Below are positions 1-64,000 of a stretch of DNA of 64,000 bases, one piece after another. Below the pieces are notes generated by a model. It had not been told where the DNA came from. It saw nothing but the letters and a program-made list of their open reading frames with translations, and made no database searches. Origin of the DNA: a bacterium. Lineage in GTDB: Bacteria; Patescibacteriota; Minisyncoccia; Minisyncoccales; CG1-02-41-26. Within the stretch, counting starts at the first letter, position 1, and the number at the start of each line of letters is the position of its first letter. Where the stretch lies: positions 203-64,202 of the forward strand of contig JAUXAO010000004.1 of NCBI GenBank assembly GCA_030619905.1, read 5' to 3'. The position numbers were made by a program, and so were the translations under genes.

Positions 1-2
1 GT

Positions 3-851
3 CCCTGTGGCTGTTCACCAGATAATAGTCATCAGGTAAAGATTTGCGATTGCGGACCTGATAAATGCTTTGATGGAAGCGAGTGTGTATCTTTAGATGA
101 AGTTTCAGTTCTTCTTGAAAGCCTTGAACAAGAAGCTGGGATAGATTTTTCAGAAGCACAACCAGTTGATTTTAAATGGGTAGTTAAGGTAGATCCAAAA
201 GTAGAAGAGGTGGATATATCGGGAAAAGGATTTGAAGCTACAGATATATCAAGCGAGCAGTATGACAGCATTGAGTCTTTTTTGATAGATAGAGGTTTTG
301 AAAAGGACCTTTACAATATGGCTGATGGCACTTTTGTTGGATTGAAAGGATATAAAAAAGACCAGATTGTTTGTACTGTTTCCGGAGGGTCTACTCCGCA
401 AGAACCTGATATCAATGATGTAACAGTGAAATGCGGGAAGTTAGAAATAACCATTGATGTGGGAGAACTCTCTCAGTGTGCAAAAGATGGAGAGACATTC
501 TCAAGAGTATCTGATAAACACCTTGACAAATGCTGCGAAGGATTAAAAGAATGGATACCTATACCGGATACGCGTTTTTCAATCGCAGATGTATGTTATG
601 AAGTTGGGTTACCATCGGAATCTAACATAGGACTCTGTATAAAGTGTGGGGACGGGGTTTGTGAAAACCATTTGAACTATGATGAAAATCCATGTAATTG
701 CCCAGAAGATTGTGCAGAAAAAAACAAGTCGCATTTTTCCAGTATAGAAGAATTTTGCCAGAGCAATGACTGGAAAATGTCTCTTTCCAAAGCCTGCGAA
801 GAACAAGAACCTATTAAGGGTTCTCCAATATGTGAATTATGCGCTTTTTAA
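3..851 (+). CDS. cysteine-rich secreted protein, 5' end outside window
   Basis: Frame of track ORF 210..851 stays open back to nt 3 (PCGCSPDNSHQVKICDCGPDKCFDGSECV...), so the true start is upstream of the window. Cys-rich throughout. C-terminal CGDGVCENHLNYDENPCNCPEDC module. Confidence 0.7.
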   Translation, partial: PCGCSPDNSHQVKICDCGPDKCFDGSECVSLDEVSVLLESLEQEAGIDFSEAQPVDFKWVVKVDPKVEEVDISGKGFEATDISSEQYDSIESFLIDRGFEKDLYNMADGTFVGLKGYKKDQIVCTVSGGSTPQEPDINDVTVKCGKLEITIDVGELSQCAKDGETFSRVSDKHLDKCCEGLKEWIPIPDTRFSIADVCYEVGLPSESNIGLCIKCGDGVCENHLNYDENPCNCPEDCAEKNKSHFSSIEEFCQSNDWKMSLSKACEEQEPIKGSPICELCAF

Positions 852-971
852 AGAAATAGTGAACAGCAGGATGGGACCTTTTGGAAAATCGAACGATTTT
901 CGAGATCGAGACGGGTTCGAATACTAGCGCCGGAGCAGGCTAGTGCTCGGTTCGAGAGACCGAGAGGCATT

Positions 972-998
972 AAAAATCGCCAAGAAGGCGGTTTTTTT
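972..998 (+). terminator. intrinsic terminator (AAAAATCGCC-AAGAA-GGCGGTTTTTTT)
   Basis: GC-cored hairpin with AAGAA loop followed by a T7 run. The same module recurs at 5874..5899 and in degenerate form at 3203..3224, 5419..5440 and 9657..9679. Confidence 0.7.
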
Positions 999-1072
999 GT
1001 CACCTTTCTTTCTCTCCATCGTTATATTAAGTAGAAAGGTCGTTAAGATATATAATTAATTATTAAAAGAAT

Positions 1073-1654
1073 ATGTTAAAGCCAATTACTACCGTTATTA
1101 TTTCATTGCTTATTGTTGTCGGTGTAAGCTACGGAGCAAGCCATTATATCACTGCTCCAGCAGCAGAAAACGCAAAAGACGCCGGCATTCAAACAATAGA
1201 AAAGGAGGTTGGCGGGGACTTTGAAATAGTTTTGGAGGCCAATCCCACTACCGGCTATCAGTGGACAGTGGAGTTTGATGAAGGGCTTATTGAATTGGTT
1301 GACAGAAACTATATTGTTCAGGAGCCAACCCTTTCAAAAGATGCAATGGGTGAATCTGTTATGGCTCCCAGAGGTGGAGAAATTCAGACCGAGGATTTTC
1401 CCGATGGTGCAAGAGACATTATTGACAGCAATCAGGTTCGAGAACAATGGGCACAGGATCAAATTGATGAAGGAGTTATAGGAATTGAGAACCCGGAAGA
1501 GTCAGAAATGGAGGTTCCGGTTGGTGCCGGAGGGCAGGAATCTTTCAAATTCCTTACTCTGAAAAAAGGAGAGACAGAAATAAAGTTTTCTTACGAGAGA
1601 TCCTGGGAGGAGGAACCGATTGAAACCCTGACCTACAGAGTGGTAATTAAGTAG
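1073..1654 (+). CDS. chagasin-family (I42) cysteine-peptidase inhibitor-like protein with N-terminal membrane anchor
   Basis: LEANPTTGYQWTVEF matches the NPTTG[YF]xW loop motif of the chagasin/ICP family. Hydrophobic N-terminus. AAAGGTCG leader motif at 1035. Confidence 0.75.
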   Translation: MLKPITTVIISLLIVVGVSYGASHYITAPAAENAKDAGIQTIEKEVGGDFEIVLEANPTTGYQWTVEFDEGLIELVDRNYIVQEPTLSKDAMGESVMAPRGGEIQTEDFPDGARDIIDSNQVREQWAQDQIDEGVIGIENPEESEMEVPVGAGGQESFKFLTLKKGETEIKFSYERSWEEEPIETLTYRVVIK

Positions 1655-1660
1655 GATTGC

Positions 1661-1690
1661 AAAAAGCAGGGCCAAGAGCCCTGCTTTTTG
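1661..1690 (+). terminator. intrinsic terminator
   Basis: AAAAAGCAGGG-CCAAGAG-CCCTGCTTTTT perfect hairpin plus T-run directly after the 1654 stop. Confidence 0.8.
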
Positions 1691-1700
1691 CTCTGAGATC

Positions 1701-1709
1701 GTGTAGAAT
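1701..1709 (+). promoter_or_regulatory. -10 box (GTGTAGAAT) placed 6 nt before the ATG, predicting a leaderless sigma-factor mRNA
   Basis: TAGAAT at 1704..1709. The A of the ATG at 1716 is the 7th nt downstream. No SD. Confidence 0.5.
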
Positions 1710-1715
1710 ATACTA

Positions 1716-2258
1716 ATGGAACAGGAAATCATTGAACAATGCAAAAAAGGAAACCTGAAGGAGTTTGAAAAACTCTACGATAGTTATTTTAAGAAAATAT
1801 ACAGGTTCATTTACTACAGAACCGGGCACAAAGAAACAGCAGAAGATATTACCAGCCAGACCTTTATTAAGGCCCTAGAGAAGATTCAAGGATTTGACCT
1901 CGGCAGAGGAACCTTTTCTGCCTGGATTTACTGCATTGCCCGAAATAAAGTAATTGATCATTATCGAACCAGAAAAAGCGAGCTTGATATTTCTGGAGTT
2001 TGGGGCTTGGGCAAAGATCCCAACCCGGATATTGAGGCCAGAGACAGGTTAAGGGAAGCGGAGAATTATCTGAAAAAGATTAAAAAAGACCAGAGAGAGA
2101 TTGTCTTGATGAGGGTTTGGGACGGCTTGTCTTACAAAGAGATTGCTGAAATTACGGGAAAGAACGAGGCAAACTGCAAGATGATTTTCTCCAGGACCAT
2201 AGGAAAACTCAAAGAAGAAATAGTTTTATTATTAATCCTATTAAGCATCTATGGATAA
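1716..2258 (+). CDS. ECF-type RNA polymerase sigma-70 family factor
   Basis: Region 2 (YRFIYYRTGHKETAEDITSQTFIKALE) and region 4 HTH (LSYKEIAEITGKNEANCKMIFSRTIGKLK). Size about 180 aa. Confidence 0.9.
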   Translation: MEQEIIEQCKKGNLKEFEKLYDSYFKKIYRFIYYRTGHKETAEDITSQTFIKALEKIQGFDLGRGTFSAWIYCIARNKVIDHYRTRKSELDISGVWGLGKDPNPDIEARDRLREAENYLKKIKKDQREIVLMRVWDGLSYKEIAEITGKNEANCKMIFSRTIGKLKEEIVLLLILLSIYG

Positions 2259-2847
2259 AAGAGTTAAAGAAATCTTAGAAGATCTCTATCTCATAGACAG
2301 GAGCTTGAGAAAGCACCAAAATGAGCTGGAGAAGCTAATTGAAAAGCTTTTAATGGCAAAACCCGATGTTGAGATTGACGAAGTCTTCAAAGCAAAACTA
2401 AGAGCTGAATTATTAGACAGGGTAGCTGAGTTAAAAGCCAAAAAAGCCTTATTTTGGAATTTCTTTAATTTCCAAAAGTTTTCTTACGTCCATGTCTTAA
2501 GCTTATTTCTTCTTTGTGCTCTTTTGATTGTTCCTGTTGTTTATTATTTGAACAGACCGGCGCCAGCAGAAGAGCCACCCATGCTTGCCAATCCAGCTTC
2601 GGTTTTTTGCGAAGAGCAGGGAGGCGTTTTAGAACATAGAATGGTTGAGGCGGGGCAGAAGGGATTTTGCATATTTGAAGACGGCTCAGAGTGCGGCCAG
2701 TGGGACTTTTTCCGGGGAGAATGCCAGAAAGGAGAAAGATTCTGCAAGGACATGTGCGGTGACGGCATATGCCAGGAGTTTGTCTGCATGGCTCTTGGCT
2801 GTCCTTGTCCTGAGACAAAAGAAACTTGTCCGGAAGACTGCAAATAA
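2251..2847 (+). CDS. membrane protein coupled to the ECF sigma (anti-sigma-like), with extracytoplasmic DUF333-like domain and Cys-rich tail
   Basis: 8-nt overlap with the sigma gene. Cytoplasmic helical N-term, one TM (VHVLSLFLLCALLIVPVVYYL), then NPASVFCEEQGGVLEH...GFCIFEDGSECGQWDFFRGEC (DUF333 pattern) and CGDGICQEF...CPCPETKETCPEDC. Confidence 0.75.
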   Translation: MDKRVKEILEDLYLIDRSLRKHQNELEKLIEKLLMAKPDVEIDEVFKAKLRAELLDRVAELKAKKALFWNFFNFQKFSYVHVLSLFLLCALLIVPVVYYLNRPAPAEEPPMLANPASVFCEEQGGVLEHRMVEAGQKGFCIFEDGSECGQWDFFRGECQKGERFCKDMCGDGICQEFVCMALGCPCPETKETCPEDCK

Positions 2848-2865
2848 ATAATATCTGCAGTTTTT

Positions 2866-2874
2866 TGGTATAAT
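2866..2874 (+). promoter_or_regulatory. extended -10 promoter TGGTATAAT
   Basis: T-tract plus TGgTATAAT, followed 8 nt later by the AAAGGTCA motif and then ORF 2915. Confidence 0.55.
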
Positions 2875-2914
2875 AAGAATGAAAGGTCAAAATTAATAAT
2901 TTAATAATTATTTT

Positions 2915-3058
2915 ATGATGCAAAAAAATTGGATGCTAGGATTTTTTGGGTTCATGGCAGTAAGAGAGATACAAGGACTTTTAGCTGGAAATTATTTAGA
3001 AGCTATTTGGCTTATTTGGCTTGTGTGGTTTATTTATTTTATACCTAAGAAATCATAA
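2915..3058 (+). CDS. small hydrophobic protein (47 aa), below the ORF-track cutoff
   Basis: ATG 2915 to TAA 3056..3058 gives MMQKNWMLGFFGFMAVREIQGLLAGNYLEAIWLIWLVWFIYFIPKKS. It has its own TGgTATAAT promoter and the AAAGGTCA leader motif 31 nt upstream, as neighbouring genes do. Confidence 0.55.
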   Translation: MMQKNWMLGFFGFMAVREIQGLLAGNYLEAIWLIWLVWFIYFIPKKS

Positions 3059-3061
3059 AAT

Positions 3062-3232
3062 AGATTCTAACATCGCCTAGTCAAAACAGGTATCTCAAAA
3101 TACTCTTTTGTGGTTATAAAATAGGTTCAAACGTCGTCTGCTTCCTGGAGTTTTTGAAGCCCGAGATTAGATTCTCGGGTTTTACATTTATCACACAAAA
3201 AATTCGCCAAGAAGGCAGTTTTTTGGTAGAAT
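3062..3232 (+). repeat. intergenic repeat element, copy A (GATTCTAACATCGCC ... GGTATCTCAAAATACTCTTTTGTGGTTATAAAATAGGTTCAAACGTCGTC ... terminators ... TGgTAGAAT)
   Basis: Near-identical 50-nt block shared with 5336..5387. Good hairpin CCCGAGA-TTAGAT-TCTCGGG plus TTTT at 3160..3183. Degenerate CGCCAAGAAGGCAG-T6 module. Ends in the extended -10 at 3224..3232. Confidence 0.7.
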
Positions 3233-3238
3233 GAAAGA

Positions 3239-3508
3239 ATGGAAGAAAAAATTAAGAAACAAAAAAGAAATCCTTTACCGATAAGGCTTCAGATGGCTAT
3301 CATCACAGCAACTTCGTTTTTTATTGCTTTTTCAGTGATAAAATACATTCGGCGAGGCCAATTCGATCTAATAGAAACATTGATTGGTGCTTTAATATTT
3401 TTTGTTGTTTTTTATCTCCTATCGCAAGTGTTTTACAAAAGAAGACTGAAGAAACAAGAAAAAGAGATGGCTGACAAAGATAAAGAAGTTGAGGTAAAAC
3501 AAAAGTAG
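3239..3508 (+). CDS. small membrane protein (89 aa)
   Basis: Two hydrophobic helices and a Lys/Glu-rich tail. The ATG lies 6 nt after TAGAAT (predicted leaderless). Confidence 0.6.
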   Translation: MEEKIKKQKRNPLPIRLQMAIITATSFFIAFSVIKYIRRGQFDLIETLIGALIFFVVFYLLSQVFYKRRLKKQEKEMADKDKEVEVKQK

Positions 3509-3519
3509 AAATAACTAAT

Positions 3520-3768
3520 ATGAAATTATCTATTGACGCAAAACTTGGTATTTTAACCGTAATTTGTCAATTGGCTATTCTTGTCGTGTGTAAAAATATC
3601 CTTCATATCCAAACGAACCTTCTAACAGGTTACGGACCCATTTTCGTATTTTTGATATATGTATTTTCAAAAGATCAAATGAAAGAATCGGATCGGAATC
3701 CTTTATATTGGGGTGCGGCAATAATATTTGTAACCTTAGCCTTAATAATATTGTATGCGTTTTTCTAA
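3520..3768 (+). CDS. small membrane protein (82 aa)
   Basis: Three hydrophobic segments. Tightly follows 3239..3508. Confidence 0.55.
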   Translation: MKLSIDAKLGILTVICQLAILVVCKNILHIQTNLLTGYGPIFVFLIYVFSKDQMKESDRNPLYWGAAIIFVTLALIILYAFF

Positions 3769-3835
3769 TTTTGATAGAGTAGAAGAAATGAAGTAAAATT
3801 AAAGTAGAAAACTATTAAACAAGCGAAAAACAAAA

Positions 3836-4570
3836 ATGACAAACAAAACACAAAAACTAATAGGCATAAAGGATCTATTGCGAAATTCTTGGAATATCTA
3901 TAAAAAGGATTTCAAGAAGTTTTTAGTAATTGCGGTTATCTTTTTTGGAATCACCAGTTTAATGATGACCTTTATCGGCCTGGAAATTCCTCAAATTCCC
4001 GAAGCGAAAGTCCAGCCTGCGCCTACTCCTACTTTTACTTTTATGCCCACCAGAGCTGAACCACTTTTTACTGTGCCCTGGTATTTGTTCTTCCTTATTA
4101 TTTTAACTACTTTCTTCATTAGTATCTGGGGAAATGCTTCTCTTATCTCTGCGATTAAAGAAGTTCCTAAAGATTGGAAAGTTAAGAGTGCACTTAAAGA
4201 AGGTTGGTCTAAATATTGGCCTTTCTTTTTGGTTTCTCTATTAACTGGGCTGGTCGTTGGGTTGGGATTTCTGCTTTTAATAATTCCCGGTGTTATTTTT
4301 GCTGTCTGGTTTGTTTTTTCTGCTTACATAGTCATCTGCGAAGACAAAAGAGGATTTAAAGCCCTTTCCAGAAGCAGACAATTAGTTAAAGGATACTGGT
4401 GGCCGACAGCCAAGCGAGTTTATGCTGTAATGATTATTGTCATTCCTCTTTCTCTGGGCGCCCAATTTATTCCTTATCTTGGTCAGTTTGCCTATCTGAT
4501 TCTCTTTACTCCATTTTTTATAATTTACAACTATCTCATCTACCAAAATCTTAAAGAAATAAAAGGTTAA
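3836..4570 (+). CDS. polytopic membrane protein
   Basis: 244-aa ORF with several long hydrophobic helices. Abuts the next gene (stop TAA then ATG). Confidence 0.65.
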   Translation: MTNKTQKLIGIKDLLRNSWNIYKKDFKKFLVIAVIFFGITSLMMTFIGLEIPQIPEAKVQPAPTPTFTFMPTRAEPLFTVPWYLFFLIILTTFFISIWGNASLISAIKEVPKDWKVKSALKEGWSKYWPFFLVSLLTGLVVGLGFLLLIIPGVIFAVWFVFSAYIVICEDKRGFKALSRSRQLVKGYWWPTAKRVYAVMIIVIPLSLGAQFIPYLGQFAYLILFTPFFIIYNYLIYQNLKEIKG

Positions 4571-5272
4571 ATGACCAGAAATAAAAAAATCATTATTGTC
4601 TTATTTGCTATTGTAATTTTATTAAGTAGTGTATGGTTATTGTTAGATTCTCACACTAAATGCAAATTGATTTACGGAAAGAATATCTGCAATTTTTATG
4701 AAATGATGGATACTGTAAACCACAATCCCGAAAGTTCCGATTTTGAAAAGGCAGTGGAATTGTGCCGAGAAATGGAAGATGTTCCTAAAAAAGATAGCTG
4801 TTTTGAATATATCGCCCAAGTGGTTTCTTTTTATGATATAGAGAAAGCAAAAGAGGCGTGCGGTGAAATTAGAGAATTTGACGGAGTTCATAGTAGGGAA
4901 GATTGCTATAGCATGGTTGAAAAATCAATTGAAGAAAGATTAGCTGAATCTGCGGTTATTGCCTTTATGGAAGCTCGCATACAAAGGAATGAAGAGATGG
5001 CTCTTCCTTGGCTCACAGATAATGCTGAGGGGCAGTATCTTTTACGAAGCGATTTGCCTTTAACTGGGCTTTCAAATCCTCATTTTGCTGATTTTGAGGT
5101 TTTAGAGAGAGAAAAATTGGATGACGCCCAATTTAAATTCAGAGTAAGAATTTACGAAGAATATACTGGACAGGGCAGGGTAGGATATTTTGACGAAACC
5201 TTGATTGTAATAAAAAGCGAAGATAATTATCTAATAGATTCCTTTGAGCGAAGCGAATATACCAATCTCTAA
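4571..5272 (+). CDS. hypothetical protein with N-terminal membrane anchor
   Basis: 233-aa ORF. N-terminal TM (IIIVLFAIVILLSSVWLLL). No recognisable family. Confidence 0.6.
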   Translation: MTRNKKIIIVLFAIVILLSSVWLLLDSHTKCKLIYGKNICNFYEMMDTVNHNPESSDFEKAVELCREMEDVPKKDSCFEYIAQVVSFYDIEKAKEACGEIREFDGVHSREDCYSMVEKSIEERLAESAVIAFMEARIQRNEEMALPWLTDNAEGQYLLRSDLPLTGLSNPHFADFEVLEREKLDDAQFKFRVRIYEEYTGQGRVGYFDETLIVIKSEDNYLIDSFERSEYTNL

Positions 5273-5296
5273 ATTAGGATTAGTAACTCATTAGAC

Positions 5297-5448
5297 AGGT
5301 TCTAACATCGTCCAACCTTAGGGCTAATTAAAACCGGTATCTCAAAATGCTCTTTTGTGGTCATAAAATAGGTTCGAACGTCGTCCCACTTGCGGAGCTC
5401 CGATTTTTCAGCCGCCGTCTCGCCAAGGAGGCAGTTTTTTGGTAAGAT
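5297..5448 (+). repeat. intergenic repeat element, copy B
   Basis: AGGTTCTAACATCGTCC (5297..5313), 50-nt block 5336..5387 (3 mismatches to copy A by eye), internal second unit AGGTTCGAACGTCGTCCC, degenerate CGCCAAGGAGGCAG-T6, then a duplicated TGGTAAGAT box. Confidence 0.7.
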
Positions 5449-5466
5449 TTGGTAAGATAAGATAAA

Positions 5467-5826
5467 ATGAACAAAGAAGTTAATAATTATATAAAAAAAC
5501 AAAAATCTCCCCAGAAAGAAATTTGTCAGAGATTAAGGAAGATTATTTTGAAGACGCTTCCTGATATTAAAGAGGAGTTAAAGTGGGGGACACCGTGGTA
5601 TGAAGGAAAGTATTATATTGTTGCGCTCAGAGACCACGTGAATATGGGATTTACTCTTGGGGGGTTATTGAAAAAATCTGAAAAGCTATTAGAAGGAACT
5701 GGGGAATATATGAGACATATTAAGATTTATTCTTTGAAAGATATTGATGAGAAGAAGATTATAAAGTTAGTGAAAATGACAACGAAAGATGTTTATGATT
5801 ATAGAAAAAGAAGAAAAAATAAATAA
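5467..5826 (+). CDS. DUF1801 (YdhG-like) domain protein
   Basis: ICQRLRKIILKTLPDIKEELKWGTPWYEGKYYIVALRDHVNMGF is the typical YdhG/DUF1801 pattern. Confidence 0.7.
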   Translation: MNKEVNNYIKKQKSPQKEICQRLRKIILKTLPDIKEELKWGTPWYEGKYYIVALRDHVNMGFTLGGLLKKSEKLLEGTGEYMRHIKIYSLKDIDEKKIIKLVKMTTKDVYDYRKRRKNK

Positions 5827-5840
5827 TTATCTCACTAAAC

Positions 5841-5899
5841 AGGTTCTAACATTGTCCGTTCCTCGGATCCGAGAAAAATCGCCAAGAAGGCGATTTTTT
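5841..5899 (+). repeat. intergenic repeat element, short copy C, including a perfect terminator
   Basis: AGGTTCTAACATTGTCC (5841..5857), palindrome CTCGGATCCGAG, then a 10-bp hairpin AAAAATCGCC-AAGAA-GGCGATTTTT (5874..5899) running into TGaTAAGAT. Confidence 0.7.
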
Positions 5900-5916
5900 G
5901 ATAAGATAAGATATAT

Positions 5917-6903
5917 ATGAGTAGAAAAAAAGCTAAAAAATTAATAATCAAAACAAAGTTAGAAATAATCCCAACCACCCCTTTTCACTTTGATTCAACA
6001 ATTTATAAACCTGGCCATTTTTCTACTACTGATACGGAATGGATAGCTGGTAAGCGTTGGCAAACAACGCTATGGCAGGAAGAAACCTTAGGGCTACTTT
6101 TTGAGGATAAAGGAACATTGATGAAACCCAAGATAAATTTATATGTTTTCTCAGAAAGAAAATTAACAAAAGATTTTCTAAGAAGTGTAAGAAATGAAAT
6201 GGTTTACAGATTCAATCTTGATTTAGATTTAAAAGAATTTATAGATAGCTTTAAACATGACCTTGTCCTTAGAGCTTGCCTCAAAAAATTAAAAGGAATG
6301 AGGCCAATGACCCACGGTTCTTTATATGATTATTTAGTTATTGCCATAGTGCTTCAAAATGCCCCTGTTAGAAGAAGTGTTAGCATGATGCAATCTCTTT
6401 TTGAGAACTACGGTGTTTTATTGAGATACGATAGAAAGGAACTTTATTGTATGTGGAAACCTGAAGTCATGGCCAATGTTCCAGAAGAAGAGCTTAGAAA
6501 ATTAAAAATAGGATACAGAGCAAAGAGCCTTATTAGAGTCTCTAAACCTTTTGCCAGGGGAGAAATTAATGAAATGGAACTTAGAAAGAAATCCCCAGAA
6601 GAACAAAAGAAAATTTTGTTAGGCTTATATGGAATAGGTCCTCAATCTGTAGGATACATTATGGGCGACATATTTCACCACTGGGATTTTTTAGAACACA
6701 TTTCTCCTTGGGAAGGAAAAATTCTTTCTAAAATAATATTTGGTACAAAGATAGATAGACCTGTTTCTGAGAAAAAACTTCTTGAATTCTTTGAAAAATA
6801 CGAAAAATACAAAGCTTTAGCAGCCAATTATATTTGGGAAGATATTTTCTGGAAAAGAAAAACCCAGAAAATAGATTGGCTTGAAAAAGAAATTAGATTA
6901 TAA
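5917..6903 (+). CDS. HhH-GPD superfamily DNA glycosylase (AlkA/Ogg-like)
   Basis: Helix-hairpin-helix LLGLYGIGPQSVGYIMGD. Size and layout match base-excision glycosylases. Confidence 0.7.
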   Translation: MSRKKAKKLIIKTKLEIIPTTPFHFDSTIYKPGHFSTTDTEWIAGKRWQTTLWQEETLGLLFEDKGTLMKPKINLYVFSERKLTKDFLRSVRNEMVYRFNLDLDLKEFIDSFKHDLVLRACLKKLKGMRPMTHGSLYDYLVIAIVLQNAPVRRSVSMMQSLFENYGVLLRYDRKELYCMWKPEVMANVPEEELRKLKIGYRAKSLIRVSKPFARGEINEMELRKKSPEEQKKILLGLYGIGPQSVGYIMGDIFHHWDFLEHISPWEGKILSKIIFGTKIDRPVSEKKLLEFFEKYEKYKALAANYIWEDIFWKRKTQKIDWLEKEIRL

Positions 6904-6912
6904 TCAAAGAAT

Positions 6913-7275
6913 ATGAAATTAACTGAAAAACAATTAGATTTATTAAATCGTAGAAAGTTAGTAGTTTTGGCGACTTCAAGTTTAGATGGAAAACCGAGAG
7001 CGATTATTGTTGAAGTTAACCAGGTTAAAGATGATAAGATAATTATTACTGATAATGAGATGGAGACAACGAGAAAGAATTTATTAGAAAACAAAAATGT
7101 TTTCATTTTAGCTTTTGAAGAAGATTATCATTATGGATTAAAGATTTCAGGCGAGGCAGAGTATTATACAGAGGGTGAATACTTTGGTTTTGTAAAGAAT
7201 TTAGAAACTAATAAAGATTTTTCTCCTAAAGGAGCAGTAGTGATAACAGTAAAAGAAATAGTTGAATTTAAGTAA
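6913..7275 (+). CDS. pyridoxamine 5'-phosphate oxidase-like FMN-binding split-barrel protein
   Basis: VVLATSSLDGKPRAIIVEV...IIITDNEMETTRKNLLENKNV pattern. About 120 aa. Confidence 0.65.
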   Translation: MKLTEKQLDLLNRRKLVVLATSSLDGKPRAIIVEVNQVKDDKIIITDNEMETTRKNLLENKNVFILAFEEDYHYGLKISGEAEYYTEGEYFGFVKNLETNKDFSPKGAVVITVKEIVEFK

Positions 7276-7290
7276 TTATCCCAATTAGCC

Positions 7291-7360
7291 GGGTTCTAAC
7301 ATCCACTATTAGCCAAAGAAAAAAATTGCCAATCTATTTTTCAACGGAGGCGGTTTTTTG
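7291..7360 (+). repeat. intergenic repeat element, degenerate copy D
   Basis: GGGTTCTAACATCC flanked by direct ATTAGCC heptamers, then a degenerate hairpin plus T6 running into TGaTAGAGT. Confidence 0.5.
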
Positions 7361-7472
7361 ATAGAGTGGAATAATTTTGGTTAAGTAAGAAGAAATGGCA
7401 TTGAATTTTTGAAAATGGTATAATTAAATAATTTTTAAAGGTCGAGAGTTCTTAATTAACTTATTCTAAAGT

Positions 7473-7787
7473 ATGGAAGAAGTAACAAAGAAAGAAAAAA
7501 ATACTGGTATGGCAATTGTTGCCTATATCCTTTTCTTTATTCCCTTGTTGACTGATGCAAAAAATGACCCTTTTGTGAAATACCATGTCAAACAGGGATT
7601 AAGTCTTTTTCTGGTTGCTGTTGCGATTCGAATAATAGCTTACATTCCTATTTTCGGCTGGGCTTTAGTTTGGCCTTTAAACATTCTTCTTTTTGTCCTT
7701 TTTATTATCGGGGTTATGCATGCTCTTAATGGCGAACAAAAACCACTTCCTGTAATTGGTAAATTCGGTGAGAAGTTTAAATTTTAA
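7473..7787 (+). CDS. DUF4870-like small membrane protein
   Basis: KNTGMAIVAYILFFIPLLTDAKNDPFVKYHVKQGLSLFLV matches the DUF4870 signature. TGgTATAAT at 7416..7424 and the AAAGGTCG leader. Confidence 0.7.
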   Translation: MEEVTKKEKNTGMAIVAYILFFIPLLTDAKNDPFVKYHVKQGLSLFLVAVAIRIIAYIPIFGWALVWPLNILLFVLFIIGVMHALNGEQKPLPVIGKFGEKFKF

Positions 7788-7826
7788 AAAAGGTCGGAAA
7801 CAAAAAAATAATAATAAATTAATACT

Positions 7827-8495
7827 ATGAAAAAAATAGTAATAATTATAGTTCTAATAGCGTTAGTTGGAATCGGGGCTTGGCTTTTGCTGGGTGGCGA
7901 AGAAGCGGTTTCACCGGGCGAAGAGGAAGAAGAAGCAGAAACAGAAACGGAACTATCATTAACTGAGATTTTAGGAAAGGCAAAAGGTATAACTTCTTTC
8001 AAATACGATATGGTGGCAACTTCTCCAGAAGGGGAAGTAATGACGACAAAAATATGGTGGGAAGGAAAGAAGATGAGGATGGAAGGAACATTTGAGGGAA
8101 AGAGAATGGTCTATTTGGTTGATGTAGATGAACAGTTAGCCTATATGTATTTTCCAGCAGAAAATACAGCTATGAAAATAGGCCTAGGCAAGGCTCAGGA
8201 AACAGCAGGAGAATCTCCGACTGAACAATCCGAATCCATTGTGAAATATAACCCTGTGACCCTTGGTACTGAAACTCTGGACGGAAAGAGTTGTCTGGTG
8301 ATTGAATACACTACAGAAACAGACGATGTAAAGATGTGGGTATGGACAAAATACGGATTGCCCATTAAGACGGAATCAACAACAGATGAAGGAACCTCAG
8401 TAATAGAGCTAAAGAATATAGATTTTGGTGATATTTCTGACAGTATGTTTGAATTGCCAGCCGGTGTTCAAATAATGCAAATACCAAGTTTTTAA
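7827..8495 (+). CDS. secreted LolA-like/DUF4367-like protein
   Basis: Signal anchor, acidic linker, then a beta-rich domain resembling LolA-like lipoprotein-sorting folds (KIWWEGKKMRMEGTFEGKRMVYLVD...). Confidence 0.6.
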   Translation: MKKIVIIIVLIALVGIGAWLLLGGEEAVSPGEEEEEAETETELSLTEILGKAKGITSFKYDMVATSPEGEVMTTKIWWEGKKMRMEGTFEGKRMVYLVDVDEQLAYMYFPAENTAMKIGLGKAQETAGESPTEQSESIVKYNPVTLGTETLDGKSCLVIEYTTETDDVKMWVWTKYGLPIKTESTTDEGTSVIELKNIDFGDISDSMFELPAGVQIMQIPSF

Positions 8496-8527
8496 AGGTC
8501 GAATAAAAAATAATAAAGATAATATAT

Positions 8528-9574
8528 ATGGCAAAATTTAATACTAAAAATTTAGTAGTAATTATTATTTTTGGAATACTTTTAATTGGCACAGTAGCTA
8601 TTGTTAATGCTCAGCAGGCATTACCAAAAGGCGGAGATAGTTTCGGAACCGCGGTTGAAATAGAACCGGGCAGTTATCAAAGAAGCGCCTTGGAAGAGAA
8701 CGAATATTTTTATCTTGCTGATATAAAACCGGGCCAGGAAATTAGTGTTAAGTATACCTTTGGTGCCGGGACTGGCCATGATGGATGGGGCATTCTGGGT
8801 TTTTATAATGAAGACAGAATAGAATTATTTGGTGAGTGGGATACGGTTACCGAGGGGGAATCGGAATCAATTGCAGTTTCCTGGCTGCCAAATACAGATA
8901 AAGATTCTTACAAATATTATATCAGGACAGGATATGACGATTACGATGTAGGCCCAATCTCATTTGATATCTCATTGACAAATTATTATGATGCCAGAAG
9001 CCAGACCGATGCAGGAGATAGTTTTAACAAGGCAATGAATATCAGCCCGGGAGAATATAAGGCTTATCTTTCTGGAGAAGCAGGTACAGATACCAAGGAT
9101 TTCTATAAAACAGCCGTTGAGAAAGGAGAAACATTGACTGTAAAGGTTACTCCGGAAGGCGAGGCAAGAATGAGAATAGCCGTGTATGACAACAATAGGC
9201 AAGTATTAAAAGATGAATATGCACCAAATCCCGGCGCAATTATCACGAATTCTGTAGCAAGAACAAGAAGTGGAGATGTTCTCATTGCTGTTGTTTGTGA
9301 AGAATGGTGTAGTGAGAATGTTACCGCTTATACTTTAAATATTACCAAAGAAGCTGGAGCACCCGTTGGAGAAGAAGAGGAAGAAGTTTTAACAGAGGAA
9401 TCAACAGGATTGCCGATTGGGGAAGGTCTGACCGGAGAAGAAGCTGAGGAAGCGGCAAAAGGATTCTTCAAGGTGGTGATAATAGCTTGGCTTCTGCCGT
9501 TGGTTGTTGGTTTAATTAGTCTAGTTGTGGTAATTGTAGTAATCGTAGTCCTTGTTCGTAAAAAGAAAAAATAG
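8528..9574 (+). CDS. surface protein with two pre-peptidase C-terminal (PPC)-like domains, acidic linker and C-terminal TM anchor
   Basis: Signal peptide. Duplicated GGDSFGTAVEIEPGSY... and AGDSFNKAMNISPGEY... modules. EEEEE linker. C-terminal hydrophobic helix plus RKKKK. Confidence 0.65.
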   Translation: MAKFNTKNLVVIIIFGILLIGTVAIVNAQQALPKGGDSFGTAVEIEPGSYQRSALEENEYFYLADIKPGQEISVKYTFGAGTGHDGWGILGFYNEDRIELFGEWDTVTEGESESIAVSWLPNTDKDSYKYYIRTGYDDYDVGPISFDISLTNYYDARSQTDAGDSFNKAMNISPGEYKAYLSGEAGTDTKDFYKTAVEKGETLTVKVTPEGEARMRIAVYDNNRQVLKDEYAPNPGAIITNSVARTRSGDVLIAVVCEEWCSENVTAYTLNITKEAGAPVGEEEEEVLTEESTGLPIGEGLTGEEAEEAAKGFFKVVIIAWLLPLVVGLISLVVVIVVIVVLVRKKKK

Positions 9575-9656
9575 TTATTTTCCTTTCTTTATTTAATTAA
9601 AATTATATATATTCAATCTTTAATAAAAAGATAAAATTTTGGTTTTCGTTAATTTT

Positions 9657-9709
9657 CTGTCGCTAAGGAAACAGTTTTTGCTTTATTTAAGTTCTGACAT
9701 TATCTCACC
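9657..9709 (+). repeat. decayed copy E of the intergenic module
   Basis: CTGTCGCTAAGGAAACAGTTTTT resembles the CGCCAAGGAGGCAG-T6 module. AAGTTCTGACATTATCTCACC resembles AGGTTCTAACATCGTCC. Confidence 0.4.
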
Positions 9710-9725
9710 AGTGGAATATATTTAC

Positions 9726-9753
9726 TCGAGAGAGTTATTGTCTCGGTTTTTTT
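9726..9753 (+). terminator. hairpin plus T7, running into TGgTAAGAT (9758..9766)
   Basis: TCGAGA-GAGTTATTG-TCTCGG followed by TTTTTTT. Confidence 0.55.
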
Positions 9754-9803
9754 ATTATGGTAAGATTAAAAAAGGTCGAAAAGATTAATCATTAATAAAA
9801 AAT

Positions 9804-10583
9804 ATGACAAATATAATTTATACGATTTTAGGAATAATTGTTTTTATAGTTTTAATCTCTATTAGGCAGATTAATCAGTATGAAAATGGAGTTAGATTTA
9901 GGCTGGGAAAGTATGTTGGTATAATGAAACCTGGATGGAGATTGGTTTGGCCAATTTTCTATTTCTATAAAAAAGTAGATTTAAGAGTAAAAGCTGTAGA
10001 TGTGCCAAACCAAGAGGCAATTACTAAAGATAATATCTCAGTTAGCGTGAATGCTGTTATTTATTATAAAGTTAGAGAAGCTGACAAAGCGGTTTTAGAA
10101 GTAGAAGATTTTTACTATGCTATTTCACAATTAGCCCAAACAACAATGCGAAATGCCGTAGGGCAAGTGGATTTAGATGAACTTCTTTCTCAAAGAGACA
10201 GAGTTTCAGAAAACATAAGAAGCATTATTGATAAAGCTTCTGATCCCTGGGGGATTAAAGTCGATAATGTAGAATTAAAGGATATAACATTGCCAGAAGA
10301 AATGAAGAGAGTGATTGGTAAACAGGCCGAAGCAGAAAGAGAAAAAAGGGCAATAATTATTAAAGCTGAAGGAGAGGTAATTGCTGCTGAGAATCTGGCC
10401 AAAGCTGCCAGGACTCTATCAGAGGCCAAAGGAGCTCTTCATTTAAGAACTCTTCAGTCAATCAATGATATAAGTTCTGATAAATCAAATACAATTGTTT
10501 TTGCTGTTCCTCTAGAAATCTTGAGAGCCTTTGAAGCACTTGGAAAGAAATTCTCAGGAGAGAATAAGAGCGAGGATAAATAA
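9804..10583 (+). CDS. SPFH/band-7 (stomatin/slipin) family protein
   Basis: N-terminal TM, YENGVRFRLGKY, ITKDNISVSVNAVIYYKV, EAEREKRAIIIKAEGE: the classic SPFH layout. Confidence 0.9.
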   Translation: MTNIIYTILGIIVFIVLISIRQINQYENGVRFRLGKYVGIMKPGWRLVWPIFYFYKKVDLRVKAVDVPNQEAITKDNISVSVNAVIYYKVREADKAVLEVEDFYYAISQLAQTTMRNAVGQVDLDELLSQRDRVSENIRSIIDKASDPWGIKVDNVELKDITLPEEMKRVIGKQAEAEREKRAIIIKAEGEVIAAENLAKAARTLSEAKGALHLRTLQSINDISSDKSNTIVFAVPLEILRAFEALGKKFSGENKSEDK

Positions 10584-10661
10584 GATTAAAAAACATAGAA
10601 TTATCAAAAAAGCGATTTTTTGATATACATACCAAAGGTCAAAATTAATAATTAAAATATT

Positions 10662-11276
10662 ATGTCTAAAATAACAATAGCGGTTATTATTATAATAATT
10701 GCAGTATTAGGTTACTGGTTTTATCAATTAACATTAGTGCCTGAAGAAGAGACATTATCAGAAGGAAGCAAAGAATGTGTTGTTGATGATGATTGTGTTG
10801 TTTTTGGTGAAGATGGGGATTGTAATTGTGGTTGCTACAATAAAGACTATCTTCCATCAGGAACTGGCGGAGAATGTTTTTGTGCTGCTCCGGTTTCTTG
10901 CAAATGTTTAGATGGTGAATGTCAGGAAGTTTTTGAAGGAGAAGTAGATAATTTTAACAAGTGCGTAGAAGCAGAATATCCTATTCTTGAATCTTATCCT
11001 CGTCAATGTAAAATATCAGATACCCAGACATTTGTAGAAGAACATTGCATTAAAGAAGGGACTGATGAGATACTGACTTTAGTTGATGCTGAACAAATTG
11101 CCATAGATAGCGAATGCGGTGACAGGCTCAAAGAGAATCATGTGTGTAATAAAGATACTGGGACATGGTGGATAGATTTGGATATTGAAAGACAAGGATG
11201 CGGTCCTGCCTGCGTTGTCAATGTTGTCACCAGAGAGGCGTCTATAAATTGGAGATGCACGGGAGTGATAGAATAG
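10662..11276 (+). CDS. cysteine-rich secreted protein
   Basis: Signal anchor, then many Cys (CVVDDDCVVFGEDGDCNCGCYN...CFCAAPVSCKCLDGEC). AAAGGTCA leader. Confidence 0.65.
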   Translation: MSKITIAVIIIIIAVLGYWFYQLTLVPEEETLSEGSKECVVDDDCVVFGEDGDCNCGCYNKDYLPSGTGGECFCAAPVSCKCLDGECQEVFEGEVDNFNKCVEAEYPILESYPRQCKISDTQTFVEEHCIKEGTDEILTLVDAEQIAIDSECGDRLKENHVCNKDTGTWWIDLDIERQGCGPACVVNVVTREASINWRCTGVIE

Positions 11277-11325
11277 AGTTTTGAGTTTATTTAAGTAAAG
11301 GTTGGAGATTAAAACTAAATAGGAC

Positions 11326-11784
11326 ATGAAAATGAAAAAACATTCTTTAGTTAGAACAATCTATCTTTATATTTTTGCTTTACTGGGTTTGGTGCTTTTA
11401 ATCATTGGCGGGGTTAATTTCGTTAATATGGCACTTAAGGCTTTTATTTTTACTCAGGCTGAAGAGGAACAAAGAATTCTTTACAAACAAGTGCCAGTTC
11501 CTTTTTCAATTTCAAGAGTTGAACAACTTGAGAAAGAAATAGAGGCAGGGGAAGAAGTGTGTCTCTCTGAAGAAGAAAAAATTAGTATTGAGAATTGGTT
11601 GACTGATTATAATAACTGGAAAGAAGATAGGTTAAAGATTGATCCAATAACTTCCCGAAGACATCGAGATGCATCTTTGAATTTATCTTTGATTTTGATT
11701 GGTCTGCCCTTATATCTTTATCATTGGGAGATTATTAAAAGAGAAACTGAAAATAAAGAAAAAGGTAAGAATATCAAAAAGTAG
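11326..11784 (+). CDS. membrane protein (two TM helices flanking an acidic loop)
   Basis: 152-aa ORF. The start could be ATG 11326 or 11332. Confidence 0.6.
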   Translation: MKMKKHSLVRTIYLYIFALLGLVLLIIGGVNFVNMALKAFIFTQAEEEQRILYKQVPVPFSISRVEQLEKEIEAGEEVCLSEEEKISIENWLTDYNNWKEDRLKIDPITSRRHRDASLNLSLILIGLPLYLYHWEIIKRETENKEKGKNIKK

Positions 11785-11854
11785 CTAAGATAAGAAATAA
11801 ATTCTTCGCCTTCGCCTTTTGGTGGAGGCGATTTTTTGATAGAATAAATATATT

Positions 11855-12703
11855 ATGGCATCTTTATACGTTATAAATTCAAGAGGCGAGAAAGAATTAT
11901 TTTCTTTACAAAAAGTATATAGATCGGCAAGATGGGCTGGAGCTCCTAAAGAATTATCTAGGAAAATTGCTAAGGTTATTGAAAAAGAAGCTTATCCAGG
12001 AATCAAAACTTCAGAAATTTTCAAAAAAGTAAAAAGGTTACTTCGTCAGAAAACTCCAGGAGCTGCTTTGAGATTTAATTTGAAAGAGGGGATGAGAAAA
12101 TTAGGGCCGACTGGTTTTCCGTTTGAGAAATTCATTGGTGAAATCTTTAGAAAATTGAATTTTAAAGTAGGAATTAACCAACATTTGCCTGGTTCTTGTC
12201 TTAGAGATTACGAAATAGATTTTTTAGCTGAAAAAGGGAATTTAATATATGTTGGTGAATGCAAATATCGTAATTTTCCTGGAGAAAGAGTGCATTCTAA
12301 AGATGCTTTGGCAAACCATGCTCGCTTTTTAGATATTTTGAATGGTCCTTTTTTCAAAACAAAAAAATACAGAAATTTTAGGATAAAAACCATATTGGTT
12401 ACCAATACAAAATTTACTAACCGAGCGAAAAACTATTCTAATTGTGTAGGCATTAAAACTTTAGGTTGGAAAGTTCCAAGAAATAAAGGATTGGAATATT
12501 TAATAGAGAAAGAAAGACTTTATCCGGTTACTATTCTTCCATCTTTAAATAAATACTTAAAAGACGTTTTTGTTTCTGAAAAAATAATGTTAATTGAGGA
12601 TGTATTGAAAGTTGATCCTCAAAAATTTTCTAAAAAATTTAAGATATCTGTCAAATATCTTTATCCCTTAATTAAAGAAGCAGAAACTTTATTAGAAAAA
12701 TAA
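11855..12703 (+). CDS. ATP-cone domain fused to a restriction-endonuclease-like (Mrr/PD-(D/E)xK) domain
   Basis: N-terminus LYVINSRGEKELFSLQKVYRSARWAG...IFKKVKRLL is the ATP-cone pattern. Core DYEIDFLAEKGNLIYVGECKYR is a PD-(D/E)xK-type D...E.K motif. Confidence 0.7.
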   Translation: MASLYVINSRGEKELFSLQKVYRSARWAGAPKELSRKIAKVIEKEAYPGIKTSEIFKKVKRLLRQKTPGAALRFNLKEGMRKLGPTGFPFEKFIGEIFRKLNFKVGINQHLPGSCLRDYEIDFLAEKGNLIYVGECKYRNFPGERVHSKDALANHARFLDILNGPFFKTKKYRNFRIKTILVTNTKFTNRAKNYSNCVGIKTLGWKVPRNKGLEYLIEKERLYPVTILPSLNKYLKDVFVSEKIMLIEDVLKVDPQKFSKKFKISVKYLYPLIKEAETLLEK

Positions 12704-12707
12704 AAAT

Positions 12708-14156
12708 ATGAAAAAAATATATTCTTATCTATTAATGGGCTTTTTAGTTTTATTTCTTCCTGTCTTAATTTCGGCGGATAGAGGAATGGTGGTTTGGCCT
12801 CCTGAAATTCGTTTAGACCAATCTGCCCAAAATGCAATTGTTGCCTGGAATGGCAGTGAAGAAGTAATAATCCTTTCAGTTGATTTAGAAAGTTCTTCTG
12901 ATATTACTGCTTTGGGAATTATACCTCTGCCCTCTAATCCTTCTGATGTTGAAGAAGGAAGTTTTGAGTCTTTTGACAAGTTAATAGAAATTATGAATGC
13001 CAAAATGGAAGATATTAGAAACCAGTGGAAAACATTAGGGGAAGGACCAGAAGAAGCCTCATCTGCTGGAGTAGAGATTACTTTTCATAAAAGAATCGGG
13101 GCTCATGATGTAACCATAGTTAAGGTGAATGATTTAGACTATTTTTTAGAATGGATTGAAAATTTTGCTCATGAAAAAGGATTGGAAGTGAAAGAAATTT
13201 CATCGGGATTCAAGGCAGGAATAGCTAATTATTTAAAGCGTGATATAAAATATTTTGTTTTTGATGTTATTGAAGCTGGTCAGGAAAAAGAGAGTATAAA
13301 ACCTTTAATTTATCGTTTTGATTCTGATTTCCTTTATTATCCTATTTTAATAAGCGGGGTTTCAGAGATTAAAGAAAGCCAAACAGAAATTAATCTTTTT
13401 CTTATTACAGAAAAAGAAGTTGAATTTCCTGATATTCCTTATACTTACTATAGTTATCATTGGCCTAGAAGTTACGGTTATCCTGTAGAGTTGACTAAAG
13501 AGGAGTTAGAAGAAGTTTCCCAAGAAATAGCAGATTTATTTGAAAAAGAAGCCAATGTGAGAGAAGTCTCTTTATATGGCAGATTAAATGATCTAAAAAG
13601 AGATTTAATGATTTATCCTTATGTTTGGGACCAGGATTTAGGGATAGGAAATTCTGGAGAAGAGGTAAGATCTTTGCAAAAAGTATTAATCAATGAAGGG
13701 GTTTGGGAATCAGGAGTTGGAGCTACAGGTTATTTTGGACAAATTACTAAAACTGCTTTAGCAAAATTTCAAGAGAAATTCAGTCAAGATATTTTAAAAC
13801 CCTTTAATCTTGAATCCGGAACAGGATATTTCGGTTCAAAAACCAAAGATTACTTAAAAAGATTATCTTTATCAATAGAACAAGAAGAATTAAGCCCAGA
13901 GGAATTGACTTTTAATCAAAACTTAAGTTTAGGCATGCGAGGTGAAGATGTTATAGCCTTACAAGAAATATTAATAGAAGAGGGAGTATGGCCAAGACCA
14001 GACATTGGAGCAACAGGATATTTTGGTTCTATTACCAAGGAAGCGGTAATTAATTATCAGGAAAAGTACGCTTCAGAAATTCTTGAACCTTTAGGGTTGA
14101 CTAAAGGCACTGGTTTCGTTGGATCTTCAACCCGGCTTCATTTAGAAAGAGATTAA
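12708..14156 (+). CDS. secreted protein with DUF2330-like N-domain and two C-terminal peptidoglycan-binding (PG_binding_1) repeats
   Basis: Signal peptide. Two repeats GEEVRSLQKVLINEGVW...GATGYFGQITKTALAKFQEKF and GEDVIALQEILIEEGVW...GATGYFGSITKEAVINYQEKY. Confidence 0.7.
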   Translation: MKKIYSYLLMGFLVLFLPVLISADRGMVVWPPEIRLDQSAQNAIVAWNGSEEVIILSVDLESSSDITALGIIPLPSNPSDVEEGSFESFDKLIEIMNAKMEDIRNQWKTLGEGPEEASSAGVEITFHKRIGAHDVTIVKVNDLDYFLEWIENFAHEKGLEVKEISSGFKAGIANYLKRDIKYFVFDVIEAGQEKESIKPLIYRFDSDFLYYPILISGVSEIKESQTEINLFLITEKEVEFPDIPYTYYSYHWPRSYGYPVELTKEELEEVSQEIADLFEKEANVREVSLYGRLNDLKRDLMIYPYVWDQDLGIGNSGEEVRSLQKVLINEGVWESGVGATGYFGQITKTALAKFQEKFSQDILKPFNLESGTGYFGSKTKDYLKRLSLSIEQEELSPEELTFNQNLSLGMRGEDVIALQEILIEEGVWPRPDIGATGYFGSITKEAVINYQEKYASEILEPLGLTKGTGFVGSSTRLHLERD

Positions 14157-14249
14157 TCATGAAGGATTGTCTTCGCTTTTTGATGAAGATGATTTTCTGG
14201 TAGAATAGAAATATCAAGGTCAAATACAAGTAAATAATATTTAAAAAAT

Positions 14250-14471
14250 ATGGACAATAAAACTTTAAAAAGTTTGAGGGAAGATTTAATAGGGGAGTTG
14301 GCTGCTATTAATCAATATCAGGAGCACATAGATGAGATTGACGATGAAGAGGTTAAAAAGATTCTAAGCCATATTAGAGATGATGAGAAAGAACACGTTG
14401 CTGAAATAACAAAGATTATCAGAAAATTGGACGAAACCCAGGAAGAGAAGTTTCGAAAAGAAGGGCTTTAA
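14250..14471 (+). CDS. EncFtn-like (encapsulated-ferritin family) ferritin-like protein
   Basis: LIGELAAINQYQEHIDEI...KKILSHIRDDEKEHVAEITKIIRKLD matches the EncFtn pattern (LIxELEAxxxYxQ...ILxHxRDEEKEH). Confidence 0.65.
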   Translation: MDNKTLKSLREDLIGELAAINQYQEHIDEIDDEEVKKILSHIRDDEKEHVAEITKIIRKLDETQEEKFRKEGL

Positions 14472-14554
14472 TCTGATAGAGAAATTTGAATGATATTCAA
14501 TTGGAAGAGTAAATAAAAAAAATCGCTATTGTAACAGTTTTTTGATATAATAAA

Positions 14555-14986
14555 ATGATGAAAAAATCTTTGATAATAACATTTTGGGTATTAATAGGAT
14601 CTTTTCTTTTCGTAATAGGTCAATTTTTTATCCCGGCAGTTACAGAATTATTCAGAGGTTCTTTATTTTTTTTATTGCCATTTGTTATTTTTTCTTTATT
14701 GGGCGGACTATTGATATTTTTAACTCTGAAGGAAAAAATAGAAGAAAAACTTAAAAAACTCTTAATATTAACCGGAGCTTCAGCAGCTGGATTTTTTGTC
14801 TTTGTTTTATTACACAATGTTTTTTATGCCTTGGGCGTAATAGCCAGTAGTATTGCTATCTTAAGATATCTAATGGAGATTCTTCATGTGACGTTTTTCC
14901 TTATTGCAATTTTTATTTGTCCTTTAGGGTTTTTAATTGGTGCCATAGGTAGTATAATCGTTCTTGTTAAAAGAAAAAGATTATAA
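14555..14986 (+). CDS. polytopic membrane protein
   Basis: Four hydrophobic helices. TGaTATAAT ends 3 nt before ATG 14555 and 6 nt before the in-frame ATG 14558, so 14558 may be the leaderless start. Confidence 0.6.
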   Translation: MMKKSLIITFWVLIGSFLFVIGQFFIPAVTELFRGSLFFLLPFVIFSLLGGLLIFLTLKEKIEEKLKKLLILTGASAAGFFVFVLLHNVFYALGVIASSIAILRYLMEILHVTFFLIAIFICPLGFLIGAIGSIIVLVKRKRL

Positions 14987-15012
14987 ATCAAGGGCAAATT
15001 AGTTAGTTTTTT

Positions 15013-16728
15013 ATGGATTTTTTTCAGGAACTCAAATCTAACTGGAAATCTGTTTTGATTATATTTATCCTCTTCACTCTTATTGAAGGGGGAATTTTAT
15101 ATTTGTCTACCCTAGAAGAAGATTCTATAAGATATTCTACATATACTAATATTTACAAGCCTAAATGTTCTAATGATGTTTGTCGATTTAGAAATTCGAT
15201 TACAGATTTTGTAATGGAAGCAGCTGAGAACTATTTTGATGAACAACCAACAGAATACCCAGAAAAATTAAAAATTAAAGGCAACTGGGAAATTCACGTA
15301 ACTATGTATTATCAGGGGGAAATCAAAGGAAAAGGACAAGGGAAGAATGAAATATTATCATTAGCATTGGAACAGGCAACAAAAAATATTTTTAATGATA
15401 AAAGAGCTGAAGATTTAACTGAAGAAAATATTGAAGATGCGACGTTCTTGGTTAAATTTTTATCACCTCCTGAACAATTTTCTTTTATTGGATACAAAGG
15501 AGAGGGGAGAGAAAGCATTGATGATTTAATATTGATACGGGAAATAAGTAAAGAGTTAATTCTGGAAAAAATCAGACAGGGAAAAGAATTTTTATATAGA
15601 ATGGTTAATGAAGAAAAACAGGGGTTTTATAAAAAATACGATGTTTTAAATGACAGTTTTGAAGAAAGATTATACACTCCTTATTCTGCTTCAATTATAT
15701 ATACTTTCTTATATATTTATGATTTGGAAAAAGATGAAGAAATCTTAAAACATATACCTGCTTGGGGAGATTTTCTCCTTTCTATGCAGAATAAAGATAA
15801 AGAAGATAAAGCATACGGGGCTTTTTCTTATTCTTTTTATCTGGATAAAAATGAAAAACAAAAGAGATTTGTAGTAGGATCAAGTGCTTTGAGCATATTT
15901 ACCTTATTGAGATTATATGATTTGACTAATGACTCAAGGTATTTAGAATCAGCGAAATTAGCTGGTGATTGGCTGGCTACAATGCAGAATCCTGATGGCA
16001 GTATGAAGGCTTATTTAGAGTATTCAAAAGGAAAATGGGTTTATGGTGAAAAGCTGTCTCTTCTTTATAATGGCCAGGTTCTTTCTTCTCTTTCCAAACT
16101 CTATGAGGCTACTAATGATGAGAAATATTATGATACAGCCAAAGGAATTGCTGAATTATTTGCTGAAGAATATGAGAAAGAAAAAGGTTATATTGAGGGA
16201 GAGTACCGGAGCAAAAATCCAATTTCAAATGCTTGGGTAGTAATGTCATCAATAGATCTTTACAAAGCAAGTCCAGATGAACGCTATAAAGGAATAATCT
16301 TTGAATTGAGTGAGAAGATTTTAGCTAATCAAAGGAATAATGAAGATGACCTCTTGTATTATGGTGGCTGGGGTGGAGCATATTCATCAAGCGGAATTGG
16401 TTGGATAAGTGAGGTAATGACCGAAACTTATAGATTTTGTCAGGAAGAGAGAGGAGAAGATTGTGATAAATACAAACAAGCTGTAATAAAAGCAATAAGA
16501 TGGCTTATTCAGAATACTTATTCAGAAGAAAATAGTTTTTTCCTTGAAAATCCAGAAAAAGCAATAGGAGGTGTTTTTTGGAACAAGCTGAATAAATATG
16601 TAAGAACTGATTCAGTATGCCATGCTTTGAATGGCTATATCAGAATAATAGATGATTTAGACGATGGATTATTGCTTTTAGTGCCAGAGAAATCTTTTGG
16701 AGAGATTTTAGAAGAGATAAGAGATTAA
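15013..16728 (+). CDS. membrane-anchored protein with alpha/alpha-toroid (prenyltransferase/terpene-cyclase-like repeat) domain
   Basis: N-terminal TM. Repeated QNxDG-type motifs (MQNPDGSMKAY, MQNKDKEDKAYGAF, GGWGGAYSSSG) typical of squalene-cyclase-like repeats. Family assignment is tentative. Confidence 0.55.
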   Translation: MDFFQELKSNWKSVLIIFILFTLIEGGILYLSTLEEDSIRYSTYTNIYKPKCSNDVCRFRNSITDFVMEAAENYFDEQPTEYPEKLKIKGNWEIHVTMYYQGEIKGKGQGKNEILSLALEQATKNIFNDKRAEDLTEENIEDATFLVKFLSPPEQFSFIGYKGEGRESIDDLILIREISKELILEKIRQGKEFLYRMVNEEKQGFYKKYDVLNDSFEERLYTPYSASIIYTFLYIYDLEKDEEILKHIPAWGDFLLSMQNKDKEDKAYGAFSYSFYLDKNEKQKRFVVGSSALSIFTLLRLYDLTNDSRYLESAKLAGDWLATMQNPDGSMKAYLEYSKGKWVYGEKLSLLYNGQVLSSLSKLYEATNDEKYYDTAKGIAELFAEEYEKEKGYIEGEYRSKNPISNAWVVMSSIDLYKASPDERYKGIIFELSEKILANQRNNEDDLLYYGGWGGAYSSSGIGWISEVMTETYRFCQEERGEDCDKYKQAVIKAIRWLIQNTYSEENSFFLENPEKAIGGVFWNKLNKYVRTDSVCHALNGYIRIIDDLDDGLLLLVPEKSFGEILEEIRD

Positions 16729-16735
16729 TAAAAAT

Positions 16736-17221
16736 ATGCCATTTACACCATTTCATTTAGGACCAAGTTCTTGGATAGGACTGGTTTTATTTAAGATTTT
16801 TGATTTTCCTGCGCTTCTTATAGCCAGTATTGTGGTTGACACTGAACCTTTTTGCGTTCTCTTTTTCAATTTGAATTATCCTGTTCATGGATTTTTTCAT
16901 AGTTTTTTAGGTGGTTCGATATTAGCAGTCTTAACAGCCATAATTTTAAATCTTTTGAAAAACAGGATTAAAAAGATAATGGCTATTTTTAAATTAGATC
17001 AGGAATCCTCATTTAAAAAAATCCTTTGGACGTCATTTTTTGGCGTTTATTTCCATCTTGTTCTTGATTCATTTTTGTATGAAGAAATGAAGCTGTTTTA
17101 TCCTTTTGAAGGTAATCCCTTTTTTGGTTTGTTCTCGTTCTACCAAGTTTATCTTTTTTGTAGTTTATCCTTTTTAGTCGGAATATCATTTTATTTAATA
17201 ATGCTTAAAACCCGACGTTAG
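16736..17221 (+). CDS. polytopic membrane protein (possible membrane-bound metal-dependent hydrolase fold)
   Basis: 161-aa hydrophobic ORF with His-containing helices (PFTPFHLGP, HGFFHSFLGG, YFHLVLD). Confidence 0.55.
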   Translation: MPFTPFHLGPSSWIGLVLFKIFDFPALLIASIVVDTEPFCVLFFNLNYPVHGFFHSFLGGSILAVLTAIILNLLKNRIKKIMAIFKLDQESSFKKILWTSFFGVYFHLVLDSFLYEEMKLFYPFEGNPFFGLFSFYQVYLFCSLSFLVGISFYLIMLKTRR

Positions 17222-17305
17222 ACATATCATAAAGACTCTCTTGACTCCTTAATTTGTAGTATAATCCTATAAAGGTCGGAAATTGATTAATATAAAAACA
17301 AAACT

Positions 17306-17518
17306 ATGCCTTTTTTCAAATGGGCAGACAATTGCGTTAAAAAATTTAATTGGATAGATATTAAATTAATTAGTCTGGCAGGTATACTTATCGGAATAAT
17401 ATTAGTAAAATGGATTCCTTCTCTCTTAAATATTAATGTCTGGTGGTTTATTGTAATAGCTGCTTTGTGTCTTGTTAAGGTCTATTGTGTAGCATTTTCC
17501 AAAAAGGAAGTTGTTTAG
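17306..17518 (+). CDS. small membrane protein (70 aa)
   Basis: Two TM helices. TATAAT at 17260..17265 and the AAAGGTCG leader. Confidence 0.55.
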   Translation: MPFFKWADNCVKKFNWIDIKLISLAGILIGIILVKWIPSLLNINVWWFIVIAALCLVKVYCVAFSKKEVV

Positions 17519-17531
17519 TTTTGAAATTAAC

Positions 17532-17560
17532 TTGACAAAATGAAACTTTTCCTGTACATT
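17532..17560 (+). promoter_or_regulatory. sigma-70-type promoter TTGACA-N17-TACATT for the RRM gene
   Basis: TTGACA at 17532..17537, 17-nt spacer, TACATT at 17555..17560. Predicts a 5' UTR of about 77 nt. Confidence 0.55.
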
Positions 17561-17643
17561 TGAAAAACGTTCCTTTTTTATTGAAAAGGAAATGTCGTGC
17601 TCTCTAAGAGTAGGTCGTAAATAATCATTAAGTTTAAGAGAAA

Positions 17644-17943
17644 ATGGAGAAAAAACTTTACGTAGGAAGTCTTTCTTATGACACAACTGAAGATAGTCTT
17701 AAGGATCTATTTTCCAAAGCTGGAAAAGTAGAATCCGCAACTGTTATCATTGACAAGATTTCTGGAAGATCAAAGGGTTTTGGTTTCGTAGAAATGTCTA
17801 CCGAAGATGAAGCCAAAAAGGCAAAAGAAATGTTTAATGAAAAAGATTTAGATGGAAGAAAGATCATTGTTGACGAAGCCAAACCGATGAAAAAGAAACC
17901 TTTCAGAGAATTTTCCGGTCCTAAGGAAAATTTTGGTGAATAA
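17644..17943 (+). CDS. RRM-type RNA-binding protein
   Basis: RNP-2 KLYVGSL and RNP-1 KGFGFVEM motifs. 99 aa. Confidence 0.93.
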   Translation: MEKKLYVGSLSYDTTEDSLKDLFSKAGKVESATVIIDKISGRSKGFGFVEMSTEDEAKKAKEMFNEKDLDGRKIIVDEAKPMKKKPFREFSGPKENFGE

Positions 17944-17971
17944 AATTTCAAAGAAAAAACTTCTAATTAAC

Positions 17972-17995
17972 AAAAGAGCCCTTCAGGGCTCTTTT
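17972..17995 (+). terminator. intrinsic terminator
   Basis: AAAAGAGCCC-TTCA-GGGCTCTTTT. Confidence 0.85.
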
Positions 17996-18070
17996 GGCTT
18001 TCTTTGATTATTAAAAATTGTTATAATAGATTCATTAAAAAGGTCAAATAAATTTGAAAATAAATCATAT

Positions 18071-18868
18071 ATGGATAGTCAAATTTTTAAGAACTTAGAA
18101 GAAAAAAACAAAATTCTCTTTACAGGACTTCTCATTATTTTAACTGTTTTCTTGCTGGCTTTAACTATTTATACTGTTGTCGCTGTTCAGAATAAAATTA
18201 GAGAAGGGAAATATATTGGACAGGAGATTGAATCAAGAAATACAATTACGGTTTTTGGTAAAGGGGAGATCTATGCCAGGCCGGATTTAGCTATAACTAC
18301 TTTCTCTGTTGTAATCGAGAAAAAGACGGTTAGTGAAGCCATGAACGAAAATACAGAAAAGATGAATACAATAATTGATTCTATGAAAGAACAGGGAGTA
18401 GAGGACAAGGATTTAAAAACCACTAGTTTTAATATCTATCCTCGTTATGACTGGTATAATGAAACCAGTTTTTATCCTCAAGGGAGAAGAGTATTGGTTG
18501 GTTATGAAGTTCGCCAGTCCTTACAAGTAAAAATCAGAGACATGGAGAAAATAGGAGAGATTATTCAAGGAGCGACTGATGCCGGGGCTAACCAGGTTGG
18601 TGATTTGCAGTTTACTATTGATGATGAAGATGAGTTTAAAAAACAAGCCAGAGGAGAAGCAATTGAGAAAGCCAAAGCCAAGGCAGAAGAACTGGCTTCC
18701 CAATTAGGTGTTAAACTGGTCAGAATCGTTAATTTTAGCGAAAGCGGTATAGTTCCTCGTTATTATGCTCTTGAGGAATCAATGGGAATAGGAGGAGAAG
18801 CACCGGGAATAGAGGTGGGTGAAAACAAGATAGAAGTCAATGTAACTATAATTTACGAGATTAATTAA
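18071..18868 (+). CDS. SIMPL/DUF541 family periplasmic/envelope protein
   Basis: TM anchor, then ITVFGKGEIYARPDLAITTFSV...GYEVRQSLQVKIRD...ENKIEVNVTIIYEI, typical of SIMPL (26-kDa periplasmic immunogenic protein) proteins. Confidence 0.8.
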   Translation: MDSQIFKNLEEKNKILFTGLLIILTVFLLALTIYTVVAVQNKIREGKYIGQEIESRNTITVFGKGEIYARPDLAITTFSVVIEKKTVSEAMNENTEKMNTIIDSMKEQGVEDKDLKTTSFNIYPRYDWYNETSFYPQGRRVLVGYEVRQSLQVKIRDMEKIGEIIQGATDAGANQVGDLQFTIDDEDEFKKQARGEAIEKAKAKAEELASQLGVKLVRIVNFSESGIVPRYYALEESMGIGGEAPGIEVGENKIEVNVTIIYEIN

Positions 18869-18869
18869 A

Positions 18870-19067
18870 ATGAAAACACTAAACATCTTAGGTTTAATAG
18901 TTTTCTCAGCTGGAGCTTTAACTTTAATTGGTTTTGGCTTTTACAAGTTTTTTGAGGATTCAACTATTTCTCCTATAGTCAGGTGGGGGACTATTGCTGT
19001 AATATTAGGAGTAGTTATTATTTTAGTCTCCCTTATCAAGGAAAGATTAAAAGAAAAAGAAATATGA
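18870..19067 (+). CDS. small membrane protein (65 aa)
   Basis: Two TM helices. Starts 1 nt after the previous stop. ATGA overlap with the next gene. Confidence 0.55.
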   Translation: MKTLNILGLIVFSAGALTLIGFGFYKFFEDSTISPIVRWGTIAVILGVVIILVSLIKERLKEKEI

Positions 19068-19381
19068 TACTAACAACAATAAACAATATTCCTGGGAAAC
19101 AGATTAGAGAAACATTAGGTTTAGTCCGGGGCAATACTATTCGGGCCAAACATATTGGCAAAGATATTTTAGCTGGTTTTAGAAATATTGTTGGTGGAGA
19201 AATTAAAGAATACACAGAGGCTTTAAATGAAGCCAGGGATGAGGCTATGAAAAGAATGCTGAAACAAGCTGAAGAACTAGGGGCAGACGCAATTATAGGT
19301 ATTCGTTTTACCACTTCCCAGATAATGTCCGGGGCAGCTGAACTTTTAGTTTACGGTACAGCTATTAAATTAGGAGAATAA
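19064..19381 (+). CDS. YbjQ/UPF0145 family protein
   Basis: MILTTINNIPGKQIRETLGLVRGNTIRAKHIGKDILAGFRNIVGGEI...ADAIIGIRF. The track start 18983 was moved to ATG 19064 (ATGA overlap with the upstream stop). Confidence 0.85.
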   Translation: MILTTINNIPGKQIRETLGLVRGNTIRAKHIGKDILAGFRNIVGGEIKEYTEALNEARDEAMKRMLKQAEELGADAIIGIRFTTSQIMSGAAELLVYGTAIKLGE

Positions 19382-19423
19382 ATCTGTTTGTCTTTTAATA
19401 TTCATTGTCAAATGTCTTTTTAT

Positions 19424-19451
19424 TTGACAAAATTTTAGGGTTTGCTATAAT
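19424..19451 (+). promoter_or_regulatory. promoter TTGACA-N16-TGcTATAAT embedded in a 9-bp inverted repeat
   Basis: TTGACA at 19424..19429 and TATAAT at 19446..19451. TTGTCAAAT (19405..19413) and ATTTGACAA (19422..19430) form a perfect inverted repeat. Confidence 0.6.
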
Positions 19452-19457
19452 ATGTTT

Positions 19458-19576
19458 GATAATAGTATGGCAGAATTGCTATACTATTTTTATTATAAAA
19501 AGACACCTGTGGGTGCCTGAATTGGATTAATTTCCATCCTCCTTCGGGTACCCGCAAGTGTCCTTTTTTATTTTTT
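19458..19576 (+). ncRNA. candidate small RNA (about 120 nt) ending in a long hairpin plus U-tract
   Basis: Sits downstream of the 19424 promoter. 16-bp stem 19502..19517 / 19547..19562 (1 mismatch, 2 G-U), 27-nt loop exposing CCTCCTT (19538..19544), then T6-A-T6. Confidence 0.4.
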
Positions 19577-19657
19577 AAATTTCCTGCCCTACCTCTTGAC
19601 AAATTTTTGTCCTACCCTTGACAAGATATTATTTTTAAGATAATCTTAATTATCTTC

Positions 19658-19686
19658 TTGACAACATTATTTTGAAAGTATAATAT
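19658..19686 (+). promoter_or_regulatory. promoter TTGACA-N17-TAATAT (or N15-TATAAT) for the TasA-like cluster
   Basis: Third of three TTGACA boxes (19596, 19618, 19658). The first two lie in CCTACC(T)CTTGACAA direct repeats. Confidence 0.5.
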
Positions 19687-19912
19687 CTTATTATAACATA
19701 AAATAAGTCAATAGTATGCCCTTAGGAGGAAAGGGAAAAAGTTGTGCCTTATTATTTAGACGGCAACAAATCAATAAAGAATAAAACAAGATTATCGTCT
19801 CTCTTTTTGCTTGGGGAGATTTTTTATTTTAAAAAAAGAAAGAAATTGAAAATTAGTTAGGGAGGAATTTTTAAAAGGTCGAAAAAATAATTAATTAAAG
19901 TAAGAAAAAAAC

Positions 19913-20611
19913 ATGAAAAAGATAATAATTAGCTTAGCAATTATTGGTGTAGTTGCTGCAATCACTTTAGGGATCACTGGCGCTTGGTGGACTGACGAGG
20001 GGACTAGTGAAAATCAATCCTTTAAATCCGGTACTTTGAATTTGCAGTTGTCTAATACTGGTACAGGAGGTTGGAAAGATATTGTAACCCAAACTTGGAA
20101 TGTTAGTAAGATGGCTCCGGGCGGCACTCCTTATGTATCAACTCTATATATGAGGAACAAAGGCTCGGTAGATGCTGACTATCTTAAGTTTACTCTTAAA
20201 AACACTCCTAGTCCGCCTGGAATGGATAAAAGAATGAGAATTACTCAGTTAGATTATAAAGGCGAAAGTTTACTTACCGGTGGAGCAGGCGCTGATTTGT
20301 CAGCTTACACCCCTCCTGCCACTTGCGACATTAATGTTCAGGGTGACTATAGCACCATTACAGCAGCGATAGGAGCGGCAACGGCTGGTCAGACAATTTG
20401 TGTGGGTCCGGGCAATTACAGTACAGCTTGGGAAAGTGCCCGAATTGATGTGAATCAAAGCGTAACCATAGCTTCTACTAATGGACCGGGCGTTACCACT
20501 ATTAGTGCTGGGATTACCGTTAGTGCTAACAACGTAACGATTAAGGGGTTTAAGATAATTGCGGCAACAGCTCCGGGATCAATAGCGGGGGTGTCTATGT
20601 ACCATCTATAA
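19913..20611 (+). CDS. TasA/camelysin-like secreted protein, N-terminal fragment (SipW-type signal peptide, beta-sandwich, start of a parallel beta-helix)
   Basis: AAITLGITGAWWTDEGTSENQSFKSGTLNLQLS follows the SipW-dependent signal-peptide pattern of TasA. SKMAPGGTP. GPGNYS...VTIASTNGPGVTTISAGITVSANNVTIKGFKI begins a beta-helix. The ORF ends just after a G5 run. Confidence 0.8.
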   Translation: MKKIIISLAIIGVVAAITLGITGAWWTDEGTSENQSFKSGTLNLQLSNTGTGGWKDIVTQTWNVSKMAPGGTPYVSTLYMRNKGSVDADYLKFTLKNTPSPPGMDKRMRITQLDYKGESLLTGGAGADLSAYTPPATCDINVQGDYSTITAAIGAATAGQTICVGPGNYSTAWESARIDVNQSVTIASTNGPGVTTISAGITVSANNVTIKGFKIIAATAPGSIAGVSMYHL

Positions 20612-20622
20612 ATGGTCTCACA

Positions 20623-21291
20623 GTGGAATACAACGAGATTGACGGACAATCAGTAGCAAATTCAAGAGGTGTTGAGTTTTACTATAATGGCGATTACAAC
20701 AGTATCCTTATAGAAAACAATGTAATCCACGATTTGATAACTGGAATTTACACAAATCCTCATACTGGAATTATTGACATAAAGTATAACGAAATCTACA
20801 ACACTGTTGCTGGGATAGGCGGTCTTACTGGTGCAGATGTGCAGTTTAACAAATTTCACAACAACAGCGAGGCTGTAGGAGTTGATAGTACTTATGTATC
20901 AGCTACTTTGACTAATAACGAATTTTTAGCCAATGATATGGTTAAAAATTACGGTGCTCCTTCAGCAGTAAATGCAGAAAAGAACTGGTGGGGTGATTTT
21001 GATCCTTCTGACCAAGTTAGTGGCAATGTAGATTATTCTCCTTATGCCGGTGGTCCGTTTATTGGCTACATTAATGGAAATGACTACAACAGCAATACTT
21101 TTGCTGACTTGGATGATTTTGAACACGAGACAATTATTGTCGGAAATCCAGGTTTGCAAATAAACGGTGCCAATTACCGTGCCTTAAGAATGGGTGTTCA
21201 GCTTGATGGTCCTACTACCGGTAATACATTTATGGGCGGTAATGTAGGTATGAATATGACCATAATCATGGGACAGGGTCCCGCTCAGTAA
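20623..21291 (+). CDS. parallel beta-helix (PbH1-repeat) protein, probably the frameshifted C-terminal part of 19913..20611
   Basis: Repeats ILIENNVIHD, IDIKYNEIYN, VQFNKFHNN, TLTNNEFLAN. This frame is open from 20554. No independent ATG or SD (the track uses GTG). Confidence 0.7.
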   Translation: MEYNEIDGQSVANSRGVEFYYNGDYNSILIENNVIHDLITGIYTNPHTGIIDIKYNEIYNTVAGIGGLTGADVQFNKFHNNSEAVGVDSTYVSATLTNNEFLANDMVKNYGAPSAVNAEKNWWGDFDPSDQVSGNVDYSPYAGGPFIGYINGNDYNSNTFADLDDFEHETIIVGNPGLQINGANYRALRMGVQLDGPTTGNTFMGGNVGMNMTIIMGQGPAQ

Positions 21292-21417
21292 ACGTTGATT
21301 AGCAGAATTGAACTCTTTTAGGTTGCCTCAAAAGGAGGGAAGTTCAGTTTTAAAATTTTCCTTGTGGTTTTATATTAGGTAATTGGGGCAACCAATAAAG
21401 ATTTTAATTTTACTTTT

Positions 21418-21948
21418 ATGGATTTTAAGAAAATCAATATCAAAAAAGTAAAAAAGATTTCTTATTGGGTAACTTTAGGATTTCTATTAGTGGTTTTAGT
21501 TTTTGTTTTATTCCCGCTTTTACCGATTGATAATAATTATTCCCTAAAAATGGTTTTATCCGGCTCAATGAGCCCGGCAATTAAAACCGGCAGCATTGTA
21601 GCCATAAAGCCAGCATTGTCTTATAGTGTCGGAGATGTAATAACTTTTAAAAAGGGCCAGGGAGAAGAAAATATACTTACTCACCGGATAATAGGTCGAA
21701 CGGAACAAGGTTTTATTACTCAGGGGGATGCAAACAATGTAGTTGATGCGAATCCGGTCAGAAAAGAAGCCATTTTAGGAAAGGTGGTTTTGACCATCCC
21801 TTACGCTGCTTACGCGGCTAATTTTGCCCGTTCAAAATTCGGACTTATTTTATTGATTCTAATTCCGGCTTTCTTAATTATCGGAAGTGAGGCGCGTAAG
21901 ATTTTCCAAGAAGTTCAAAAGATCCAACAAAAGAAAAGGGAAGTATGA
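21418..21948 (+). CDS. sipW: signal peptidase I, SipW/archaeal (S26B) type
   Basis: TM anchor, Ser box VLSGSMSPAIKTGS, His box LTHRIIG, TQGDANN box, C-terminal TM: the layout of B. subtilis SipW and archaeal SPases. Confidence 0.85.
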   Translation: MDFKKINIKKVKKISYWVTLGFLLVVLVFVLFPLLPIDNNYSLKMVLSGSMSPAIKTGSIVAIKPALSYSVGDVITFKKGQGEENILTHRIIGRTEQGFITQGDANNVVDANPVRKEAILGKVVLTIPYAAYAANFARSKFGLILLILIPAFLIIGSEARKIFQEVQKIQQKKREV

Positions 21949-23822
21949 TTAAAAAATCTTTATTAAAAATTGTTTGCTTATTGATTATTGTCGGCCTTAA
22001 CTGGACTGGGCTTTTAGCTGTTGGCAAAACCTTTGCTTTTTTCTCTAATAATGAGGATTCTAATACTAATACTTTTACAGCTGCCACTTTAGACCTCTCT
22101 TTAAGGTCTGGCCAGAACAATTTTGTACCCCCAGAAATTGCTTCTAATATGAGTCCCGGCGATTCAGTCGCTCGCGATATTTATATTGGTAAAACTGCTA
22201 ACAGTTTGCCACTGCAACACAAAGTTAGTTATGGGTTTGTAAGCGGAAATGAAGATTTTTGTAACCAATTGCAATTGAAGATTTGGTATAACCATTATCA
22301 CGGTCCGGTGAGCGGGGGATATGCTAACCGCGATATGAGATTAAAATATGATGGACCATTAACTTCTTTAGCAAATCTAACGGATGAAGATTTTATCATT
22401 CCTCATCCTGATGACCAATTTGATGCCGATTCAAGTGATGGCACAGAGCAATGGTTTTTTTACCAGATTACTTTTCCTACTGGTAGTACTGAAATCAATG
22501 GTCAAACTTGTGACTTCAAATTTGTTTTTGAAAGCTGGCAGGATAATTTATCCGATCCGTCATCAGGGTTTTCTGATGCTGAAGAAATTTACAGTAATTT
22601 AATTGATAGCGTGTTTGTTGATGTTGTTTTAAATGAATTTTTACCAAACCCAAGCGGGACTAACCCAGATTATGGATTTGATTTTGGAGAGGATTGGGAC
22701 AGCAAGCCCCAAGGCGAATGGATAGAGATTTATAATAAGGGTGAGGCAGCTGTTGATTTAGCTGGCTGGTATCTCCAGGACCAAGACAGTAATACAATAT
22801 ATATTACTAGTTCAAACACCCATAACAACTCTACAGTTATTGGTGCCAATGGCTCAAGTAATGAATGGTTGGTAGTTTATATGAATGGGGCAATTCTTGA
22901 TAATGACAGCGAGACAATTTATCTCTACAATATGTTTGGTAATTTAATTGACTCTTATTCTTATGACCTTTCGAATTATTGTACCCTTGAGCCAACTCCT
23001 GGAGACCCTAATGATGAAACTGCTTCTGGTAGTTGTCCAACAGAAATTCCAGGTAATAAATCCTACGCCCGGATTCCTGATGGTATTGGTTATTGGGTAG
23101 ATCCTATTCCTACGCCCGGTAGACCAAATATTTTAGAATCAGAGATTATAAATCAAGAAGGAGCTATTGAAGAGGAACCAATTGTTGAAGAAGAACCTAT
23201 TGCAGAAGAACTACTCGTTGAAGGAACTCCAGTTGCCGAGGAAGAACCGGTTAGCGAAGGAGAGCCAGTTATCGAACCAGTTATCGGAGAAGAACCGCCC
23301 TTGGAAAAAGAAAATCCTCCAGTCGAAGAAGAACCAGTTGAGAAAATCCCGGTTATTGAAACTGAAGAAAATCAAGAACAAGAGGGAATAATAGAGGAAA
23401 TAAATGAAATAATTAACGGAGTGATAAATGAAATAGTTGAAGAGATAATCCCTGATGAGCCAGCTGATGAAGAAATATCAACAGAAGACACTCAAGTTAT
23501 TGATGAAACAGCGATTATTGAAGAAGTGCCAACTACTGAAGAGCCGGTTGTCGAAGAAGAACCAGCTACGGTAGAAGAGTCAGCCGGAGAAGAAGCCCCG
23601 GTTGTTGAAGAGACCCCAATTATTGAGGAGGCACCGGTAATTGAGGAGGCACCAGTAGAAGAAGCTCTGGTAATTGAAGAACAGCCAGTTGTTGAAGAAC
23701 AACCAATTGTTGTACCAGATGATAGTTCTCCTACTCAAGGTAGTACCGGAGAAAGTGGCAGCGATTCAGCGGGCGATACGGCTGGTGATACTGGTGATAC
23801 TGGAGATACTATTAGTGAATAA
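21945..23822 (+). CDS. TasA-like secreted protein with lamin-tail domain and a long acidic E/P/V-rich tail
   Basis: AVGKTFAFFSNNEDSNTNTFTAATLDLSL (SipW-type signal). SNMSPGDSV. LTD motif VVLNEFLPNPSG...EWIEIYNKGEAAVDLAGWYLQD. About 220 aa of EEPxVEE-type low complexity. GDTAGDTGDTGDT end. ATGA overlap with sipW. Confidence 0.85.
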   Translation: MIKKSLLKIVCLLIIVGLNWTGLLAVGKTFAFFSNNEDSNTNTFTAATLDLSLRSGQNNFVPPEIASNMSPGDSVARDIYIGKTANSLPLQHKVSYGFVSGNEDFCNQLQLKIWYNHYHGPVSGGYANRDMRLKYDGPLTSLANLTDEDFIIPHPDDQFDADSSDGTEQWFFYQITFPTGSTEINGQTCDFKFVFESWQDNLSDPSSGFSDAEEIYSNLIDSVFVDVVLNEFLPNPSGTNPDYGFDFGEDWDSKPQGEWIEIYNKGEAAVDLAGWYLQDQDSNTIYITSSNTHNNSTVIGANGSSNEWLVVYMNGAILDNDSETIYLYNMFGNLIDSYSYDLSNYCTLEPTPGDPNDETASGSCPTEIPGNKSYARIPDGIGYWVDPIPTPGRPNILESEIINQEGAIEEEPIVEEEPIAEELLVEGTPVAEEEPVSEGEPVIEPVIGEEPPLEKENPPVEEEPVEKIPVIETEENQEQEGIIEEINEIINGVINEIVEEIIPDEPADEEISTEDTQVIDETAIIEEVPTTEEPVVEEEPATVEESAGEEAPVVEETPIIEEAPVIEEAPVEEALVIEEQPVVEEQPIVVPDDSSPTQGSTGESGSDSAGDTAGDTGDTGDTISE

Positions 23823-23828
23823 TAAGTT

Positions 23829-25328
23829 ATGAGTAAAGCAATTAAAACAATTTTAGTTATTTCAATCGCTATTTTTGGCGCCGGAGTTTTATTTATTCCA
23901 TCAACTTGGGCTCAGGTACCCCAGGTTAAATTTGGCGACAAAAATATTTTTGTAGATTTTGATGGCTTACCTTTTGATTTAAGTAATTGGGCGCCAGGAG
24001 CGAGTACTCCTCTAAAAACCATTACCATAACCAATGATGAAACTTTTAATATTGATATTTATATTGGAGCGTCGAGAACCAGCTCGGAACCGGAAAGCGG
24101 AAAAGCAGATTTGGCTGATGTTTTAACTCTAACCATTGAGGGACAGTCCAAACATATATCAGAATTATTTACTGAGAATATAAAGCTTTCTTCGGTTGGT
24201 TTTAAAAATTTTCAAGCATACAATTTGTTTATGAGTTTTGACGAAGATGCTGGGAACGAGTATCAAAATAAAACTATAGATTTTGATTTTGTGATTACTA
24301 TTAAAGAAGTAGGAAAAGATGATGGAGAAATACCGCCAGTAATTATTCCAGGTGGTGGCGGAGGCGGGGGAGTTTTTATAGCTGGACTTGAGATTTACGA
24401 TGAAGTCGCTTCAGGTATTGGTGAAAATAGTGTGACTATTACTTGGAGGACTAATCTCAATAGTACTAGTAGAGTAATTTACTCTCCTTATGGTTTACCT
24501 CACCTTTTTAATCCAAATGACCCGCCAAATTATGGTTATGTTTTTTCAACGATTGAAGATTCAGCAAAAGTTACTGGTCACACAGTTCATATTACAGGTC
24601 TTTTACCAGCCACTACCTATTATTTCCGTTGTATTTCGCATACCTCTCCAGATGAGACAATAACCATAGAACATACTTTTACCACAAAAGGAGTGGCTGG
24701 AGAAGAAACAGAGAAAGAAGAAGATAAAGAGGCTCCGAGTGAAGGTCCAGGAGAATGGATTGAACCAGAAGAAGAAGATATTCCTGAAGAGGAAATTGGA
24801 CCAATAGTTGAAGAAGAAATCACTGAGGAAAAAGAAGAACCAATAGTAATACTGGCACCAGAAGTTATCTCTGGTTTCTTGCCTAATTTATTGGCTGACA
24901 TTGGTGATATTTTTGAAGGGCTTGGTAGTACTTGTTACAATTGTTTTCCTTTGTGGGTAATCTTGATTTTAGCTGTATATCCATTAATAGAAAGTGCTTT
25001 GAGCCAGAGAAGAGAGAAAAGAAGAGCGAAGAAATGGCTTATTTGGTCTTTAGGTATTATTGTTTTAGCAATTATTTTTTACCTAACCAATTATCATTGT
25101 GTGGCAGTTTGGATTTATCTTGTTTTAGCTTTATCTACTTTATTATTTTGGAGATTTATTAATCCCAAGGAAACGAAATATCCATTTATTGCTGGCTTAC
25201 TTATTATTTTGATTCTTTCTATAATTTGGCTTATCCTTGAATGTTTATATATTTGGATAATAGCCATTGCAGTTTTAATTTATCTTTTTGTTGTTGACTT
25301 TTTAAAGAGGAGAGAAAAAAGAGAATAA
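23829..25328 (+). CDS. TasA-like/Fn3 protein with C-terminal polytopic membrane anchor
   Basis: Signal peptide (PSTWAQ), FDLSNWAPGAST...ITITNDE beta-sandwich start, Gly8 run, Fn3-like VTITWRTNLNSTSRVIYSP...ITGLLPATTYYFRC, acidic linker, about five C-terminal TM helices. Confidence 0.8.
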   Translation: MSKAIKTILVISIAIFGAGVLFIPSTWAQVPQVKFGDKNIFVDFDGLPFDLSNWAPGASTPLKTITITNDETFNIDIYIGASRTSSEPESGKADLADVLTLTIEGQSKHISELFTENIKLSSVGFKNFQAYNLFMSFDEDAGNEYQNKTIDFDFVITIKEVGKDDGEIPPVIIPGGGGGGGVFIAGLEIYDEVASGIGENSVTITWRTNLNSTSRVIYSPYGLPHLFNPNDPPNYGYVFSTIEDSAKVTGHTVHITGLLPATTYYFRCISHTSPDETITIEHTFTTKGVAGEETEKEEDKEAPSEGPGEWIEPEEEDIPEEEIGPIVEEEITEEKEEPIVILAPEVISGFLPNLLADIGDIFEGLGSTCYNCFPLWVILILAVYPLIESALSQRREKRRAKKWLIWSLGIIVLAIIFYLTNYHCVAVWIYLVLALSTLLFWRFINPKETKYPFIAGLLIILILSIIWLILECLYIWIIAIAVLIYLFVVDFLKRREKRE

Positions 25329-25338
25329 ATAGCAGGTC

Positions 25339-25366
25339 TTGATTATTTTTTTAATTGTGATATAAT
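25339..25366 (+). promoter_or_regulatory. promoter TTGATT-N16-TGaTATAAT
   Basis: TTGATT at 25339..25344 and TATAAT at 25361..25366 preceded by TGa. Drives a leader of about 120 nt containing a 9-codon SD-led uORF (25428..25457). Confidence 0.55.
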
Positions 25367-25491
25367 GACAATGCATCAGTATGTATTGTTCTTTTTTTAT
25401 CGCTCATTAAAAAGAAAGGAGAAGTATATGGAGAAAGATAAGTTTTTTGTTTTTTAATTAAAAAATTTTAAGAAAAAAGAAAGGAAAAAAG

Positions 25492-25737
25492 ATGAAAGTT
25501 ATATTCCAGGAGGTTTTGAAGGGAAATTTACCAAAAAAAGGAGAAAAAGAAGAATTCAGCGTAGAAAAAGGAGAAAAACATTTTTACTTATATCATATGG
25601 GTAATCCATCAAGAGATCAGCTTATAGCCTTTAACTACCAAGATGCAAACAGTGAAAAAGTCGAAGCAAGATGCGAAGAGATATTTGAATTTTTTGGCTA
25701 CCGATTTGATAAAGAAACAAAAACATGGGAGAGATAA
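25492..25737 (+). CDS. hypothetical small cytoplasmic protein (81 aa)
   Basis: AAGGA SD 6 nt upstream, own promoter, and a perfect 11-bp terminator downstream. Confidence 0.65.
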   Translation: MKVIFQEVLKGNLPKKGEKEEFSVEKGEKHFYLYHMGNPSRDQLIAFNYQDANSEKVEARCEEIFEFFGYRFDKETKTWER

Positions 25738-25754
25738 TTTTATAGTTATAATTA

Positions 25755-25790
25755 TAGCTGGGATAGTATTTTATCCCAGCTATTTATTTT
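25755..25790 (+). terminator. intrinsic terminator
   Basis: TAGCTGGGATA-GTATTT-TATCCCAGCTA perfect 11-bp stem plus a T-rich tail. Overlaps the TTGACT (25789..25794)-N16-TAAACT promoter of the next gene. Confidence 0.85.
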
Positions 25791-25836
25791 GACTTTTTAT
25801 TTCTTCGTAGTAAACTTAATCTGATAACACCAAGAA

Positions 25837-27222
25837 GTGAGAAAAATGACTATCTTAGATGCAACTAAAAAGAATCTTACGGCTAAGGGGTTGGAAATGT
25901 TGCTGAATCTCTCAGCCCGGGTTTCAGATGATGATTTGATTAAATTGACTTATTTTGCTGAAAAAATAACCAAAGATGAGAGTGTCAAAAAAGTAATTGT
26001 AAATGCCAGAGAACAGATCAAACAGAGTCACCCTTGGGTTGAATTGGGAAAAAGGACAATCAAAGAAGTTGCTCCGAGTTATAGAAGGTTAATAGTAAAT
26101 TTCTTTGTCAATTCTATTTCTTTGAGCGTTTCCAAGAGAAGAGAAATTGAGAAAAAAGAAGGATTTTTTCCACCTTTCCAGATAGTGATCAGTCCCAGCA
26201 TGAGATGTAATTTGCATTGCCAAGGTTGTTACGCCTGGCAATACAAGAAAGAAGATGATCTGCCGCTTGAAGTCATAGACAGGGTAATAACTGAAGGAAA
26301 AGAATTAGGGATATATTTTTACACTATTTCCGGAGGAGAACCATTTCACAGAAAAGATTTGATGAAGATTTATAAAAAACATAATGATGTTGTTTTCCAT
26401 ATTTACACCAACGGAACACTTTTAGATCAAGCTTGTATTCAGGAGTTAGTGGAGTTGGGAAATGTTATTCCTCTAATTAGTATAGAAGGGTCCAAGCAAG
26501 AGACTGATAACCGAAGAGGAAAAGGAATATATGAAATAGTGATGAAGACAATGGATAATTTGAGAGAATCTGGAGTACCTTTTGGCTTTTCAATCACTCA
26601 TACCAGTTTAAACACCAGAACAGTTACCAGTGATGAATTTATAGATATGCTTATTAAGAAAGGAGCGATTGTTGGTTGGTTTTTCCAATATATTCCAATT
26701 GGTGGCAACCCGGATTTGAGTCTTATACCTAACGTTAAAGATAGAGATTTAAGACGGAGAGCAGTTCTTCGATGGCGGAATGAAAAGCCGATTGTTGTCT
26801 ACGATTTTTGGAATGATGGACCATTAGTAAAAGGATGTATTGCAGGAGGACGATATCTACACATCATTAGTAATGGAGATGTGGAACCATGTGTTTTTGT
26901 TCACTTTGCTGTAGATAACATTAAGTTAAAGTCCCTTAAAGAGATTTTGACTTCACCTTTTTTTAAAGCCATTCAGAGGAGACAGCCGTATTTAGATGGA
27001 GACGAGAAAAAACCTAATTACTTAAGGCCCTGTATGATTATTGACCATCCTGAAGTTCTAAGAGAATTAATCCAAGAAACAGGAGCACATGCAACTTGCA
27101 AAGATGCCGAGAAGATACTTGTAGGAAAATTAGCTGCCGGATTAAACAAAAGAGCAAAAGAATGGAAGGAGATTTCCGATCCTATCTGGAAGAATGCGAA
27201 AGAGTATCAAAAATACCATTAA
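25837..27222 (+). CDS. radical SAM enzyme with a C-terminal auxiliary-cluster (SPASM/twitch-like) region, function unknown
   Basis: CNLHCQGCYA (CxxxCxxC), ISGGEPF, C-terminal GCIAGGRYLHIISNGDVEPCVF...RPCMI...ATCKD. The start may be ATG 25846 rather than GTG 25837. Confidence 0.85.
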   Translation: MRKMTILDATKKNLTAKGLEMLLNLSARVSDDDLIKLTYFAEKITKDESVKKVIVNAREQIKQSHPWVELGKRTIKEVAPSYRRLIVNFFVNSISLSVSKRREIEKKEGFFPPFQIVISPSMRCNLHCQGCYAWQYKKEDDLPLEVIDRVITEGKELGIYFYTISGGEPFHRKDLMKIYKKHNDVVFHIYTNGTLLDQACIQELVELGNVIPLISIEGSKQETDNRRGKGIYEIVMKTMDNLRESGVPFGFSITHTSLNTRTVTSDEFIDMLIKKGAIVGWFFQYIPIGGNPDLSLIPNVKDRDLRRRAVLRWRNEKPIVVYDFWNDGPLVKGCIAGGRYLHIISNGDVEPCVFVHFAVDNIKLKSLKEILTSPFFKAIQRRQPYLDGDEKKPNYLRPCMIIDHPEVLRELIQETGAHATCKDAEKILVGKLAAGLNKRAKEWKEISDPIWKNAKEYQKYH

Positions 27223-27228
27223 AAAGAA

Positions 27229-27258
27229 CAGCTTTTCTGTTTTGAAGAGCTGCTTTTT
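27229..27258 (+). terminator. intrinsic terminator
   Basis: CAGCTTTTC-TGTTTT-GAAGAGCTG stem (one G-U) followed by CTTTTTC. Confidence 0.7.
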
Positions 27259-27284
27259 CATTTATAATCTGTTATAATATATAT

Positions 27285-27641
27285 ATGATTAATTTTAGAA
27301 AACTTAGGTTAGCCTTTAAGGTAGCGTTTAGGGGATTTGGGCTCGTTATCAGAGAAGAACAGACATTTAGGATTCAAATGATAGCTGCAATCCTGGTCGT
27401 TTTTTTTATGTTCTATTTTCCCCTGAGCTCTTCAGAAAGAGCTGTTTTAATGTTAGCCATTGTTTTGGTTTTGAGTTTGGAATTACTCAATTCTCAGATT
27501 GAAAGAATTTTGGATCTTCTTCAGCCCAATTTTGACCACAAAATTAGGAGAATAAAAGACCTTTCTGCTTCAGCTGTTTTGATGGTTACCATAGGTTCAG
27601 TTTTTGTTGGCCTCTTGATTTTTCTACCACACGTGTTATAA
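27285..27641 (+). CDS. dgkA: diacylglycerol/undecaprenol kinase (DgkA family)
   Basis: Three TM helices. LELLNSQIERILD (E-x-x-N-[ST]-x-IE motif). 118 aa. TATAAT at 27273..27278 lies 6 nt before the ATG (leaderless). Confidence 0.85.
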   Translation: MINFRKLRLAFKVAFRGFGLVIREEQTFRIQMIAAILVVFFMFYFPLSSSERAVLMLAIVLVLSLELLNSQIERILDLLQPNFDHKIRRIKDLSASAVLMVTIGSVFVGLLIFLPHVL

Positions 27642-27698
27642 TAAATCCTGGTAGACTGATCTTTCAAAAAAATAAAAAAAAGAAAGGAGAACAAGAAA

Positions 27699-28346
27699 GT
27701 GTTGGATGAAATTGAGTCTGTTATTCTTGATATTGATGGAACTTTAGTAAATAGTAAGGAATTCTATCGTCGGACATTGAAGAAAGTTTTAAATTCAAAT
27801 TACAATTTCTTTTTTCGGCGGTTCTATCTTGCTATATTAAAGGAAGAACATTACCAAAAGTTAGTTTTGGCTCTTTGGGAAAAACTGAATATCTTAATTT
27901 ATGAAATATTTGACAAATTGGAAAAATCCCCACCACTATTTAGAGGAGTAAGACAGTTTTTGGAGAAACTCTCTGAAAATGAGGTGAAAGTCTTTGCTAG
28001 TACGGCTGGTTCCAAATCCTTGAAGGTAGAACAAAAATTAGAAAAGCTTGGAATTCTTGATTTTTTTGAAAAAGTCTTGGGAAGAGAAGTTGCAAAAGCA
28101 GAACATGCTTATTTGTTTGCTAGATACCTTAATATGGATGTGAGAGAATTTTCTCGTCACGCCATTTATATTGGCGACGAGCTGATGGATATGATTCTGG
28201 CAAAGAAATTCGGGATTTATGGGATCGGCATTACTAATACTTTTAGTGATCGAATGTTAAGAGAATTTGGAGCCAAAATGGTTATTAATAACTTCGAAGA
28301 GTTGACAGAATTGTATACAAAAAATCTTTTAAAGGAAATCAAATGA
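27699..28346 (+). CDS. HAD-superfamily hydrolase
   Basis: Motif I ILDIDGTLVNS, motif IV-like IYIGDELMD. GTG start with GGAG 9 nt upstream. Confidence 0.8.
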   Translation: MLDEIESVILDIDGTLVNSKEFYRRTLKKVLNSNYNFFFRRFYLAILKEEHYQKLVLALWEKLNILIYEIFDKLEKSPPLFRGVRQFLEKLSENEVKVFASTAGSKSLKVEQKLEKLGILDFFEKVLGREVAKAEHAYLFARYLNMDVREFSRHAIYIGDELMDMILAKKFGIYGIGITNTFSDRMLREFGAKMVINNFEELTELYTKNLLKEIK

Positions 28347-28391
28347 AAAAGCCCAATAAGTAATCATTTAGTAATTATTTAATGGGCTTTT
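28347..28391. terminator. bidirectional hairpin between convergent genes
   Basis: AAAAGCCCA ... TGGGCTTTT (9-bp stem, large AT loop) between the 28346 and 28414 stops. Confidence 0.5.
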
Positions 28392-28413
28392 TATATTATT
28401 TAAGGTTGTAAAA

Positions 28414-28908
28414 CTAAGGTTGTAAAACCCCATCTTTTTCACTTTTTCCCTCTACCGTTATGAAGATTTTTTTCACAGTCTGGAATTGCATCAAAATCTT
28501 CTCAATCTGTCCTCTGATGCATATAACATTCATCGATCCTCCTCCGTAGCTTTGGAGTTCTTCTGAGAAATCGATGAATACAATTCCCTTGTCTTTATCT
28601 ATTTCAAGCTTTCTTAATTTTGTTCCTTTGGGAATGAAAGTTTCCAGATTTAATTCTTTTCTCTCGTCTTCTAGACCATAAAGCAGTGTTATGATAGCAG
28701 ATTTAATTATTTTTTCTATGTCCTCACTCTTTTTAGTAAGGCATATTACTGGGATAAACTCTATTTCCGTTGCTTTCTCGTTCAATCTTATGAAATAAAT
28801 TTTTACTTCCATAAGATTCGCTTTTTCAAGGCATTCCTTAGAGTTGGCTAGAGCCTGAGTAGAGATAAGCAATAGAAATATCAAAACTAAAATTCCTATC
28901 TTTTTCAT
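28414..28908 (-). CDS. GerMN-domain secreted protein/lipoprotein-like
   Basis: Signal peptide. FIDFSEELQSYGGGSMNVICIRGQIEKILMQF...ITVEGK is GerMN-like. Strong AGGAGGA SD 5 nt upstream on the minus strand. Confidence 0.7.
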   Translation of the reverse strand: MKKIGILVLIFLLLISTQALANSKECLEKANLMEVKIYFIRLNEKATEIEFIPVICLTKKSEDIEKIIKSAIITLLYGLEDERKELNLETFIPKGTKLRKLEIDKDKGIVFIDFSEELQSYGGGSMNVICIRGQIEKILMQFQTVKKIFITVEGKSEKDGVLQP

Positions 28909-29149
28909 CGTTTTCCTCCTATTTAATTTTTAACGTTTATTTCTTTAATTTTATTTCTTTCTATTCTAATTTTTATATTATAACATATAAAAAGAATATT
29001 TCAAGGGTTAGCCATTTGAGTTTCATCCTCAATAAATTTTCTATGTTGGACAAAACATATAGAGTATGTTATAATGCCAACAGATTAAATAATAACTTTT
29101 TAAAAAGCACTTTAAGTATTAAATAAAAGAAAAAAAGGGGGTAAATCAA

Positions 29150-29884
29150 GTGTTTAAAGTATTGGTAGTAAAGAAGAAGAGTGATTTTACAGAGATGAAA
29201 GGCAATGTCTGGGATTTTAAGGAAATTGATAGGATAGTAAAGAAAATAGCAGATAAATTTCTTCGTGAGTTCCATCTTTATTCTCATCATGATTCAATGC
29301 GATTAATTGATAAATATGATTTCTTTAATAAATATCAGTTAGTTAATAAAGAAGGATTTTACAAAGATGGATTTTACTATCTGTTTGCTCAAAATGTGAG
29401 GCCACCAGGATGGCTGAGAAATGCTAAAATTTTTTACAGGCTGTGGCTTAAAGGTATGAAACCTAGAGCGTTAGTAGATAATGAAGGTCGCTTTTTAAAT
29501 GCGACCAATGGCTTTATTAATCCTGAGATAAAATACCATAAACGTACTAAGATGTTGAGAATAGATAATGAGCCAGTTCTAAGTCTAGAATTAACCGAGA
29601 AAAGTTTACAGATAATTTTAGGTGATCTGGAATGCTTCAATGAATTGAAGAAAGAGATTGTCAAAAAATTAAGAACTTTTTGCGAGAGTGTAAAAAAAGA
29701 CAAAGAGATTAATAAGAAAGTTTTCTTTTTAACACCTTGCAAAGATTATTGGAGCTTGAAAGAAATTGATCCTACGATTTCCATGGGACTCTTTTATTCC
29801 GATACCATTCGTTTTAGAAAAGGAGTTTTCAGAAAAGGAATAAAAAAAGTCTCAGTTTGTGTGGGACATTATGGGCATATCTAA
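29150..29884 (+). CDS. hypothetical protein (244 aa)
   Basis: Long ORF with a GTG start and a GGGGG SD 8 nt upstream. Followed by a strong terminator. No family recognised. Confidence 0.6.
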   Translation: MFKVLVVKKKSDFTEMKGNVWDFKEIDRIVKKIADKFLREFHLYSHHDSMRLIDKYDFFNKYQLVNKEGFYKDGFYYLFAQNVRPPGWLRNAKIFYRLWLKGMKPRALVDNEGRFLNATNGFINPEIKYHKRTKMLRIDNEPVLSLELTEKSLQIILGDLECFNELKKEIVKKLRTFCESVKKDKEINKKVFFLTPCKDYWSLKEIDPTISMGLFYSDTIRFRKGVFRKGIKKVSVCVGHYGHI

Positions 29885-29894
29885 GATTTTTAAA

Positions 29895-29930
29895 AGCGCA
29901 GGAAATTTATAAATTTTTCCTACGCTTTTT
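29895..29930 (+). terminator. intrinsic terminator
   Basis: AGCGCAGGAAA ... TTTCCTACGCT (11 bp, 1 mismatch) plus T5. Confidence 0.75.
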
Positions 29931-29992
29931 GCTTTCTTTTTTTAAAAATAATTGATATAATTGTATTTGAGTATAATTAAATTAATAAAAAT

Positions 29993-30832
29993 ATGGTTAA
30001 TTCTATTAATGAAATTGAGTGGAGCTCATTTACTAGAATCTTACTTATAGTTGTTCTCGTTTTAATCTTATATTGGGTCTTTTGTCGTTTATTGGGCATT
30101 CTTAAAAAGCGTCTTCTTAAGAAAGCCAAGAATAAGAAAGAGCGTTCTAATATTGAGATTTTCTCCCGGGCTATTAAATATATAGTCATGTTCTTTTTGG
30201 TAATTTTTGCCATTCTTTCTTATTCCGGTTCTTTGACTAGTATTGGACTTTTTGCTGGTCTTTTAAGTGCTGCTCTGGGTTGGGCCTTACAGAGGCCAAT
30301 TAGCGGAATGGCTGCCTGGTTGATGTTAGTTGTAAAAAGACCATTTGAGATAGGGGACAGAGTGATTATTGGGAATGTTAAAGGGGATATCTCTGACATC
30401 ACTCTTACTCATGTGCATATTCAAGAAATTGGAGGAACAATACCTTCAGAAGAAATTTCTGGCAGATTGATTTTAATCCCTAATGCTAAGTTATTTGAAG
30501 AAGATATAATCAATTATACGAAAAAAGATAATTTTATCTTAGATGAAGTAAGTTTTCCTATAACTTTTGAAAGCGATATTAATGAAGCTCAAAAAATAGC
30601 CAAAGAATCAGCCAAAACTGTACTTAAAGATTATATGGAAAATACAAAGGAGATTTATACTAGAACTTATTTTCAGCCGAGTGGAGTTGATATTTTTGTC
30701 CGTTATCTTACTCTGACTCCCAAACGCAATGAGATTTCAAGCAGAATTACCGAGAAAATTTTCAATAAGATAAAAGCTTGTAAAAAGGTAAGATTTGCTT
30801 ATTATCATAGCGAGATTTTATTAAAAAGATAA
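29993..30832 (+). CDS. small-conductance mechanosensitive channel (MscS family)
   Basis: TM helices then ALQRPISGMAAWLMLVVKRPFEIGDRVIIGNVKGDISDITLTHVHIQE (MscS beta-domain signature). Confidence 0.85.
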   Translation: MVNSINEIEWSSFTRILLIVVLVLILYWVFCRLLGILKKRLLKKAKNKKERSNIEIFSRAIKYIVMFFLVIFAILSYSGSLTSIGLFAGLLSAALGWALQRPISGMAAWLMLVVKRPFEIGDRVIIGNVKGDISDITLTHVHIQEIGGTIPSEEISGRLILIPNAKLFEEDIINYTKKDNFILDEVSFPITFESDINEAQKIAKESAKTVLKDYMENTKEIYTRTYFQPSGVDIFVRYLTLTPKRNEISSRITEKIFNKIKACKKVRFAYYHSEILLKR

Positions 30833-30845
30833 ATCTTAATTATAA

Positions 30846-32330
30846 ATGTTTAAAAAAGAACAATTTAAAAAATTTTCTCTTGTGGAGGTTTCGATTTATG
30901 CAACTATTATTGTTTTTCTTTTGATTGTTGTGCTTCTTTTTTTCAGGGGAATTTATCCGGAAAGGAGGGATAGGGAAAGAATACAGGAGTTAGCAATTTT
31001 AGAAAGAGTTCTCAATACTTATTTTAGAGATCATGGGGAATATCCAGAAATGAAAGAATGGGAATGTTTGGGAAAAGACCAAATGGAAAACGGTACTTTT
31101 TCTCAGAGAATTAGAGATTATGTTCCAGAGATTCCTCAAGACCCGCTTTTTAATCCTGAAAAACTTGATTCTAAATTCTGTTATTGGTATAAAACAACTC
31201 AGGAGAATAGGGAGTATAAGATTTATGCTTTTTTGGAGAGAGGAAAAGAAATTTATCAAATCTATTCCCCAGACGGTAAATGGATTTATACTGGCCAACT
31301 AGATGAAGTCTTTTGGTTTGATTCCAATTGGAAATTCAGGAAAAAGATAGTTATTGATCATACAAAAATTGACAATGACCTAAATAATTTCCCATTGCTC
31401 CTATATTTGAAAGACGATGATGTTAAAGAGCATGCTGCAAGAAAAGGAAGGGATATTATTTTTATTGATTCTGATGGGAAAAAATTAAAAAGAGAAATAG
31501 AGAATTATAATTCTTTGACTGGAGAGTTATTTGCCTGGCTAAAGATTCCTCTTCTTTCTTCAGTTGAAGATACTGAAATCTATATTTACTATGGTAATCC
31601 TCAAGCAGTTGAGATTGATGATAAAGATGTCTGGGATGAAAACTTTTTAATGGTTCATCATCTTAATGAAACTCTTGGAGAAAGTTTAGATTCAACTCCT
31701 AATGTTATTGATGGCAAATTGTATGGTGATTTAGAGCGTGAGAGTTTGGGTAAGATAGATAAATGTTATGGATTTGACGGTATTGATGATTTTGTGAATT
31801 TTGGAAACCCTAATGTATTTTCGAAAATAGAGAATTTAACAATTGAGATTTGGGTTTTATCGAAGCAAATTCAGGAAGATAGAGGAATTCTGGGTTGGGA
31901 AGGAACCGAATATGGTCCTTGGCAGATAATAATAAAAAAACAGAATGTCCTTTTTCAAGTCAATGTTTCAGGGGACATTTATAAATTAACTACAAGAATG
32001 CTTTCTCAGGAAAATGAATGGAATCATCTGACATTTGTTTATGATGGAGAAAATTTGATTTCTTATTTAAATGGGGAAAGAAAAGAAATAAAAGATAAAG
32101 TAACAGGCTCACTTCAAAAAACAAGAGGAGAATTTCTTGAGATTGGTCGGTATCTTAAAGAAAGCTGGATTATCGAAGGACAGGTTTTTAAAACGCATTC
32201 TTTTAATGGTTTAATTGACGAGGTGCGAATTTCAGATAAGGCGAGAGATTCTGTTTGGATTAAAACTTCTTTTGAAAATCAAAATTACCCCTCAAGTTTT
32301 ATTAAAGTAAATCAGCAAGAATTGTACTGA
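30846..32330 (+). CDS. type IV pilin-like N-terminus fused to DUF2341 and LamG/concanavalin-like domains
   Basis: KKFSLVEVSIYATIIVFLLIV resembles the prepilin F[TS]L[IV]E helix. WKFRKKIVIDHTKIDNDLNNFPLL (DUF2341). LamG-like WNHLTFVYDG...FNGLIDEVRISD. Confidence 0.75.
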   Translation: MFKKEQFKKFSLVEVSIYATIIVFLLIVVLLFFRGIYPERRDRERIQELAILERVLNTYFRDHGEYPEMKEWECLGKDQMENGTFSQRIRDYVPEIPQDPLFNPEKLDSKFCYWYKTTQENREYKIYAFLERGKEIYQIYSPDGKWIYTGQLDEVFWFDSNWKFRKKIVIDHTKIDNDLNNFPLLLYLKDDDVKEHAARKGRDIIFIDSDGKKLKREIENYNSLTGELFAWLKIPLLSSVEDTEIYIYYGNPQAVEIDDKDVWDENFLMVHHLNETLGESLDSTPNVIDGKLYGDLERESLGKIDKCYGFDGIDDFVNFGNPNVFSKIENLTIEIWVLSKQIQEDRGILGWEGTEYGPWQIIIKKQNVLFQVNVSGDIYKLTTRMLSQENEWNHLTFVYDGENLISYLNGERKEIKDKVTGSLQKTRGEFLEIGRYLKESWIIEGQVFKTHSFNGLIDEVRISDKARDSVWIKTSFENQNYPSSFIKVNQQELY

Positions 32331-32345
32331 TAAAAAATATTATCT

Positions 32346-33554
32346 ATGAACTTCAAAAAACTGAAAAATTTTTTAGTAGTATTTCTTTTTTTATTTATTC
32401 TCTTTAATGCCTCCCCAGTTTTTTCTCAAGAAGAAGAGACTGTCTTGTATTTTTTCTATGGCACAGGATGCCCTCATTGCGCTCAAGAAAAGACGTTTTT
32501 AGAAAAACTTGAAGAAAAATATCCTCAACTAAAGATACAATCATATGAAGTTTTTGGTAACAAAGAAAATGCAGAATTACTTTCAAAACTTTTTGAAATC
32601 TGTGGAGAGTCAGGTCAGATTAGGGTGCCAGCCACTTTTATCGGGGACAAAGTTATAATTGGATACTTGAGTGAAGAGATTACAGGAATTCAAATTGAAA
32701 ACATATTAAAAGAATGTCTAGAAAATGGATGCCAGGACTCTCTTGAGAGATTAGAGCAATGTGAATGTCAAAAAGAAGAAGAAAAGAAAGATCAGTTTAT
32801 TCATTTTCCTGTTATAGGATTGATTAATCTTTCTAAAATGTCTTTACCTGTTTTAACGATAACTTTGGGAGCTCTAGATGGTTTGAATCCTTGTGCTATG
32901 TGGGTACTTTTATTCTTAATTGTTCTTTTGTTAAATACACGTTCTAGAAAAAGAATGTTGTTAATTGGAGGAACGTTTATTATTACGTCCGGAATTGTTT
33001 ATTATCTACTTTTGAGCGCCTGGCTAAATTTATTCTTAGCCATAAGTTATGTTACCTTAACTAGAACCATTATCGGTGTTTTTGCTTTAGGTCTTGGAGT
33101 TTTTCAGATTAGGAACTTTATTAAATTCCGGCCCGGAGTTTGTAAAGTTACTGATAACAAAGGTTTAGGAGATAAGATAAAAAATAGTTTTAAAAATCGT
33201 ATTCAGAAATTAGTCGGTTCGCCACTTACTTTTGGAATTTTGATTGGGATTGTAATTTTAGCTTTTGGCGTGAATTTAGTTGAGTTTTTCTGTTCAGCTG
33301 GTTTGCCTGCCATTTATACCCGAATTTTAACTTTAAGTAATTTAAGCCCATTAAGTTATTATCTTTATCTTTTGCTTTATGCTTTTATTTTTATGCTGGA
33401 CGATTTAATTCTGTTTTTAATAGCTTTTATTACCTTAAGCAAAATTGGCTTTACTGAAAAATATAATTACTGGGCGACTTTAATAGGAGGATTATTAATA
33501 TTTATTTTAGGAGTTTTATTGATATTCAAGCCAGAATTTTTAATGTTTGGATAA
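32346..33554 (+). CDS. exported CPHC thioredoxin-fold domain fused to a CcdA/DsbD-like 2-Cys membrane domain
   Basis: Signal peptide. FFYGTGCPHCAQEK active site. Membrane domain with Cys-containing helices LNPCAMWVLLFL and VEFFCSAGLPAIY. Confidence 0.75.
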   Translation: MNFKKLKNFLVVFLFLFILFNASPVFSQEEETVLYFFYGTGCPHCAQEKTFLEKLEEKYPQLKIQSYEVFGNKENAELLSKLFEICGESGQIRVPATFIGDKVIIGYLSEEITGIQIENILKECLENGCQDSLERLEQCECQKEEEKKDQFIHFPVIGLINLSKMSLPVLTITLGALDGLNPCAMWVLLFLIVLLLNTRSRKRMLLIGGTFIITSGIVYYLLLSAWLNLFLAISYVTLTRTIIGVFALGLGVFQIRNFIKFRPGVCKVTDNKGLGDKIKNSFKNRIQKLVGSPLTFGILIGIVILAFGVNLVEFFCSAGLPAIYTRILTLSNLSPLSYYLYLLLYAFIFMLDDLILFLIAFITLSKIGFTEKYNYWATLIGGLLIFILGVLLIFKPEFLMFG

Positions 33555-33571
33555 AAATATTATATTAGAAT

Positions 33572-34282
33572 ATGCTTTTAGAAATTAAAGATTTAAAAGT
33601 TCAGGGGAATGGAAAAGAAATACTAAAGGGAATAAACCTTCAGATAAAGAAAGGTGACGTTCAGGTTCTTTTAGGGCCTAATGCTTCGGGAAAGAGCACT
33701 CTCTGCCATGCGATTTTAGGAAGTCCAAAATACAGAATAACACAAGGGAAAATACTTTTTAGAGGTAAAGAAATTACCAGACTTACTCCGGAAAAAAGAG
33801 TGAAACTCGGACTTGCCTTGTCGTTTCAATCACCTCCAGTTATAAAAGGAGTTAAGATCTTTCAGTTGTTGGAGAGAATTTCAAGTACTGGAAGTCTGCA
33901 ATTCAAAAAAAATGAACCTCATTTATTGAAAAGAGATGTAAATCTGGACTTTTCCGGAGGGGAGAAGAAAATTTCAGAACTTCTTCAGGTTTTAAGTTTA
34001 AATCCAAAATTGGTAATTTTTGATGAGGTTGATTCTGGGTTAGATTTAAAGAGAGTAAAGAAAGTAGCTGAAATGATAAAAAAGGAATTGATATGTAAAA
34101 AAATTTCTGTTTTATTGATTACTCACTCTGGGGCTATTTTGAATTTCTTAAAACCTAGAATCACTAATGTAATGGTCTCAGGAAAAATTATTTGTAAAGA
34201 AAAAAATTACAAGAAAGTATTAAAAACCATTAAAAAGTATGGTTATGAAAAATGCAAAAAATGCCCATTTTTGGCAGATTGA
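33572..34282 (+). CDS. sufC: Fe-S cluster assembly ATPase SufC
   Basis: Walker A GPNASGKST, signature FSGGEKK, Walker B VIFDEVDSGLD, H-loop ITHSG. Confidence 0.9.
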   Translation: MLLEIKDLKVQGNGKEILKGINLQIKKGDVQVLLGPNASGKSTLCHAILGSPKYRITQGKILFRGKEITRLTPEKRVKLGLALSFQSPPVIKGVKIFQLLERISSTGSLQFKKNEPHLLKRDVNLDFSGGEKKISELLQVLSLNPKLVIFDEVDSGLDLKRVKKVAEMIKKELICKKISVLLITHSGAILNFLKPRITNVMVSGKIICKEKNYKKVLKTIKKYGYEKCKKCPFLAD

Positions 34283-35150
34283 CCATAAAATAAAAAATAT
34301 TCTCGAGGTAAAAGGAGTTACTATTTTGCCCAGCCCTGAAGCTTGGGAGAAATTTAAATGGACCAGAAAATGGTTAGTTAAAAAACCTAAACAAGGTTAT
34401 TTTATTTGGATAAAAAATCAAGTAAATTTTCCACTTTTTGCTTGTATTTCTATTGCCCATAAAAATATCAGGCAGGAACTTCGAAACCTTTTAATTATAG
34501 AAGAAAACCTGAAGATTTCTCTTCAGGGAACTTGCAATGCTTTAAAGAAAAATCTCTCAGGAACTCATGAAGCCCAGGGAAAGATTATTTTAAAACAAGG
34601 TTCTTCTTTAAAATACAGTCATATTCATTCTTGGGGGGAGAAAGACATTGTTGAACCTAATTATGAATTTATCTTAGGGAAAGATTCAAAGTTAGATTAT
34701 GGTTATAAAACTCTTTTTGCTCCCAAGAAACTTAGAATAAATAATTTGTTTAATCTGTCTGCTGGAGCAAGTTGTAATATAAAAATAACGGCAAATTGCG
34801 TTCAAACAAAAGCAGAGATAAAAGATATTCTATTTCTGAAAGGGAAAGGAGCTTCCGGAATAATCAATCTTAGATTAGTTGGGGGAAAAGATAGTAAGGT
34901 TTTGGCTCGTTCTCAAATTGTCGCTGATTCAGAGAGTAAAGGGCACCTGGATTGCCAGGGATTATTAACTGATAAGAAATCTGAAATTTCTCTAATACCA
35001 GAATTAGTTTGCAAACATAAACTTGCTCAGATAACCCATGAAGCTTCGATCGGGAAAATCTCTCAAGAGCAGTTAAATTACTTAAGGACAAGAGGACTCA
35101 CTGAAAAACAAGCCACAGATTTAATTATCAATGGATTTCTCAAAATATGA
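34239..35150 (+). CDS. SufB/SufD-family Fe-S assembly scaffold protein
   Basis: C-terminal HEASIGKISQEQLNYLRTRGLTEKQATDLIINGF is the SufBD signature. The start is uncertain (the track ATG overlaps sufC by 44 nt). Confidence 0.8.
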   Translation: MVMKNAKNAHFWQIDHKIKNILEVKGVTILPSPEAWEKFKWTRKWLVKKPKQGYFIWIKNQVNFPLFACISIAHKNIRQELRNLLIIEENLKISLQGTCNALKKNLSGTHEAQGKIILKQGSSLKYSHIHSWGEKDIVEPNYEFILGKDSKLDYGYKTLFAPKKLRINNLFNLSAGASCNIKITANCVQTKAEIKDILFLKGKGASGIINLRLVGGKDSKVLARSQIVADSESKGHLDCQGLLTDKKSEISLIPELVCKHKLAQITHEASIGKISQEQLNYLRTRGLTEKQATDLIINGFLKI

Positions 35151-36181
35151 ACAAAAAAGTGGTAGTTGCTATGTCCGGAGGGATAGACAGCTCAGTAGCA
35201 GCAGCTTTGATAAAAAAAAGCGGAGCAGAAACGATTGGAGTTTTTATGCGTCTTTATCCTGGTTCTTCAAGAGGTTCTGAGAAAAAAGCTCAGAAAGTAG
35301 CTAGAGTTCTCAGGATTCCTTTTTATATTCTAAATTTTGAAAAGGAATTTAAAAAGAAAGTTATTGATTATTTTTTAAGAGAATATAAGAAGGGAAGAAC
35401 TCCGAATCCCTGTGTGGTTTGCAATAAAGAGATTAAATTCGGGCTTTTGATGAAACAAGTTAAAAAAATGAAAGCAGATTTTTTGGCGACAGGACATTAT
35501 GTTAAAAAATCTACAACAAATGCAAAACTTATTTATAAGCTATTAAGAGCTAAAGACAAATCTAAAGACCAGAGTTATTTTTTGTGGAGGTTGAACCAAA
35601 GGCAATTAAAACACACTTTATTCCCCATAGGGGATTATACTAAAGAGGAAGTAAAAAGTCTGGCAAAAAAGTTTAAATTACCTGTGTTGAATGTTCAGGA
35701 ATCCCAGGAAATCTGTTTTATTAAAAATACTTGCAATGATTTTTTAAGTAGACACCTTAAGTTGAATCCGGGGAAAATTGTTGACGCTAAAGGAAAGATT
35801 ATTGGCAAACATAATGGGTTATGGTTTTATACAGTTGGTCAAAGAAAAGGGATAAAACTGCCAAGAGGACCATTTTACGTTATAGGCAAGAATTTAAAGA
35901 AAAATCTTTTGATTATCAGCAAGAATAGAAAAGATTTAGAAAGAGAAGAATTAACAACTGGGAATATTAATTGGATTTCTGGAAAAGAACCTAATTTGCC
36001 TTTAAAGATAGAAGCAAAAATCAGATATAGGCATAAACTTGCATCTGCTACGATTTGCCAGAAAAAACAAAAAACAAGATACAAAATAATTTTTAAAAAA
36101 CCTCAAAGAGCAATTACTCCTGGCCAATCAGTAGTTTTTTACAAAGGTCAGGAACTTTTGGGTGGTGGAATAATCTCTTAA
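35147..36181 (+). CDS. mnmA: tRNA-specific 2-thiouridylase MnmA
   Basis: PP-loop VVAMSGGIDSSVAA, NPCVVCN, GHYV. ATGA overlap with the upstream gene. Confidence 0.92.
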   Translation: MNKKVVVAMSGGIDSSVAAALIKKSGAETIGVFMRLYPGSSRGSEKKAQKVARVLRIPFYILNFEKEFKKKVIDYFLREYKKGRTPNPCVVCNKEIKFGLLMKQVKKMKADFLATGHYVKKSTTNAKLIYKLLRAKDKSKDQSYFLWRLNQRQLKHTLFPIGDYTKEEVKSLAKKFKLPVLNVQESQEICFIKNTCNDFLSRHLKLNPGKIVDAKGKIIGKHNGLWFYTVGQRKGIKLPRGPFYVIGKNLKKNLLIISKNRKDLEREELTTGNINWISGKEPNLPLKIEAKIRYRHKLASATICQKKQKTRYKIIFKKPQRAITPGQSVVFYKGQELLGGGIIS

Positions 36182-36185
36182 AAAT

Positions 36186-37367
36186 ATGTATGTTATTTGT
36201 CATTATGCCGAGATTGGATTAAAGGGGAAGAATAGAAAATTCTTTGAAGAAAAATTAATAGAGAATTTGAAAAAATCTTTAGTGGGTTTAAGTTGTAGAA
36301 AAGTTCAACGAATTTCAGGAAGAATTTTAATTGAATTAGATGAGAAAGCGAAAGAAAGTAAGATTAAAGAAGCATTAAAAAATGTTTTTGGTGTTGCTCA
36401 TTTTAGTTTTGCCGTATCTTGCGAGCAGGAAATAGAAGCGATAAAGAAAAAGTCTGCTGAGTTCTTAAAATCTAAAAAATTTGAAACTTTCCGCATTGAG
36501 ACCAAAAGATCAGAAAAGGATTTTCCTTTAACATCCCAGGAAGTTAACGAAAAAGTAGGGGAGTATATATTAGAGAATCTCAAGGTGCAAAATGCAAAAC
36601 TTGGAGTAGATCTAAAAAACCCGGATATAACTTGTTTTATTGAAATAGTAGAAAAATATGTTTTTCTGTACTTAGAAAAAATCAAAGGACAGGGTGGACT
36701 GCCAATCGGTGTGAGTGGGAAAGCAATTTCTTTGTTGTCTGGAGGAATTGATTCACCAGTAGCCAGTTTCTATGGAATGAGAAGAGGGATTAGAATGGTT
36801 TTTTTACATTTTCATACCCAAGAACCTGAAAAAATACAGTCTATTCAAAAACAGAATTCTATTGAAAAGACTAAAAAAATTATTAGAACTTTAAATAAAT
36901 ATCAATTTAGTTCAAAATTCTATTTAATTCCATTTTTAAATATCCAAAAGGGAATTTTTCAAAAAACTAATCCTGAATTAGGATGTATTTTATGCCGGAG
37001 ATTTATGTTCAGAATTGCCGAGGTCTTAGCTGAAAAAGAGAAAGCTGAGGCTTTAATTACCGGGGAAAATATTGGTCAGGTTGCTTCTCAAACTTTAGTT
37101 AATATTAGGGTTACTGAGGAAGCAGTAAATATTCCGGTTTTAAGACCGTTGATAGGGATGGATAAAAAAGATATAATAGACAAGGCAAAAGAGATAGAAA
37201 CTTTTGACACTTCAATCTTAGCGGAAGAATTTTATTGTCATGAATTTTTAGCAAAACATCCAGAGACAAAAGCTAATTTGGAAAAGGTAAAAGAAGAGGA
37301 GAAAAAACTTGATGTTGAAAAACTTATTAAAGAAGCAATTAAAAAGGCAAAAGTCGAAATTATATAA
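36186..37367 (+). CDS. thiI: tRNA 4-thiouridine synthase ThiI (THUMP plus PP-loop, no rhodanese domain)
   Basis: YAEIGLKGKNRKFFE, SLLSGGIDSPVASF, GENIGQVASQT. Confidence 0.9.
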   Translation: MYVICHYAEIGLKGKNRKFFEEKLIENLKKSLVGLSCRKVQRISGRILIELDEKAKESKIKEALKNVFGVAHFSFAVSCEQEIEAIKKKSAEFLKSKKFETFRIETKRSEKDFPLTSQEVNEKVGEYILENLKVQNAKLGVDLKNPDITCFIEIVEKYVFLYLEKIKGQGGLPIGVSGKAISLLSGGIDSPVASFYGMRRGIRMVFLHFHTQEPEKIQSIQKQNSIEKTKKIIRTLNKYQFSSKFYLIPFLNIQKGIFQKTNPELGCILCRRFMFRIAEVLAEKEKAEALITGENIGQVASQTLVNIRVTEEAVNIPVLRPLIGMDKKDIIDKAKEIETFDTSILAEEFYCHEFLAKHPETKANLEKVKEEEKKLDVEKLIKEAIKKAKVEII

Positions 37368-37409
37368 CAAAGGTTAAAAAATCATTAATTAGTAAGAATT
37401 AATTTCATT

Positions 37410-38174
37410 ATGTACGAAGATTTAAAAAATAAAGTTGCTATTGTCACCGGTGCTCGAAGAGGAATGGGTAGAACCCATGCTTTAAAATTAGCTCAAGAGG
37501 GAGTGAAAGTGGTGGTTTCTGATATTTCTGAAGAAGATTGTCAAAAAGTAGTTGATGAAATCAAGAAAGCAGGCGGGGAAGGATTGGCTCTGAAATGCGA
37601 TGTTTCCCAAAAAAAGGAAGTTGACGAGCTCGTTAAAAAAACAGTTGATAAATTCGGTAAAGTTGATATTTTAATCAATAATGCTGGGATTGCTCAGTTC
37701 AAACCCTTTTTAGAGTTAACTGAAGAAGAATGGGATAGAACCTTAGACATTAATCTTAAGGGATACTTTTTATGTGCTCAAGCAGTATCAAAAGAGATGG
37801 CAAAACAAAAATCAGGAGTGATAGTTAACATTGCTTCTGTTGCTATGGGTCAAGTTGGAGTTGGTTTTCCCAATGTTGTTCATTATTGTGCTTCCAAGGG
37901 AGGAATTGTTGCAATGACTGAGGCCTTAGTTTTAGAATTAGCCCCTCTTGGTATAAGAGTTAATGTTGTTTCTCCTGGAATGATTGAAACCCCAATGATT
38001 GATCCGATTAAACAAGACCCCAAAATGATAGAGGGATTAATGTCTCGAGTTCCTCTTCGAAGATTTGGCAAACCAGAAGAAGTTTCAGATTTAGTTTTGT
38101 TTTTAGCTTCCGAGGCTTCCTCTTATATGACGGGTTCTGCTGTAGTAATTGATGGTGGTTGGCTATCGGGCTAA
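37410..38174 (+). CDS. short-chain dehydrogenase/reductase (FabG-like)
   Basis: TGARRGMG, NNAG, YCASKGG (YxxxK), PGMIETP. Confidence 0.9.
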   Translation: MYEDLKNKVAIVTGARRGMGRTHALKLAQEGVKVVVSDISEEDCQKVVDEIKKAGGEGLALKCDVSQKKEVDELVKKTVDKFGKVDILINNAGIAQFKPFLELTEEEWDRTLDINLKGYFLCAQAVSKEMAKQKSGVIVNIASVAMGQVGVGFPNVVHYCASKGGIVAMTEALVLELAPLGIRVNVVSPGMIETPMIDPIKQDPKMIEGLMSRVPLRRFGKPEEVSDLVLFLASEASSYMTGSAVVIDGGWLSG

Positions 38175-38178
38175 TAAA

Positions 38179-38385
38179 ATGCCAAAGAAATTCACCAAAA
38201 ATTCAAGTTTAGCTGAAATCTTGGAGAAAAAAGGAATGGAAAAAATCTTGGCAAAATATAATTTGCCTTGTTTAACTTGTCCAATGGCCAGGTTTGAGAT
38301 TGAGAATTTGAAACTTGGAGAAGTTTGCAAGATGTATAAAATTGATATTGAGAATCTAATCAAAGAGTTAAACAAGAATTTATAG
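38179..38385 (+). CDS. DUF1858 domain protein
   Basis: ILAKYNLPCLTCPMARFEIENLKLGEVCKMYKID matches the DUF1858 pattern. The track start 38149 was moved to ATG 38179, after the SDR stop at 38174. Confidence 0.7.
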   Translation: MPKKFTKNSSLAEILEKKGMEKILAKYNLPCLTCPMARFEIENLKLGEVCKMYKIDIENLIKELNKNL

Positions 38386-38418
38386 TATAATAAAGAATAA
38401 TTCAGTTAACTCTTCTTT

Positions 38419-39294
38419 ATGAAAAAGAATATTATGAAAAAGAATATTCCTCCTTTCATAGGAATAATTATAATTCTGGTAATTTCAATTCCAATGATTC
38501 TTTATCTTATTGGTTTAGCAAGTTCTTTTGAAGAAATTTCTAAAACTGAAGATGGATTACAGAAAAAAGATATAAAGTATTTTTTCGGAAATGATTATTA
38601 TCCTATTCTGGAGGAGGAAAGCACATATGATTGTGATCTTGAGATGGATATTTCTACAGTTGAGAAAACAGTTTCTCTTAATATAAAATGTAATGTAACT
38701 CCTCCTTTTTCAGCTATTGAGGCATTTTTAGCTGTTGTTAGGGGGGATATTGAAACTAAAGGAGTAATTTATTATAGCGGAGTGGATGAAAACGATGACG
38801 AAAAGGAAGCGATTAAAAAAAGATTAGAGATAATAGATTATCCTTTTTTTGCAGTGAGCGAAGAAGAAGAAATTACAGAGGAAACAAGTCTTTGTTTTTT
38901 ACCCTGTATTGATGGTTTGCCGCCTTCTTCTTTTGATGTTTTAAACGTTGATTATAGTCCAAGTAGAAACTATCTTTCCAATCTTTTTGATAATTATGAC
39001 GAAGAGGAATTTAAAAAACTCATTGTTTCTTCAAATTATTCTCTAGAATTTTATTATGAAAACATGGAAGAGAAATTTGAGTGGAGATATCTTTTTGGTC
39101 AGTTTGATGTAGGTGAATTTAATCTTGAGATAACTTTTGATAAACCAATAAAAGAAATTAAATGTGAAAGAGAAGATATTGAGCCATTAAATAAAATTCC
39201 TTTGTTTGATTGTGAAGTTGACAAGATAGATGAGAAATCTTTTAGCGTAAAAGGATTTGCCACTGGTTTAGATAAATTAATAGCCATATGGTAG
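38419..39294 (+). CDS. hypothetical membrane-anchored extracytoplasmic protein
   Basis: 291-aa ORF with an N-terminal TM. No family recognised. Confidence 0.6.
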   Translation: MKKNIMKKNIPPFIGIIIILVISIPMILYLIGLASSFEEISKTEDGLQKKDIKYFFGNDYYPILEEESTYDCDLEMDISTVEKTVSLNIKCNVTPPFSAIEAFLAVVRGDIETKGVIYYSGVDENDDEKEAIKKRLEIIDYPFFAVSEEEEITEETSLCFLPCIDGLPPSSFDVLNVDYSPSRNYLSNLFDNYDEEEFKKLIVSSNYSLEFYYENMEEKFEWRYLFGQFDVGEFNLEITFDKPIKEIKCEREDIEPLNKIPLFDCEVDKIDEKSFSVKGFATGLDKLIAIW

Positions 39295-40379
39295 ATATAA
39301 AATTTAAGATAATTTTAATTGTATTTTTCAGCTTGGTTATTTTAACTATTTCTATCCCGGAAGCAGAAGCATTAATTGTAAGCTCTGGAGGTTCTTGTGG
39401 TCCTTATACCTGTCAGTGTAGGAATATTTTTGGAGTAGTAGCTTGTCGGGCTACTTGCAACAGTTCTAGTTGTGGTGCTCGTTGTAAATGCGGGTTTCTT
39501 GAATCGAAATGTGAAGTTCTTTGGTGCAGCCAACCTTATCATACCTGTATTAATGATGTTCACTATTTTAATCCTCAATGTAGCTCTATTTCTTGGGCAA
39601 GCGGGATAAGATGTGGATACACACAGAGAGAACCTTGTACTGATTATTGGACAGATAATTACCGCTGTTCTGGTTCTTATTTGCAAAGGTTGTATATTGA
39701 AAGAATTTGCGGGCGTAGTGCTTGTATAGACTATGAGACTTGGAAAAATTATGATTATTGTGGAAGTGATTATTGTGGCAGTTGGAGCAGTAATTATTGT
39801 AAGGATAATGATGTTTATCATAATAGAACTTGTCATGATAGAGGATGTTCAAGCAGATCTTGTTATGACAATGTTTATACCCAGGAAGAAAAAGTTGAGG
39901 AATGTGACAATAGCAGCTGGACTGACGAATACCGCTGTTCTGGTGACTGGAGACAGAGGAAATGGATAAATAGAGGTTGTTCAGCTGGTTCTTGTTATGC
40001 AACAGAAGAATGGAAGAATTATCAGGACTGTAAAGCGACTTGTTTTCCAAGTGTTTTAGGCCAAGGATGTCAAGGAGGAACTTATATCTGTAAAGACGGG
40101 ACGTGTGGTTTTCCTCTTCAGTCTTGCAGTCCTCCTTTATATACTAGTTCAGGTGTAGTCTGTGAATGTAATATTGAACAAGGGACGATAATTAAGGCCT
40201 GTAATGGGTTAGGGGCCTGCCTTAATGTAGAAGAAAAATGTGATGTTGATTGCGGAGCAGATTTATTTTGTCAGGGATTAAAACCAGAAGATGAATATCC
40301 TGGAGATCCATCTAAAATCTGTTGTAAAGGAGAAGAAGTACCTCTTCCTTTACCTAAATGGTATGAATTAGGTCCGTAA
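39288..40379 (+). CDS. cysteine-rich secreted protein with an internally repeated Cys module
   Basis: Signal peptide. Repeats CTDYWTDNYRCSGSYLQRLYIERICGRSACIDYETWKNYDYC and CDNSSWTDEYRCSGDWRQRKWINRGCSAGSCYATEEWKNYQDC. Confidence 0.7.
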   Translation: MVDIKFKIILIVFFSLVILTISIPEAEALIVSSGGSCGPYTCQCRNIFGVVACRATCNSSSCGARCKCGFLESKCEVLWCSQPYHTCINDVHYFNPQCSSISWASGIRCGYTQREPCTDYWTDNYRCSGSYLQRLYIERICGRSACIDYETWKNYDYCGSDYCGSWSSNYCKDNDVYHNRTCHDRGCSSRSCYDNVYTQEEKVEECDNSSWTDEYRCSGDWRQRKWINRGCSAGSCYATEEWKNYQDCKATCFPSVLGQGCQGGTYICKDGTCGFPLQSCSPPLYTSSGVVCECNIEQGTIIKACNGLGACLNVEEKCDVDCGADLFCQGLKPEDEYPGDPSKICCKGEEVPLPLPKWYELGP

Positions 40380-40393
40380 AGATTAAAAATTGA

Positions 40394-41275
40394 ATGGAAA
40401 ACAGAAAAAACCTAAATCTTTTGTTAGTTTTATTATTAATTCTAGCTAATGCTTTTGTCTGGCAAGCTCTTTTTAATTTAGAGAGAGATCAGGTTTTAGA
40501 AGTTACTTTTTTTGATATTGGCCAGGGTGATTCTATTTTTGTAGAAACTCCTTATGGACATCAAATTATAATTGATGGTGGTCCCGACTCAAAGATTTTA
40601 GAGAAATTGGCTAAAGAAATGCCTCTTTGGGATAAAACTATTGATCTTATTATTTTAACTCATCCGGAAAAAGACCATATAATAGGACTCTTAAAAGTAT
40701 TAGAAAGATACAAGGTTGAACAAATCTTATGGACAGGGATTGTTCGTAATACAGCAGACTATAATAAGTGGCAGGAGTTAATTCAAAAAGAAAAGGCTAA
40801 AATAACAATTGCTGAATCGTCTAAGAGAATAAAAGCGGGAAAAGTTTTTTTTAATATTCTTTATCCGTTTGAAAGTTTAGAAGGGGAAGAGTTTAAAAAT
40901 AGTAATGATACCTCAATCATTGCTCAGTTAATTTTTAATAACAGTTCCTTTCTTTTTACAGGTGATGCTCCAAAGTCAATAAAAAAGAAAATATTATCTA
41001 GATGCAAGGAAGACATAAACTGCCTACTTAATTCAGATGTTTTAAAGGTTGGTCATCATGGAAGCAAGACCTCAATTTCTGAGGAATTTTTAGAGGAAGT
41101 TTTTCCTGAAATTGCTGTTATTTCCTGTGGTAGAGATAATCCTTATAATCATCCTCATCAGGAGGTCTTGAAAAATCTTGAGAAATTTGGTATAGAAATA
41201 CTAAGAACCGATATTAATGGAGATATAAAAATTTCTTGTTTCGGGAAAGAGCTTAAGATTGAAACAGAATTGTAA
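40394..41275 (+). CDS. ComEC/Rec2-related metallo-beta-lactamase-fold protein (MBL domain only, TM anchored)
   Basis: TFFDIGQGDSIFVE, LTHPEKDHIIGL, FTGDA, VGHHGSKTS. Confidence 0.85.
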   Translation: MENRKNLNLLLVLLLILANAFVWQALFNLERDQVLEVTFFDIGQGDSIFVETPYGHQIIIDGGPDSKILEKLAKEMPLWDKTIDLIILTHPEKDHIIGLLKVLERYKVEQILWTGIVRNTADYNKWQELIQKEKAKITIAESSKRIKAGKVFFNILYPFESLEGEEFKNSNDTSIIAQLIFNNSSFLFTGDAPKSIKKKILSRCKEDINCLLNSDVLKVGHHGSKTSISEEFLEEVFPEIAVISCGRDNPYNHPHQEVLKNLEKFGIEILRTDINGDIKISCFGKELKIETEL

Positions 41276-41310
41276 GAATTTTGTTTTTTATAAAATCTTG
41301 CATTACTTTT

Positions 41311-42384
41311 ATGGAAAAAATTCAGTTCCCAATTGTTAAAACTAAAATCAAAGGAATAACACAGAAATTTGATTTATCTGATCCCAAAGAAAGGGAATCT
41401 TATTTTGAATTGAAAGCAGGGAAAGAAATCAAGAAACTCAGGGATTATTTAAAGGAAAAAACTTTTATTGCTTATCTTTTAGGGAAAAAGAATTCCGGTA
41501 AAGGAACCTATGCTAAAATGTTTAGAGAAATAGTGGATAAAGACAGGATAGAACATTTTTCTCTTGGTGATGCAGTAAGACAACTTGATTTAGTTATTAG
41601 AGACGAAGAGAAGAAAAAAGAATTGATTTTATTTTTGGAGAAAAATTATAGAGGATATCTATCTCCTGAACAAATAATTTCTACTTTAAAAAAAAGAAGT
41701 ACTACATCCCTTCTGTCTTCTGAACTAGTCTTGACTCTGACAAAAATGGAGATAGCAAAAAGAGGAAAGAAAGCCTTTTTTATTGATGGCTTTCCTAGAA
41801 GCTTGGATCAGGTTTCTTACTCATTATTTTTTCGCGAATTAGTTGATTACCGGGAAGACCCAGATGTTTTTATTTTAATTAATGTCCCAAAAGCAGTGAT
41901 TGATGAGAGAATTAAATGGAGAAGAGTTTGCCCTAAATGCCAGACTTCTAGAAATCTTAAATTACTTCCTACTTCAAAGGTAGGTTATGACGAAAAAAAC
42001 AAGGAGTTCTATTTAATCTGTGATAATCCTAGTTGCAAAGGAGAAAGGATGATTTCAAAAGAGGGGGATAAATTAGGGAATGAGCTGATTAAAGAAAGAT
42101 TAGAGATGGATGAAAAATTAATGAGAAAAGCTTTTTCTTTATATGGAATTCCAAAGATTCTTTTAAGAAATTGTATTCCAGTGGAAAAAGCAGCAGAATG
42201 TGTTGATGATTACGAAATTACCCCCGAATATGATTATAAATGGCTTCCAGAAAATTCTGAGGTAAAAACAATTGAAAAACTATGGCAGGTTTCCGATGAC
42301 GAGGGAACTACTTCTTATAGTTTATTAGCAGCTCCGGTTGCAATTTCTTTAATAAAACAAATGGTTAAGGTTCTAAATCTCTAA
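41311..42384 (+). CDS. adenylate-kinase-family nucleoside monophosphate kinase paralog with Cys4 LID and N-terminal extension
   Basis: P-loop LLGKKNSGKGTYA, FFIDGFPRS, LID CPKCQTSRN...CDNPSCKG. The track TTG start 41281 was replaced by ATG 41311. Confidence 0.7.
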   Translation: MEKIQFPIVKTKIKGITQKFDLSDPKERESYFELKAGKEIKKLRDYLKEKTFIAYLLGKKNSGKGTYAKMFREIVDKDRIEHFSLGDAVRQLDLVIRDEEKKKELILFLEKNYRGYLSPEQIISTLKKRSTTSLLSSELVLTLTKMEIAKRGKKAFFIDGFPRSLDQVSYSLFFRELVDYREDPDVFILINVPKAVIDERIKWRRVCPKCQTSRNLKLLPTSKVGYDEKNKEFYLICDNPSCKGERMISKEGDKLGNELIKERLEMDEKLMRKAFSLYGIPKILLRNCIPVEKAAECVDDYEITPEYDYKWLPENSEVKTIEKLWQVSDDEGTTSYSLLAAPVAISLIKQMVKVLNL

Positions 42385-42402
42385 TAACTTTACCACAAAA
42401 TC

Positions 42403-42432
42403 TTGACAAACGTTTTCAAGAAATTATATAAT
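42403..42432 (+). promoter_or_regulatory. consensus promoter TTGACA-N18-TATAAT
   Basis: TTGACA at 42403..42408 and TATAAT at 42427..42432. No ORF follows. Confidence 0.7.
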
Positions 42433-42437
42433 TAAAG

Positions 42438-42574
42438 AGGCCTCATCCTTTCCGATTAGATTCTTAGACAAAGATTCATTACAGGGATTCAAATTTGCTG
42501 GACGTAACGTTCAGCGTGAGACTCCCGACTTAGATTCATTTCTGAGATCAGCGGATAAAAGATGAGGCCTTTTG
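42438..42574 (+). ncRNA. structured rod-shaped small RNA, 6S-like candidate
   Basis: 10-bp closing helix AGGCCTCATC / GATGAGGCCT (42438..47 / 42561..70) followed by TTTT. The hand fold gives further helices, a large two-sided internal loop and an apical 8-bp hairpin GCTGGACG-TAA-CGTTCAGC. GC-rich relative to surroundings. Confidence 0.45.
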
Positions 42575-42619
42575 GTTTCCAGAACCAAAAAAGCGTGCCA
42601 AAGATGACGCGTTTTTGAT

Positions 42620-42691
42620 TCGGGGTGTTGGGAGTCGCACCCAAGTCACAGGACCCCCAGCCCTGCATAATAACTGTTATACTACACCCCG
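42620..42691 (-). tRNA. tRNA-Pro (anticodon GGG), CCA not encoded
   Basis: Minus-strand sequence CGGGGTG TA GTATAACAGTTATTAT G CAGGG-CTGGGGG-TCCTG TGAC TTGGG-TGCGACT-CCCAA CACCCCG A. 7-bp acceptor, 5-bp anticodon and T stems, G37. The D and T loops are non-canonical. Confidence 0.75.
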
Positions 42692-42696
42692 GAATA

Positions 42697-42888
42697 TTAT
42701 CTTTTAGTTTTAGACAGGGTTTTAATGCATCTGGTGCAAGCCAAAACTCTTTTGCCTGGTGCTAAATAAACCCATTGAAGATTGGGGTATTTTCTTTTTT
42801 TCGGAGTAGGATTGTATTTTCCTCGAAGCTTGTTTAACTTCCGTTTCATTATTGATTTTTTGCCGCAAATTTGGCAAACTCTAGACAT
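42697..42888 (-). CDS. rpmB: 50S ribosomal protein L28
   Basis: MSRVCQICGKKSIMKRKLNKLRGKYNPTPKKRKYPNLQWV... Confidence 0.93.
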   Translation of the reverse strand: MSRVCQICGKKSIMKRKLNKLRGKYNPTPKKRKYPNLQWVYLAPGKRVLACTRCIKTLSKTKR

Positions 42889-42965
42889 ATTGTTATAATA
42901 TATACTGTAATAATTTATTTATTATGATACGAATGTTATCATAATATATTTTTAAATAAAATGCA

Positions 42966-43598
42966 ATGGAAATAATATTTTTTATTTTTATAATACTGAT
43001 TTTTCTTTTTTCTATTATTATTCATGAAGTTTCTCACGGAGCGATGGCTGATTATCTTGGCGACCCAACAGCAAAAAATGAGGGCCGTCTGACCTTGAAT
43101 CCAATAGATCACTTAGACCCTATTGGTTCTATTCTTGTCCCCTTAATCTTGATTATTTCGAGGGTAGGTATAATTTTCGGTTGGGCTAAACCGGTCCCGG
43201 TAAATCCTTTTAACTTAAGAGATAAAGTTTATGGTCAAGCTAAAGTTGCAATAGCTGGTCCCTTAGCCAATATTTTAATTGCTTTGATTTTCGGAATAGC
43301 CCTGAGATTTTTACCTTTTTTATTTTCGGCTCGGATTGGAGAAAACTTAATAATTATTTTTAGTTATATAGTCTGGATAAATCTTCTTTTAGCTATATTT
43401 AATTTACTTCCTATTCCTCCCTTAGATGGTTCCCATATTCTTTTTACTTTTTTGCCGAAACAATTTGATGGTTTAAAAACATTTTTGATTCAATACCAAT
43501 TATTTATTTTATTATTTTTTATTTTCTTTTGTTTTGGTTTGGTAATTCCATTAATAAATTGGATCTTTTCTTTAATTGTAGGGATCCCTTTTTTCTAA
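42966..43598 (+). CDS. site-2 protease family (M50) membrane metalloprotease
   Basis: HEVSHG (HExxH) in TM1 and NLLPIPPLDGSH motif. Confidence 0.88.
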   Translation: MEIIFFIFIILIFLFSIIIHEVSHGAMADYLGDPTAKNEGRLTLNPIDHLDPIGSILVPLILIISRVGIIFGWAKPVPVNPFNLRDKVYGQAKVAIAGPLANILIALIFGIALRFLPFLFSARIGENLIIIFSYIVWINLLLAIFNLLPIPPLDGSHILFTFLPKQFDGLKTFLIQYQLFILLFFIFFCFGLVIPLINWIFSLIVGIPFF

Positions 43599-43605
43599 AC
43601 ATTGA

Positions 43606-43634
43606 TTGACATCCCAAGATTTATTTGCTAATTT
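43606..43634 (+). promoter_or_regulatory. str operon promoter TTGACA-N17-TAATTT
   Basis: TTGACA at 43606..43611 and TAATTT at 43629..43634, 10 nt before the rpsL ATG (near-leaderless). Confidence 0.55.
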
Positions 43635-43644
43635 AAACTGCATT

Positions 43645-44076
43645 ATGCCAACAATTCATCAACTTATAAAAAAACCTAGAAAAACACCCAAAAAGAAAGT
43701 CAAAATGAGGGCTTTGAGTTTTGATTTTAATACGCTAAAAAATCGTCCAGTTCGTCATCTTTCTCCTTTCAAAAGAGGAATTTGTCTTAAGGTTTATACA
43801 GTGACACCCAAAAAACCAAATTCAGCCTTAAGAAAAGTGGCCAGAGTCAAACTCAGTAATGGCATGGAGGTTACAGCTTATATTCCAGGGGAAGGACATG
43901 ATATTCAAGAGCATGCAATGGTTTTAATCAGAGGAGGGAGAGTTAAAGATTTGGCTGGAGTAAGATATCATATTGTCAGAGGAATCTTGGATAGTGGGGG
44001 AGTTGAAGGTAGAAGTCAGAAAAGATCAAAATATGGAACCAAAAAAGAGAAGAAAAAAGAGAAGAAAGTAAAATAG
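43645..44076 (+). CDS. rpsL: 30S ribosomal protein S12
   Basis: [12 protein letters not shown]...[20 protein letters not shown]...[20 protein letters not shown]. The track start 43606 was moved to ATG 43645. Confidence 0.97.
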
Positions 44077-44104
44077 ACATTTTAAACTTTGAATGTAAAA
44101 AAAC

Positions 44105-44569
44105 ATGTCTAGTAAATTTAAACAAAAAGAAATAATGCCTGATTCGATCTATGACAGCATAATGGTTTCTAAATTCATTAATCAGGTAATGAAAAAAGGC
44201 AAGAAAACAATTGCACATAAGATTGTGTATAAAGCTTTTGAAATAGTTAAAAAAGAAACAAAAGAAAAACCGTTAGAAGTTTTTGAAAAAGCCTTGGAAA
44301 ATGCTGCTCCTCTAGTTGAGGTAAAGTCGCGGAGAATAGGAGGAGCTACTTACCAAGTTCCTAAAGAGGTTAAAGGCAAGAGGAGATTAAGTTTAGCCAT
44401 GCGCTGGATAATTGATGCTGCGAAAGCAAAAAAAGGAAAACCAATGGAACAAAAATTAGCCAAAGAAATAGTTCAAGCCTTTAAAAACGAAGGAGAAGCT
44501 ATCAGAAAAAAAGTTAATCTCCATAAAATGGCTGAAGCTAATCGGGCTTTTGCTCATTTCTCAAGATAA
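44105..44569 (+). CDS. rpsG: 30S ribosomal protein S7
   Basis: [34 protein letters not shown]...[15 protein letters not shown]. Confidence 0.97.
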
Positions 44570-44570
44570 A

Positions 44571-46646
44571 ATGCCTAGGAAGTATCCAATTGAAAAAACT
44601 CGTGATATAGGAATAATTGCTCATATTGATGCCGGTAAAACTACAGTAACCGAGCGGATTTTGTTTTACACCGGAATTAGTCATAAAATTGGTGAGGTTC
44701 ATGATGGTCAGGCAATTATGGATTGGATGGTTCAAGAAAAAGAAAGGGGAATCACAATTACTTCGGCAGCAACTACCTGTCGCTGGAGAGAATACTGGAT
44801 AAATATTATTGATACTCCAGGTCATATTGATTTCACAGTAGAAGTTCAGCGTTCCTTAAGAGTTTTAGACGGAGCAGTTGTTGTTTTCGACGGGGTGGCT
44901 GGAGTTGAACCTCAATCAGAAACAGTTTGGCGTCAGGCAGATAGGTTTAATGTTCCCAGAATTTGCTTTATAAACAAATTAGATAGAATAGGGGCTAATT
45001 TTAAAAAGAGTTTTCAATCAATTTTAGACAAACTTTCTCCTAATGCTTTGGTTTTGCAGATTCCTATTGGGCAAGAAAGTAAGTTTGAAGGAATGATTGA
45101 TCTTTTGAAGATGAAAGCTTTGTATTTCGAGGGTGATTTTGGTCAAAACGTAGCAGAGAAAGAAATACCGGATAATTTAAGAGAAAAAAGTGAAAAAGCT
45201 CGGGAAAAATTAATAGAGAAAGTCGCGGCAGAAGATGAAGTTTTGCTGGAGAAATTTTTAGCTAAAAAACAAATTTCTGAACAAGAATTGAAAAAGGTTT
45301 TAAGAAAAAACACTCTGAAATGTAAACTGGTTCCGGTTTTCTGTGGATCGGCTTTAAAAAACAAAGGAGTTCAATTATTACTTGATGCTATTTGTGATTA
45401 TCTTCCCAGCCCTCAAGATCTTCCTCCAGTAGAGGGAACTGACCCTAAAACAGGTGAGACTATTGAGAGAAAGATGGATGATTCGGAACCATTTTCGGCC
45501 TTAGTCTTTAAAATTGCAGCTGATCCTTATGTGGGAACTTTAAATTATTTCAGAATCTATTCAGGTACTTTAACTAAAGGTTCTTATGCTTGGAATTCGG
45601 TTTCCGGAGAAAAAGAGAGGATCGGAAGAATTTTAAAGATGCACGCCAATACAAGGCAGGATTTAGATGAAGCTTTTACTGGGGATATAGTTGCTGCCGT
45701 TGGTTTTAAAAATACTTCTACTGGTCACACGCTTTGTGATGAAAAAAACCCTATTCTACTTGAGAAAATTACTTTTCCTGAACCTGTTATTTCTATTCGG
45801 ATTGAGCCGAAGTCAAAAGAGGATCAGGAAAAATTAATTTTATCATTGAAGAAATTATCTGAAGAAGATCCTACTTTTAGACAAAAAGAAGATATTGAAA
45901 CAGGAGAGACAATTATTTCCGGGATGGGAGAATTACATCTTGATGTTTTAGTTGATCGGATGAGGAGAGAATTTAACGTTGAAGCTAATATTGGCAAACC
46001 TCAGGTTGCTTACAAAGAAACTATCTGTGAAGAAATGAAAGCAGAGGGTAAATATATTCGTCAGTCAGGAGGGCGAGGTCAATATGGCCATGTCTGGCTA
46101 AAGGTAAAGCCAAAAGAAAGAGGAGAGGGTTTTGAATTTATCAATGCTATAAAAGGAGGAACTATTCCTCAGGAATTTATTCCAGCAGTTCAAAAAGGTG
46201 TGAAGGAAGCAATGGACAAAGGGGTAATAGCCGGTTATCCAATGGTAGACATAGAAGTTACTTTATATGATGGTTCTTTTCATGAAGTTGATTCTTCGGA
46301 AATAGCTTTTAAAATTGCCTCTTCCCAGGCTTTACAGGAGGCATCTAAAAAAGCAAGACCTATTATTTTAGAACCGATTATGAAGCTGGAAGTTGTTATC
46401 CCCTCGGAGTTTTTTGGAGATGTTATTGGAGATTTAAATAGAAGAAGAGGAGTAATTGAAGAAACCAAAGACAGAGTTAACTTAAAAATAATTGATGCTA
46501 AAACTCCTTTATCTGAAATGTTTGGTTATGCCACATCTTTAAGATCCTTGACTCAAGGAAGGGGAACATTTACAATGGAATTTGACAATTACGATAAAGT
46601 ACCTGAAGGCATAACGCAAGAAATCATTGAAGGTAAAAGGAAATAA
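44571..46646 (+). CDS. fusA: elongation factor G
   Basis: [36 protein letters not shown]. The start was moved to ATG 44571, 1 nt after the rpsG stop. Confidence 0.97.
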
Positions 46647-46647
46647 T

Positions 46648-46839
46648 ATGGATTTTGATGAAATTAGACAACTTATTTCTGCTGACGGAGAAAAAGTCAT
46701 TTTGGTGGAGAATGGTAAGCCCACGATTGTTTTAATGTCTTTTGATGCTTACAAAAAAAGATTTGATTTTAAGGGAGAAGAGAAAAAGAATATTTCCAAG
46801 AAAAAAGATGATTTGAAGGTTGAAGATTTACCGTTTTAA
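46648..46839 (+). CDS. Phd/YefM-antitoxin-like small protein (63 aa) inserted between fusA and tuf
   Basis: DGEKVILVENGKPTIVLMSFDAYKKR resembles the Phd/YefM N-terminal fold pattern. ATG 46648 is 1 nt after the fusA stop. Confidence 0.6.
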   Translation: MDFDEIRQLISADGEKVILVENGKPTIVLMSFDAYKKRFDFKGEEKKNISKKKDDLKVEDLPF

Positions 46840-46840
46840 C

Positions 46841-46868
46841 TTGACTTTATTTATCAAATTCATATAAT
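46841..46868 (+). promoter_or_regulatory. tuf promoter TTGACT-N16-TATAAT
   Basis: TTGACT at 46841..46846 and TATAAT at 46863..46868. Followed by an AT-only repeat-rich leader of about 90 nt. Confidence 0.6.
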
Positions 46869-46964
46869 AAACATAGAAAATAAACATATAACTTAAAACT
46901 TGAAATTTGAAACTTAAAATATTTTTGATATTTTAGGTTTTATGTTCATGTTTCATGGATTATT

Positions 46965-48161
46965 ATGGCTAAAGAAAAATTCGAAAGAACAAAACCACAT
47001 CTTAATATTGGAACCATTGGTCATGTTGACCATGGTAAAACCACTCTGACCGCGGCTATCCTTAAGGCCACAAAATTAAAAGGATTAAAAGCTTCAGAAA
47101 AATCTGTGGATGATATTGATTCAGCTCCAGAAGAGAAAGCTCGTGGTTTGACCATTAATATTTGTCATACTGAGTTTGAAACAGAAAAACGTCATTATGC
47201 TCTTATTGATTGTCCGGGGCATGCTGATTATATTAAGAATATGATAACCGGAGCCGCTCAGATGGATGGAGCGATTTTAGTTGTCTCAGCTACTGATGGT
47301 CCGATGCCTCAAACAAAAGAGCATCTTTTATTGGCTAAACAAGTGGGGCTTCCGTCTTTGGTTGTGTTCTTGAATAAGACAGATCAAGTCAGTGACTCAG
47401 AGATGTTAGAATTAGTAGAATCAGAAATTAGAGAACTTTTGAAAAAATATGAATTTCCCGGAGATAAAACTCCTATAATCAGAGGTTCAGCTATGAAGGC
47501 TTTAGAGGCGAAATCTTTAGAAGATGATTCTATGAAACCAGTTATTGAATTATTAGACAAGGTAGATGAATTTATTCCTGAACCAGAAAGATCACTTGAT
47601 AAACCATTTTTAATGGCTGTAGAAGATGTCTTTTCAATCGAAGGAAGAGGAACTGTTTGTACGGGTAGGGTAGAAAGAGGAATAGTTAATTCAGGAGATG
47701 AAGTAGAAATTCTTGGTATTCGTGCCACTCAGAAAACAACAGCAGTGAGCATTGAAATGTTTAACAAGATATTAGATCAAGGAAAGGCAGGAGATAATGT
47801 TGGGATTTTACTTAGAGGGCTTAAAAAAGAAGATGTAGAAAGAGGTCAGGTAATAGCCAAACCGAAAAGTATTACTCCTCATTCAGAGTTTGAAGCTGAG
47901 GCTTATATTTTGACCAAAGAAGAAGGAGGCCGTCATACACCTTTCTTTTCCGGTTACAAACCTCAATTTTATGTTAGAACAGCAGATATTACTGGACAAG
48001 CAGATTTACCTAAGGGAACAGAGATGGTTATGCCAGGAGATACAGTGAATCTTAAGATTAAATTAATGGTTCCTGTTGCTCTTGAGGAAAAGCAGAGATT
48101 TGCTATCAGGGAAGGAGGAAGAACAGTAGGAGCAGGAGTTGTATCCAAGGTAATAAAATAA
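46965..48161 (+). CDS. tuf: elongation factor Tu
   Basis: [25 protein letters not shown]. Confidence 0.98.
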
Positions 48162-48180
48162 CGATAGATAAAAGAAGAAC

Positions 48181-48215
48181 CTCGCTTAGCGAGAATCTTG
48201 ATTCTTTGTTTTGTT
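48181..48215 (+). terminator. two short hairpins plus a T-rich tail after tuf
   Basis: CTCGC-TTA-GCGAG then AGAAT-CTTG-ATTCT followed by TTGTTTTG. Confidence 0.45.
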
Positions 48216-48237
48216 CAGAATTAAAAAATAATAAAAG

Positions 48238-48570
48238 ATGCCAGCGAAACAGAAAGAGGAAATAAAATCAAGACTTAGGGTAAAACTTAAATCATACGAT
48301 AACAAAGTTATAGATAACAGCACACGCCAGATAGTTGAAATTGGTTTGCGTTCCGGTGTTAGTATTGTAGGACCTATTCCTTTACCTACCGAAATTCATA
48401 AATATACAGTGAATAGATCAAGTTTTATTCATAAAAATGCCAGAGAACAATTTGAGATGAGAATTCATAAGAGATTAATCGAGGTTTTAGACCCTAATCA
48501 GAAATTTGTTGATGCTTTGAGAGATTTAACCCTTCCAGCAGGAGTAGAGATTGAGATAAAAACTACCTGA
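48238..48570 (+). CDS. rpsJ: 30S ribosomal protein S10
   Basis: RLRVKLKSYDNKVIDNSTRQIVE...GPIPLPT. Confidence 0.97.
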   Translation: MPAKQKEEIKSRLRVKLKSYDNKVIDNSTRQIVEIGLRSGVSIVGPIPLPTEIHKYTVNRSSFIHKNAREQFEMRIHKRLIEVLDPNQKFVDALRDLTLPAGVEIEIKTT

Positions 48571-48574
48571 ATTT

Positions 48575-48625
48575 CCCAGATAGCGTAAGTTGCCTTTAAA
48601 GACTGGGCAATGTCCCAGTTTTTTA
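48575..48625 (+). promoter_or_regulatory. terminator/antiterminator-like element between rpsJ and rplC
   Basis: CCCAG (48575..79) ... CTGGG (48603..07) ... CCCAG (48614..18) followed by T6. The central CTGGG can pair with either CCCAG. Confidence 0.45.
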
Positions 48626-48633
48626 TTAGTATT

Positions 48634-49239
48634 ATGGCAAAATTCATTTTAGGAAAAAAAATAGAGATGAGTCAGATATTTAGCAAAGATGGCAAGGTTA
48701 TTCCCGTAACCTTAATTGAAGCTGGGCCTTGTTTTGTCACTCAGGTCAAAGGAAAAGAAAAACATGGCTATGAGGCAGTGCAAATTGGTTTCAAGAAAAA
48801 GAATAAAGTGAAAAAGAGTGAGAAAGGAAAAGGGTTTAGTTATTTAAAAGAGTTTAAAAGCAAAGAGTTAGGAACTAAGAATCAAAAATTAAAGATAGGG
48901 GATAAGATTGATGTGTCAATTTTTAAAGAAAACGATACAGTTAAAATCTCTGGAATTTCCAAAGGAAAAGGTTTTCAGGGAGCAGTAAAAAGATGGGGAT
49001 TTTCTGGAATGGGCGCCAGTCACGGCGTAAAACATGAACATCGAACTTTGGGTTCGGTTGGGAGTACTGATGCGGCTAGAGTTTTTAAAGGGAAAAAAAT
49101 GCCTGGAAGAATGGGAGGAGAAAGAATTACGCAAAGAAATTTAAAGATTGTTAAGATAGACCTGAAAAGTAATTTAATAGCTGTAAAAGGAGCAGTGCCG
49201 GGCCGAAAAGGAACATTACTTGAAATTATAAATCGATGA
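48634..49239 (+). CDS. rplC: 50S ribosomal protein L3
   Basis: MAKFILGKKIEMSQIFSKDGKVIPVTLIEAGPC. The track start 48610 lies inside the hairpin, so the start was moved to ATG 48634. Confidence 0.96.
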   Translation: MAKFILGKKIEMSQIFSKDGKVIPVTLIEAGPCFVTQVKGKEKHGYEAVQIGFKKKNKVKKSEKGKGFSYLKEFKSKELGTKNQKLKIGDKIDVSIFKENDTVKISGISKGKGFQGAVKRWGFSGMGASHGVKHEHRTLGSVGSTDAARVFKGKKMPGRMGGERITQRNLKIVKIDLKSNLIAVKGAVPGRKGTLLEIINR

Positions 49240-49865
49240 AGTATCCAGTTTACAATCAAAAAGGAGAAGAAGTAGGAAATACTTTGTTACCTAAAGAGAT
49301 TTTTGATGTCAAAACAAATCCTGATTTAATCCATCAGGTTGTTGTAAGTCAGATGGCGAATAAAAGAAAGATTATAGCTCATACTAAAGATAGGTCAGAA
49401 GCAAGAGGAGGAGGAGCGAAACCGTGGCAGCAAAAAGGAACTGGAAGAGCAAGAGTGGGTTCAATAAGATCTCCGATTTGGAAAGGAGGAGGAGTGACTT
49501 TTGGTCCTAGAAAAGAGAAAAAATTTAAAAAAATAATTCCCAAGAAAATTAGAAGAAAAGCCTTGTTAATGGTTTTAACAGGAAAGGCAAAAGAGAATTT
49601 ATTAATTATTTCAGATAAATTAAAAATAGAAAAACCAAAAACAAAAGAAATATTTAAAACTTTGAACAAACTTCCATCTAAAGGAAAAAAGTGTTTAATC
49701 GCTTTGCCTGATCTTGATAAGAATTTAGTTTTAGCAGCTAGAAACATTCCGAAAATTAAAATAATAGAAGCTAGAAATTTAAACTGTTTAGATTTGCTTT
49801 CTTTTAAATATTTAATAATACCGAAAGAAACAATAAAAGTAATAAAAGAAACATTTATTAAATAA
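49236..49865 (+). CDS. rplD: 50S ribosomal protein L4
   Basis: RGGGAKPWQQKGTGRARVGSIRSPIWKGGGVTFGP. Confidence 0.97.
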   Translation: MKYPVYNQKGEEVGNTLLPKEIFDVKTNPDLIHQVVVSQMANKRKIIAHTKDRSEARGGGAKPWQQKGTGRARVGSIRSPIWKGGGVTFGPRKEKKFKKIIPKKIRRKALLMVLTGKAKENLLIISDKLKIEKPKTKEIFKTLNKLPSKGKKCLIALPDLDKNLVLAARNIPKIKIIEARNLNCLDLLSFKYLIIPKETIKVIKETFIK

Positions 49866-49867
49866 TC

Positions 49868-50302
49868 ATGTCCATATTTGATATTTTTAAAAAAAAGAAA
49901 AAGGTAGAAAAAAAGAAAGAAAAAAAAGAAAAGAAACCAAAGGTAAAACCAATTAAAAAGATTGAGGAGAAATTAATTGAAAAGCCGGTTTTAAAAGAAC
50001 CAAGAAAGAGAAGAAGAATGGATGGAGCTTATCGTATACTGAAAACACCTCATATTACTGAGAAAGCCACAGATTTGATGGAAAATAATCAATATATTTT
50101 TAAAGTATACGAGAATAGTAATAAACAGGAAGTAAAAAAAGCAGTAGAAAGTGTTTATGGAGTTGATGTTATTTCAGTCAATATGATAAACATTCCCAGA
50201 AAAAGAAAAAGATTAGGCAAAAGTTCTGGATGGAGAAAGGGAGGGAAAAAAGCAATAGTAAGAGTAAAAAAAGGTCAGGAAATTGAAATAATAGCAAGAT
50301 AA
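49868..50302 (+). CDS. rplW: 50S ribosomal protein L23 with a Lys-rich N-terminal extension of about 50 aa
   Basis: YRILKTPHITEKA...VESVYGVDVISVN core preceded by KKKKKVEKKKEKKEKKPKVKP. Confidence 0.93.
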   Translation: MSIFDIFKKKKKVEKKKEKKEKKPKVKPIKKIEEKLIEKPVLKEPRKRRRMDGAYRILKTPHITEKATDLMENNQYIFKVYENSNKQEVKKAVESVYGVDVISVNMINIPRKRKRLGKSSGWRKGGKKAIVRVKKGQEIEIIAR

Positions 50303-50304
50303 GT

Positions 50305-51135
50305 ATGAAATTTTACAAGCCTACAACTCCGTCAAGGAGAAAAATGACTGGAACAGATTTTTCCGTTTTGACAAAGAAAAAACCCGAGAAAAAACTTTTG
50401 AAAAACTTAAAAAGAAAAGCCGGTCGTTCAAGCAACGGTAGAATTACGGTTCGACATAAGGGTGGGGGGAAAAAGCGGCTTTACAGAATGGTTGATTTCG
50501 GTCAAAAAAAGATTGATATACCTGCCAAAGTTTTGGCTTTAGAATATGACCCATACAGGTCTGCTTTTATTGCTCTTTTAGAACATGAAGATAAAGAAAA
50601 AAGATATATTTTATCTCCTCAAGGATTAAAAGTTGGTGATCAAGTAATAATTTCTGAAAAAACTCCAGTTTCTCCAGGCAATCGAATGAAGTTGAAAAAT
50701 ATTCCAACTGGGACTATTGTTTATAATGTTGAAATACAACCAGAAATGGGAGGCAAGCTTATAAGATCAGCTGGTACTTCAGCTCAAGTTTTAGCCCACG
50801 AAGAAAAATATACTCATTTAAAAATGCATTCTAGTGAAGTAAGAAAAGTATTGAGCGAATGTTTTGCTTCAATTGGTGAAGTTTCTAATCCAGAGCACCG
50901 CTTTATAAAATTAGGAAAAGCTGGAAGATCTAGATGGAAAGGAATCAGACCAACAGTTCGTGGCTCAGCCATGGTACCAGTTGATCATCCTCATGGAGGA
51001 GGAGAGGGAAGATCTCCAATCGGTCTTCCTCATCCAAAAACTCCTTGGGGTAAACCAGCCTTAGGTGTAAAAACCAGAAAGAAAAAATGGACAGATAAAT
51101 TAATTATGCAAAGGAGAAAGAAGAAGAAAAAATAA
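50305..51135 (+). CDS. rplB: 50S ribosomal protein L2
   Basis: [32 protein letters not shown]. Confidence 0.98.
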
Positions 51136-51136
51136 T

Positions 51137-51451
51137 ATGTCAAGAAGTTTAAAAAAAGGTCCATATATAGATGAAAAATTGCTGAAGAAAATCTCCAAAT
51201 TTAAAAAAGGAGATAAGACCATTATCAAGACCTGGTCCAGGTCAGCAATTATCACCCCGGAAATGGTTGGATTTATCTTTGGAGTCCATAATGGAAAAGA
51301 ACATATTCCGGTTCAGATTGTGGAAGATATGGTGGGTCACAAGCTTGGCGAATTTGCTCCAACTACCAAGTTTGTAAGACACGGAGGTAAAATGCAGAGA
51401 GGACTTGAAACAAAAACAAAAGACAAGGAAGTCGCTGAAGTAAAAAAGTAA
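51137..51451 (+). CDS. rpsS: 30S ribosomal protein S19
   Basis: [18 protein letters not shown]...[10 protein letters not shown]. Confidence 0.97.
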
Positions 51452-51467
51452 ACGATCGTTTAAGTTT

Positions 51468-51968
51468 ATGGAGATTACTGCTAAATTAAATTATTTAAGG
51501 ATTGCCCCTAGAAAAATGCGACTTTTAGTTGATTTGATTCGAGGGGAAAAAATTGAAAAAGCAATTACTCTTTTAGATTTTAGTATAAAGAAAGGTAGCA
51601 AGCCTTTGAAAAAAGTTTTGGAACAAGCAGTGGCTAATGCGGAAAACAATTTCCAATTAGAGAAATCTTCTCTTTATATATCTAAAATTACTATTGATGA
51701 AGGACCAAAACTAAAAAGATGGCGAGCTCGGGCTCGAGGTCGAGCGGCAAGAATCGAGAAAAAAACATCTCATATTAGTTTAACTCTTAGCGAAGTTAAA
51801 GAAAGAAAAAAGAAAAAGGTTAAAAAAGTTTCTGTTGCTAAAGTTAAAAAAGCTGAAGAGAAAAAAACAAAGAAAGTGAAAATATTTAAACCAAAGAAAG
51901 AAAAAACATTAAGACCAGTTAAAGAGGTGAAAGGATTTAAAAGAGTCTTTCGCCGAAAAGCATTTTAA
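51468..51968 (+). CDS. rplV: 50S ribosomal protein L22 with a Lys-rich C-terminal extension
   Basis: AKLNYLRIAPRKMRLLVDLIRG...RARGRAARIEKKTSHI, then a KKKKVKKV... tail. Confidence 0.95.
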   Translation: MEITAKLNYLRIAPRKMRLLVDLIRGEKIEKAITLLDFSIKKGSKPLKKVLEQAVANAENNFQLEKSSLYISKITIDEGPKLKRWRARARGRAARIEKKTSHISLTLSEVKERKKKKVKKVSVAKVKKAEEKKTKKVKIFKPKKEKTLRPVKEVKGFKRVFRRKAF

Positions 51969-51969
51969 T

Positions 51970-52611
51970 ATGAGTCATAAAGTTCACCCAAAAGTATATA
52001 GAATAAAAGAAATGAAAGATTGGTTTTCTCGTGGTTTTTACGGAAAAAATACTCCTAAATATTTAGAGGAGGATTTTAGAATTAGAAAGTTTTTGGAAGA
52101 GAAATTAAGTGAAGCAAGTGTAGAAAATATCGAGATTGAAAGATCATTTTCGGCTATTAAAATTATTATTAAAACTTCAAGACCAGCTTTGGTTATTGGT
52201 CGGGGAGGAGAGGTAGTGGAAAGTCTAAAAAAGGTGTTAGCGAAAAAATTAAAGATCAAAGAGGATAAAAGAGAAATGAAAATTGAAGTTCAAGAAGTCA
52301 AAAATCCTTGGTTTTCAGCTAACATTTGTGCTCAATGGATGGCTCAGCAGATTAAAAGGAGAGTTCAGTTTAGAAGGGTAATGAAAATGGCCTTAAGCAA
52401 GATTATGTCTCAAAAAGGGGTTAAAGGAGCCATGGTTCAAGTAGCTGGAAGATTGAATGGAGTGGAAATTGCCAGGACAGAATGGTTAAGAGAAGGTCAA
52501 ATGCCCCGTCATAATTTAAGAGCTGATATAGATTATGGAACAAATTCAGCTTTTTGCACTTATGGAGTGATAGGAATCAAAGTTTGGATTTATAAAGGAG
52601 AAAAGTTTTAG
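51970..52611 (+). CDS. rpsC: 30S ribosomal protein S3
   Basis: MSHKVHPKVYRI, KH domain VIGRGGEVVESLK, GRLNGVEIARTEW. Confidence 0.97.
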   Translation: MSHKVHPKVYRIKEMKDWFSRGFYGKNTPKYLEEDFRIRKFLEEKLSEASVENIEIERSFSAIKIIIKTSRPALVIGRGGEVVESLKKVLAKKLKIKEDKREMKIEVQEVKNPWFSANICAQWMAQQIKRRVQFRRVMKMALSKIMSQKGVKGAMVQVAGRLNGVEIARTEWLREGQMPRHNLRADIDYGTNSAFCTYGVIGIKVWIYKGEKF

Positions 52612-52613
52612 AT

Positions 52614-53024
52614 ATGTTTGAACCAAAGAAAATGAAACATCGAAAATGGCATAAGGGAAGATCAAAAGGATTAGAAAGAAGAGGAACTGAACTTTGCTTT
52701 GGCAGTTTTGGACTTAAATCTTTATCAACCAAATGGATTTCTTCTGCTCAACTTGAAGCAGCCAGAAGAGTTATTATTAGATATTTGAAAAAAAGAGGAA
52801 AACTTTGGATTAGAATTTTTCCGGCAAAGCCTGTTACGTTTAAAGGGAATGAAGTGCCAATGGGAGGTGGAAAAGGAGCAGTTTCTCATTATGTTTTTCC
52901 TGTTAAGCCTGGTAAGATTATTTTTGAGTTAGATGGTATTGAAGAAAAACTAGCTAGAGAAATTTTTAAAAAGGCTTCAGATAAATTGCCGATAAAAATA
53001 AAGTTTGTAAAGCGTCTTATTTAA
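52614..53024 (+). CDS. rplP: 50S ribosomal protein L16
   Basis: PKKMKHRKWHKGR...EAARRVIIRYLKKRGKLWIRIFP...MGGGKG. Confidence 0.97.
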   Translation: MFEPKKMKHRKWHKGRSKGLERRGTELCFGSFGLKSLSTKWISSAQLEAARRVIIRYLKKRGKLWIRIFPAKPVTFKGNEVPMGGGKGAVSHYVFPVKPGKIIFELDGIEEKLAREIFKKASDKLPIKIKFVKRLI

Positions 53025-53030
53025 ATACAT

Positions 53031-53267
53031 ATGAAGCAGAAAGAAAAAATCAGGGAATTTTCCCGGCTTCCTAAACAGGAACTTCAGAGAAATTTATCAG
53101 AGAAAAGAGAAAGACTTCGTCAGCTTAGATTTGATCTTGCTTCCGGGAAAATAAAGAATGTGGGAGAAATTAGAGAGATAAAAAGAGACATCGCCAGGAT
53201 AATAACTATACTCAAAAACAAAAATCAAGACTTAATTGAGCCCAATAGGGCGGAAAAACATGCCTAA
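53031..53267 (+). CDS. rpmC: 50S ribosomal protein L29
   Basis: ELQRNLSEKRERLRQLRFDLASGKIKNVGEIREIKRDIARI. Confidence 0.92.
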   Translation: MKQKEKIREFSRLPKQELQRNLSEKRERLRQLRFDLASGKIKNVGEIREIKRDIARIITILKNKNQDLIEPNRAEKHA

Positions 53268-53493
53268 AAAAAGATTACAAGGAATAATTGTCTCTGACAA
53301 GATGAAAAAGACAGTAGTGGTAAAAACGGAAAGAATTAAGAAACATGCTAAATATAAGAGGAGATATAAGGTTTCAAAAAAATATAAAGCCCATATCGAA
53401 AAACAAGATTTTAAAAAAGGGGATAAAGTTATAATTGAAGAATGCCGACCAATTAGTAAAGACAAAAAATGGAAAGTAATTAGTAAAGCTTAA
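53260..53493 (+). CDS. rpsQ: 30S ribosomal protein S17
   Basis: MPKKRLQGIIVSDKMKKTVVVKTER...GDKVIIEECRPISKDKKW. The start was moved to ATG 53260 (8-nt overlap with rpmC). Confidence 0.95.
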   Translation: MPKKRLQGIIVSDKMKKTVVVKTERIKKHAKYKRRYKVSKKYKAHIEKQDFKKGDKVIIEECRPISKDKKWKVISKA

Positions 53494-53503
53494 GTAAAAA
53501 AGT

Positions 53504-53872
53504 ATGATTCAACCAGAAACAATATTAAAAGTAGCTGACAATACAGGCGCTAAAATCGTTAAATGTTTTAAAGTTATCGGAGGGACAAGAAAACGCTATG
53601 CTCGACTTGGTGACATTATTATAGCAGCCGTGAAGAAAGCTGAACCAAGACGCCAAGTTAAAACTCATGATGTAGTTCGGGCAGTTGTAGTAAGGCAGAG
53701 AAGTCCTTATCGCAGAACTGATGGTTCTTATATTAAATTTAGTGAAAATGCTTGCGTTATTTTAGGTGATGGCAAAATTCTTAAAGGGAACAGGATTTTA
53801 GGACCAATACCAAGAGAATTAAAAGAAAAGGGTTTTGAGAAAATAACCACTTTAGCAAAAGAAGTAGTATAG
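53504..53872 (+). CDS. rplN: 50S ribosomal protein L14
   Basis: MIQPETILKVADNTGAK... Confidence 0.98.
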   Translation: MIQPETILKVADNTGAKIVKCFKVIGGTRKRYARLGDIIIAAVKKAEPRRQVKTHDVVRAVVVRQRSPYRRTDGSYIKFSENACVILGDGKILKGNRILGPIPRELKEKGFEKITTLAKEVV

Positions 53873-53876
53873 TATT

Positions 53877-54218
53877 ATGAAGATAAAAAAAGATGACCAA
53901 GTTTTAATAGTAAAAGGAAAAGATAGAGGCAAAAAAGGAAAAGTCTTAAGGAGTTTTCCTGAGAGAAAGAAAGTTCTAATTGAAGGAATAAATATTAAAA
54001 AAGTTCATAAAAGACCCAAAAAAACAGGTGAGAAAGGTCAAATTATTGAAGTCTCTTCTCCAATTTATGTTTCTAATTTGAAATTGATTTGTCCTAAATG
54101 CGGAAAGCCAGTTAGAATAGGATATAATGTAGTAAGATTAAATACTAAAGAGCAGAAAACAGAAGCAAAACAGAGAACAAAAGTAAGAATCTGTAAAAAG
54201 TGCGGAGCAGAGATTTAA
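53877..54218 (+). CDS. rplX: 50S ribosomal protein L24 (Cys4 zinc-ribbon-containing form)
   Basis: MKIKKDDQVLIVKGKDRGKKGKV KOW motif. C-terminal CPKCG...CKKCG. Confidence 0.95.
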   Translation: MKIKKDDQVLIVKGKDRGKKGKVLRSFPERKKVLIEGINIKKVHKRPKKTGEKGQIIEVSSPIYVSNLKLICPKCGKPVRIGYNVVRLNTKEQKTEAKQRTKVRICKKCGAEI

Positions 54219-54222
54219 TTTT

Positions 54223-54780
54223 ATGCTTAAGTTATCAGAAAAATACAAAAAAGAAGTAGTTCCAGAAATGAAGAAAGAATTTGGCTACACTAATGATATG
54301 GCTGTGCCTAGAATTGAAAAAGTGATAGTTAATTGCGGATTCGGCAGACAAGTTTCTGGCAAAACTGGTAAAGAAGGAGAAAAGGTTCAAAAACATATTC
54401 TTGGTGAGTTGTCATCTCTTACTGGTCAGAAACCGGCTTTAAGAAAAGCCAAGAAATCTATTTCAAGTTTTAAATTAAGAAAAGGTGTTCCTATCGGAGC
54501 TGTGGTAACTTTAAGGGGTAGGAAAATGTATGATTTTTTAGAAAGATTGATCTTTATTACTTTTCCCAGAACTCGTGATTTCCGAGGTCTTGATCCTAAA
54601 TTGATTGACCAAAAAGGAAATCTTTGCTTAGGATTTAAAGAACATACATCTTTTCCAGAAATATCTGCCGAAAGAGAAAAAAGCATTTTTGGTTTGGAAA
54701 TAGTAATAGTAACAACCGCTGATAACAAAGAGCAAGGTTTGAAATTATTGAGATTATTAGGATTTCCGATTAAACCGTAA
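54223..54780 (+). CDS. rplE: 50S ribosomal protein L5
   Basis: [13 protein letters not shown]...[19 protein letters not shown]...RDFRG. Confidence 0.97.
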
Positions 54781-54803
54781 GTTTTGACTTTTTTAAAAAG
54801 AAC

Positions 54804-54989
54804 ATGGCAAAAAAATCACAAATTATAAAAGCGTTGAAAAAACCAAAGTTTAAGACTCGAACTATCAGGCGTTGTTTTAGATGCGGCAGAAGAAGGGGAT
54901 ATATCAGGCAGTTTGGACTTTGCCGCATTTGCTTTAGAGAATTAGTTAACAAAGGTGAAATACCTGGAGTAAAAAAATCATCTTGGTAA
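54804..54989 (+). CDS. rpsZ: 30S ribosomal protein S14, type Z (zinc-binding, 61 aa)
   Basis: [23 protein letters not shown]. Confidence 0.96.
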
Positions 54990-54994
54990 AAATT

Positions 54995-55384
54995 ATGACT
55001 GATCCAATAACAGATATGCTCAATCGAATAAGGAATGCTCAAGCTGTTTCTCATCAAACAGTGGATGTTCCTTATTCAAGATTAAAAGCAGAAATTGCTA
55101 AAATTTTAGAAGAAGAAAAATTCTTGACAAAAATAGATATAAAAAGAAAAAAGAAAGGAAAAACATTGAAGTTATTTTTAAGATATGATAAGAAAGAGGG
55201 AGTAATTTCTGGTTTAAAAAGAATCTCTCGACCCGGTCAGAGAATTTATAGTGATTTTAAGGGCATAAATAAGATAAAGAAAAAATCAGGAATAATTATT
55301 CTTTCAACCTCAAAAGGATTAATAACAGATAAAGAAGCAAGAAAACAAAGGTTGGGTGGAGAGCTACTTTGTGAAATTTGGTAA
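54995..55384 (+). CDS. rpsH: 30S ribosomal protein S8
   Basis: MTDPITDMLNRIRNA. The start was moved from the track position 54983 to ATG 54995. Confidence 0.96.
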   Translation: MTDPITDMLNRIRNAQAVSHQTVDVPYSRLKAEIAKILEEEKFLTKIDIKRKKKGKTLKLFLRYDKKEGVISGLKRISRPGQRIYSDFKGINKIKKKSGIIILSTSKGLITDKEARKQRLGGELLCEIW

Positions 55385-55389
55385 TAAAT

Positions 55390-55938
55390 ATGAGTCGTAT
55401 TGGCAAAAAACCAATTGAAATACCTGATAATGTAGAAATTAAGATTGAAAAGAGACTGGTCAAAATAAAGGGGCCCAAAGGGGAAATATCGAAAGAGATT
55501 CCTCTGGATATTGGTATTCAAATAAAAGATAAAGAAATTTTATTAAATCCGAAACGAAAAACAAAAAAAAGTGGAGCTCTTTGGGGTTTAACCAGATCTC
55601 TTCTTTACAATGATGTTAAAGGAGTTACTCAAGGTTTTGAAAAAGAGCTTGAATTAATAGGAATTGGCTATCGTGCCTCAGTAGAGAAAGAAAAATTACT
55701 TGTTTTGGAGGTTGGTTTTTCACATAAAATAGAAATAGAAGTTCCTGAAGGAATAAATGTTTCAGTTAAAAAAAATATAATTACAGTTTCTGGAATTGAT
55801 AAACAAAAGGTAGGGGAAGTTGCGGCAAAAATACGAAAAGTTCGTCCTCCAGAACCATATAAAGGTAAGGGAATCAGATATGTGGGAGAAAAAGTGAGGA
55901 GAAAAGAAGGTAAGAAAGCAGTAACAGATGCTACTTAA
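55390..55938 (+). CDS. rplF: 50S ribosomal protein L6
   Basis: [20 protein letters not shown]...[11 protein letters not shown]. The start was moved to ATG 55390. Confidence 0.96.
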
Positions 55939-55946
55939 AATCAAAT

Positions 55947-56318
55947 ATGTTAGAAAAACAGGAAAAAAGAAAAAGAAGGCATAAAAAAGTGAGAACAAAA
56001 ATATCCGGGACATCAAAAGTACCAAGACTTTGTATTTTTAAATCAAACAAGTATATTTATGTTCAGCTTATTGATGATGAAAAAGGAAAAACGATTTTAA
56101 GTTCAGATGATCTCAAGTTAAAAAAAACTAAAACTAAAGCTAAAACATCTTCTTCGTCAGGTAAGGTAGGTTTAGCTCGAGAAGTAGGGAAGATAATAGC
56201 CGAGAAAGCTGTTAAAAAAGGAATAAAAAATATTGTTTTTGACCGAAGCGGATATAAATATCACGGCAGGGTAAAGGCTTTGGCTGAAGGAGCAAGAGAA
56301 GGAGGACTTAAATTTTAA
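55947..56318 (+). CDS. rplR: 50S ribosomal protein L18
   Basis: [34 protein letters not shown]...[24 protein letters not shown]. Confidence 0.96.
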
Positions 56319-56331
56319 TTTAACTTTCAAA

Positions 56332-56817
56332 ATGTTACGAAAAAGATTCCAACGAAATAGAAAAGAACCAAAATCAGAGTTTGACTCAAAACTCCTTGCT
56401 TTAGATCGAGTAACTCGAGTAACAGGAGGAGGAAAAAAACTAAGATTCCGAGCTTGTGTTATAATTGGGAATAGAAAAGGAAAAGTCGGGATTGGGGTGG
56501 CTAAAGGTAAGGATGTTTCCCAGGCAATGGAAAAAGCCCAAAAGATTGCTAAAAAGAATATAATTGAAGTTCCTCTTATTGAAGATTCTATTCCTCATGA
56601 AACAGAGGCAAAATTTGAGGCTTCTAGGGTTCTTCTTCGTTCTCAAAGAAGTGGGAGAGGGATAATTGCCGGGGGACCGGTAAGAGTTATTTGTGATTTA
56701 GCAGGAATAAAGAACATATCTGCCAAAATCTTATCAAGATCAAAAAATAAGATGAATAATGCTATGGCCACAATAGAAGCGTTAAAAAAATTAAAAGTGA
56801 AAAATGGAAAGTTATAA
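56332..56817 (+). CDS. rpsE: 30S ribosomal protein S5
   Basis: RVTRVTGGGKKLRFRACVIIGNRKGKVGIGVAKGKDV...GRGIIAGGPVR. Confidence 0.97.
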   Translation: MLRKRFQRNRKEPKSEFDSKLLALDRVTRVTGGGKKLRFRACVIIGNRKGKVGIGVAKGKDVSQAMEKAQKIAKKNIIEVPLIEDSIPHETEAKFEASRVLLRSQRSGRGIIAGGPVRVICDLAGIKNISAKILSRSKNKMNNAMATIEALKKLKVKNGKL

Positions 56818-57244
56818 TTTAAAACCAAAGCATAAACCTAAAAAAAAGAAGAGAGTAGGTAGAGGTGGAAAAAGAGGTACTTATTCTGGCCGCGGCATGA
56901 AGGGACAGAAATCAAGAGCAGGTAGAAAGATGCAGCCGATGATCCGTGAACTGATTAAAAAATATCCCAAGTTGAGAGGTTATAGGGCTAGAATGAGAAA
57001 GAAAAAAATAGTAGGAATAAATATTACAATCCTAGATGAAAAATTTAAAGTAGGAGAAATTATTAATCCAAAGGTTTTAATTGAAAAGAAAATAATTAAA
57101 CGAATAAAAGGCAAGATTCCTCTGGTTAAAATTTTAGGAAGAGGAAAAATAAAGAAGAAGTTGATCATTAAAGGTTGCCAAATGTCAAAGGCAGCAAAAG
57201 AGAAGATAAAGCAAGCCGAAGGAACAATAAAAATTAAAGATTAA
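56804..57244 (+). CDS. rplO: 50S ribosomal protein L15
   Basis: KKKRVGRGGKRGTYSGRGMKGQKSRAG. Overlaps rpsE by 14 nt, leaving no room for rpmD. Confidence 0.95.
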   Translation: MESYNLKPKHKPKKKKRVGRGGKRGTYSGRGMKGQKSRAGRKMQPMIRELIKKYPKLRGYRARMRKKKIVGINITILDEKFKVGEIINPKVLIEKKIIKRIKGKIPLVKILGRGKIKKKLIIKGCQMSKAAKEKIKQAEGTIKIKD

Positions 57245-57248
57245 AAAT

Positions 57249-58532
57249 ATGATCTGGTATCAAAAATTACTTCTCGTTTTTAAAGACCGCCAACTTCGGA
57301 ACAAGATACTTTTTGTTTTGTTCATCTTCGTTGTTTTTCGTTTGGCTGCTAATATTCCTATTCCAGGAATAGATACAGAAAATTTGCAGAGGTTTTTTAG
57401 CCAGAGTCAAATCTTCGGACTTTTAAATCTTTTTAGTGGAGGAGCATTGAGCCGACTTTCTATTGTGATGCTGGGTTTAGGGCCGTATATTACGGCTACC
57501 ATTATTTTACAATTATTGACAATGATTTTTCCTGCCTTTGAGAAGTTGTATAAAGAAGAGGGAGAGGAAGGACGTCAGAAATTTAATCAGTATGCCAGAA
57601 TGGCAACGGTTCCTTTAGGTGCTCTCCAGGGCTATGCCATGTTGGCTTTATTCCAAAGTCAGGGAATAATTAGTTCTATTCCTCCATTATTGCTTTTAAC
57701 TTCAATTTTGACTATTACTTGTGGAGCTGTGTTCTTAATGTGGCTGGGGGAATTAATTTCAGAGAGAGGAATTGGTAATGGTGTTTCTCTTTTGATTTTT
57801 GCTGGTATTGTAGCCAGAACACCAATGGAGATTAGAAACATCGCTCTTACTTGGGACCCAGTTAATATTCCTTCTTATATTTTATTTCTGGCTGTAGCTC
57901 TGATTATTATTACAGGAGTAGTTATGGTTAATGAGGCTCGGAGGAATATTCCTGTTTCTTACGCTAAGAGGGTAAGAGGGATGAAAATGTATGGTGGTTT
58001 TTCCACTTATCTGCCTATTAATATTAATCCGGCCGGAGTAATACCAATTATATTTGCTTTAAGTATCATGCTTTTTCCTGGAATGATTGCTAATTTTCTT
58101 TCTGGAACTGGAAATCAAATGTTGGCTGGTTTTGCTCAAGGAATTAATAACTTTTTACAAAATGCATGGGTTTACGGAATTTCCTATTTCGCATTAGTTT
58201 TCCTTTTTACCTATTTTTATACAGCTGTTACTTTTGATCCCAAAACAATTGCTAACAATCTCCAGAAAATGGGAGGATTTATTCCGGGTATTCGACCGGG
58301 TACTTCTACAGCTGGATTTTTACATCGTATTTTATATAAGATTCTTTTTATCGGGGCAACATTTTTAGGAACAATTGCCGTTATGCCTTCTATTATCCAG
58401 GGGACAACTGGCATAGGAGCTTTTCAATTTTTAATTGGAGGAACAGCTCTCTTGATTATGGTTAGTGTTGTTTTGGATATGTGGAGGCAGATTAAAGCTC
58501 AAATGGAAATGAGAGAATATGAAAAATTCTAA
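57249..58532 (+). CDS. secY: preprotein translocase subunit SecY
   Basis: 10-TM layout. FSGGALSRLSIVMLGLGPYITA, GELISERGIGNGVSL. Confidence 0.97.
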   Translation: MIWYQKLLLVFKDRQLRNKILFVLFIFVVFRLAANIPIPGIDTENLQRFFSQSQIFGLLNLFSGGALSRLSIVMLGLGPYITATIILQLLTMIFPAFEKLYKEEGEEGRQKFNQYARMATVPLGALQGYAMLALFQSQGIISSIPPLLLLTSILTITCGAVFLMWLGELISERGIGNGVSLLIFAGIVARTPMEIRNIALTWDPVNIPSYILFLAVALIIITGVVMVNEARRNIPVSYAKRVRGMKMYGGFSTYLPININPAGVIPIIFALSIMLFPGMIANFLSGTGNQMLAGFAQGINNFLQNAWVYGISYFALVFLFTYFYTAVTFDPKTIANNLQKMGGFIPGIRPGTSTAGFLHRILYKILFIGATFLGTIAVMPSIIQGTTGIGAFQFLIGGTALLIMVSVVLDMWRQIKAQMEMREYEKF

Positions 58533-59226
58533 AAGCAAAAAACTAGTCATAATTTTATTAGGACCTCCTGGGTCGGGAAAAGGGACTCAGGCCGAACTTT
58601 TGGCTGAAAAATTGGACTTATATTATCTTGAAACGAGTAAAATTCTTGAAGAAGCCTTTAATAAATCTAAAAAAGGAGAGTTTATTAAAATTAGTGGCAA
58701 AAAATACTTTTTTTCTCGAGAAGAAAATCTTTGGAAAAAAGGAATTCTCTGCACTCCCTCTTTTGTCAGTTATTTAGTCAAAAGAAAAATAAAGAAACTT
58801 GGTGGAAAGAATGAAAGTCTAGTAATAGCCGGTTCTCCCAGAACGCTTTATGAAGGTAAGACAATAATACCGCTTTTGGAAAAATTGTATGGCAAAAGAA
58901 ATATTAGAATTATTTTAATCCAGGTTTCAGCTAAAGAATCCATTTTCAGAAATTCTCATAGGCGGATTTGTGAATTAATGCGTCATCCAATTTTATACTC
59001 AAAAGAAACAAAAAAACTTAAGTTTTGTCCTTTAGACGGTTCAAAATTAATTAGAAGAAAAGGACTTGATGATCCAAAGACTATAAAAATCCGGTTGAAA
59101 GAATATAGAGAAAAAACACTTCCGTTAGTCAAATATTTAGAAGAAAGAAGATTAAAAGTAAAGAAAATTAATGGTGAAAGTTCAGTATCTAAAATTTTTG
59201 AAAGAATTTTGAAAACATTAAAATAA
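58519..59226 (+). CDS. adk: adenylate kinase
   Basis: LLGPPGSGKGTQAELLA. Position after secY. Confidence 0.93.
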   Translation: MKNSKSKKLVIILLGPPGSGKGTQAELLAEKLDLYYLETSKILEEAFNKSKKGEFIKISGKKYFFSREENLWKKGILCTPSFVSYLVKRKIKKLGGKNESLVIAGSPRTLYEGKTIIPLLEKLYGKRNIRIILIQVSAKESIFRNSHRRICELMRHPILYSKETKKLKFCPLDGSKLIRRKGLDDPKTIKIRLKEYREKTLPLVKYLEERRLKVKKINGESSVSKIFERILKTLK

Positions 59227-59227
59227 A

Positions 59228-59977
59228 ATGATAACAATTAAATCAGAAGAAGAAATTAAAGTAATGAGGGAAGGGGGGAAGATATTGGCTGGGATTATAG
59301 AAAAGCTAAAAAAGAAAGTACAGGTAGGAATTACTACCAAAGAGTTAGACAGGGTCACAGAGGCCCTTGTTTTTGAATCTGGAGCCGAACCAGCTTTCAA
59401 GGGTTATAATAATTTCCCGGCTGTTTTGTGTACTTCAGTGAATCAAGTAATTGTTCACGGAGTTCCCTCAGATTATCAACTGAAAAGCGGAGATATCTTA
59501 TCTTTGGATTTAGGAATCAAATACAAAGGATTTTTTAGCGATATGGCGATTACTATGCCGATAGGTAAGATTAAGCCAGAAGTTTATCGATTAATCGAAA
59601 CGGCCAGAGAATCTTTGAGATTATCAATTGATGAAATAAGAACAGGGATTACTTTTGGAGATATTGGTGATGTAATTCAGAAATATGTCAGATCTCAAAA
59701 ATTTAATGTTGTTAAAGAACTTTGCGGTCACGGAATTGGCCGTGGACTTCATGAAGATCCTCAGATTTTAAATTATAAAGAAAGAAAGGAAAGCCCTGAA
59801 CTTAAATTAGGAATGGTTTTTTGTCTTGAGCCAATGGTTACAATGGGGGATTGGAGAATTAAAAGATCTCCGGACGGATTTAGTTGGGAAACAAAAGACG
59901 GTTCTTTGTCTTCTCATTTTGAACATACATTGGCTTTAACTAAGGATGGCTGCCAAATCTTGACAGAATTGAAGTAA
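59228..59977 (+). CDS. map: type I methionine aminopeptidase
   Basis: MREGGKILA, VHGVP, LDLG, CGHGIG, FCLEPM, EHT metal ligand context. Confidence 0.96.
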   Translation: MITIKSEEEIKVMREGGKILAGIIEKLKKKVQVGITTKELDRVTEALVFESGAEPAFKGYNNFPAVLCTSVNQVIVHGVPSDYQLKSGDILSLDLGIKYKGFFSDMAITMPIGKIKPEVYRLIETARESLRLSIDEIRTGITFGDIGDVIQKYVRSQKFNVVKELCGHGIGRGLHEDPQILNYKERKESPELKLGMVFCLEPMVTMGDWRIKRSPDGFSWETKDGSLSSHFEHTLALTKDGCQILTELK

Positions 59978-60047
59978 ATTGTTATAGTAAGTTATTAAAA
60001 ATAGAATAAGGATAGAGTAAAAATAAAAAAGAAAGGAGGGCAATCAA

Positions 60048-60551
60048 TTGATAGGAATCAAAAGAATAGGAATTATTGCGTTTGCATTTGGAGCTCCGGA
60101 TAGTATTTGGTCAAATCGCTGCATTGCGGAAATTGCTTCAAAGAAAGCGCAGGAGCTCAAAGCACTAGTATATACGCAATTCGATATTCGCATTGAGTCC
60201 GAAATTGAGATAGAGTATACCGACGAAAAGCCGGGTAATCCACCGCCGACTCTTAGAATCGCTAGAGGAGCAGTTCATTGGGCGAAGCGGTTGGGACTTA
60301 AAGAACTCTGGGTATCTGCTGCAAAGCCACACCTCTGGCGTTGCTTGAGAGATCTCGAGCAAGCCGTCTATGAAGTAGGTATACAGATCAAGATGGGCGC
60401 TTTTATTAAAGAAATCGAGCAGTGCCCCGAAGATAAATGGTTTTGTTCCGATTCCACGCAGAAATGGACTCGTTCTCGAGAGGCATGGGACAAAAGGGAA
60501 CGAATCCTGAAGTCCATGCCATTCTTTCTATACAAGTATGTTGCGAACTGA
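60048..60551 (+). CDS. hypothetical protein in a GC-rich island (possibly DUF218/YdcF-like)
   Basis: TTG start with a GGAGGG SD 8 nt upstream. GC clearly above the flanks. Own strong terminator. Family assignment is weak. Confidence 0.65.
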   Translation: MIGIKRIGIIAFAFGAPDSIWSNRCIAEIASKKAQELKALVYTQFDIRIESEIEIEYTDEKPGNPPPTLRIARGAVHWAKRLGLKELWVSAAKPHLWRCLRDLEQAVYEVGIQIKMGAFIKEIEQCPEDKWFCSDSTQKWTRSREAWDKRERILKSMPFFLYKYVAN

Positions 60552-60570
60552 TACGTTGATCATAAATCGA

Positions 60571-60610
60571 GAGTCCCTCGTGGTTTTCACCACCCGGGAC
60601 TCATTTTTTG
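60571..60610 (+). terminator. intrinsic terminator
   Basis: GAGTCCC-TC-GTGG-TTTTCA-CCAC-CC-GGGACTC followed by ATTTTTTG. Confidence 0.85.
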
Positions 60611-60659
60611 TTTTTCTAAAAATCTGCTATAATAAAAAAACTAAAACAAATTTAAGAAT

Positions 60660-61385
60660 ATGAAACTATCAATTATTATTCCATCCTATAATGAAGAAGC
60701 ACGAATTGTAAAAACATTAAGGGAGATTGATAAATATTTATCTCTCCAATCTTATGATTCAGAAATCATTGTTGTTAATGACGGTTCGAAAGACAGGACA
60801 GCTGAAGTTGTCAGAGAAATAATGCCAGAGATTAAGAATCTGCGGCTTATTGATAATAAGGAGAATCATGGCAAGGGGTATGTTGTTAAGCAGGGAATGT
60901 TAGAAGCAAAAGGTGATTATAGGTTATTTACCGATGCTGATAATTCAACTTCCATAGATCACGTAGAAAAAATGTGGCCCTTACTTGAAAAGAATTATGA
61001 TGTTGTTATAGGTACCCGTGATTCAAGAGATAATAAGGAGGCTAAACAAGCTGTCTCTCAGCCAGCCTGGAAAAGGTTTCTGGGAGATATTGGCAATATC
61101 GGCATTCAGGTGCTTGTTATTTGGGGTATTTGGGATACCCAATGCGGGTTTAAAGCTTTTAGCAAAAAAGCGACTGAGGATATTTTCAAAAGATGTAAGA
61201 TTGATCGTTGGGCATTTGATGTTGAAGCCTTGGCTTTGGCAAAAAAACTTGGCTATAAAATTGGCATTGTGCCCATATATTGGATAAATTCTCCTGAGAG
61301 TAAAGTGAAATTGAAAGGATATATTCGATTCTTTAAGGAACTTTTGCGAATAAAATGGAATCTTATTACTAAAAAATATGATTAA
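60660..61385 (+). CDS. family 2 glycosyltransferase (dolichyl/polyprenyl-phosphate hexosyltransferase-like)
   Basis: LSIIIPSYNEE, VVNDGSKD, FTDADNS (DxD). Confidence 0.88.
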   Translation: MKLSIIIPSYNEEARIVKTLREIDKYLSLQSYDSEIIVVNDGSKDRTAEVVREIMPEIKNLRLIDNKENHGKGYVVKQGMLEAKGDYRLFTDADNSTSIDHVEKMWPLLEKNYDVVIGTRDSRDNKEAKQAVSQPAWKRFLGDIGNIGIQVLVIWGIWDTQCGFKAFSKKATEDIFKRCKIDRWAFDVEALALAKKLGYKIGIVPIYWINSPESKVKLKGYIRFFKELLRIKWNLITKKYD

Positions 61386-62406
61386 AAAACGAAAAAGTTT
61401 TTCTGAACTTCGTTTTGATTTGGTTTCTAAAGATTGGGTTCTTATTGCAGCCGAAAGGGGACAGCGACCAGGAGCTTTTAGGATAAAGAAAAGAAAAAAA
61501 ATAAAAGCTACTAAATCAACTTGTCCCTTTTGTCATATTGAGACGCAGAAAAAACCAACTTTAATTTTTTCTCATGGCAAAAAGATGCCCATCACAGAAA
61601 ATATTCCCAAAGATTGGACTACTATTGTTATTCCGAACAAATATCCGGCTGTTTTCCCTTACCCAGAATTAAAAGAACAAATTCAAGGAAAATTATATAA
61701 AAAAATATTAGCAGCAGGATTTCATGAGGTAGTAGTAACCAGGGACCATGAAAAACAAATAGCCCAATTTAATTCTGTTCAAACCAAAGAATTAATGGAT
61801 GTGTATCAAGAAAGATATTTATCATTAATGAAAGAAAAATTTGTTAATTATATTTCTATTTTCCACAATCATGGACTAGAGGCAGGTGCATCTCTTAGCC
61901 ATCCTCATTCCCAAATCATTACTACGCCTCTTATTGATAGCGATCTTACCAGAGCTATTTTGAATTCTAATAAATATTTTAATCTTCGTAAAAAATGTAT
62001 ATATTGCCAAATGGGTAAATGGGAGATGAAGAAAAAAGAAAGAATTGTTTTTGAAAATAAAGATTTTTTGGTCTTATGTCCTTTTGCCTCAAAATCGGCT
62101 TTTCAAATGATTATTTCTCCTAAAAAACATCTTCCTTATTTTGAAAAGATAACTGAAAAGGAAAAATGGTCTTTGGCAGAGGCTTTTAGAGTAGCATTTA
62201 GCAAACTTTATAAAACTCTGCATGATCCAGCCTATAATTTTTATCTGCATACTGCTCCTTGTGATGGTAAAAAACATGAACATTACCATTGGCACTGGAC
62301 AATACTACCAAAAACAGCAACTTGGGCTGGATTTGAAATTGGTACTAGAATGGAAATTTCTACTATAGCGCCAGAGAAAGCAGCAACAATTTTAAGAAAA
62401 ATATGA
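61378..62406 (+). CDS. galT: galactose-1-phosphate uridylyltransferase (HIT-family GalT)
   Basis: CPFCHIE zinc motif. HPHSQII (HxHxQ) active site. Confidence 0.85.
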   Translation: MIKKRKSFSELRFDLVSKDWVLIAAERGQRPGAFRIKKRKKIKATKSTCPFCHIETQKKPTLIFSHGKKMPITENIPKDWTTIVIPNKYPAVFPYPELKEQIQGKLYKKILAAGFHEVVVTRDHEKQIAQFNSVQTKELMDVYQERYLSLMKEKFVNYISIFHNHGLEAGASLSHPHSQIITTPLIDSDLTRAILNSNKYFNLRKKCIYCQMGKWEMKKKERIVFENKDFLVLCPFASKSAFQMIISPKKHLPYFEKITEKEKWSLAEAFRVAFSKLYKTLHDPAYNFYLHTAPCDGKKHEHYHWHWTILPKTATWAGFEIGTRMEISTIAPEKAATILRKI

Positions 62407-63173
62407 AACTACTTGTTATAGCGAACTGGAAAATGAATCCATTGACTGAAAAAGAAGTTAAGCGGCTTTTTACTTCCATTAAAAAAGGACTAAAAGGCAG
62501 AAAGAATATTGAAATTGTGATTTGTCCGCCATTTCCTTATTTGTCAATAATTAATAATCTTTTATCATCTATTAAATTAGGCGCTCAAGATTGTTTTTGG
62601 AAAGATAAAGGACCTTATACTGGTGAGGTTTCTCCTCAAATGCTTGAAAATATTGGGTGCAAATACGTGATTGTTGGTCATTCCGAAAGAAGAGAAACAT
62701 TTAAAGAAACAGATGAAATGGTAAATATAAAGATAAAAGAGATTTTGAAAGCAAAGCTCCAGCCGATATTTTGTATTGGGGAAACCGAGGAAGAAAAAAA
62801 GGCAGGAAAAACTTTTCATGTTTTGGAAAGAGAAATTAAAAAAGGATTGGATAAAATTTCCAAAAAAGAGATTGAAAAAGTAATTATTGCCTATGAACCG
62901 ATTTGGGCGATTGGAACGAAAAAAGCTTGTGAAGAAAACGAAGTAATGACCGTTGCTCTGTTTATTAAAAAACTTGTTTCTCGTCTTTATAATAAAAAAG
63001 TTGCCAGTAATATTAAAATCATCTACGGAGGAAGCGTAGATAGTAAAAATGCTTCAGACTATCTCAGAGAATCAAAGATGCAAGGGCTTTTAGTAGGTGG
63101 GGCTTCTTTAAATTCAAAAGAATTTATAAAAATTATCAAGAGTTTAAATAATATAAAAACCTATCTTCGCTAG
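62403..63173 (+). CDS. tpiA: triosephosphate isomerase
   Basis: IANWKMN, VGHSERR, AYEPIWAIGT, YGGSV. Confidence 0.96.
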   Translation: MKLLVIANWKMNPLTEKEVKRLFTSIKKGLKGRKNIEIVICPPFPYLSIINNLLSSIKLGAQDCFWKDKGPYTGEVSPQMLENIGCKYVIVGHSERRETFKETDEMVNIKIKEILKAKLQPIFCIGETEEEKKAGKTFHVLEREIKKGLDKISKKEIEKVIIAYEPIWAIGTKKACEENEVMTVALFIKKLVSRLYNKKVASNIKIIYGGSVDSKNASDYLRESKMQGLLVGGASLNSKEFIKIIKSLNNIKTYLR

Positions 63174-63211
63174 GACCTGTTTTTATCTCTTTGCTCGTAA
63201 TATAATAAATT

Positions 63212-63724
63212 ATGTTTTCTTTAGAGAAAAGCTATTTTTATAATCCAACTTTAGGAAAGATAAGCTTCAAAAAAGTAATTGAGGCAATTTTTAATTATAT
63301 GGATGAAAAACCTGATAAATCTTATGATATTGTTGTTGGTTGCGATTCTTCTTCCGGAGAAAAACCTGCTTTCCCGGTAGCCATAGTAATTTTAAGAGTA
63401 GGCCAAGGGGGAAGGTTTTTCTTTAAAAGAATCCAGTATCCTAAAGAAAAGAAATTTTATAATATTCATCAAAGGGTTTTACAGGAAGTTTTGATATCCT
63501 GCGAATTATCTTTATTTTTAAGAGAGAAATTAAAAGAGAGAATTGAAAAACCTGGATATCATTTTAATTATCAATTCCGTTATATTCATGCTGATATTGG
63601 GGAAAATGGCAAGACAAGGGATATGATCAAAGAGGTTGTTGGCTTAATTAGGGGTAATGGTTTTGAGGCTAAATTAAAACCAGAGTCATTTGCTGCTTCA
63701 ATAGTAGCCGACAGATTTACTTAA
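63212..63724 (+). CDS. YkuK/DUF458-like (RNase H-like fold) protein
   Basis: [10 protein letters not shown]...[16 protein letters not shown] pattern. TATAAT at 63201..63206 lies 5 nt before the ATG. Confidence 0.6.
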
Positions 63725-63726
63725 AT

Positions 63727-64000
63727 ATGAAATCAGAAGAGATAAGAAAAAGGTTTCTAGATTTTTTTAAAGAAAAAGGCCATAAAATTATTCCTTCTAG
63801 TCCTTTAATTCCAGCTGATTCCACTGTGCTTTTTACTATTGCTGGGATGCAACAATTTAATTCAGCTTTGGCAGGGGAAGAAGATCCTCTTGAAAAATTT
63901 GGTTCTCGGATTTTAGCTTCTTGTCAAAAATGTTTCAGAACTATTGATATTGAAGAGGTTGGAAATGATACTCATCATACTTTTTTTGAAATGCTTGGAA
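63727..64000 (+). CDS. alaS: alanine--tRNA ligase, N-terminal fragment running off the window (absent from the ORF track)
   Basis: Manual translation [44 protein letters not shown]...[25 protein letters not shown] matches the AlaRS N-terminal signature. Confidence 0.93.

Follow-up and report, generated by a model that had tools for sequence, protein, structure and literature searches.

The stretch of DNA analysed here (the window; 64,000 nucleotides, 34% G+C) carries repeated sites at which the T-run of a hairpin appears to lead into an extended -10 box, with a start codon a few nucleotides further on. These sites raise the question of how one transcription unit is ended and the next begun, and of how the ribosome finds the first gene, within such compact boundaries. 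The original prediction had read them as terminators fused to promoters, several of which would give leaderless mRNAs, and that reading is followed here through the window and into related genomes.

Boxes and hairpins in the window

Sequence inspection placed all eleven predicted boxes at their expected coordinates. The window holds 13 matches to T5-G-R-TANNNT, whereas shuffles give 2.32 +/- 1.44 and 0/100 of them reach 13; seven of the 13 are + strand sites from the interval 2.8 to 14.6 kb, each directly upstream of a gene. The features are as follows, with the strand in brackets.

972..999 (+): stand-alone conserved terminator with A-tract, TCGCCAAGAAGGCGG hairpin and T7, no fused -10; -11.4 kcal/mol, z -3.5
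1659..1715 (+): strong hairpin 1659-1691 (-25.3 kcal/mol), TAGAAT 1704-1709 with no TG extension, 6 nt, ATG 1716; ECF sigma factor gene (Sigma70_ECF match from residue 4), predicted leaderless
2836..2874 (+): weak hairpin over stop codon, T6, TGGTATAAT 2866-2874 (folding, box search); leadered mRNA predicted (AAGGTC 2883, ATG 2915)
3197..3241 (+): canonical composite of A-tract, TCGCCAAGAAGGCAG hairpin, T6, TGGTAGAAT 3224-3232, 6 nt and ATG 3239; predicted leaderless (TCGCCA-17-TAGAAT spacing)
5417..5469 (+): TCGCCAAGGAGGCAG hairpin, T6, TGGTAAGAT at 5440 and 5450 (a 10-bp tandem duplication), 8 nt, ATG 5467; DUF1801 protein gene, predicted leaderless from the second box (5450)
5872..5919 (+): A5, TCGCCAAGAAGGCGA hairpin, T6, TGATAAGAT 5899-5907, 9 nt, ATG 5917 (-13.1 kcal/mol); HhH-GPD protein gene, predicted leaderless or with a 2-3 nt leader
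7320..7424 (+): degenerate hairpin, T6, TGATAGAGT 7359-7367, then a better box, TGGTATAAT 7416-7424, preceding AAGGTC 7438 and ATG 7473
9726..9766 (+): weak hairpin, T7, 4 nt, TGGTAAGAT 9758-9766; leadered mRNA for an SPFH protein predicted (AAGGTC 9772, ATG 9804)
10603..10629 (+): A6-GCGA-T6 palindrome with no G+C stem (-0.7 kcal/mol), imperfect box TGATATACA at 10621; AAGGTC 10635, ATG 10662
11806..11857 (+): strong 11-pair hairpin (-20.4 kcal/mol), T6, TGATAGAAT 11837-11845, 9 nt, ATG 11855; ATP-cone/Mrr-like protein gene, predicted leaderless (same architecture at orthologues)
14163..14206 (+): hairpin (-10.4 kcal/mol on folding), interrupted T-run, TGGTAGAAT 14198-14206; leadered mRNA predicted (AAGGTC 14216, ATG 14250)
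14516..14560 (+): decayed module (family D2), A8-TCGCTATTGTAACAG-T6 without pairing (0 kcal/mol), TGATATAAT 14543-14551, ATG 14555, then ATG 14558 six nt after the box
27229..27287 (+): hairpin, T5, 13 nt, TGTTATAAT 27270-27278, 6 nt, ATG 27285; DgkA gene (DAGK domain from residue 13), predicted leaderless
42886..42900 (-): rpmB (L28), TATTAT at -12 to -7 from the A of ATG 42888; predicted leaderless
43606..43647 (+): rpsL promoter, TTGACA, 17 nt, TGCTAATTT, 10 nt, ATG 43645; 2-3 nt leader predicted
63201..63214 (+): TATAAT, 5 nt, ATG 63212; RNase H-like protein gene, predicted leaderless
AAGGTC(G) leader motifs (+): 1036 (1036..1041), 2883, 7438, 7790, 8495, 9772, 10635, 14216, 17272, 18040 and 19875; AAGGTT at 11298

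The terminator at 972..999 comes after a conserved non-coding module at 912-969. The homology of the 14198 site to five other genomes starts at the box. The rpsL start at 43645 is an addition to the predicted starts close behind a box.

Folding gave clear hairpins at 1655-1692 (-25.3 kcal/mol), 11795-11837 (-20.4), 5865-5899 (-13.1), 2830-2866 (-11.4) and 14160-14198 (-10.4), moderate or weak ones at 3190-3224 (-7.1 kcal/mol), 7318-7359, 5405-5440 and 9715-9754, and none for 10590-10621 and 14508-14543, so that the hairpin thought to precede every box is present at most of them and lost at two (10621 and 14543). The T-run does not flow straight into the box at 9758, where T7 and box lie 4 nt apart (tttttttattaTGG), nor at 14198, where the run is broken (gattttcTGG). 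Two boxes were correctly positioned but need qualification: the one at 10621 lacks the T that invariably closes the -10 hexamer, and the one at 7359 probably does not serve the next gene as promoter, the unlisted TGGTATAAT at 7416 being better placed for this.

A conserved hairpin and T-run ahead of the box

The hairpin and T-run had been recognized as such, but not that the hairpin at unit boundaries is one conserved sequence, TCGCCAAGRAGGCRR-TTTTTT. In the GTDB genomes searched, at least 137 exact copies of TCGCCAAGRAGGCRRTTTTTT were counted, spread over 118 stretches, against about 2 copies expected by chance in 596 Gb (our own arithmetic, uniform composition); nearly all carriers are Patescibacteria, for example Nealsonbacteria, Parcubacteria and Minisyncoccales, and identical 21-mers spanning hairpin and T-run were found in >100 species-level genomes. 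The hairpin is a lineage-wide conserved repeat rather than a set of independent terminators. Although the search left the sequence downstream of T6 unspecified, the following bases are strongly biased (+1 G in 126/137, +3 T in 128/137, +4 A in 115/137, +8 T in 112/137), and G[AG]TANNNT, most commonly as G(G/A)TAGAAT, directly follows T6 in 98/137 copies (72%), the remaining 28% having hairpin and T6 without any box. The hairpin lies after tRNA genes and after stop codons.

Two samples underlie the counts that follow. Related-genome loci picked for carrying the hairpin (~0.87 Mb) served for the module, the 468-box and the T-run/hairpin counts and for those of upstream orientation, stem sequence, -35 bases and GGAGG, while a hairpin-independent sample of 80 metagenome loci picked by a protein (0.70 Mb, with some redundant contigs) served for the orthologue comparison, the second spacing count and the gap-size test. 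When the 26 nt just 5' of the T-run position were folded, a structure of <= -4 kcal/mol was obtained for 61% of T-run boxes and for 12% of those that lack a T-run (p = 1e-25), a coupling that fits a terminator U-tract. Stems at orthologous sites vary, with compensating changes, while T5-TGTTAGAAT-N6-ATG stays fixed, and stem variants tolerate G-U pairs more often than A-C. The commonest hairpin has only 5 bp and owes much of its predicted stability to pairing of A-tract with U-tract, so termination could be weak; the two window sites that keep T-run and box without a hairpin suggest that the T-run may matter for the promoter too. T-runs accompany 77/107 boxes with a co-directional and 7/16 with a divergent upstream gene, a weak test that depends on crude gene calls.

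Among 174 T-run boxes that had not been selected for the hairpin, TCGCC occurs in 52 and GGCGR in 70, and the hairpin sequence is conserved far beyond the needs of a terminator, which implies some other constraint as well. That constraint might act at the DNA level, hairpin and T-run being mainly a promoter or regulatory element in which TCGCC-N5-GGCGA is a palindromic operator or an unusual -35 plus spacer, the A-tract an UP element, and the recogniser a transcription factor or the lineage's sigma factor. The nearly invariant stem with little covariation, a spacing of exactly 17 bp between TCGCCA and the -10, which puts TCGCCA in the -35 register, decayed copies that retain loop, T-run and box but not pairing, and the presence of the module where the called upstream gene is divergent all suit such an element. 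We nevertheless regard it as rather improbable as the main role: T-runs are strongly coupled to foldable stems, orthologous stems vary in length and sequence so as to move the 5' arm out of the -35 register with the promoter part unchanged, copies without a box occur, also directly after tRNA genes, and the excess of G-U (on the transcribed strand) over A-C points to RNA rather than DNA. A DNA-level contribution would in any case be compatible with the terminator-promoter reading.

The repeat could also owe its conservation to belonging to a unit that is repeated, recombining or mobile, the fusion spreading by copying rather than by site-by-site selection, for instance within gene cassettes bounded by a tRNA-3'-like sequence and the hairpin/promoter and exchanged between related genomes. 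Such spread would account for the identical 21-mers across species; non-tRNA fragments resembling tRNA 3' ends (GGTTCTAACATCGTCC..GGAGC and variants, sometimes tandem) often lie just upstream, the window shows patchy DNA identity of 78-92% to different MAGs with breakpoints at these elements, and degenerate copies resemble decaying repeats. The surroundings of the copies yielded no terminal inverted repeats, target duplications, integrase or transposase, however, and the hairpin varies at orthologous promoters as local evolution predicts. We consider this explanation unlikely, and mobility would explain spread, not function, remaining compatible with the module as both terminator and promoter.

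Predicted promoter boxes, start codons and leaders

In the gap-size test a box lies 5-9 nt upstream of 1-3% of genes with gaps <30 nt and of 25% at gaps of 60-120 nt. The box is thus confined to genes with real intergenic gaps and, standing before the first genes of units and not inside operons, behaves as a promoter and not as a ribosome-binding site. Hairpin-less promoters in the same genomes favour T, T and G at -35 to -33 (60%, 52% and 30%), and the hairpin 5' arm TCGCCA, 17 bp upstream of the -10, shares the register of this TTG. The -35, of which no hexamer had been thought evident, is not wholly absent.

Box-to-ATG distances are as originally given for 1716 and 3239 (6 nt each), 5467 (8 nt), 5917 and 11855 (9 nt each), 14555 (3 nt) and 14558 (6 nt), and outside that span for 27285 (6 nt), 63212 (5 nt) and rpmB on the minus strand (TATTAT + 6 nt). 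Each proposed ATG is the earliest possible start of its ORF, and Pfam domains begin at residues 3-22 of the proposed proteins, the L28 profile position 1 aligning to residue 3 of rpmB. After 98 hairpin-linked boxes the first ATG follows at 6, 7 and 8 nt in 30, 10 and 10 cases; behind the 468 TGNTANAAT boxes that lack the searched hairpin, an ATG opening an ORF of >=60 codons lies at 6/7/8/9 nt in 40/10/18/8 cases (background 0-4), and the 80 protein-chosen loci replicate this with 26 ATGs at 6 nt against a background of 0-5. The anticipated short spacing thus appears in relatives as a sharp peak at 6-8 nt, both in ~0.87 Mb and in an independent 0.70 Mb.

Might the pattern arise by chance in A+T-rich intergenic DNA? 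The low G+C content, a generic promoter and terminator scan of the window that found no enrichment, and box-N6-ATG in the window alone (4 against 2.27 expected, not above chance) would allow it, and the significance of box-N6-ATG comes from its tie to ORF starts and its recurrence in related genomes, not from the window count. Copy number, spacing peaks, shuffles, hairpin coupling and the gap test depart from chance by large and replicated amounts and refute this reading, to which we give practically no weight.

The SD motif expected to be missing at the predicted leaderless starts is nearly absent throughout: an SD-like motif precedes only 2/86 window genes, GGAGG precedes 5% of genes in relatives, and the only 16S 3' end recovered (L034), GGATCATTACTTTTT, is without CCTCC. 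Loss of the anti-SD in Parcubacteria has been published (PMC9297842, PMC10783764). An A/T-rich sequence lies upstream of nearly all starts.

A second signal, AAAGGTCG, marks the predicted 5' end of about 12 window units, some 35 nt ahead of the ATG. Each of the leader motifs is separated by 5-13 nt from the -10 box before it and by 27-38 nt from the ATG after it. The signal, apparently undescribed so far, is enriched where the gene encodes a membrane or secreted protein. It bears on a further possibility, that TANNNT, at its distance of 6-8 nt from the ATG, acts on leadered mRNAs as a non-SD signal for ribosome binding or translation in the style of GeneMarkS-2 group B, with promoters further upstream. 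An organism without SD motifs and with A/T-rich sequence ahead of its starts might use one, but the box is rare before operon-internal genes, bears the TG extension, is accompanied by a TTG at -35 where the hairpin is missing, and occurs also upstream of AAGGTC leaders, 30-40 nt from the ATG, hence is not tied to the start codon; we find such a signal very improbable.

Each in-silico test applied supported the reading of a terminator T-tract that continues into an extended -10 box and of a start codon lying at the expected transcription start site (TSS). The leaderless reading would hold for one class of the listed boxes only, about half being predicted to give leadered mRNAs that begin with AAAGGTCG. 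Spacings of 8-10 nt (5467, 5917, 11855 and rpsL) may give leaders of 1-3 nt that are not strictly leaderless. About 10 of 40 transcription units in the window look leaderless.

Known systems and the proposed explanation

Extended -10 (TGn) promoters with a weak or absent -35 include those with the Gram-positive -16 region TRTG and those of Helicobacter and Campylobacter with T-rich upstream stretches. The present boxes resemble them in the TG at -15/-14, the TAnAAT hexamer, T-rich DNA just upstream and a dispensable -35, but their T-stretch is a fixed T6 that is also the terminator U-tract, with a hairpin arm at -35. Intrinsic terminators of the A-tract/U-tract ('bidirectional') type share the A-tract, G+C stem-loop and U-tract after stop codons or tRNA genes; here, by contrast, one short stem (5 bp; TCGCC/GGCGR, loop AAGAA) dominates many species and the U-tract overlaps the next promoter. 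Correia elements of Neisseria are intergenic repeats bearing promoter and terminator, and like them the module is a short multicopy intergenic sequence with potential for both at gene boundaries; unlike those elements, which belong to one genus, it measures ~35-45 nt, shows no terminal inverted repeats or target-site duplications, and is common to a whole class-level lineage.

The 'group C' leaderless bacteria, Actinobacteria and Deinococcus-Thermus (GeneMarkS-2, PMC6028130), likewise start ~25-50% of their units without SD, from a Pribnow box that precedes the ATG of the first gene by 6-8 nt. Here, however, the host is a patescibacterium with a low-G+C, reduced genome, the box is of the extended -10 type, carries a T-tract and is joined physically to the terminator before it, and the remaining genes also lack an SD, which Actinobacteria keep on leadered genes; we found no report in the literature of leaderless units of this kind in Patescibacteria. 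Bacteroidota and some CPR are SD-scarce and without a CCUCC anti-SD (PMC9297842, PMC10783764), which parallels the absence of SD from nearly all genes and of CCTCC from the 16S 3' end of a relative. They record the loss in these two papers, which describe neither leaderless promoter-proximal starts nor the AAAGGTCG leader as a replacement.

Given the architecture and its enrichment, its conservation in many genomes, the coupling of T-run to hairpin, the restriction of the box to first genes and the near absence of SD motifs, we think it quite probable that this is an SD-independent genome whose unit boundaries are formed by a two-function terminator-promoter module. The span would be a row of short transcription units in a Parcubacteria/Nealsonbacteria-like genome without SD pairing. 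Termination, promoter activity, TSS position and leaderless translation, which we infer from sequence, would then follow in two steps. An intrinsic terminator made of an A-tract, a short G+C hairpin (mostly TCGCC-AAGAA-GGCGR) and six T would end whatever lies upstream, be it a gene, a tRNA or a non-coding element. The final T of that run would double as the T of the extended -10, TG(G/A)TA(G/A)AAT, with little or no -35 needed and a possible weak contact at the hairpin 5' arm, TCGCCA, and RNA polymerase would be expected to begin transcription 7-9 nt downstream of the box. In one class the transcript would open with AAAGGUCG, followed by an A/U-rich leader of about 30-35 nt. In the other the start nucleotide would be the A of the ATG, and ribosome and initiator tRNA would bind the 5'-terminal AUG directly; about one quarter of the transcription units probably produce such mRNAs, with neither a leader nor a ribosome-binding site.

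Promoter boxes and their distance to the start codon

The window has a G+C content of 33.9%, holds almost all of its genes on the + strand and finds its DNA and pattern matches in Patescibacteria MAGs (Nealsonbacteria, Parcubacteria, Minisyncoccales, Wildermuthbacteria and Spechtbacteria). About 25 short genes, many encoding small membrane proteins, stand in a row at 972-14560, and the str/S10/spc ribosomal-protein cluster lies at 43.6 to 59 kb, where S5 is followed directly by L15 without an L30 gene. The original prediction described terminator T-tracts fused to extended -10 boxes, TGnTAnAAT, over 972-14560, and each of the boxes it placed at 2866, 3224, 5440, 5450, 5899, 7359, 9758, 10621, 11837, 14198 and 14543 is present there. 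TG at -15/-14 adjoins a TANNNT hexamer in ten of these eleven, while the box at 10621 (TGATATACA) has the TG but a hexamer without its final T. The T-run generally passes straight into the box, although at 9758 and 14198 the two are not strictly contiguous. The sequence T5-G-R-TANNNT occurs 13 times in the window against 2.3 +/- 1.4 times in dinucleotide shuffles, none of which gave 13; a generic promoter and terminator scan of the window showed no enrichment and missed most sites. TAGAAT at 1704 is a separate box without the TG extension, and a better box lies at 7416, downstream of that at 7359. An exact 10-bp tandem duplication at 5440-5459 (TGGTAAGATT/TGGTAAGATA) produces a pair of extended -10 boxes, of which the downstream one alone stands at leaderless distance (8 nt) from the ATG at 5467.

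The distances from box to ATG predicted for a series of putatively leaderless genes are as originally given, and rpsL is added to them here.

Distance from the -10 box to the ATG in the window (genes named by ATG position)
1716, 3239, 14558, 27285 and rpmB (minus strand): 6 nt
5467: 8 nt
63212: 5 nt
5917 and 11855: 9 nt
rpsL, ATG at 43645: canonical TTGACA-17-TGCTAATTT, 10 nt to the ATG

The accompanying statement that these starts have no SD also holds, the space between promoter and start being too short. Each ATG proposed as leaderless is the earliest possible start in its ORF, and Pfam domains in the encoded proteins start at residues 3-22. By an automatic count corrected by eye the window contains about 40 first genes of units, of which about 10 are predicted to be of leaderless type (1716, 3239, 5467, 5917, 11855, 14555/8, 27285, rpmB, rpsL and 63212), about 12 carry a leader of the AAGGTY type and a single one is SD-like; the remainder are unclassified. 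Within 1716-2847 the ECF sigma factor gene, predicted to be leaderless, overlaps by 8 nt the next gene, whose protein has a single transmembrane segment and a C-terminal domain rich in Cys and is likely an anti-sigma factor.

Related MAGs show the same spacing. A first set of loci was obtained by scanning the 21-mer of the conserved hairpin, with nothing specified downstream of its T6, over one genome per GTDB species; the set is therefore biased to hairpin-carrying genomes, and genes in the loci were called crudely, by taking the longest ORF and its first ATG. Among the matches listed, 98 of 137 hairpin copies carry G[AG]TANNNT directly after T6, mostly as GGTAGAAT or GATAGAAT, and here the first ATG follows the box by 6, 7 and 8 nt in 30, 10 and 10 cases. 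When all 468 TGNTANAAT boxes in this set and the window were considered, excluding the searched hairpins, ATGs opening ORFs of at least 60 codons were concentrated at 6 (40), 7 (10), 8 (18) and 9 nt (8) against 0-4 elsewhere, and ATGs without an ORF behind the same boxes gave only a small bump. The 6-nt peak recurs (26 against 0-5) in an independent sample of 80 metagenome loci, chosen not by the hairpin but for encoding relatives of the ATP-cone/Mrr-like protein of gene 11855, whose closer orthologues keep the arrangement hairpin-T5-TGTTAGAAT-N6-ATG. A box 5-9 nt before the ATG is found for 1-3% of genes with an upstream gap below 30 nt versus 25% of those with a gap of 60-120 nt, so that the signal is carried by the first genes of operons and hardly by operon-internal genes.

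The boxes were originally thought to have no evident -35 hexamer. This may be only partly so, since TCGCCA, an arm of the hairpin with four of six matches to TTGACA, sits in the -35 register, 17 bp from the -10 element, although longer hairpins at orthologous promoters displace it from that register. Promoters without a T-run present T, T and G at -35, -34 and -33. The box is also found 5-13 nt upstream of AAGGTC leaders that lie 30-40 nt from the ATG. Its tie to first genes, the TTG at -35 and the AAGGTC-linked boxes together fit a sigma-70-type extended -10 promoter and do not fit a translation signal.

The conserved hairpin as a probable terminator and possible promoter part

The putative terminator module that precedes the box may be written A5-TCGCCAAGAAGGCGA-T6, and four window copies have TCGCCAAGRAGGCRR-T6 in common. 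Of the hairpins originally placed ahead of the boxes, nine of the eleven window sites present a G+C stem-loop followed directly by at least five T, with varying strength: the stem-loop is clear at 1655, 2830, 5865, 11795 and 14160 and weaker at 3190, 5405, 7318 and 9715, whereas none is seen at 10590 (10590-10621) or 14508 (14508-14543). The 64-kb window holds 4-6 copies, and up to 4 occur in a single 8-kb block (locus L042). At least 137 copies of the 21-mer were found in at least 118 stretches, nearly all from Patescibacteria, where by our own arithmetic chance would give about 2 in 596 Gb at uniform composition. The few matches in bins labelled archaeal or proteobacterial are accompanied by the same modules, and these bins are probably mis-binned.

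Whether the element acts as a terminator or as part of the promoter was considered from several sides. A foldable stem (-4 kcal/mol or better) lies just 5' of the T-run at 61% of T-run boxes in relatives versus 12% of controls (p = 1e-25), and among the matches listed 28% of copies have the hairpin and T6 without a box. The hairpin directly follows bona fide tRNA genes in three loci (L012, L027 and L063). At promoters orthologous to that of 11855 the stems differ in sequence and length (TCGCCTTTCTGGCGG, TCGTCCCGCAGCTGCGGGACGA and CCTGCC..GGCAGG), and the changes covary. The coupling of T-run and stem, the boxless copies, the position after tRNA genes and the stem covariation favour an RNA hairpin, that is, a putative terminator. 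The window copies all follow + strand stops; an orientation test of terminator versus promoter went in the expected direction, but is underpowered and weakly discriminating. Against a pure terminator stand the stem TCGCC/GGCGR, far more uniform than structure alone needs, the TCGCCA arm in the -35 register and the decayed copies, which retain T-run and box. The element is probably a dual-use module in which a hairpin and T-run terminator is combined with a promoter, with the excess conservation of the stem arising from repeat-like spread or from a second constraint. As regards a MITE or Correia-like repeat, the terminal inverted repeats and target-site duplications of such elements are missing around the copies, and the stem inside the element is the sole inverted sequence.

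A further family of terminator hairpins, CCCGAGAG-TTTTT-CTCGGG(G)TTTT, recurs between genomes, at window positions 3160-3181 and in loci L101, L108, L114, L033 and L115. In the window it reads cccgagattagattctcggg (fold -18.2 kcal/mol) and lies 25 nt upstream of the hairpin at 3205, giving two terminators in a row. At gathering score only tRNA-Pro passes in an Rfam search of the whole window, and searches by E-value over 700-7500 (E < 5) and 59900-60700 matched neither the hairpin nor the upstream modules nor the leaders to a family. The 682 nt at 59978-60659, after the map gene, have a higher G+C content; their ORFs are all short and doubtful, Rfam gives no match at E < 1, and the stretch could be the remains of a gene or an RNA gene not yet described.

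Scarcity of SD motifs and the AAGGTC leader

An SD-like motif precedes 2 of 86 window genes, GGAGG stands before 5% of genes in relatives, and A-runs typically precede start codons in these genomes. The 16S 3' end of locus L034 (~93-190 of contig CAZKCH010000001.1), the sole tail among the loci, reads ...AAGTCGTAACAAGGCACGCGTAGCGGAAGCTGTGCGTGGATCATTACTTTTTTT (also given as ...GGATCATTACTTTTT), with a U-rich tail instead of the CCTCC anti-SD. The scarce motifs and this tail agree with published reports on the loss of the anti-SD: about half of Parcubacteria do not have it (PMC9297842), and Wolfebacteria and Campbellbacteria are SD-scarce and without CCUCC (PMC10783764).

A second class of predicted mRNA carries a leader with the motif AAGGTC.

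AAGGTC-type leader motifs in the window
AAGGTC: 1036, 2883, 7438, 7790, 8495, 9772, 10635, 14216, 17272, 18040 and 19875
AAGGTT: 11298

The motif, usually AAAGGTCG, stands 27-45 nt before the ATG and is followed by A/T-rich sequence; in the upstream regions of related loci it is confined to one range of positions, 32-45 nt before the ATG, and is found there in 60-odd genes. Its start, 5-13 nt after the -10 box, is the predicted 5' end. An N-terminal hydrophobic segment (signal peptide or transmembrane) is encoded by 65% of AAGGTC genes versus 28% both of leaderless and of other genes (odds ratio 4.7, p = 3e-9), and in the independent sample by 9 of 13 AAGGTC genes versus 21% (p = 3e-4). No Rfam match to the leader was found. 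Two other roles were considered for the motif and rejected. As a substitute for the SD it would pair with the 16S 3' tail, but the one tail, that of a relative (L034), has no complement to it and the motif's distance of 27-38 nt is wrong for an SD. As the -10 element of an ECF sigma promoter it would call for a GAAC-like -35 element, yet none is conserved 16-17 nt upstream and sigma-70 boxes are found 5-13 nt upstream instead.

The long gap at 17222-17643, ahead of the gene for an RRM-type RNA-binding protein (17644), was filled by the crude gene call with an antisense ORF. It contains a second AAGGTC at 17477, and an unlisted small membrane-protein gene probably starts at 17306 (TATAAT, 6 nt, AAGGTC leader).

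Accompanying modules, DNA exchange and significance

A module (aaCAG)GTTC[T/G]AAC[A/G]TCGTCC-N5-9-GGAGC, which resembles the 3' half of a tRNA (T-loop and acceptor strand), is often in tandem and usually lies between stop codon and terminator hairpin.

tRNA-3'-like module
Window: 3064, 3124, 5298, 5371, 5842, 7292 and ~912-936
Elsewhere: many loci, e.g. L038, L052 and L114

It is called a tRNA neither by ARAGORN nor by Rfam. The homology between the window and locus L048 stops exactly at this module, which may have arisen as an att-like or recombination scar or may act in processing. A second non-coding module, AGGCTAGTGCTCGGTTCGAGAGACCGAGAGGCAT (hairpin CTCGGT/ACCGAG), is found at 937-969 of the window and in L004, L023, L026, L078 and others; at no fewer than 13 sites it has the tRNA-like module on one side and the terminator hairpin on the other, and it has no Rfam match. 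A divergent 5S rRNA or tRNA at 852-968 was rejected, having no ARAGORN or Rfam support and consisting of modular non-coding sequence seen elsewhere, as was minus-strand coding by the tRNA-like module and hairpin, where frames are short, have no start codons and shift between modules. DNA identity to MAGs is patchy, at 1-875, 4661-5313 and 14193-14471 (91% to L114, 92% to L048 and 75-81% to L066, L002, L082 and L093), with unrelated flanks, and the 14193 block runs from promoter box to stop codon. The pattern suggests that related Patescibacteria shuffle or exchange cassettes made of a promoter and its gene.

Both the extended -10 promoter and the A/U-tract terminator are textbook elements. In the -10 element 6-8 nt before the start, the restriction to first genes and the lack of an SD, the predicted leaderless unit of the window and its relatives shares the features of the GeneMarkS-2 'group C' architecture of Actinobacteria and Deinococcus-Thermus, in which a Pribnow box lies 6-8 nt before the ATG (PMC6028130). 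The literature searched contained no paper tying leaderless mRNAs, terminators or promoters to Patescibacteria, CPR or Nealsonbacteria, and within it the group C-like architecture in Patescibacteria, the U-tract physically fused to the TG box and the lineage-wide conserved hairpin sequence look new. A joint reading, which we consider rather unlikely as a whole, is that Parcubacteria devoid of the anti-SD have rebuilt expression on one boundary module, from which two SD-independent mRNA classes would be launched, one leaderless and one with a 5' AAAGGUCG about 35 nt before the AUG. Here AAAGGUCG would act in translation or targeting as a new, sequence-specific signal preferring membrane and secreted proteins, and the near-invariant TCGCCAAGAAGGCG hairpin, often with the tRNA-3'-like module, would have a dedicated factor that reads it and would form the junction at which gene cassettes are exchanged.

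A large part of bacterial diversity belongs to the Patescibacteria, but to our knowledge almost nothing is known of how they start and stop transcription and start translation, the published knowledge being only that many are without an anti-SD. One large clade now gains a concrete, testable answer: consensus sequences for promoter (T6-G(G/A)TAGAAT) and terminator, a start geometry for leaderless genes and a second leader motif. Its practical uses lie in calling start codons in CPR genomes, where SD-tuned gene callers will misplace starts, in predicting operons, in spotting mis-binned CPR contigs and in designing expression cassettes now that genetics is emerging for cultivated Patescibacteria. 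The prediction also takes widespread leaderless gene organisation, so far a feature of Actinobacteria and Deinococcus-Thermus, into a lineage of low G+C content and reduced genomes.

Follow-up and report, generated by a model that had tools for sequence, protein, structure and literature searches.

In the CsrA/RsmA regulons, a short single-stranded leader motif centered on GGA marks a defined gene set, is oriented with the gene, and is read posttranscriptionally; the sites, A(N)GGA, are usually found in loops of hairpins, frequently paired, and overlap the Shine-Dalgarno (SD) sequence. STAB-SD, reportedly described by Agaisse and Lereclus in 1996, is a 5'-proximal ribosome-binding stabilizer of Bacillus mRNAs, with an SD-like purine core that lies near the 5' end of the leader and far from the start, fully complements the 16S tail (GAAAGGAGG), and is proposed to protect from 5' attack. 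In chloroplasts, PPR/HAT footprints define the 5' ends of processed mRNAs (e.g., PPR10 at atpH). These gene-specific, PPR-read sites of 17 to 20 nt lie 25 to 50 nt upstream of the start, in intercistronic spacers as well as at primary ends, and the protein bound there blocks 5' exonucleases and promotes translation. The short, oriented ops element of RfaH (GGCGGTAGnnTG) is present in one copy per operon, within transcribed leaders of envelope and secretion operons whose genes are SD-poor, and a NusG paralog recognizes it in the non-template DNA. ECF promoters, the CtsR operator (tandem RGTCAAA heptads), and the Spo0A 0A box (TGTCGAA) share the letters GTCAAA or GTCGAA and are associated with stress genes. 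Finally, non-SD A-rich initiation (GeneMarkS-2 group B, Bacteroidota) and leaderless initiation (group C) have been described (PMC6028130).

Here we report a box, AAAGGTCGA, undescribed so far, in 64,000 nt of DNA (the window) from a low-GC member of the Patescibacteria (CPR). It stands roughly 30 bases before the members of one particular gene set, which is conserved across an uncultivated lineage of this group. The box is real, and it is probably read in mRNA by a putative factor. It resembles CsrA sites in being a short, single-stranded, gene-oriented leader motif of a defined gene set, with posttranscriptional reading proposed, but AAAGGYCGA occurs singly, is not paired, and lies 26 nt or more ahead of the start. 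Its purine core and 5'-proximal position recall STAB-SD; however, the box matches the 16S tail by AAAGG only and not by its conserved TCGA, is also intercistronic, and persists in a genome whose 16S rRNA lacks CCUCC. It is placed as PPR/HAT sites are, yet it is a single 9-nt box common to many cistrons, in a bacterium. Like ops, it is short, oriented, and part of transcribed leaders, but it differs from ops in sequence and in being repeated before each cistron. The box resembles ECF, CtsR, and Spo0A sites in its letters, but their defining arrangements were looked for and not found: neither a -35 AAC partner nor a tandem heptad accompanies the box, copies of which are intercistronic and always transcribed. 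Group B and C initiation accounts for SD-less A/U-rich leaders, for an ATTAAT-type signal at -11 to -25, and for -10 boxes 6 nt before ATGs in the window; those signals precede most genes genome-wide, whereas the box is an added element further upstream in a subset of genes.

THE BOX AND ITS GENES

Recheck of the window confirmed all 12 AGGTC coordinates of an earlier, sequence-only reading, together with the 12 ATGs and the 12 distances between them. AGGTC lies 26 to 37 nt ahead of the ATG in 12 of the 41 genes that have an upstream spacer of their own. When each upstream spacer was shuffled, matches at that distance averaged 0.17, and 12 or more were reached in 0 of 20,000 shuffles. AAGGTC shows no overall excess on the two strands of the window (30 matches versus 30.9 expected), and the placement of AGGTC is far from random: noncoding DNA, 9.6% of the window, holds 13 of the 41 plus-strand copies, and 12 of those 13 are at -26 to -37 of a start, a positional enrichment in keeping with the earlier reading, for the window. 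The reverse complement occurs three times in noncoding DNA. The window consensus reads AAAGGTCR and continues into A-rich sequence, and no further conserved columns were found between -40 and +45 of the 12 copies. The core is a contiguous box of 8 to 9 nt, AAAGGYCR(A). The window copies and 13 copies taken from relatives have neither a second half-site nor a fixed downstream block. The box is unpaired, and the 12 leaders have no fold in common.

All 12 copies are on the plus strand. The form AAAGGTCG stands at 1035..1042, 36 nt before ATG 1073 (a secreted chagasin-type peptidase inhibitor); at 7437..7444, 34 nt before ATG 7473 (a DUF4870 membrane protein); at 9771..9778, 31 nt before ATG 9804 (SPFH/Band 7); at 17271..17278, 33 nt before ATG 17306 (a 70-aa membrane protein); and at 19874..19881, 37 nt before ATG 19913 (a secreted protein with a camelysin-like N terminus), where a terminator-like hairpin (19797-19820) lies upstream and no -10 box is nearby. 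The same form occurs between cistrons at 7789..7796, 36 nt before ATG 7827 (DUF4412/LolA-like), and at 8494..8501, 32 nt before ATG 8528 (a 348-aa secreted, anchored protein), again with no -10 box near the latter. Each cistron of the operon 7473-7827-8528 has one box. As the earlier reading had observed, these two intercistronic copies directly follow a stop codon: the 7791 box (cited by the A of its AGGTC) is 1 nt past the stop at 7785-7787, and the 8496 box overlaps the TAA at 8493-8495. The form AAAGGTCA precedes ATG 2915 (a 47-aa membrane protein) by 31 nt at 2882..2889, ATG 10662 (a Cys-rich protein anchored N-terminally) by 26 nt at 10634..10641, and ATG 18071 (SIMPL/DUF541) by 30 nt at 18039..18046. 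A variant, CAAGGTCA, lies at 14215..14222, 33 nt before ATG 14250 of a cytoplasmic EncFtn-like protein. The degenerate copy GTAGGTCG (17610..17617), 32 nt before ATG 17644 of an RRM RNA-binding protein, is, as already described, deep within a longer 5' UTR, with a predicted promoter (17532-17560) ~45 nt upstream of it.

The variant that had been proposed ahead of 37410 exists: intercistronic AAAGGTTA is at 37369..37376 (plus strand), 39 nt before the ATG of a short-chain dehydrogenase. One variant had been missed, namely AAAGGTTG at 11297..11304 (plus strand), 27 nt before ATG 11326 of a DUF5671 membrane protein. The claim that no copy precedes ribosomal or other core genes holds for noncoding DNA; however, AAAGGTCA occurs inside a coding sequence at 50270..50277, 34 nt before ORF 50305 of the ribosomal-protein cluster. 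A similar copy lies inside a coding sequence at 36143-36150, 42 nt before ORF 36186, also on the plus strand. These near-misses carry AAAGGTCAGGAA at -34 and -42, respectively; 2 of 10 coding copies fall within the box distance range (p ~0.02, weak), and the two might possibly be regulon members.

The box had been suggested to mark secretome mRNAs. Of the 12 box genes, 10 have an N-terminal hydrophobic segment; among the other promoter-proximal genes, the figure is 10 of 29 (p = 0.005), but the contrast fades inside the membrane-rich first 21 kb (p = 0.14), and cytoplasmic box genes exist in the window and its relatives (EncFtn-like, RRM, HU, and transketolase). The link to the secretome is only partial. 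Codon usage gave no sign of different expression for box genes.

CONSERVATION AMONG RELATIVES

The box is kept ahead of the same gene families in 17 related contigs, where the flanks diverge, and is oriented with the gene, transcribed, and present once per cistron. The families that keep it are DUF4870, DUF4412, the next gene, SPFH, and EncFtn-like; in the same loci, it is absent before the housekeeping genes ftsZ, eno, gap, rpoD, and csp. DUF4870 orthologs in L161, L162, L163, L165, L166, and L168 have the box, and the intercistronic boxes of the operon are conserved in the same six contigs at 72 to 87% protein identity: the DUF4412/LolA-like copy in six relatives, and the copy of the 8528 gene in L161, L162, L163 (as AAAGGCCG), L165, and L168. 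SPFH orthologs with the box come from L161, L083, L087, L021, L118, L086, and L088; across the family, 11 of 132 upstream regions have it, versus 3.1 expected, and 0 of 2,000 shuffles reach 11. Variant CAAGGTCA of the EncFtn-like family recurs in L165 and L168 with the same 10-nt gap to TGgTAnAAT; in this family, -10 box, gap, and box are conserved as a single block while the leader diverges. Leaders of RRM genes in three genomes have a degenerate form, GGUCG(A), between -32 and -38 (GGTCGAC at -32 in L168 and GTCGAC at -38 in L099). For minus-strand genes, the orientation of the box follows the gene (L081). Since some relatives have the box ahead of HU, atpE, and transketolase, membership in the regulon is not fixed. 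Insertions of 9 to 14 nt upstream and of 40 to 80 nt downstream of the box are tolerated.

PROMOTERS AND TRANSCRIPT STARTS

The earlier reading had placed -10 boxes upstream of eight copies. This can be sharpened: a -10-like hexamer lies 6 to 14 nt upstream of the A of AGGTC in 9 of the 12 copies, and 6 of these have a TG extension. For example, the extended -10 box TGgTATAAT at 2866..2874 (plus strand) ends 9 nt before that A; the equivalent plus-strand hexamers are at 1023-1028, 7419-7424, 7778-7783 (weak), 9761-9766, 10624-10629, 14201-14206, 17260-17265, and 18022-18027, and a TTGACT-N17-TATAAT promoter ends 5 nt ahead of the 17271..17278 box. With transcription starts placed according to the 6-nt gap between -10 box and ATG in leaderless genes, the nine promoter-proximal window copies overlap +1 to +8. 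Among 46 copies from the window and relatives, 22 lie 5 to 14 nt past a strong -10 box, and ~13 are truly intercistronic, 0 to 14 nt after an upstream stop codon and without a promoter. The distance to the ATG is at least 26 nt, with a median of 34.5 nt. About half of the copies would therefore be at the 5' end of an mRNA, behind a sigma-70 extended -10 box. Taken together, the two groups indicate that the box is transcribed, co-oriented, once per cistron, and independent of a nearby promoter; what its copies share is that they are transcribed ahead of the initiation region, rather than that they belong to a promoter.

These positions bear on two explanations at the DNA level. The first, also from the sequence-only reading, has the box as the -35 (or -10) element of promoters read by the ECF sigma factor encoded at 1716, giving leaderless or short-leader transcripts. 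The gene list does resemble an envelope-stress regulon, a sigma/anti-sigma pair is found near box genes in the window and in L163, and GTCAAA and GTCGAA resemble ECF -10 elements. Nevertheless, neither side of the box has a conserved partner at constant spacing, no G/C-containing -10 element or other fixed -10-like block is conserved in the leader, and the tolerated insertions on both sides of the box speak against promoter geometry. Moreover, sigma-70 extended -10 boxes occupy the upstream positions at variable gaps consistent with the leaderless-gene gap, and the leaderless promoter of the sigma gene itself lacks the box. We give this explanation hardly any credence.

In the second, the double-stranded box, at or just past the transcription start of regulon promoters, is the binding site of a transcription factor, probably one that represses, which would act as a roadblock at intercistronic copies. 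A DNA-binding repressor would indeed sit where the nine promoter-proximal copies do, the gene set is conserved and regulon-like, the EncFtn family keeps its -10 box, gap, and box as one block, and copies in L162 are palindromic (GCGACCTnAAGGTCGC). Yet the 8- to 9-nt site is otherwise asymmetric, with no second half-site in 46 copies; its orientation is always that of the gene; no copy was found over the -35/-10 boxes or upstream of them; ~13 intercistronic copies directly follow stops and have no promoter; and the 8496, 17612, and 19876 copies have no usable -10 box. We consider it unlikely.

LEADERS AND TRANSLATION INITIATION

Initiation in the window is mostly leaderless or SD-less and A/U-rich. 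The 12 leaders between box and ATG are 20 to 31 nt long (e.g., 7797..7826, plus strand, between the 7789..7796 box and ATG 7827); although they had been called pure A/T, they measure ~9% G+C (29 of 319 nt), versus 27% in upstream spacers generally. ATTAAT is indeed frequent in them (exact in 7 of 12), but it is not specific to the box, as AATTAA/ATTAAT peaks at -11 to -25 ahead of 1,671 genes from CPR and other low-GC loci. Similarly, the constant distance to the ATG holds in the window and is not absolute, given eight copies in relatives that lie 61 to 117 nt away because GC-rich hairpins have been inserted 3' of the box. Because four relatives tolerate such hairpins, the box need not keep a strict geometric relation to the start codon.

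Canonical SDs are few in the window and its relatives, where they read GAAAGGAG or GAAAGGA 7 to 10 nt before starts, and so the box shares the lineage SD core AAAGG. This core, the 5'-proximal position, and the unstructured leader would suit a partial SD at a distance, in which AAAGG pairs with CCUUU of the 16S rRNA 3' end to hold a standby 30S subunit or to form a 5' shield, as STAB-SD does. However, the invariant TCG(A) finds no complement in the 16S tail, the better-pairing AAAGGAGG never occurs at -30 in noncoding leaders, and L088 has two boxes, yet its 16S rRNA ends in ...GGAUCAUUUCU, and there is no CCUCC anywhere in the locus. The spacing of 26 to 37 nt is too long for SD function, in agreement with the earlier view that the box lies too far out for a classical SD. 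A distant SD is, in our judgment, very unlikely.

The box might instead punctuate cistrons for processing, with a sequence-specific endoribonuclease or a block to 5' exonucleases defining a 5' end at the box, so that internal cistrons of SD-less polycistronic mRNAs gain a free 5' end like that of primary transcripts. Boxes at inferred primary 5' ends or right after upstream stop codons, an organism that leans on 5'-end-dependent (leaderless) initiation and hardly uses SDs, and hairpins just 3' of the box, which would stabilize such ends, are all compatible with this. To our knowledge, though, the bacterial endoribonucleases that act on A/U-rich mRNA need no 9-nt G/C-containing site, and processing fails to explain the restriction of the box to one set of gene families. 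We regard it as quite unlikely.

Highly improbable is targeting of the box by an antisense small RNA that acts in trans and has GACCUUU(U) in its seed, despite the fact that an 8-nt linear motif common to a regulon is typical of seed pairing and that nearly all variation consists of transitions (T/C, C/T, and G/A) compatible with G-U wobble. The structured spacer at 852-1003, which ends in a terminator, has GGGACCTTTTGG, the complement of AAAAGGTC; but this is one complementary 8-mer in 6 kb of noncoding DNA (chance probability estimated at ~0.06 to 0.12), it was not found in any of 160 related loci, no promoter is evident for the element, and the transition bias may reflect mutation spectra.

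A PROPOSED OPERATOR IN mRNA

We tentatively propose, as a distinct possibility, that the box is an operator acting at the RNA level, that it marks the 5' edge of initiation regions in a small regulon, and that a putative factor binds it. The idea of a 5'-leader site for a trans factor, raised in the sequence-only reading, agrees with orientation, occurrence once per cistron, unpaired state, position, and recurrence in 17 related contigs. It is from position that we infer action in RNA rather than DNA; the function of the box, a protein as its reader, and the direction of its effect are likewise our inferences. The 8 to 9 conserved positions are the size of a single RNA-binding-domain site, and a distance of at least 26 nt fits a factor beside the initiating ribosome, not under it.

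AAAGGYCR(A) would serve as a cis-acting, single-stranded operator of 8 to 9 nt in mRNA, at the 5' border of each cistron's SD-less, A/U-rich initiation region, and would be bound by a sequence-specific, trans-acting RNA-binding factor. A candidate is the RRM protein encoded at 17644, as suggested by co-occurrence and by the degenerate box in its own leader. Bacterial RRM proteins are reported to bind specific mRNAs and ribosomes (PMC12232666). The regulon would comprise DUF4870, DUF4412/LolA-like, the downstream secreted protein, SPFH, EncFtn-like, SIMPL, the chagasin-type inhibitor, and several small membrane proteins. In these genes, the bound factor would set expression of the downstream cistron, either by protecting or defining the 5' end of an A/U-rich leader that would be unprotected otherwise, or by promoting or blocking the access of ribosomes.

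Placement and sequence of the box

The word AAGGTC is not over-represented in the window as a whole (30 matches versus 30.9 expected), and the frequencies of box words in relatives are ordinary as well; a DNA uptake sequence, Chi, or another genome-wide oriented word was rejected on these grounds. Only 9.6% of the window is noncoding, yet this part holds 13 of the 41 plus-strand AGGTC occurrences, and 12 of these 13 lie 26 to 37 nt before a start codon, while the reverse complement occurs three times in the noncoding DNA of the window. These 12 copies, named here by the A of AGGTC (1037, 2884, 7439, 7791, 8496, 9773, 10636, 14217, 17273, 17612, 18041, and 19876), had been picked out by a sequence-only reading, whose coordinates and distances to the ATG are all correct. 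The positional enrichment on which that reading depended is likewise borne out: of the 41 window genes whose upstream spacer is 25 nt or longer, 12 have the element at −26 to −37, compared with 0.17 by shuffling, and none of 20,000 shuffles reached 12.

Alignment on the box reveals conservation of AAAGGTCR and a short A-run, and the interval from −40 to +45 otherwise carries no information. The leader that follows had been described as pure A/T; it is A/T-rich, at about 91% A+T, but not pure. ATTAAT, which had also been noted in these leaders, is indeed present in seven of the 12, but it is not specific to box genes. Across 1,671 upstream regions of fetched loci with a G+C content of at most 45% (among L001 to L160, mostly Patescibacteria [CPR]), AATTAA/ATTAAT peaks at −11 to −25, with 70 occurrences per 5-nt bin against a background of about 12, independently of the AAAGGTCGA box. 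Because it is so general at this position, we treat ATTAAT as a feature separate from the box, and AATTAA/ATTAAT may be a CPR-wide non-Shine-Dalgarno (non-SD) initiation signal. Upstream mini-ORFs starting from the ATT of ATTAAT were rejected, given that the spacing to the box varies from 3 to 14 nt and that ATTAAT is general in the fetched CPR and low-GC loci.

A box variant reported before 37410 exists (AAAGGTTA), and a second variant precedes 11326 (AAAGGTTG). Two full copies in the window (AAAGGTCAGGAA) fall within coding sequence, one at 36143-36154, 42 nt before the ATG of the ORF at 36186, and the other at 50270-50281, in the ribosomal-protein cluster, 34 nt before the ATG of the ORF at 50305. 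Upstream of a probable tuf gene (ATG 46965), TGATATTTTAGGTTTTATG at 46930-46964 puts AGGTT 30 nt before the start, immediately 3' of a −10-like TGaTATTTT; this AGGTT may be a distant box variant, or it may be chance.

Gene starts in the window

The window has a G+C content of 34%, its GC skew is positive throughout, and every long ORF lies on its plus strand. Its SPFH protein is most closely related to those of metagenome-assembled CPR genomes of the Staskawicz-, Kuenen-, and Moranbacteria type, and a protein 100% identical to its DUF4412 protein is encoded on a 72,321-nt NCBI contig. Three classes of gene start can be distinguished. Leaderless genes (such as those at 1716, 3239, 5467, 5917, 11855, 14555, 27285, and 63212) have an extended −10 box, TGnTAnAAT, 6 to 9 nt before the ATG; the spacing of this box from the ATG in related loci has a sharp maximum at 6 nt (33 of 189 boxes). 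A few genes (25492, 27699, 29150, and 60048) have a canonical SD, GAAAGGAG, 7 to 10 nt before the start, and a well-placed SD is found for only about 5 of 82 window genes. The third class has SD-less, A/U-rich leaders of 25 to 35 nt, and box genes are a subset of it. Leaderless and non-SD initiation are already known as a general background (PMC6028130).

The leaderless architecture is widespread, and in many cases the extended −10 box runs directly on from the T-run of the terminator before it. One terminator-plus-promoter cassette, tcgccaagaaggcRRttttttGRTAaGAT, is present in four copies in the first 6 kb of the window (at about 975-1000, 3200-3232, 5415-5445, and 5875-5905), and its hairpin (cgccaagaaggcg) is also found in relatives L161, L163, L165, and L168. 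Loci from other CPR lineages, L099 and L143, have their own recurring sequences directly after TATAAT (e.g., TACCTGATAGTTCT and CTGATAGTTTTATA), and lineage-specific transcript-start motifs may be common in CPR.

Conservation of the box in relatives

The comparison covered 160 loci around SPFH homologs and nine around DUF4412 homologs. In 11 of 132 loci, SPFH is preceded by a co-oriented box, compared with 3.1 expected (0 of 2,000 shuffles reached 11), and the matches are concentrated among the closest relatives. The three-cistron operon of the window, which encodes DUF4870 (7473), a DUF4412/LolA-like protein (7827), and a secreted, anchored protein (8528), is syntenic in L161, L162, L163, L165, L166, and L168, with protein identities of 72 to 87%. 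AAAGGYCGA precedes all three cistrons in five of these six loci and two of the three in L166, and the spacer around the box has diverged or been rebuilt. Intercistronic copies lie 0 to 14 nt past the upstream stop codon, and in five genomes the stop TAA of the third-gene spacer forms part of UAAAGGUCGA. Two window copies had been reported directly after a stop codon; more exactly, 8496 overlaps the stop codon of the gene before it and 7791 begins 1 nt past one.

An EncFtn-like gene with the variant tCAAGGTCAa, 10 nt after TGgTAnAAT, is common to the window, L165, and L168, and its counterpart in L086 has AAAGGTCAt. Other relatives have a box before HU, atpE, transketolase, and a zinc-ribbon protein gene, the last of which is on the minus strand with its box co-oriented. 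In the loci with the conserved operon and EncFtn-like copies, ftsZ, enolase, GAPDH, rpoD, a cold-shock gene, and others were without a box.

Pooling yielded 46 box copies from 18 contigs; the box-to-ATG distance has a median of 34.5 nt and does not exceed 45 nt in 36 of them. The leaders of the eight copies more than 60 nt from the ATG are all longer and more G+C-rich, and in most a GC-rich hairpin has been inserted 3' of the box. Of the 46 copies, 22 follow a strong −10 box and about 13 are truly intercistronic. A processing or punctuation signal is a further, unlikely reading of the box.

Several relatives have different GC-rich, REP-like hairpins inserted either at the box or a short way 3' of it (L086:9866-9905; L162:4475-4560 and 5290-5310; L166:1395-1420; L168:5830-5870). 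The box is the 3' arm of a repeated hairpin in L162 (GCGACCTnAAGGTCGC), and one hairpin in both L162 and L166 pairs CCUCC with GGAGG.

Promoters and the ECF sigma factor

A −10 box had been described upstream of most window copies, and this can be sharpened: a −10-like hexamer lies 6 to 14 nt upstream of the A of AGGTC in nine of the 12, with a TG extension in six. These elements are of the type that drives leaderless genes, with similar gaps, and we infer that transcription begins no more than a few bases from the box. A usable −10 box is absent for 8496, 17612, and 19876. The sole candidate for 7791, a weak one, falls among the C-terminal codons of the gene upstream; 17612 is about 45 nt 3' of a predicted promoter, and 19876 is 3' of a terminator-like hairpin in a 531-nt spacer. 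An element at transcript starts could also be a DNA operator over +1 to +8, which we consider somewhat unlikely.

In the 531-nt spacer (19382-19912), TTGACA-16-TGcTATAAT (19424-19451) forms a perfect sigma-70 promoter; hairpins and a terminator (19546-19563) come after it, which marks a candidate small RNA. The spacer also contains three cttgacaa repeats (19596-19665), and a second promoter (19658-19686) and a terminator-like hairpin (19797-19820) lie ahead of the gene at 19913.

Promoters of ECF sigma factors combine a −35 element containing AAC with a −10 element containing CGT or GTC at a fixed spacing of 16 to 18 nt, and under ECF autoregulation the sigma gene's own promoter carries the motif. 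The sequence-only reading had offered the box as a −35 element for the ECF sigma factor encoded at 1716. This did not hold up: information-content profiles anchored on the box show no second conserved block between −40 and +45 in the window, nor one in relatives, and the gene at 1716 is preceded by a terminator and then by TGtAGAAT 6 nt before its ATG, without a box. The promoter of the ECF gene in L163 is likewise leaderless and boxless. Whether as −35 or as −10, an ECF element was rejected because what lies next upstream of the box, across a gap of varying length, is an extended −10 box of the sigma-70 type and because insertions are tolerated on both sides of the box; such a role is highly improbable.

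Shine-Dalgarno pairing and 16S rRNA

An SD sequence is normally located 5 to 10 nt upstream of the start codon, and the true SDs of the window are 7 to 10 nt before the start. The box, at 26 to 37 nt in the window and 27 to 117 nt in relatives, is excluded by its spacing from classical SD function, as had been proposed. A box acting from a distance, as an SD-like standby site or a STAB-SD-like stabilizer, would draw on complementarity to the 16S tail, which would be limited to AAAGG with CCUUU; the 16S gene of the assembly lies outside the window. However, the invariant TCG(A) cannot pair with that tail, and the better-pairing AAAGGAGG never occurs at the box position. Moreover, L088, from a close relative whose SPFH protein is 81% identical, keeps two boxes, AAAGGCCG and AAAGGTCG, even though the 3' end of its 16S reads GGAUCAUUUCU, without CCUCC, and a search for CCTCC across the 4.3-kb locus found none. 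A distant SD-like or STAB-SD-like role is thus weakened, and we regard it as quite unlikely.

The 16S gene at L088:1-1575 has the 3' tail GGATCATTTCTATTC, from which the anti-Shine-Dalgarno CCTCC is missing, and its 3' domain is interrupted by an intron (about 800 nt) that contains a LAGLIDADG-type ORF. The box is complementary to two internal 16S segments of L088, UGGCCUUU in helix 34 and GGACCUU close to helix 28; because both are paired and buried, pairing with them was rejected and the match taken as coincidence.

RNA structure and known regulatory elements

Rfam searches at the gathering threshold and at an E value of ≤1 returned no relevant match. Folds of the 12 leaders share no common structure and leave the box mostly unpaired, and pairing between the box and the early coding region was looked for in them without success. 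A structured cis-regulatory RNA (riboswitch, leader, or thermometer) was rejected for want of an Rfam match and a common fold. The CtsR operator is a tandem direct repeat, RGTCAAA-NAN-RGTCAAA, whereas the box is a single heptad-like unit with unconserved positions past it, and this identity was rejected too. The ops element of RfaH/NusG paralogs has a 12-nt consensus and occurs once per operon, whereas the box differs in sequence and stands on each of three consecutive cistrons, which led to its rejection as an ops-type element. A likeness to the AGGUCG of the tRNA variable loop and T-stem was dismissed because no T-arm follows the box.

Another possibility is that the box is the target of an sRNA seed. 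The sole lead is GGGACCUUUUGG, in the structured spacer at 852-1003, which contains GGGACCTTTTGG, the complement of AAAAGGTC; GGGACCTTTTGG is absent, however, from 160 related loci, and we find this explanation very doubtful. The spacer itself, which follows the gene at 210-851, has a minimum free energy of −48.7 kcal/mol (z = −3.1) and a terminator at its end, and it could be an sRNA or a 3' UTR, but related loci did not contain it.

Genes that carry the box

The box had been linked to envelope and secreted proteins, and this stands in part. An N-terminal hydrophobic segment is encoded by 10 of 12 box genes, compared with 10 of the 29 remaining promoter-proximal genes (Fisher P = 0.005), but the contrast is not significant within the membrane-rich first 21 kb (P = 0.14) and is weaker in relatives too. 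Cytoplasmic box genes include those for the EncFtn-like and RRM proteins in the window and several in relatives. The conserved trait is membership of particular families, not secretion itself: SPFH, SIMPL, ferritin-like, LolA-like, chagasin-type inhibitor, DUF4870, and small membrane proteins. This list looks like an envelope and oxidative-stress set. Codon adaptation does not differ between box genes and other genes (Mann-Whitney P = 0.86), giving no high-expression signal.

A possible RNA-level address

Together, the analyses show that the box is transcribed, oriented, unpaired, and 8 to 9 nt long, that each cistron has a single copy, that the box does not depend on a nearby promoter, and that its conservation follows gene family. 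For these reasons, we favor, tentatively and at somewhat less than an even chance, an RNA element that is read by a sequence-specific factor. Transcribed, oriented, single-stranded, short, and common to a conserved gene set, the box has the properties of an operator for an RNA-binding protein. It marks the 5' edge of the SD-less, A/U-rich initiation region. The box is never less than 26 nt from the AUG, in keeping with a factor that binds alongside the initiating ribosome, and binding may protect or define the 5' end of the leader or modulate ribosome access. A candidate for this factor is the RRM protein encoded at 17644-17943. RRM gene leaders in three genomes contain a degenerate GGUCG(A) at −32 to −38, and one report describes bacterial RRM proteins as binding specific mRNAs and ribosomes (PMC12232666).

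In its most specific form, which is rather unlikely, AAAGGUCGA would be a 5'-leader tag read by the small RRM protein, a posttranscriptional regulon address placed at primary 5' ends and past stop codons. It would define or protect cistron 5' ends and license SD-independent, 5'-end-dependent ribosome loading for conserved envelope and stress proteins in a lineage that is abandoning SD pairing. If true, the tag would give bacteria an equivalent of the protein-defined mRNA ends of organelles or of the leader-motif regulons of eukaryotes.

A full-text literature search for AAAGGTCGA returned only primer-like matches among the matches listed, and a search for CPR leader motifs found no paper; the box appears to be undescribed so far. 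Patescibacteria cannot grow alone and encode few recognizable regulators, and to our knowledge almost nothing is known of their gene regulation, which is essentially unexplored. The box is a putative cis-regulatory leader element that defines a regulon. It is short, sharply defined, and phylogenetically conserved; its targets are a conserved set (SPFH, EncFtn-like, DUF4870, DUF4412/LolA-like, SIMPL, and others), and its contexts are two, the transcript start and the position just past a stop codon. Together, these would provide a handle on posttranscriptional control and on the expression of SD-less, leadered cistrons in CPR. Should the box be a DNA operator instead, it would still define the first candidate regulon of the lineage.

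Follow-up and report, generated by a model that had tools for sequence, protein, structure and literature searches.

A probable miniaturised 6S RNA gene of the Parcubacteria: promoter, conserved rod and relation to the 6S consensus

Introduction

What is transcribed by a consensus promoter that fires into a stretch of DNA without an open reading frame, between a gene of the adenylate kinase family and a convergent tRNA gene? The question is raised by a locus at positions 42403-42574 of a 64-kb stretch of bacterial DNA (referred to as the window, that is, the whole stretch analysed). The window has a GC content of about 33%, and the best relatives of the flanking proteins were found in Patescibacteria, Paceibacteria, and Nealsonbacteria genomes. 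An initial annotation had proposed a rod-shaped RNA with a central bubble and, from this architecture, a 6S-like candidate. 6S RNAs mimic an open promoter, with a -10-like element in the 3' bubble strand and a -35-like region in the apical arm (PMC8876501, PMC9670815). Their 5' bubble strand and downstream helix serve as the template for a product RNA, the synthesis of which refolds the 6S RNA and frees the polymerase (PMC8876501, PMC9670815).

Results

Features of the locus

The following features were mapped along the locus and at the second adenylate-kinase-family gene of the window (window coordinates, strand, description):

41281-42384, plus strand: adenylate-kinase-family paralogue of 367 aa (Pfam ADK), the conserved upstream neighbour of the rod RNA
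42403-42432, plus strand: sigma70-type promoter (-35 box TTGACA at 42403-08, 18-nt spacer, -10 box TATAAT at 42427-32; 12/12 match)
42437-42571, plus strand: mature rod of the proposed mini-6S RNA, 135 nt
42561-42573, plus strand: 3' strand of stem P1 followed by UUUU (42570-73), a possible rod-as-terminator end
42572-42617, no strand assigned: two hairpins between the RNA and the convergent tRNA, in the same arrangement in homologues
42620-42691, minus strand: tRNA-Pro(GGG), a convergent syntenic neighbour, separate from the rod RNA
58519-59226, plus strand: canonical adk, 235 aa, following secY in the ribosomal-protein cluster

Perfect sigma70 promoters occur twice in the 64-kb window, against 0.07 expected, and the promoter at 42403-42432 is one of the two. 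No open reading frame of at least 30 aa was found on the plus strand over 42437-42571, so that the perfect promoter firing into an ORF-free stretch was seen as it had been described. The other perfect promoter (TTGACA-N16-TATAAT, 19424-19451, plus strand) is likewise followed by about 116 nt without an open reading frame (19457-19572, plus strand), a stretch that ends in a U-run, folds as two strong hairpins (-51.6 kcal/mol, z = -8.9), and has no Rfam match; it is a candidate for a second small RNA. Further TTGACA boxes lie past this stretch, at about 19597, 19619, and 19659.

The upstream paralogue differs from the canonical enzyme encoded in the ribosomal-protein cluster by N- and C-terminal extensions, and it carries four invariant cysteines. 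More than 4000 relatives were detected, the best 120 of which are 65-91% identical. Further upstream lie a cysteine-rich protein of 363 aa with an N-terminal hydrophobic segment (39288-40379, plus strand) and, preceding it, a protein of 291 aa (38419-39294, plus strand); neither gave a Pfam match.

Fold of the predicted transcript

Positions 42436-42576 were folded with RNAfold and gave a rod of -52.4 kcal/mol (z = -5.59), as good a value being obtained with none of 200 shuffles. The rod is made up of the following elements, with helix statistics from the homologues treated in the next section:

42437-42447 / 42561-42571, plus strand: closing stem P1, 11 bp (helix 1; 98.9% paired, with compensatory changes)
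42451-42457, partner 42550-42555, plus strand: 5' strand of P2, UCCG plus UU (helices 2 and 3, which covary)
42459-42468 / 42541-42549, plus strand: downstream helix (DH), GAU-CUUAGA / UCUGAG-AUC (helix 4), adjoining the bubble
42469-42483, plus strand: 5' strand of the central bubble, CAAAGAUUCAUUACA, unpaired in the family consensus
42484-42526, plus strand: apical arm, consisting of clamp helix, internal loop, and a hairpin (42496-42516) with variable loop
42527-42540, plus strand: 3' strand of the central bubble, '-10-like'
42522-42534, plus strand: 6S signature where the apical arm meets the 3' bubble strand, CUCCC-G-ACUUAGA in the window

Within P2, UCCG (42451-54) pairs with CGGA (42552-55), and in the clamp helix GGGA.UC (42484-90) pairs with GA.UCCC (42520-26). 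A 9-nt direct repeat, AGATTCATT, stands in both bubble strands (42472-80 and 42532-40). The rod drawn by hand in the initial annotation was recovered with its helices, two-sided loop, repeats, apical hairpin, and terminal UUUU in place; only the length of P1, drawn with 10 bp, had to be corrected to 11. The central bubble was confirmed at 42469-42483 and 42527-42540, and the few pairs that the minimum-free-energy fold places inside it are not kept in relatives.

Homologues and covariation

Homologues were collected with the 367-aa adenylate-kinase-family neighbour as an anchor, which gave 80 loci from species-representative genomes. With nhmmer, an RNA was found directly behind the kinase gene in 12 loci, each copy folding as a rod of 133-144 nt. 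A first covariance model (R1), built from seven sequences, retrieved full-length copies in 58 loci and in the window, where it scored 43 bits; the second-generation model (R2) added five more loci, for a total of 63 of the 80. The window RNA matches R2 with 61.8 bits (E 2.9e-14). The copies are 122-147 nt long (median 137) and lie almost always 40-200 nt 3' of the kinase gene on the same strand, a position kept across species-level genomes whose neighbours are 61-76% identical.

In the alignment of 59 rows, 92.3% of the cells at paired positions are paired, and double changes occur at 33 of the 34 pairs, including all eight pairs of the downstream helix; in the apical arm (helices 5 and 6), 96.3% pairing goes together with strong covariation. 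The covariation score was 0.585, compared with 0.06-0.135 when the partners were slid by one to three columns, and none of 500 shuffles reached any of the covariation or pairing measures. Lack of covariation in homologous loci had been named beforehand as an observation that would speak against the rod; the 59 homologues gave the opposite result. Plain MAFFT alignment of 13 divergent members yielded a poor RNAalifold structure and was replaced by a seven-sequence subgroup, for which MAFFT and RNAalifold returned the same 34 pairs, and by alignments from the covariance model. Single-sequence folds, which are independent of any alignment, recovered on average 76% of the model pairs, with a mean z of -5.5. 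Scores of the reverse complements were far lower, and the RNA strand is thereby defined. Sequence conservation is concentrated in the bubble strands in the middle of the rod, and the apical loops vary (UAA, UGAG, CUUG, CGUG, and others).

These observations bear on two simpler explanations. Long inverted repeats are common in intergenic DNA, and the rod might be a palindromic repeat, the remnant of a mobile element, or a chance hairpin in AT-rich sequence. Such an origin is hardly credible for an element that is single-copy in the window (other R2 matches 18 bits or less), that keeps its position across species-level genomes, and in which compensatory changes preserve the pairing while the loops stay asymmetric and strand-specific; it was ruled out on covariation and synteny. 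A divergent RNA of the signal recognition particle (4.5S), which likewise has a promoter and forms a rod of about 110 nt, would have a similar size and a hairpin-like shape, and a search of the 64-kb window gave no SRP RNA at any other place. No SRP family matched at E <= 10, however, the apical loop and hairpin vary freely where an SRP RNA would carry its universally conserved GNRA tetraloop and the symmetric and asymmetric internal loops to which Ffh binds, and conservation lies in the central bubble instead. The initial annotation had already remarked that SRP motifs are absent, which the variable apical loop of the whole family bears out; with an apical hairpin that covaries as a plain helix, an SRP RNA was rejected as extremely improbable. 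With its own promoter, the locus is a real gene, and it encodes a structured RNA that is conserved in ultra-small Parcubacteria.

No divergent copy and no canonical 6S RNA was found beside the kinase gene in the 17 kinase-anchored loci that R2 does not match; some of these loci are rearranged, masked, or cut. Two of these loci, L036 (titled Gribaldobacteria; about 4190-4260) and L052 (about 4200-4400), have no mini-6S RNA and carry a TTGACA box of their own after the kinase gene. The region following the kinase gene contains a 40-nt G+C-rich hairpin element, GGCGTCG..TTAGTA.GAGTTCCTCCCTAA.TGCGACGCC, which occurs twice in L052.

Boundaries and independence of the transcript

A promoter matching at least nine of the 12 consensus positions precedes the rod in 55 of the 59 homologues, and in 52 of these 55 copies the -10 box ends 4-7 nt ahead of the model start. 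Because this spacing is fixed, the start of the transcript was placed at the first paired base; for the window RNA, the predicted start is the G/A at 42437-42439. Near-consensus promoters in so many copies suggest strong expression of the rod RNA. At the 3' end, many homologues have P1 followed by a U-run, and others have P1 and then a separate terminator made up of A-run, hairpin, and U-run. In the window, the second of the two hairpins downstream (42589-42616; A-run, stem, and U-run) looks like a two-way terminator, and if it is used the primary transcript would be about 180 nt long.

With the rod 40-200 nt behind the kinase stop codon on the same strand, and with P1 and its U-run resembling a terminator, the element might also act in cis, as 3' UTR or terminator of the kinase gene or as leader or riboswitch of a downstream gene. 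This explanation is very improbable. In 55 of 59 copies, a near-consensus promoter belonging to the rod itself stands a fixed distance ahead of the first paired base. The next gene is the convergent tRNA, so that nothing lies downstream for the RNA to regulate in cis; a minus-strand tRNA-Pro(GGG) was found downstream in 30 of 60 RNA-bearing loci. In the L055 genome, the only one with the RNA on the strand opposite to the kinase gene, the copy (4158-4281, minus strand) has been inverted together with an 11/12 promoter at the usual offset, which identifies the rod RNA as an independent transcription unit. Relatives without any kinase gene, described below, also argue against action in cis.

Comparison with the 6S consensus

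At gathering thresholds, Rfam returned only tRNA in the window; with E <= 10 on segments of 401 nt and 151 nt around the RNA, neither the 6S family RF00013 nor any other family was matched. A match to a different Rfam family had been expected to overturn the 6S-like reading, and none appeared at either level. Nine family members searched with E <= 5 likewise matched neither RF00013 nor another family. In the reverse direction, R2 run against E. coli ssrS with filters off gave noise only (3.8 bits or less). The RF00013 gathering score of 46.4 bits is not reached by the window RNA.

The two consensus sequences were compared by structural position, the RF00013 consensus being taken from the alignment of E. 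coli ssrS:

5' bubble strand: RF00013 gAaaauuuuuauaaua (16 nt); family aacAAAcuUUUUUuaa (16 nt)
3' bubble strand: RF00013 ACCUggaAcagCa (13 nt); family ACUUGGAUUuUUuu (14 nt)
End of downstream helix: RF00013 CC; family GG
Start of 3' strand of downstream helix: RF00013 GG; family CC
Start of apical arm: RF00013 GGGag; family GGGAG
End of apical arm: RF00013 gcaCCC; family gaCACCC
'-10-like' junction sequence: RF00013 caCCCACCUggaA; family CACCCACUUGGAU; window CUCCCGACUUAGA

At the junction, the family reads CACCC-ACUUGGA and RF00013 reads caCCC-ACCUggaA, with the motif ACYUGGA in common. The best local alignment of the two consensus strings (AAAGAGGGCACCCACCUGGA and AACGAGGACACCCACUUGGA) is identical at 17 of 20 positions and falls where, in both structures, the apical arm meets the 3' bubble strand; its score was reached anywhere by 45 of 5000 dinucleotide shuffles. 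As measured in the family, the bubble has a 5' strand of 13-15 nt (16 nt with two weak helix-end pairs) and a 3' strand of 10-14 nt. The 6S rod architecture of closing stem, central bubble, and apical stem was recovered in the family by folding, RNAalifold, and covariation (n = 59). A 6S-type length of about 180-200 nt and an extended apical arm were not found: the family RNAs, with 122-147 nt against a model of 187 positions, are indeed shorter than typical 6S RNAs, as had been remarked of the window RNA.

Intermediates from metagenomes

Metagenomes were scanned for the pattern GGGAG-N36-66-CACCCACYTGGA, which gave at least 120 loci. Among the loci listed, 17 are matched by R2, with a kinase gene upstream in five and none in the other 12, and nine RNAs score at the same coordinates with both RF00013 and R2, the one score falling as the other rises; these intermediates were pre-selected with a shared 17-nt motif, by which both scores are somewhat inflated. 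Scores in bits for these nine, and for three RNAs matched by R2 only, are:

L116: R2 25.8, RF00013 80.6
L138: R2 27.1, RF00013 77.8
L173 (158 nt): R2 23.9, RF00013 51.8
L147 (154 nt): R2 35.1, RF00013 50.1
L140: R2 38.2, RF00013 40.9
L112: R2 30.3, RF00013 36.8
L183: R2 46.6, RF00013 32.8
L084: R2 24.8, RF00013 30.9
L163: R2 35.5, RF00013 27.0
L189: R2 64.6, RF00013 none
L083: R2 121, RF00013 none
L187: R2 138, RF00013 none

In the bona fide 6S hits L116 and L138, the junction motif aligns to the same bubble-junction positions of RF00013. L173 and L147 have the short apical spacer of the Parcubacteria family and yet exceed the RF00013 gathering score. Ten pattern-matched loci without an R2 match gave no 6S match either, so that the motif alone drives neither score; these loci, which have long spacers, were set aside as chance matches. 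Relatives that are positive with R2 and have no kinase gene nearby include L105, L111, L140, L183, and L189, and the RNA thus does not depend on the kinase neighbour.

Seven contigs (L140, L183, L112, L189, L105, L111, and L163) encode 6S-type RNAs of 124-175 nt with the same junction motif and no kinase gene in the stretch covered, and some have a GC content of 0.37-0.39; they may encode 6S RNAs of mini or intermediate type from further lineages of the candidate phyla.

A structured small RNA that is specific to the lineage and has no functional relation to 6S, such as a protein scaffold or sponge, perhaps for the kinase paralogue, would resemble 6S RNA only by convergence. The missing direct match to RF00013, a length 50 nt below that of 6S RNA, and the strikingly close linkage to the kinase paralogue, seen in 63 of 80 genomes, fit such an RNA, and conserved bubble strands would be expected of any protein-binding site. 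Against it, the conserved letters are those of the RF00013 consensus at the same structural position, the graded series of RNAs scores with both models and includes two that pass 6S gathering at 154-158 nt, and relatives positive with R2 occur away from the kinase gene. Convergence was consequently judged unlikely.

In the preferred reading, which has a probability of about 0.8, locus 42437-42571 is the ssrS equivalent of a Parcubacteria/Paceibacteria bacterium, the gene for a 6S RNA reduced in size. The 6S-like candidate proposed from architecture is thus borne out by a bubble core that matches the RF00013 consensus and by the metagenomic intermediates that score with both models. Since RF00013 gives no direct match and R2 misses ssrS, the link to 6S is transitive and motif-based rather than direct. 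Homology to 6S RNA is, judged from these sequence comparisons, very probable; that the RNA runs the full canonical 6S cycle is probable to a somewhat lesser degree.

Discussion

Proposed mechanism

By homology with characterised 6S RNAs, the following course may be proposed. The promoter would transcribe the rod of about 135 nt, in which a bubble of about 15 x 14 nt lies between the closing arm and a short apical arm and would be held open by G-C clamps. Bubble and flanks would mimic an open promoter, and the housekeeping sigma factor would read the 3' bubble strand (CCC-ACUUGGA) as a -10-like non-template strand. The mini-6S RNA would sit in the active-site cleft of the sigma70-type holoenzyme and restrain the polymerase. 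Upon a rise of the NTP level, the polymerase would copy a short product RNA (predicted as 5'-GUCUAAGAAUCUAAUCGG for the window and 5'-GUCCCAGAAUCUAAC for the family), starting opposite C42469. Synthesis would unzip the downstream helix, the freed 3' strand of which would pair with the 3' bubble strand (CUUAGA/UCUGAG), and this pairing would release the polymerase.

Polymerase binding, product RNA synthesis, and the release hairpin of the mini-6S RNA are all assigned by analogy. C42469 is the C of the conserved GAC of the family and the presumed start of the product RNA. In B. subtilis 6S-1, position 40 is a C. Product RNA starts at position 40 in 6S-1 (PMC8876501) and, in E. coli 6S RNA, at U44, the third bubble nucleotide of G42 A43 U44 (PMC9670815). 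After these two RNAs, the 5' strand of the downstream helix (42459-42468) would be the template (PMC9670815, PMC8876501).

A release hairpin between the -10 region and the downstream helix (-10:DH) has been described for E. coli 6S RNA (PMC9670815). When the template strand was blocked in silico, UUGGA of the 3' bubble strand paired with UCCAG of the freed downstream-helix strand. A hairpin of at least 4 bp between 3' bubble strand and 3' strand of the downstream helix formed in 34 of 59 members (mean z = -1.4) and was absent in about 40%; that of the window (CUUAGA 42529-34 / UCUGAG 42541-46) has 6 bp, -5.8 kcal/mol, and z = -4.3. Covariation of this hairpin (alignment A6) did not go beyond shuffles (65.9% paired vs. 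65.1% shuffled), and a collapse helix of the B. subtilis type, in which the distal part of the 5' bubble strand would pair with the downstream helix on its 3' side, was not enriched (mean z = -0.28). On these two results, the release step stands as a plausible analogy. The direct repeats in the bubble strands can be explained by the need for two segments to pair with one partner.

Small size does not stand in the way of such a cycle. A B. subtilis 6S-1 RNA truncated to 78 nt binds polymerase, serves as template for product RNA, and is released in vitro (PMC8876501), which makes a natural version of 135 nt mechanistically plausible. As the apical arm is about 26 nt shorter than that of the Rfam model, the -35-like contact may be reduced or absent. 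That the mini-6S RNA, having lost most of the -35-like arm, engages the polymerase differently, and is maybe also functionally coupled to the kinase paralogue, is a speculative extension and rather doubtful. If it were true, engagement might for example be weaker, faster-cycling, or independent of sigma region 4, and nucleotide supply and NTP-dependent polymerase release would form one control module in host-dependent, nucleotide-scavenging bacteria.

Significance

As a 6S RNA, the rod RNA is of a known kind and represents a divergent, miniaturised subfamily that is absent from Rfam 15. To our knowledge, essentially no regulatory RNAs have been described for Parcubacteria, and natural 6S RNAs of 122-147 nt would be the shortest known. 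Literature searches found no paper linking 6S RNA to Parcubacteria. The assignment, if correct, places a global transcription regulator in these ultra-small, host-dependent bacteria of the candidate phyla radiation. The standard Rfam 6S model misses the whole clade, and its genomes are therefore currently annotated as lacking 6S RNA; the family model together with the motif GGGAG-N36-46-CACCCACYUGGA offers a direct remedy. The mini-6S RNA would correspond in nature to the engineered minimal 6S-1 RNAs, and as such it would be a defined system for determining how much of the -35-like arm the mechanism needs. The finding is of use for annotation and for work on the 6S mechanism, and it overturns nothing.

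Comparison with known systems

The mini-6S RNA shares with the bacterial small SRP RNA (4.5S, RF00169) the form of a promoter-driven rod of about 100-140 nt with paired 5' and 3' ends; unlike RF00169, it lacks conserved domain IV loops and a conserved apical tetraloop, is conserved in the mid-rod bubble, and gives no match to the model. 6S-Flavo (RF01685) is a lineage-specific 6S-type RNA outside the general 6S model. The mini-6S RNA resembles 6S-Flavo and the Ms1 RNA of actinobacteria (PMC4191392, PMC9130861) in being a lineage-specific 6S-type RNA missed by that model. Ms1 has about 300 nt and binds core polymerase rather than holoenzyme (PMC4191392, PMC9130861), and neither the RF01685 nor the Ms1 model matched the window RNA (E <= 10) or nine family members (E <= 5).

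With 6S RNA itself (RF00013; E. coli 6S, B. subtilis 6S-1), the family has in common the rod of closing arm, central bubble, and apical arm; a 16-nt A/U-rich 5' bubble strand and a 3' strand of 13-14 nt; a GGG/CCC clamp on the apical side (GGGAG...CACCC) and a near-identical CACCC-ACYUGGA junction; a 3' bubble strand that in 34 of 59 members could fold onto the 3' strand of the downstream helix; a gene of its own under a strong housekeeping promoter; and the intermediates that score with both models. It differs in its length (122-147 nt, median 137, vs. 187 model positions), in its apical arm (43-52 nt, about 47, vs. about 73 model positions), in its closing arm (about 31-33 nt per strand vs. 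about 42), and in not being detected by the RF00013 covariance model. The genomic setting differs as well, the family adjoining the kinase paralogue and tRNA-Pro, unlike E. coli 6S RNA with its neighbours zapA and the gene for 5-formyl-THF cyclo-ligase.

The engineered RNAs 6S78 and 6S82cp are likewise reduced to the bubble and short flanking helices (PMC8876501). They still bind sigmaA polymerase, serve as templates for product RNAs of 14-15 nt, and are released, and they are laboratory constructs with about tenfold lower affinity and no -35-like arm (PMC8876501). The mini-6S RNA, unlike these constructs, is a natural conserved gene, and it retains a closing arm of about 28 bp and an apical arm corresponding to about 20 bp.
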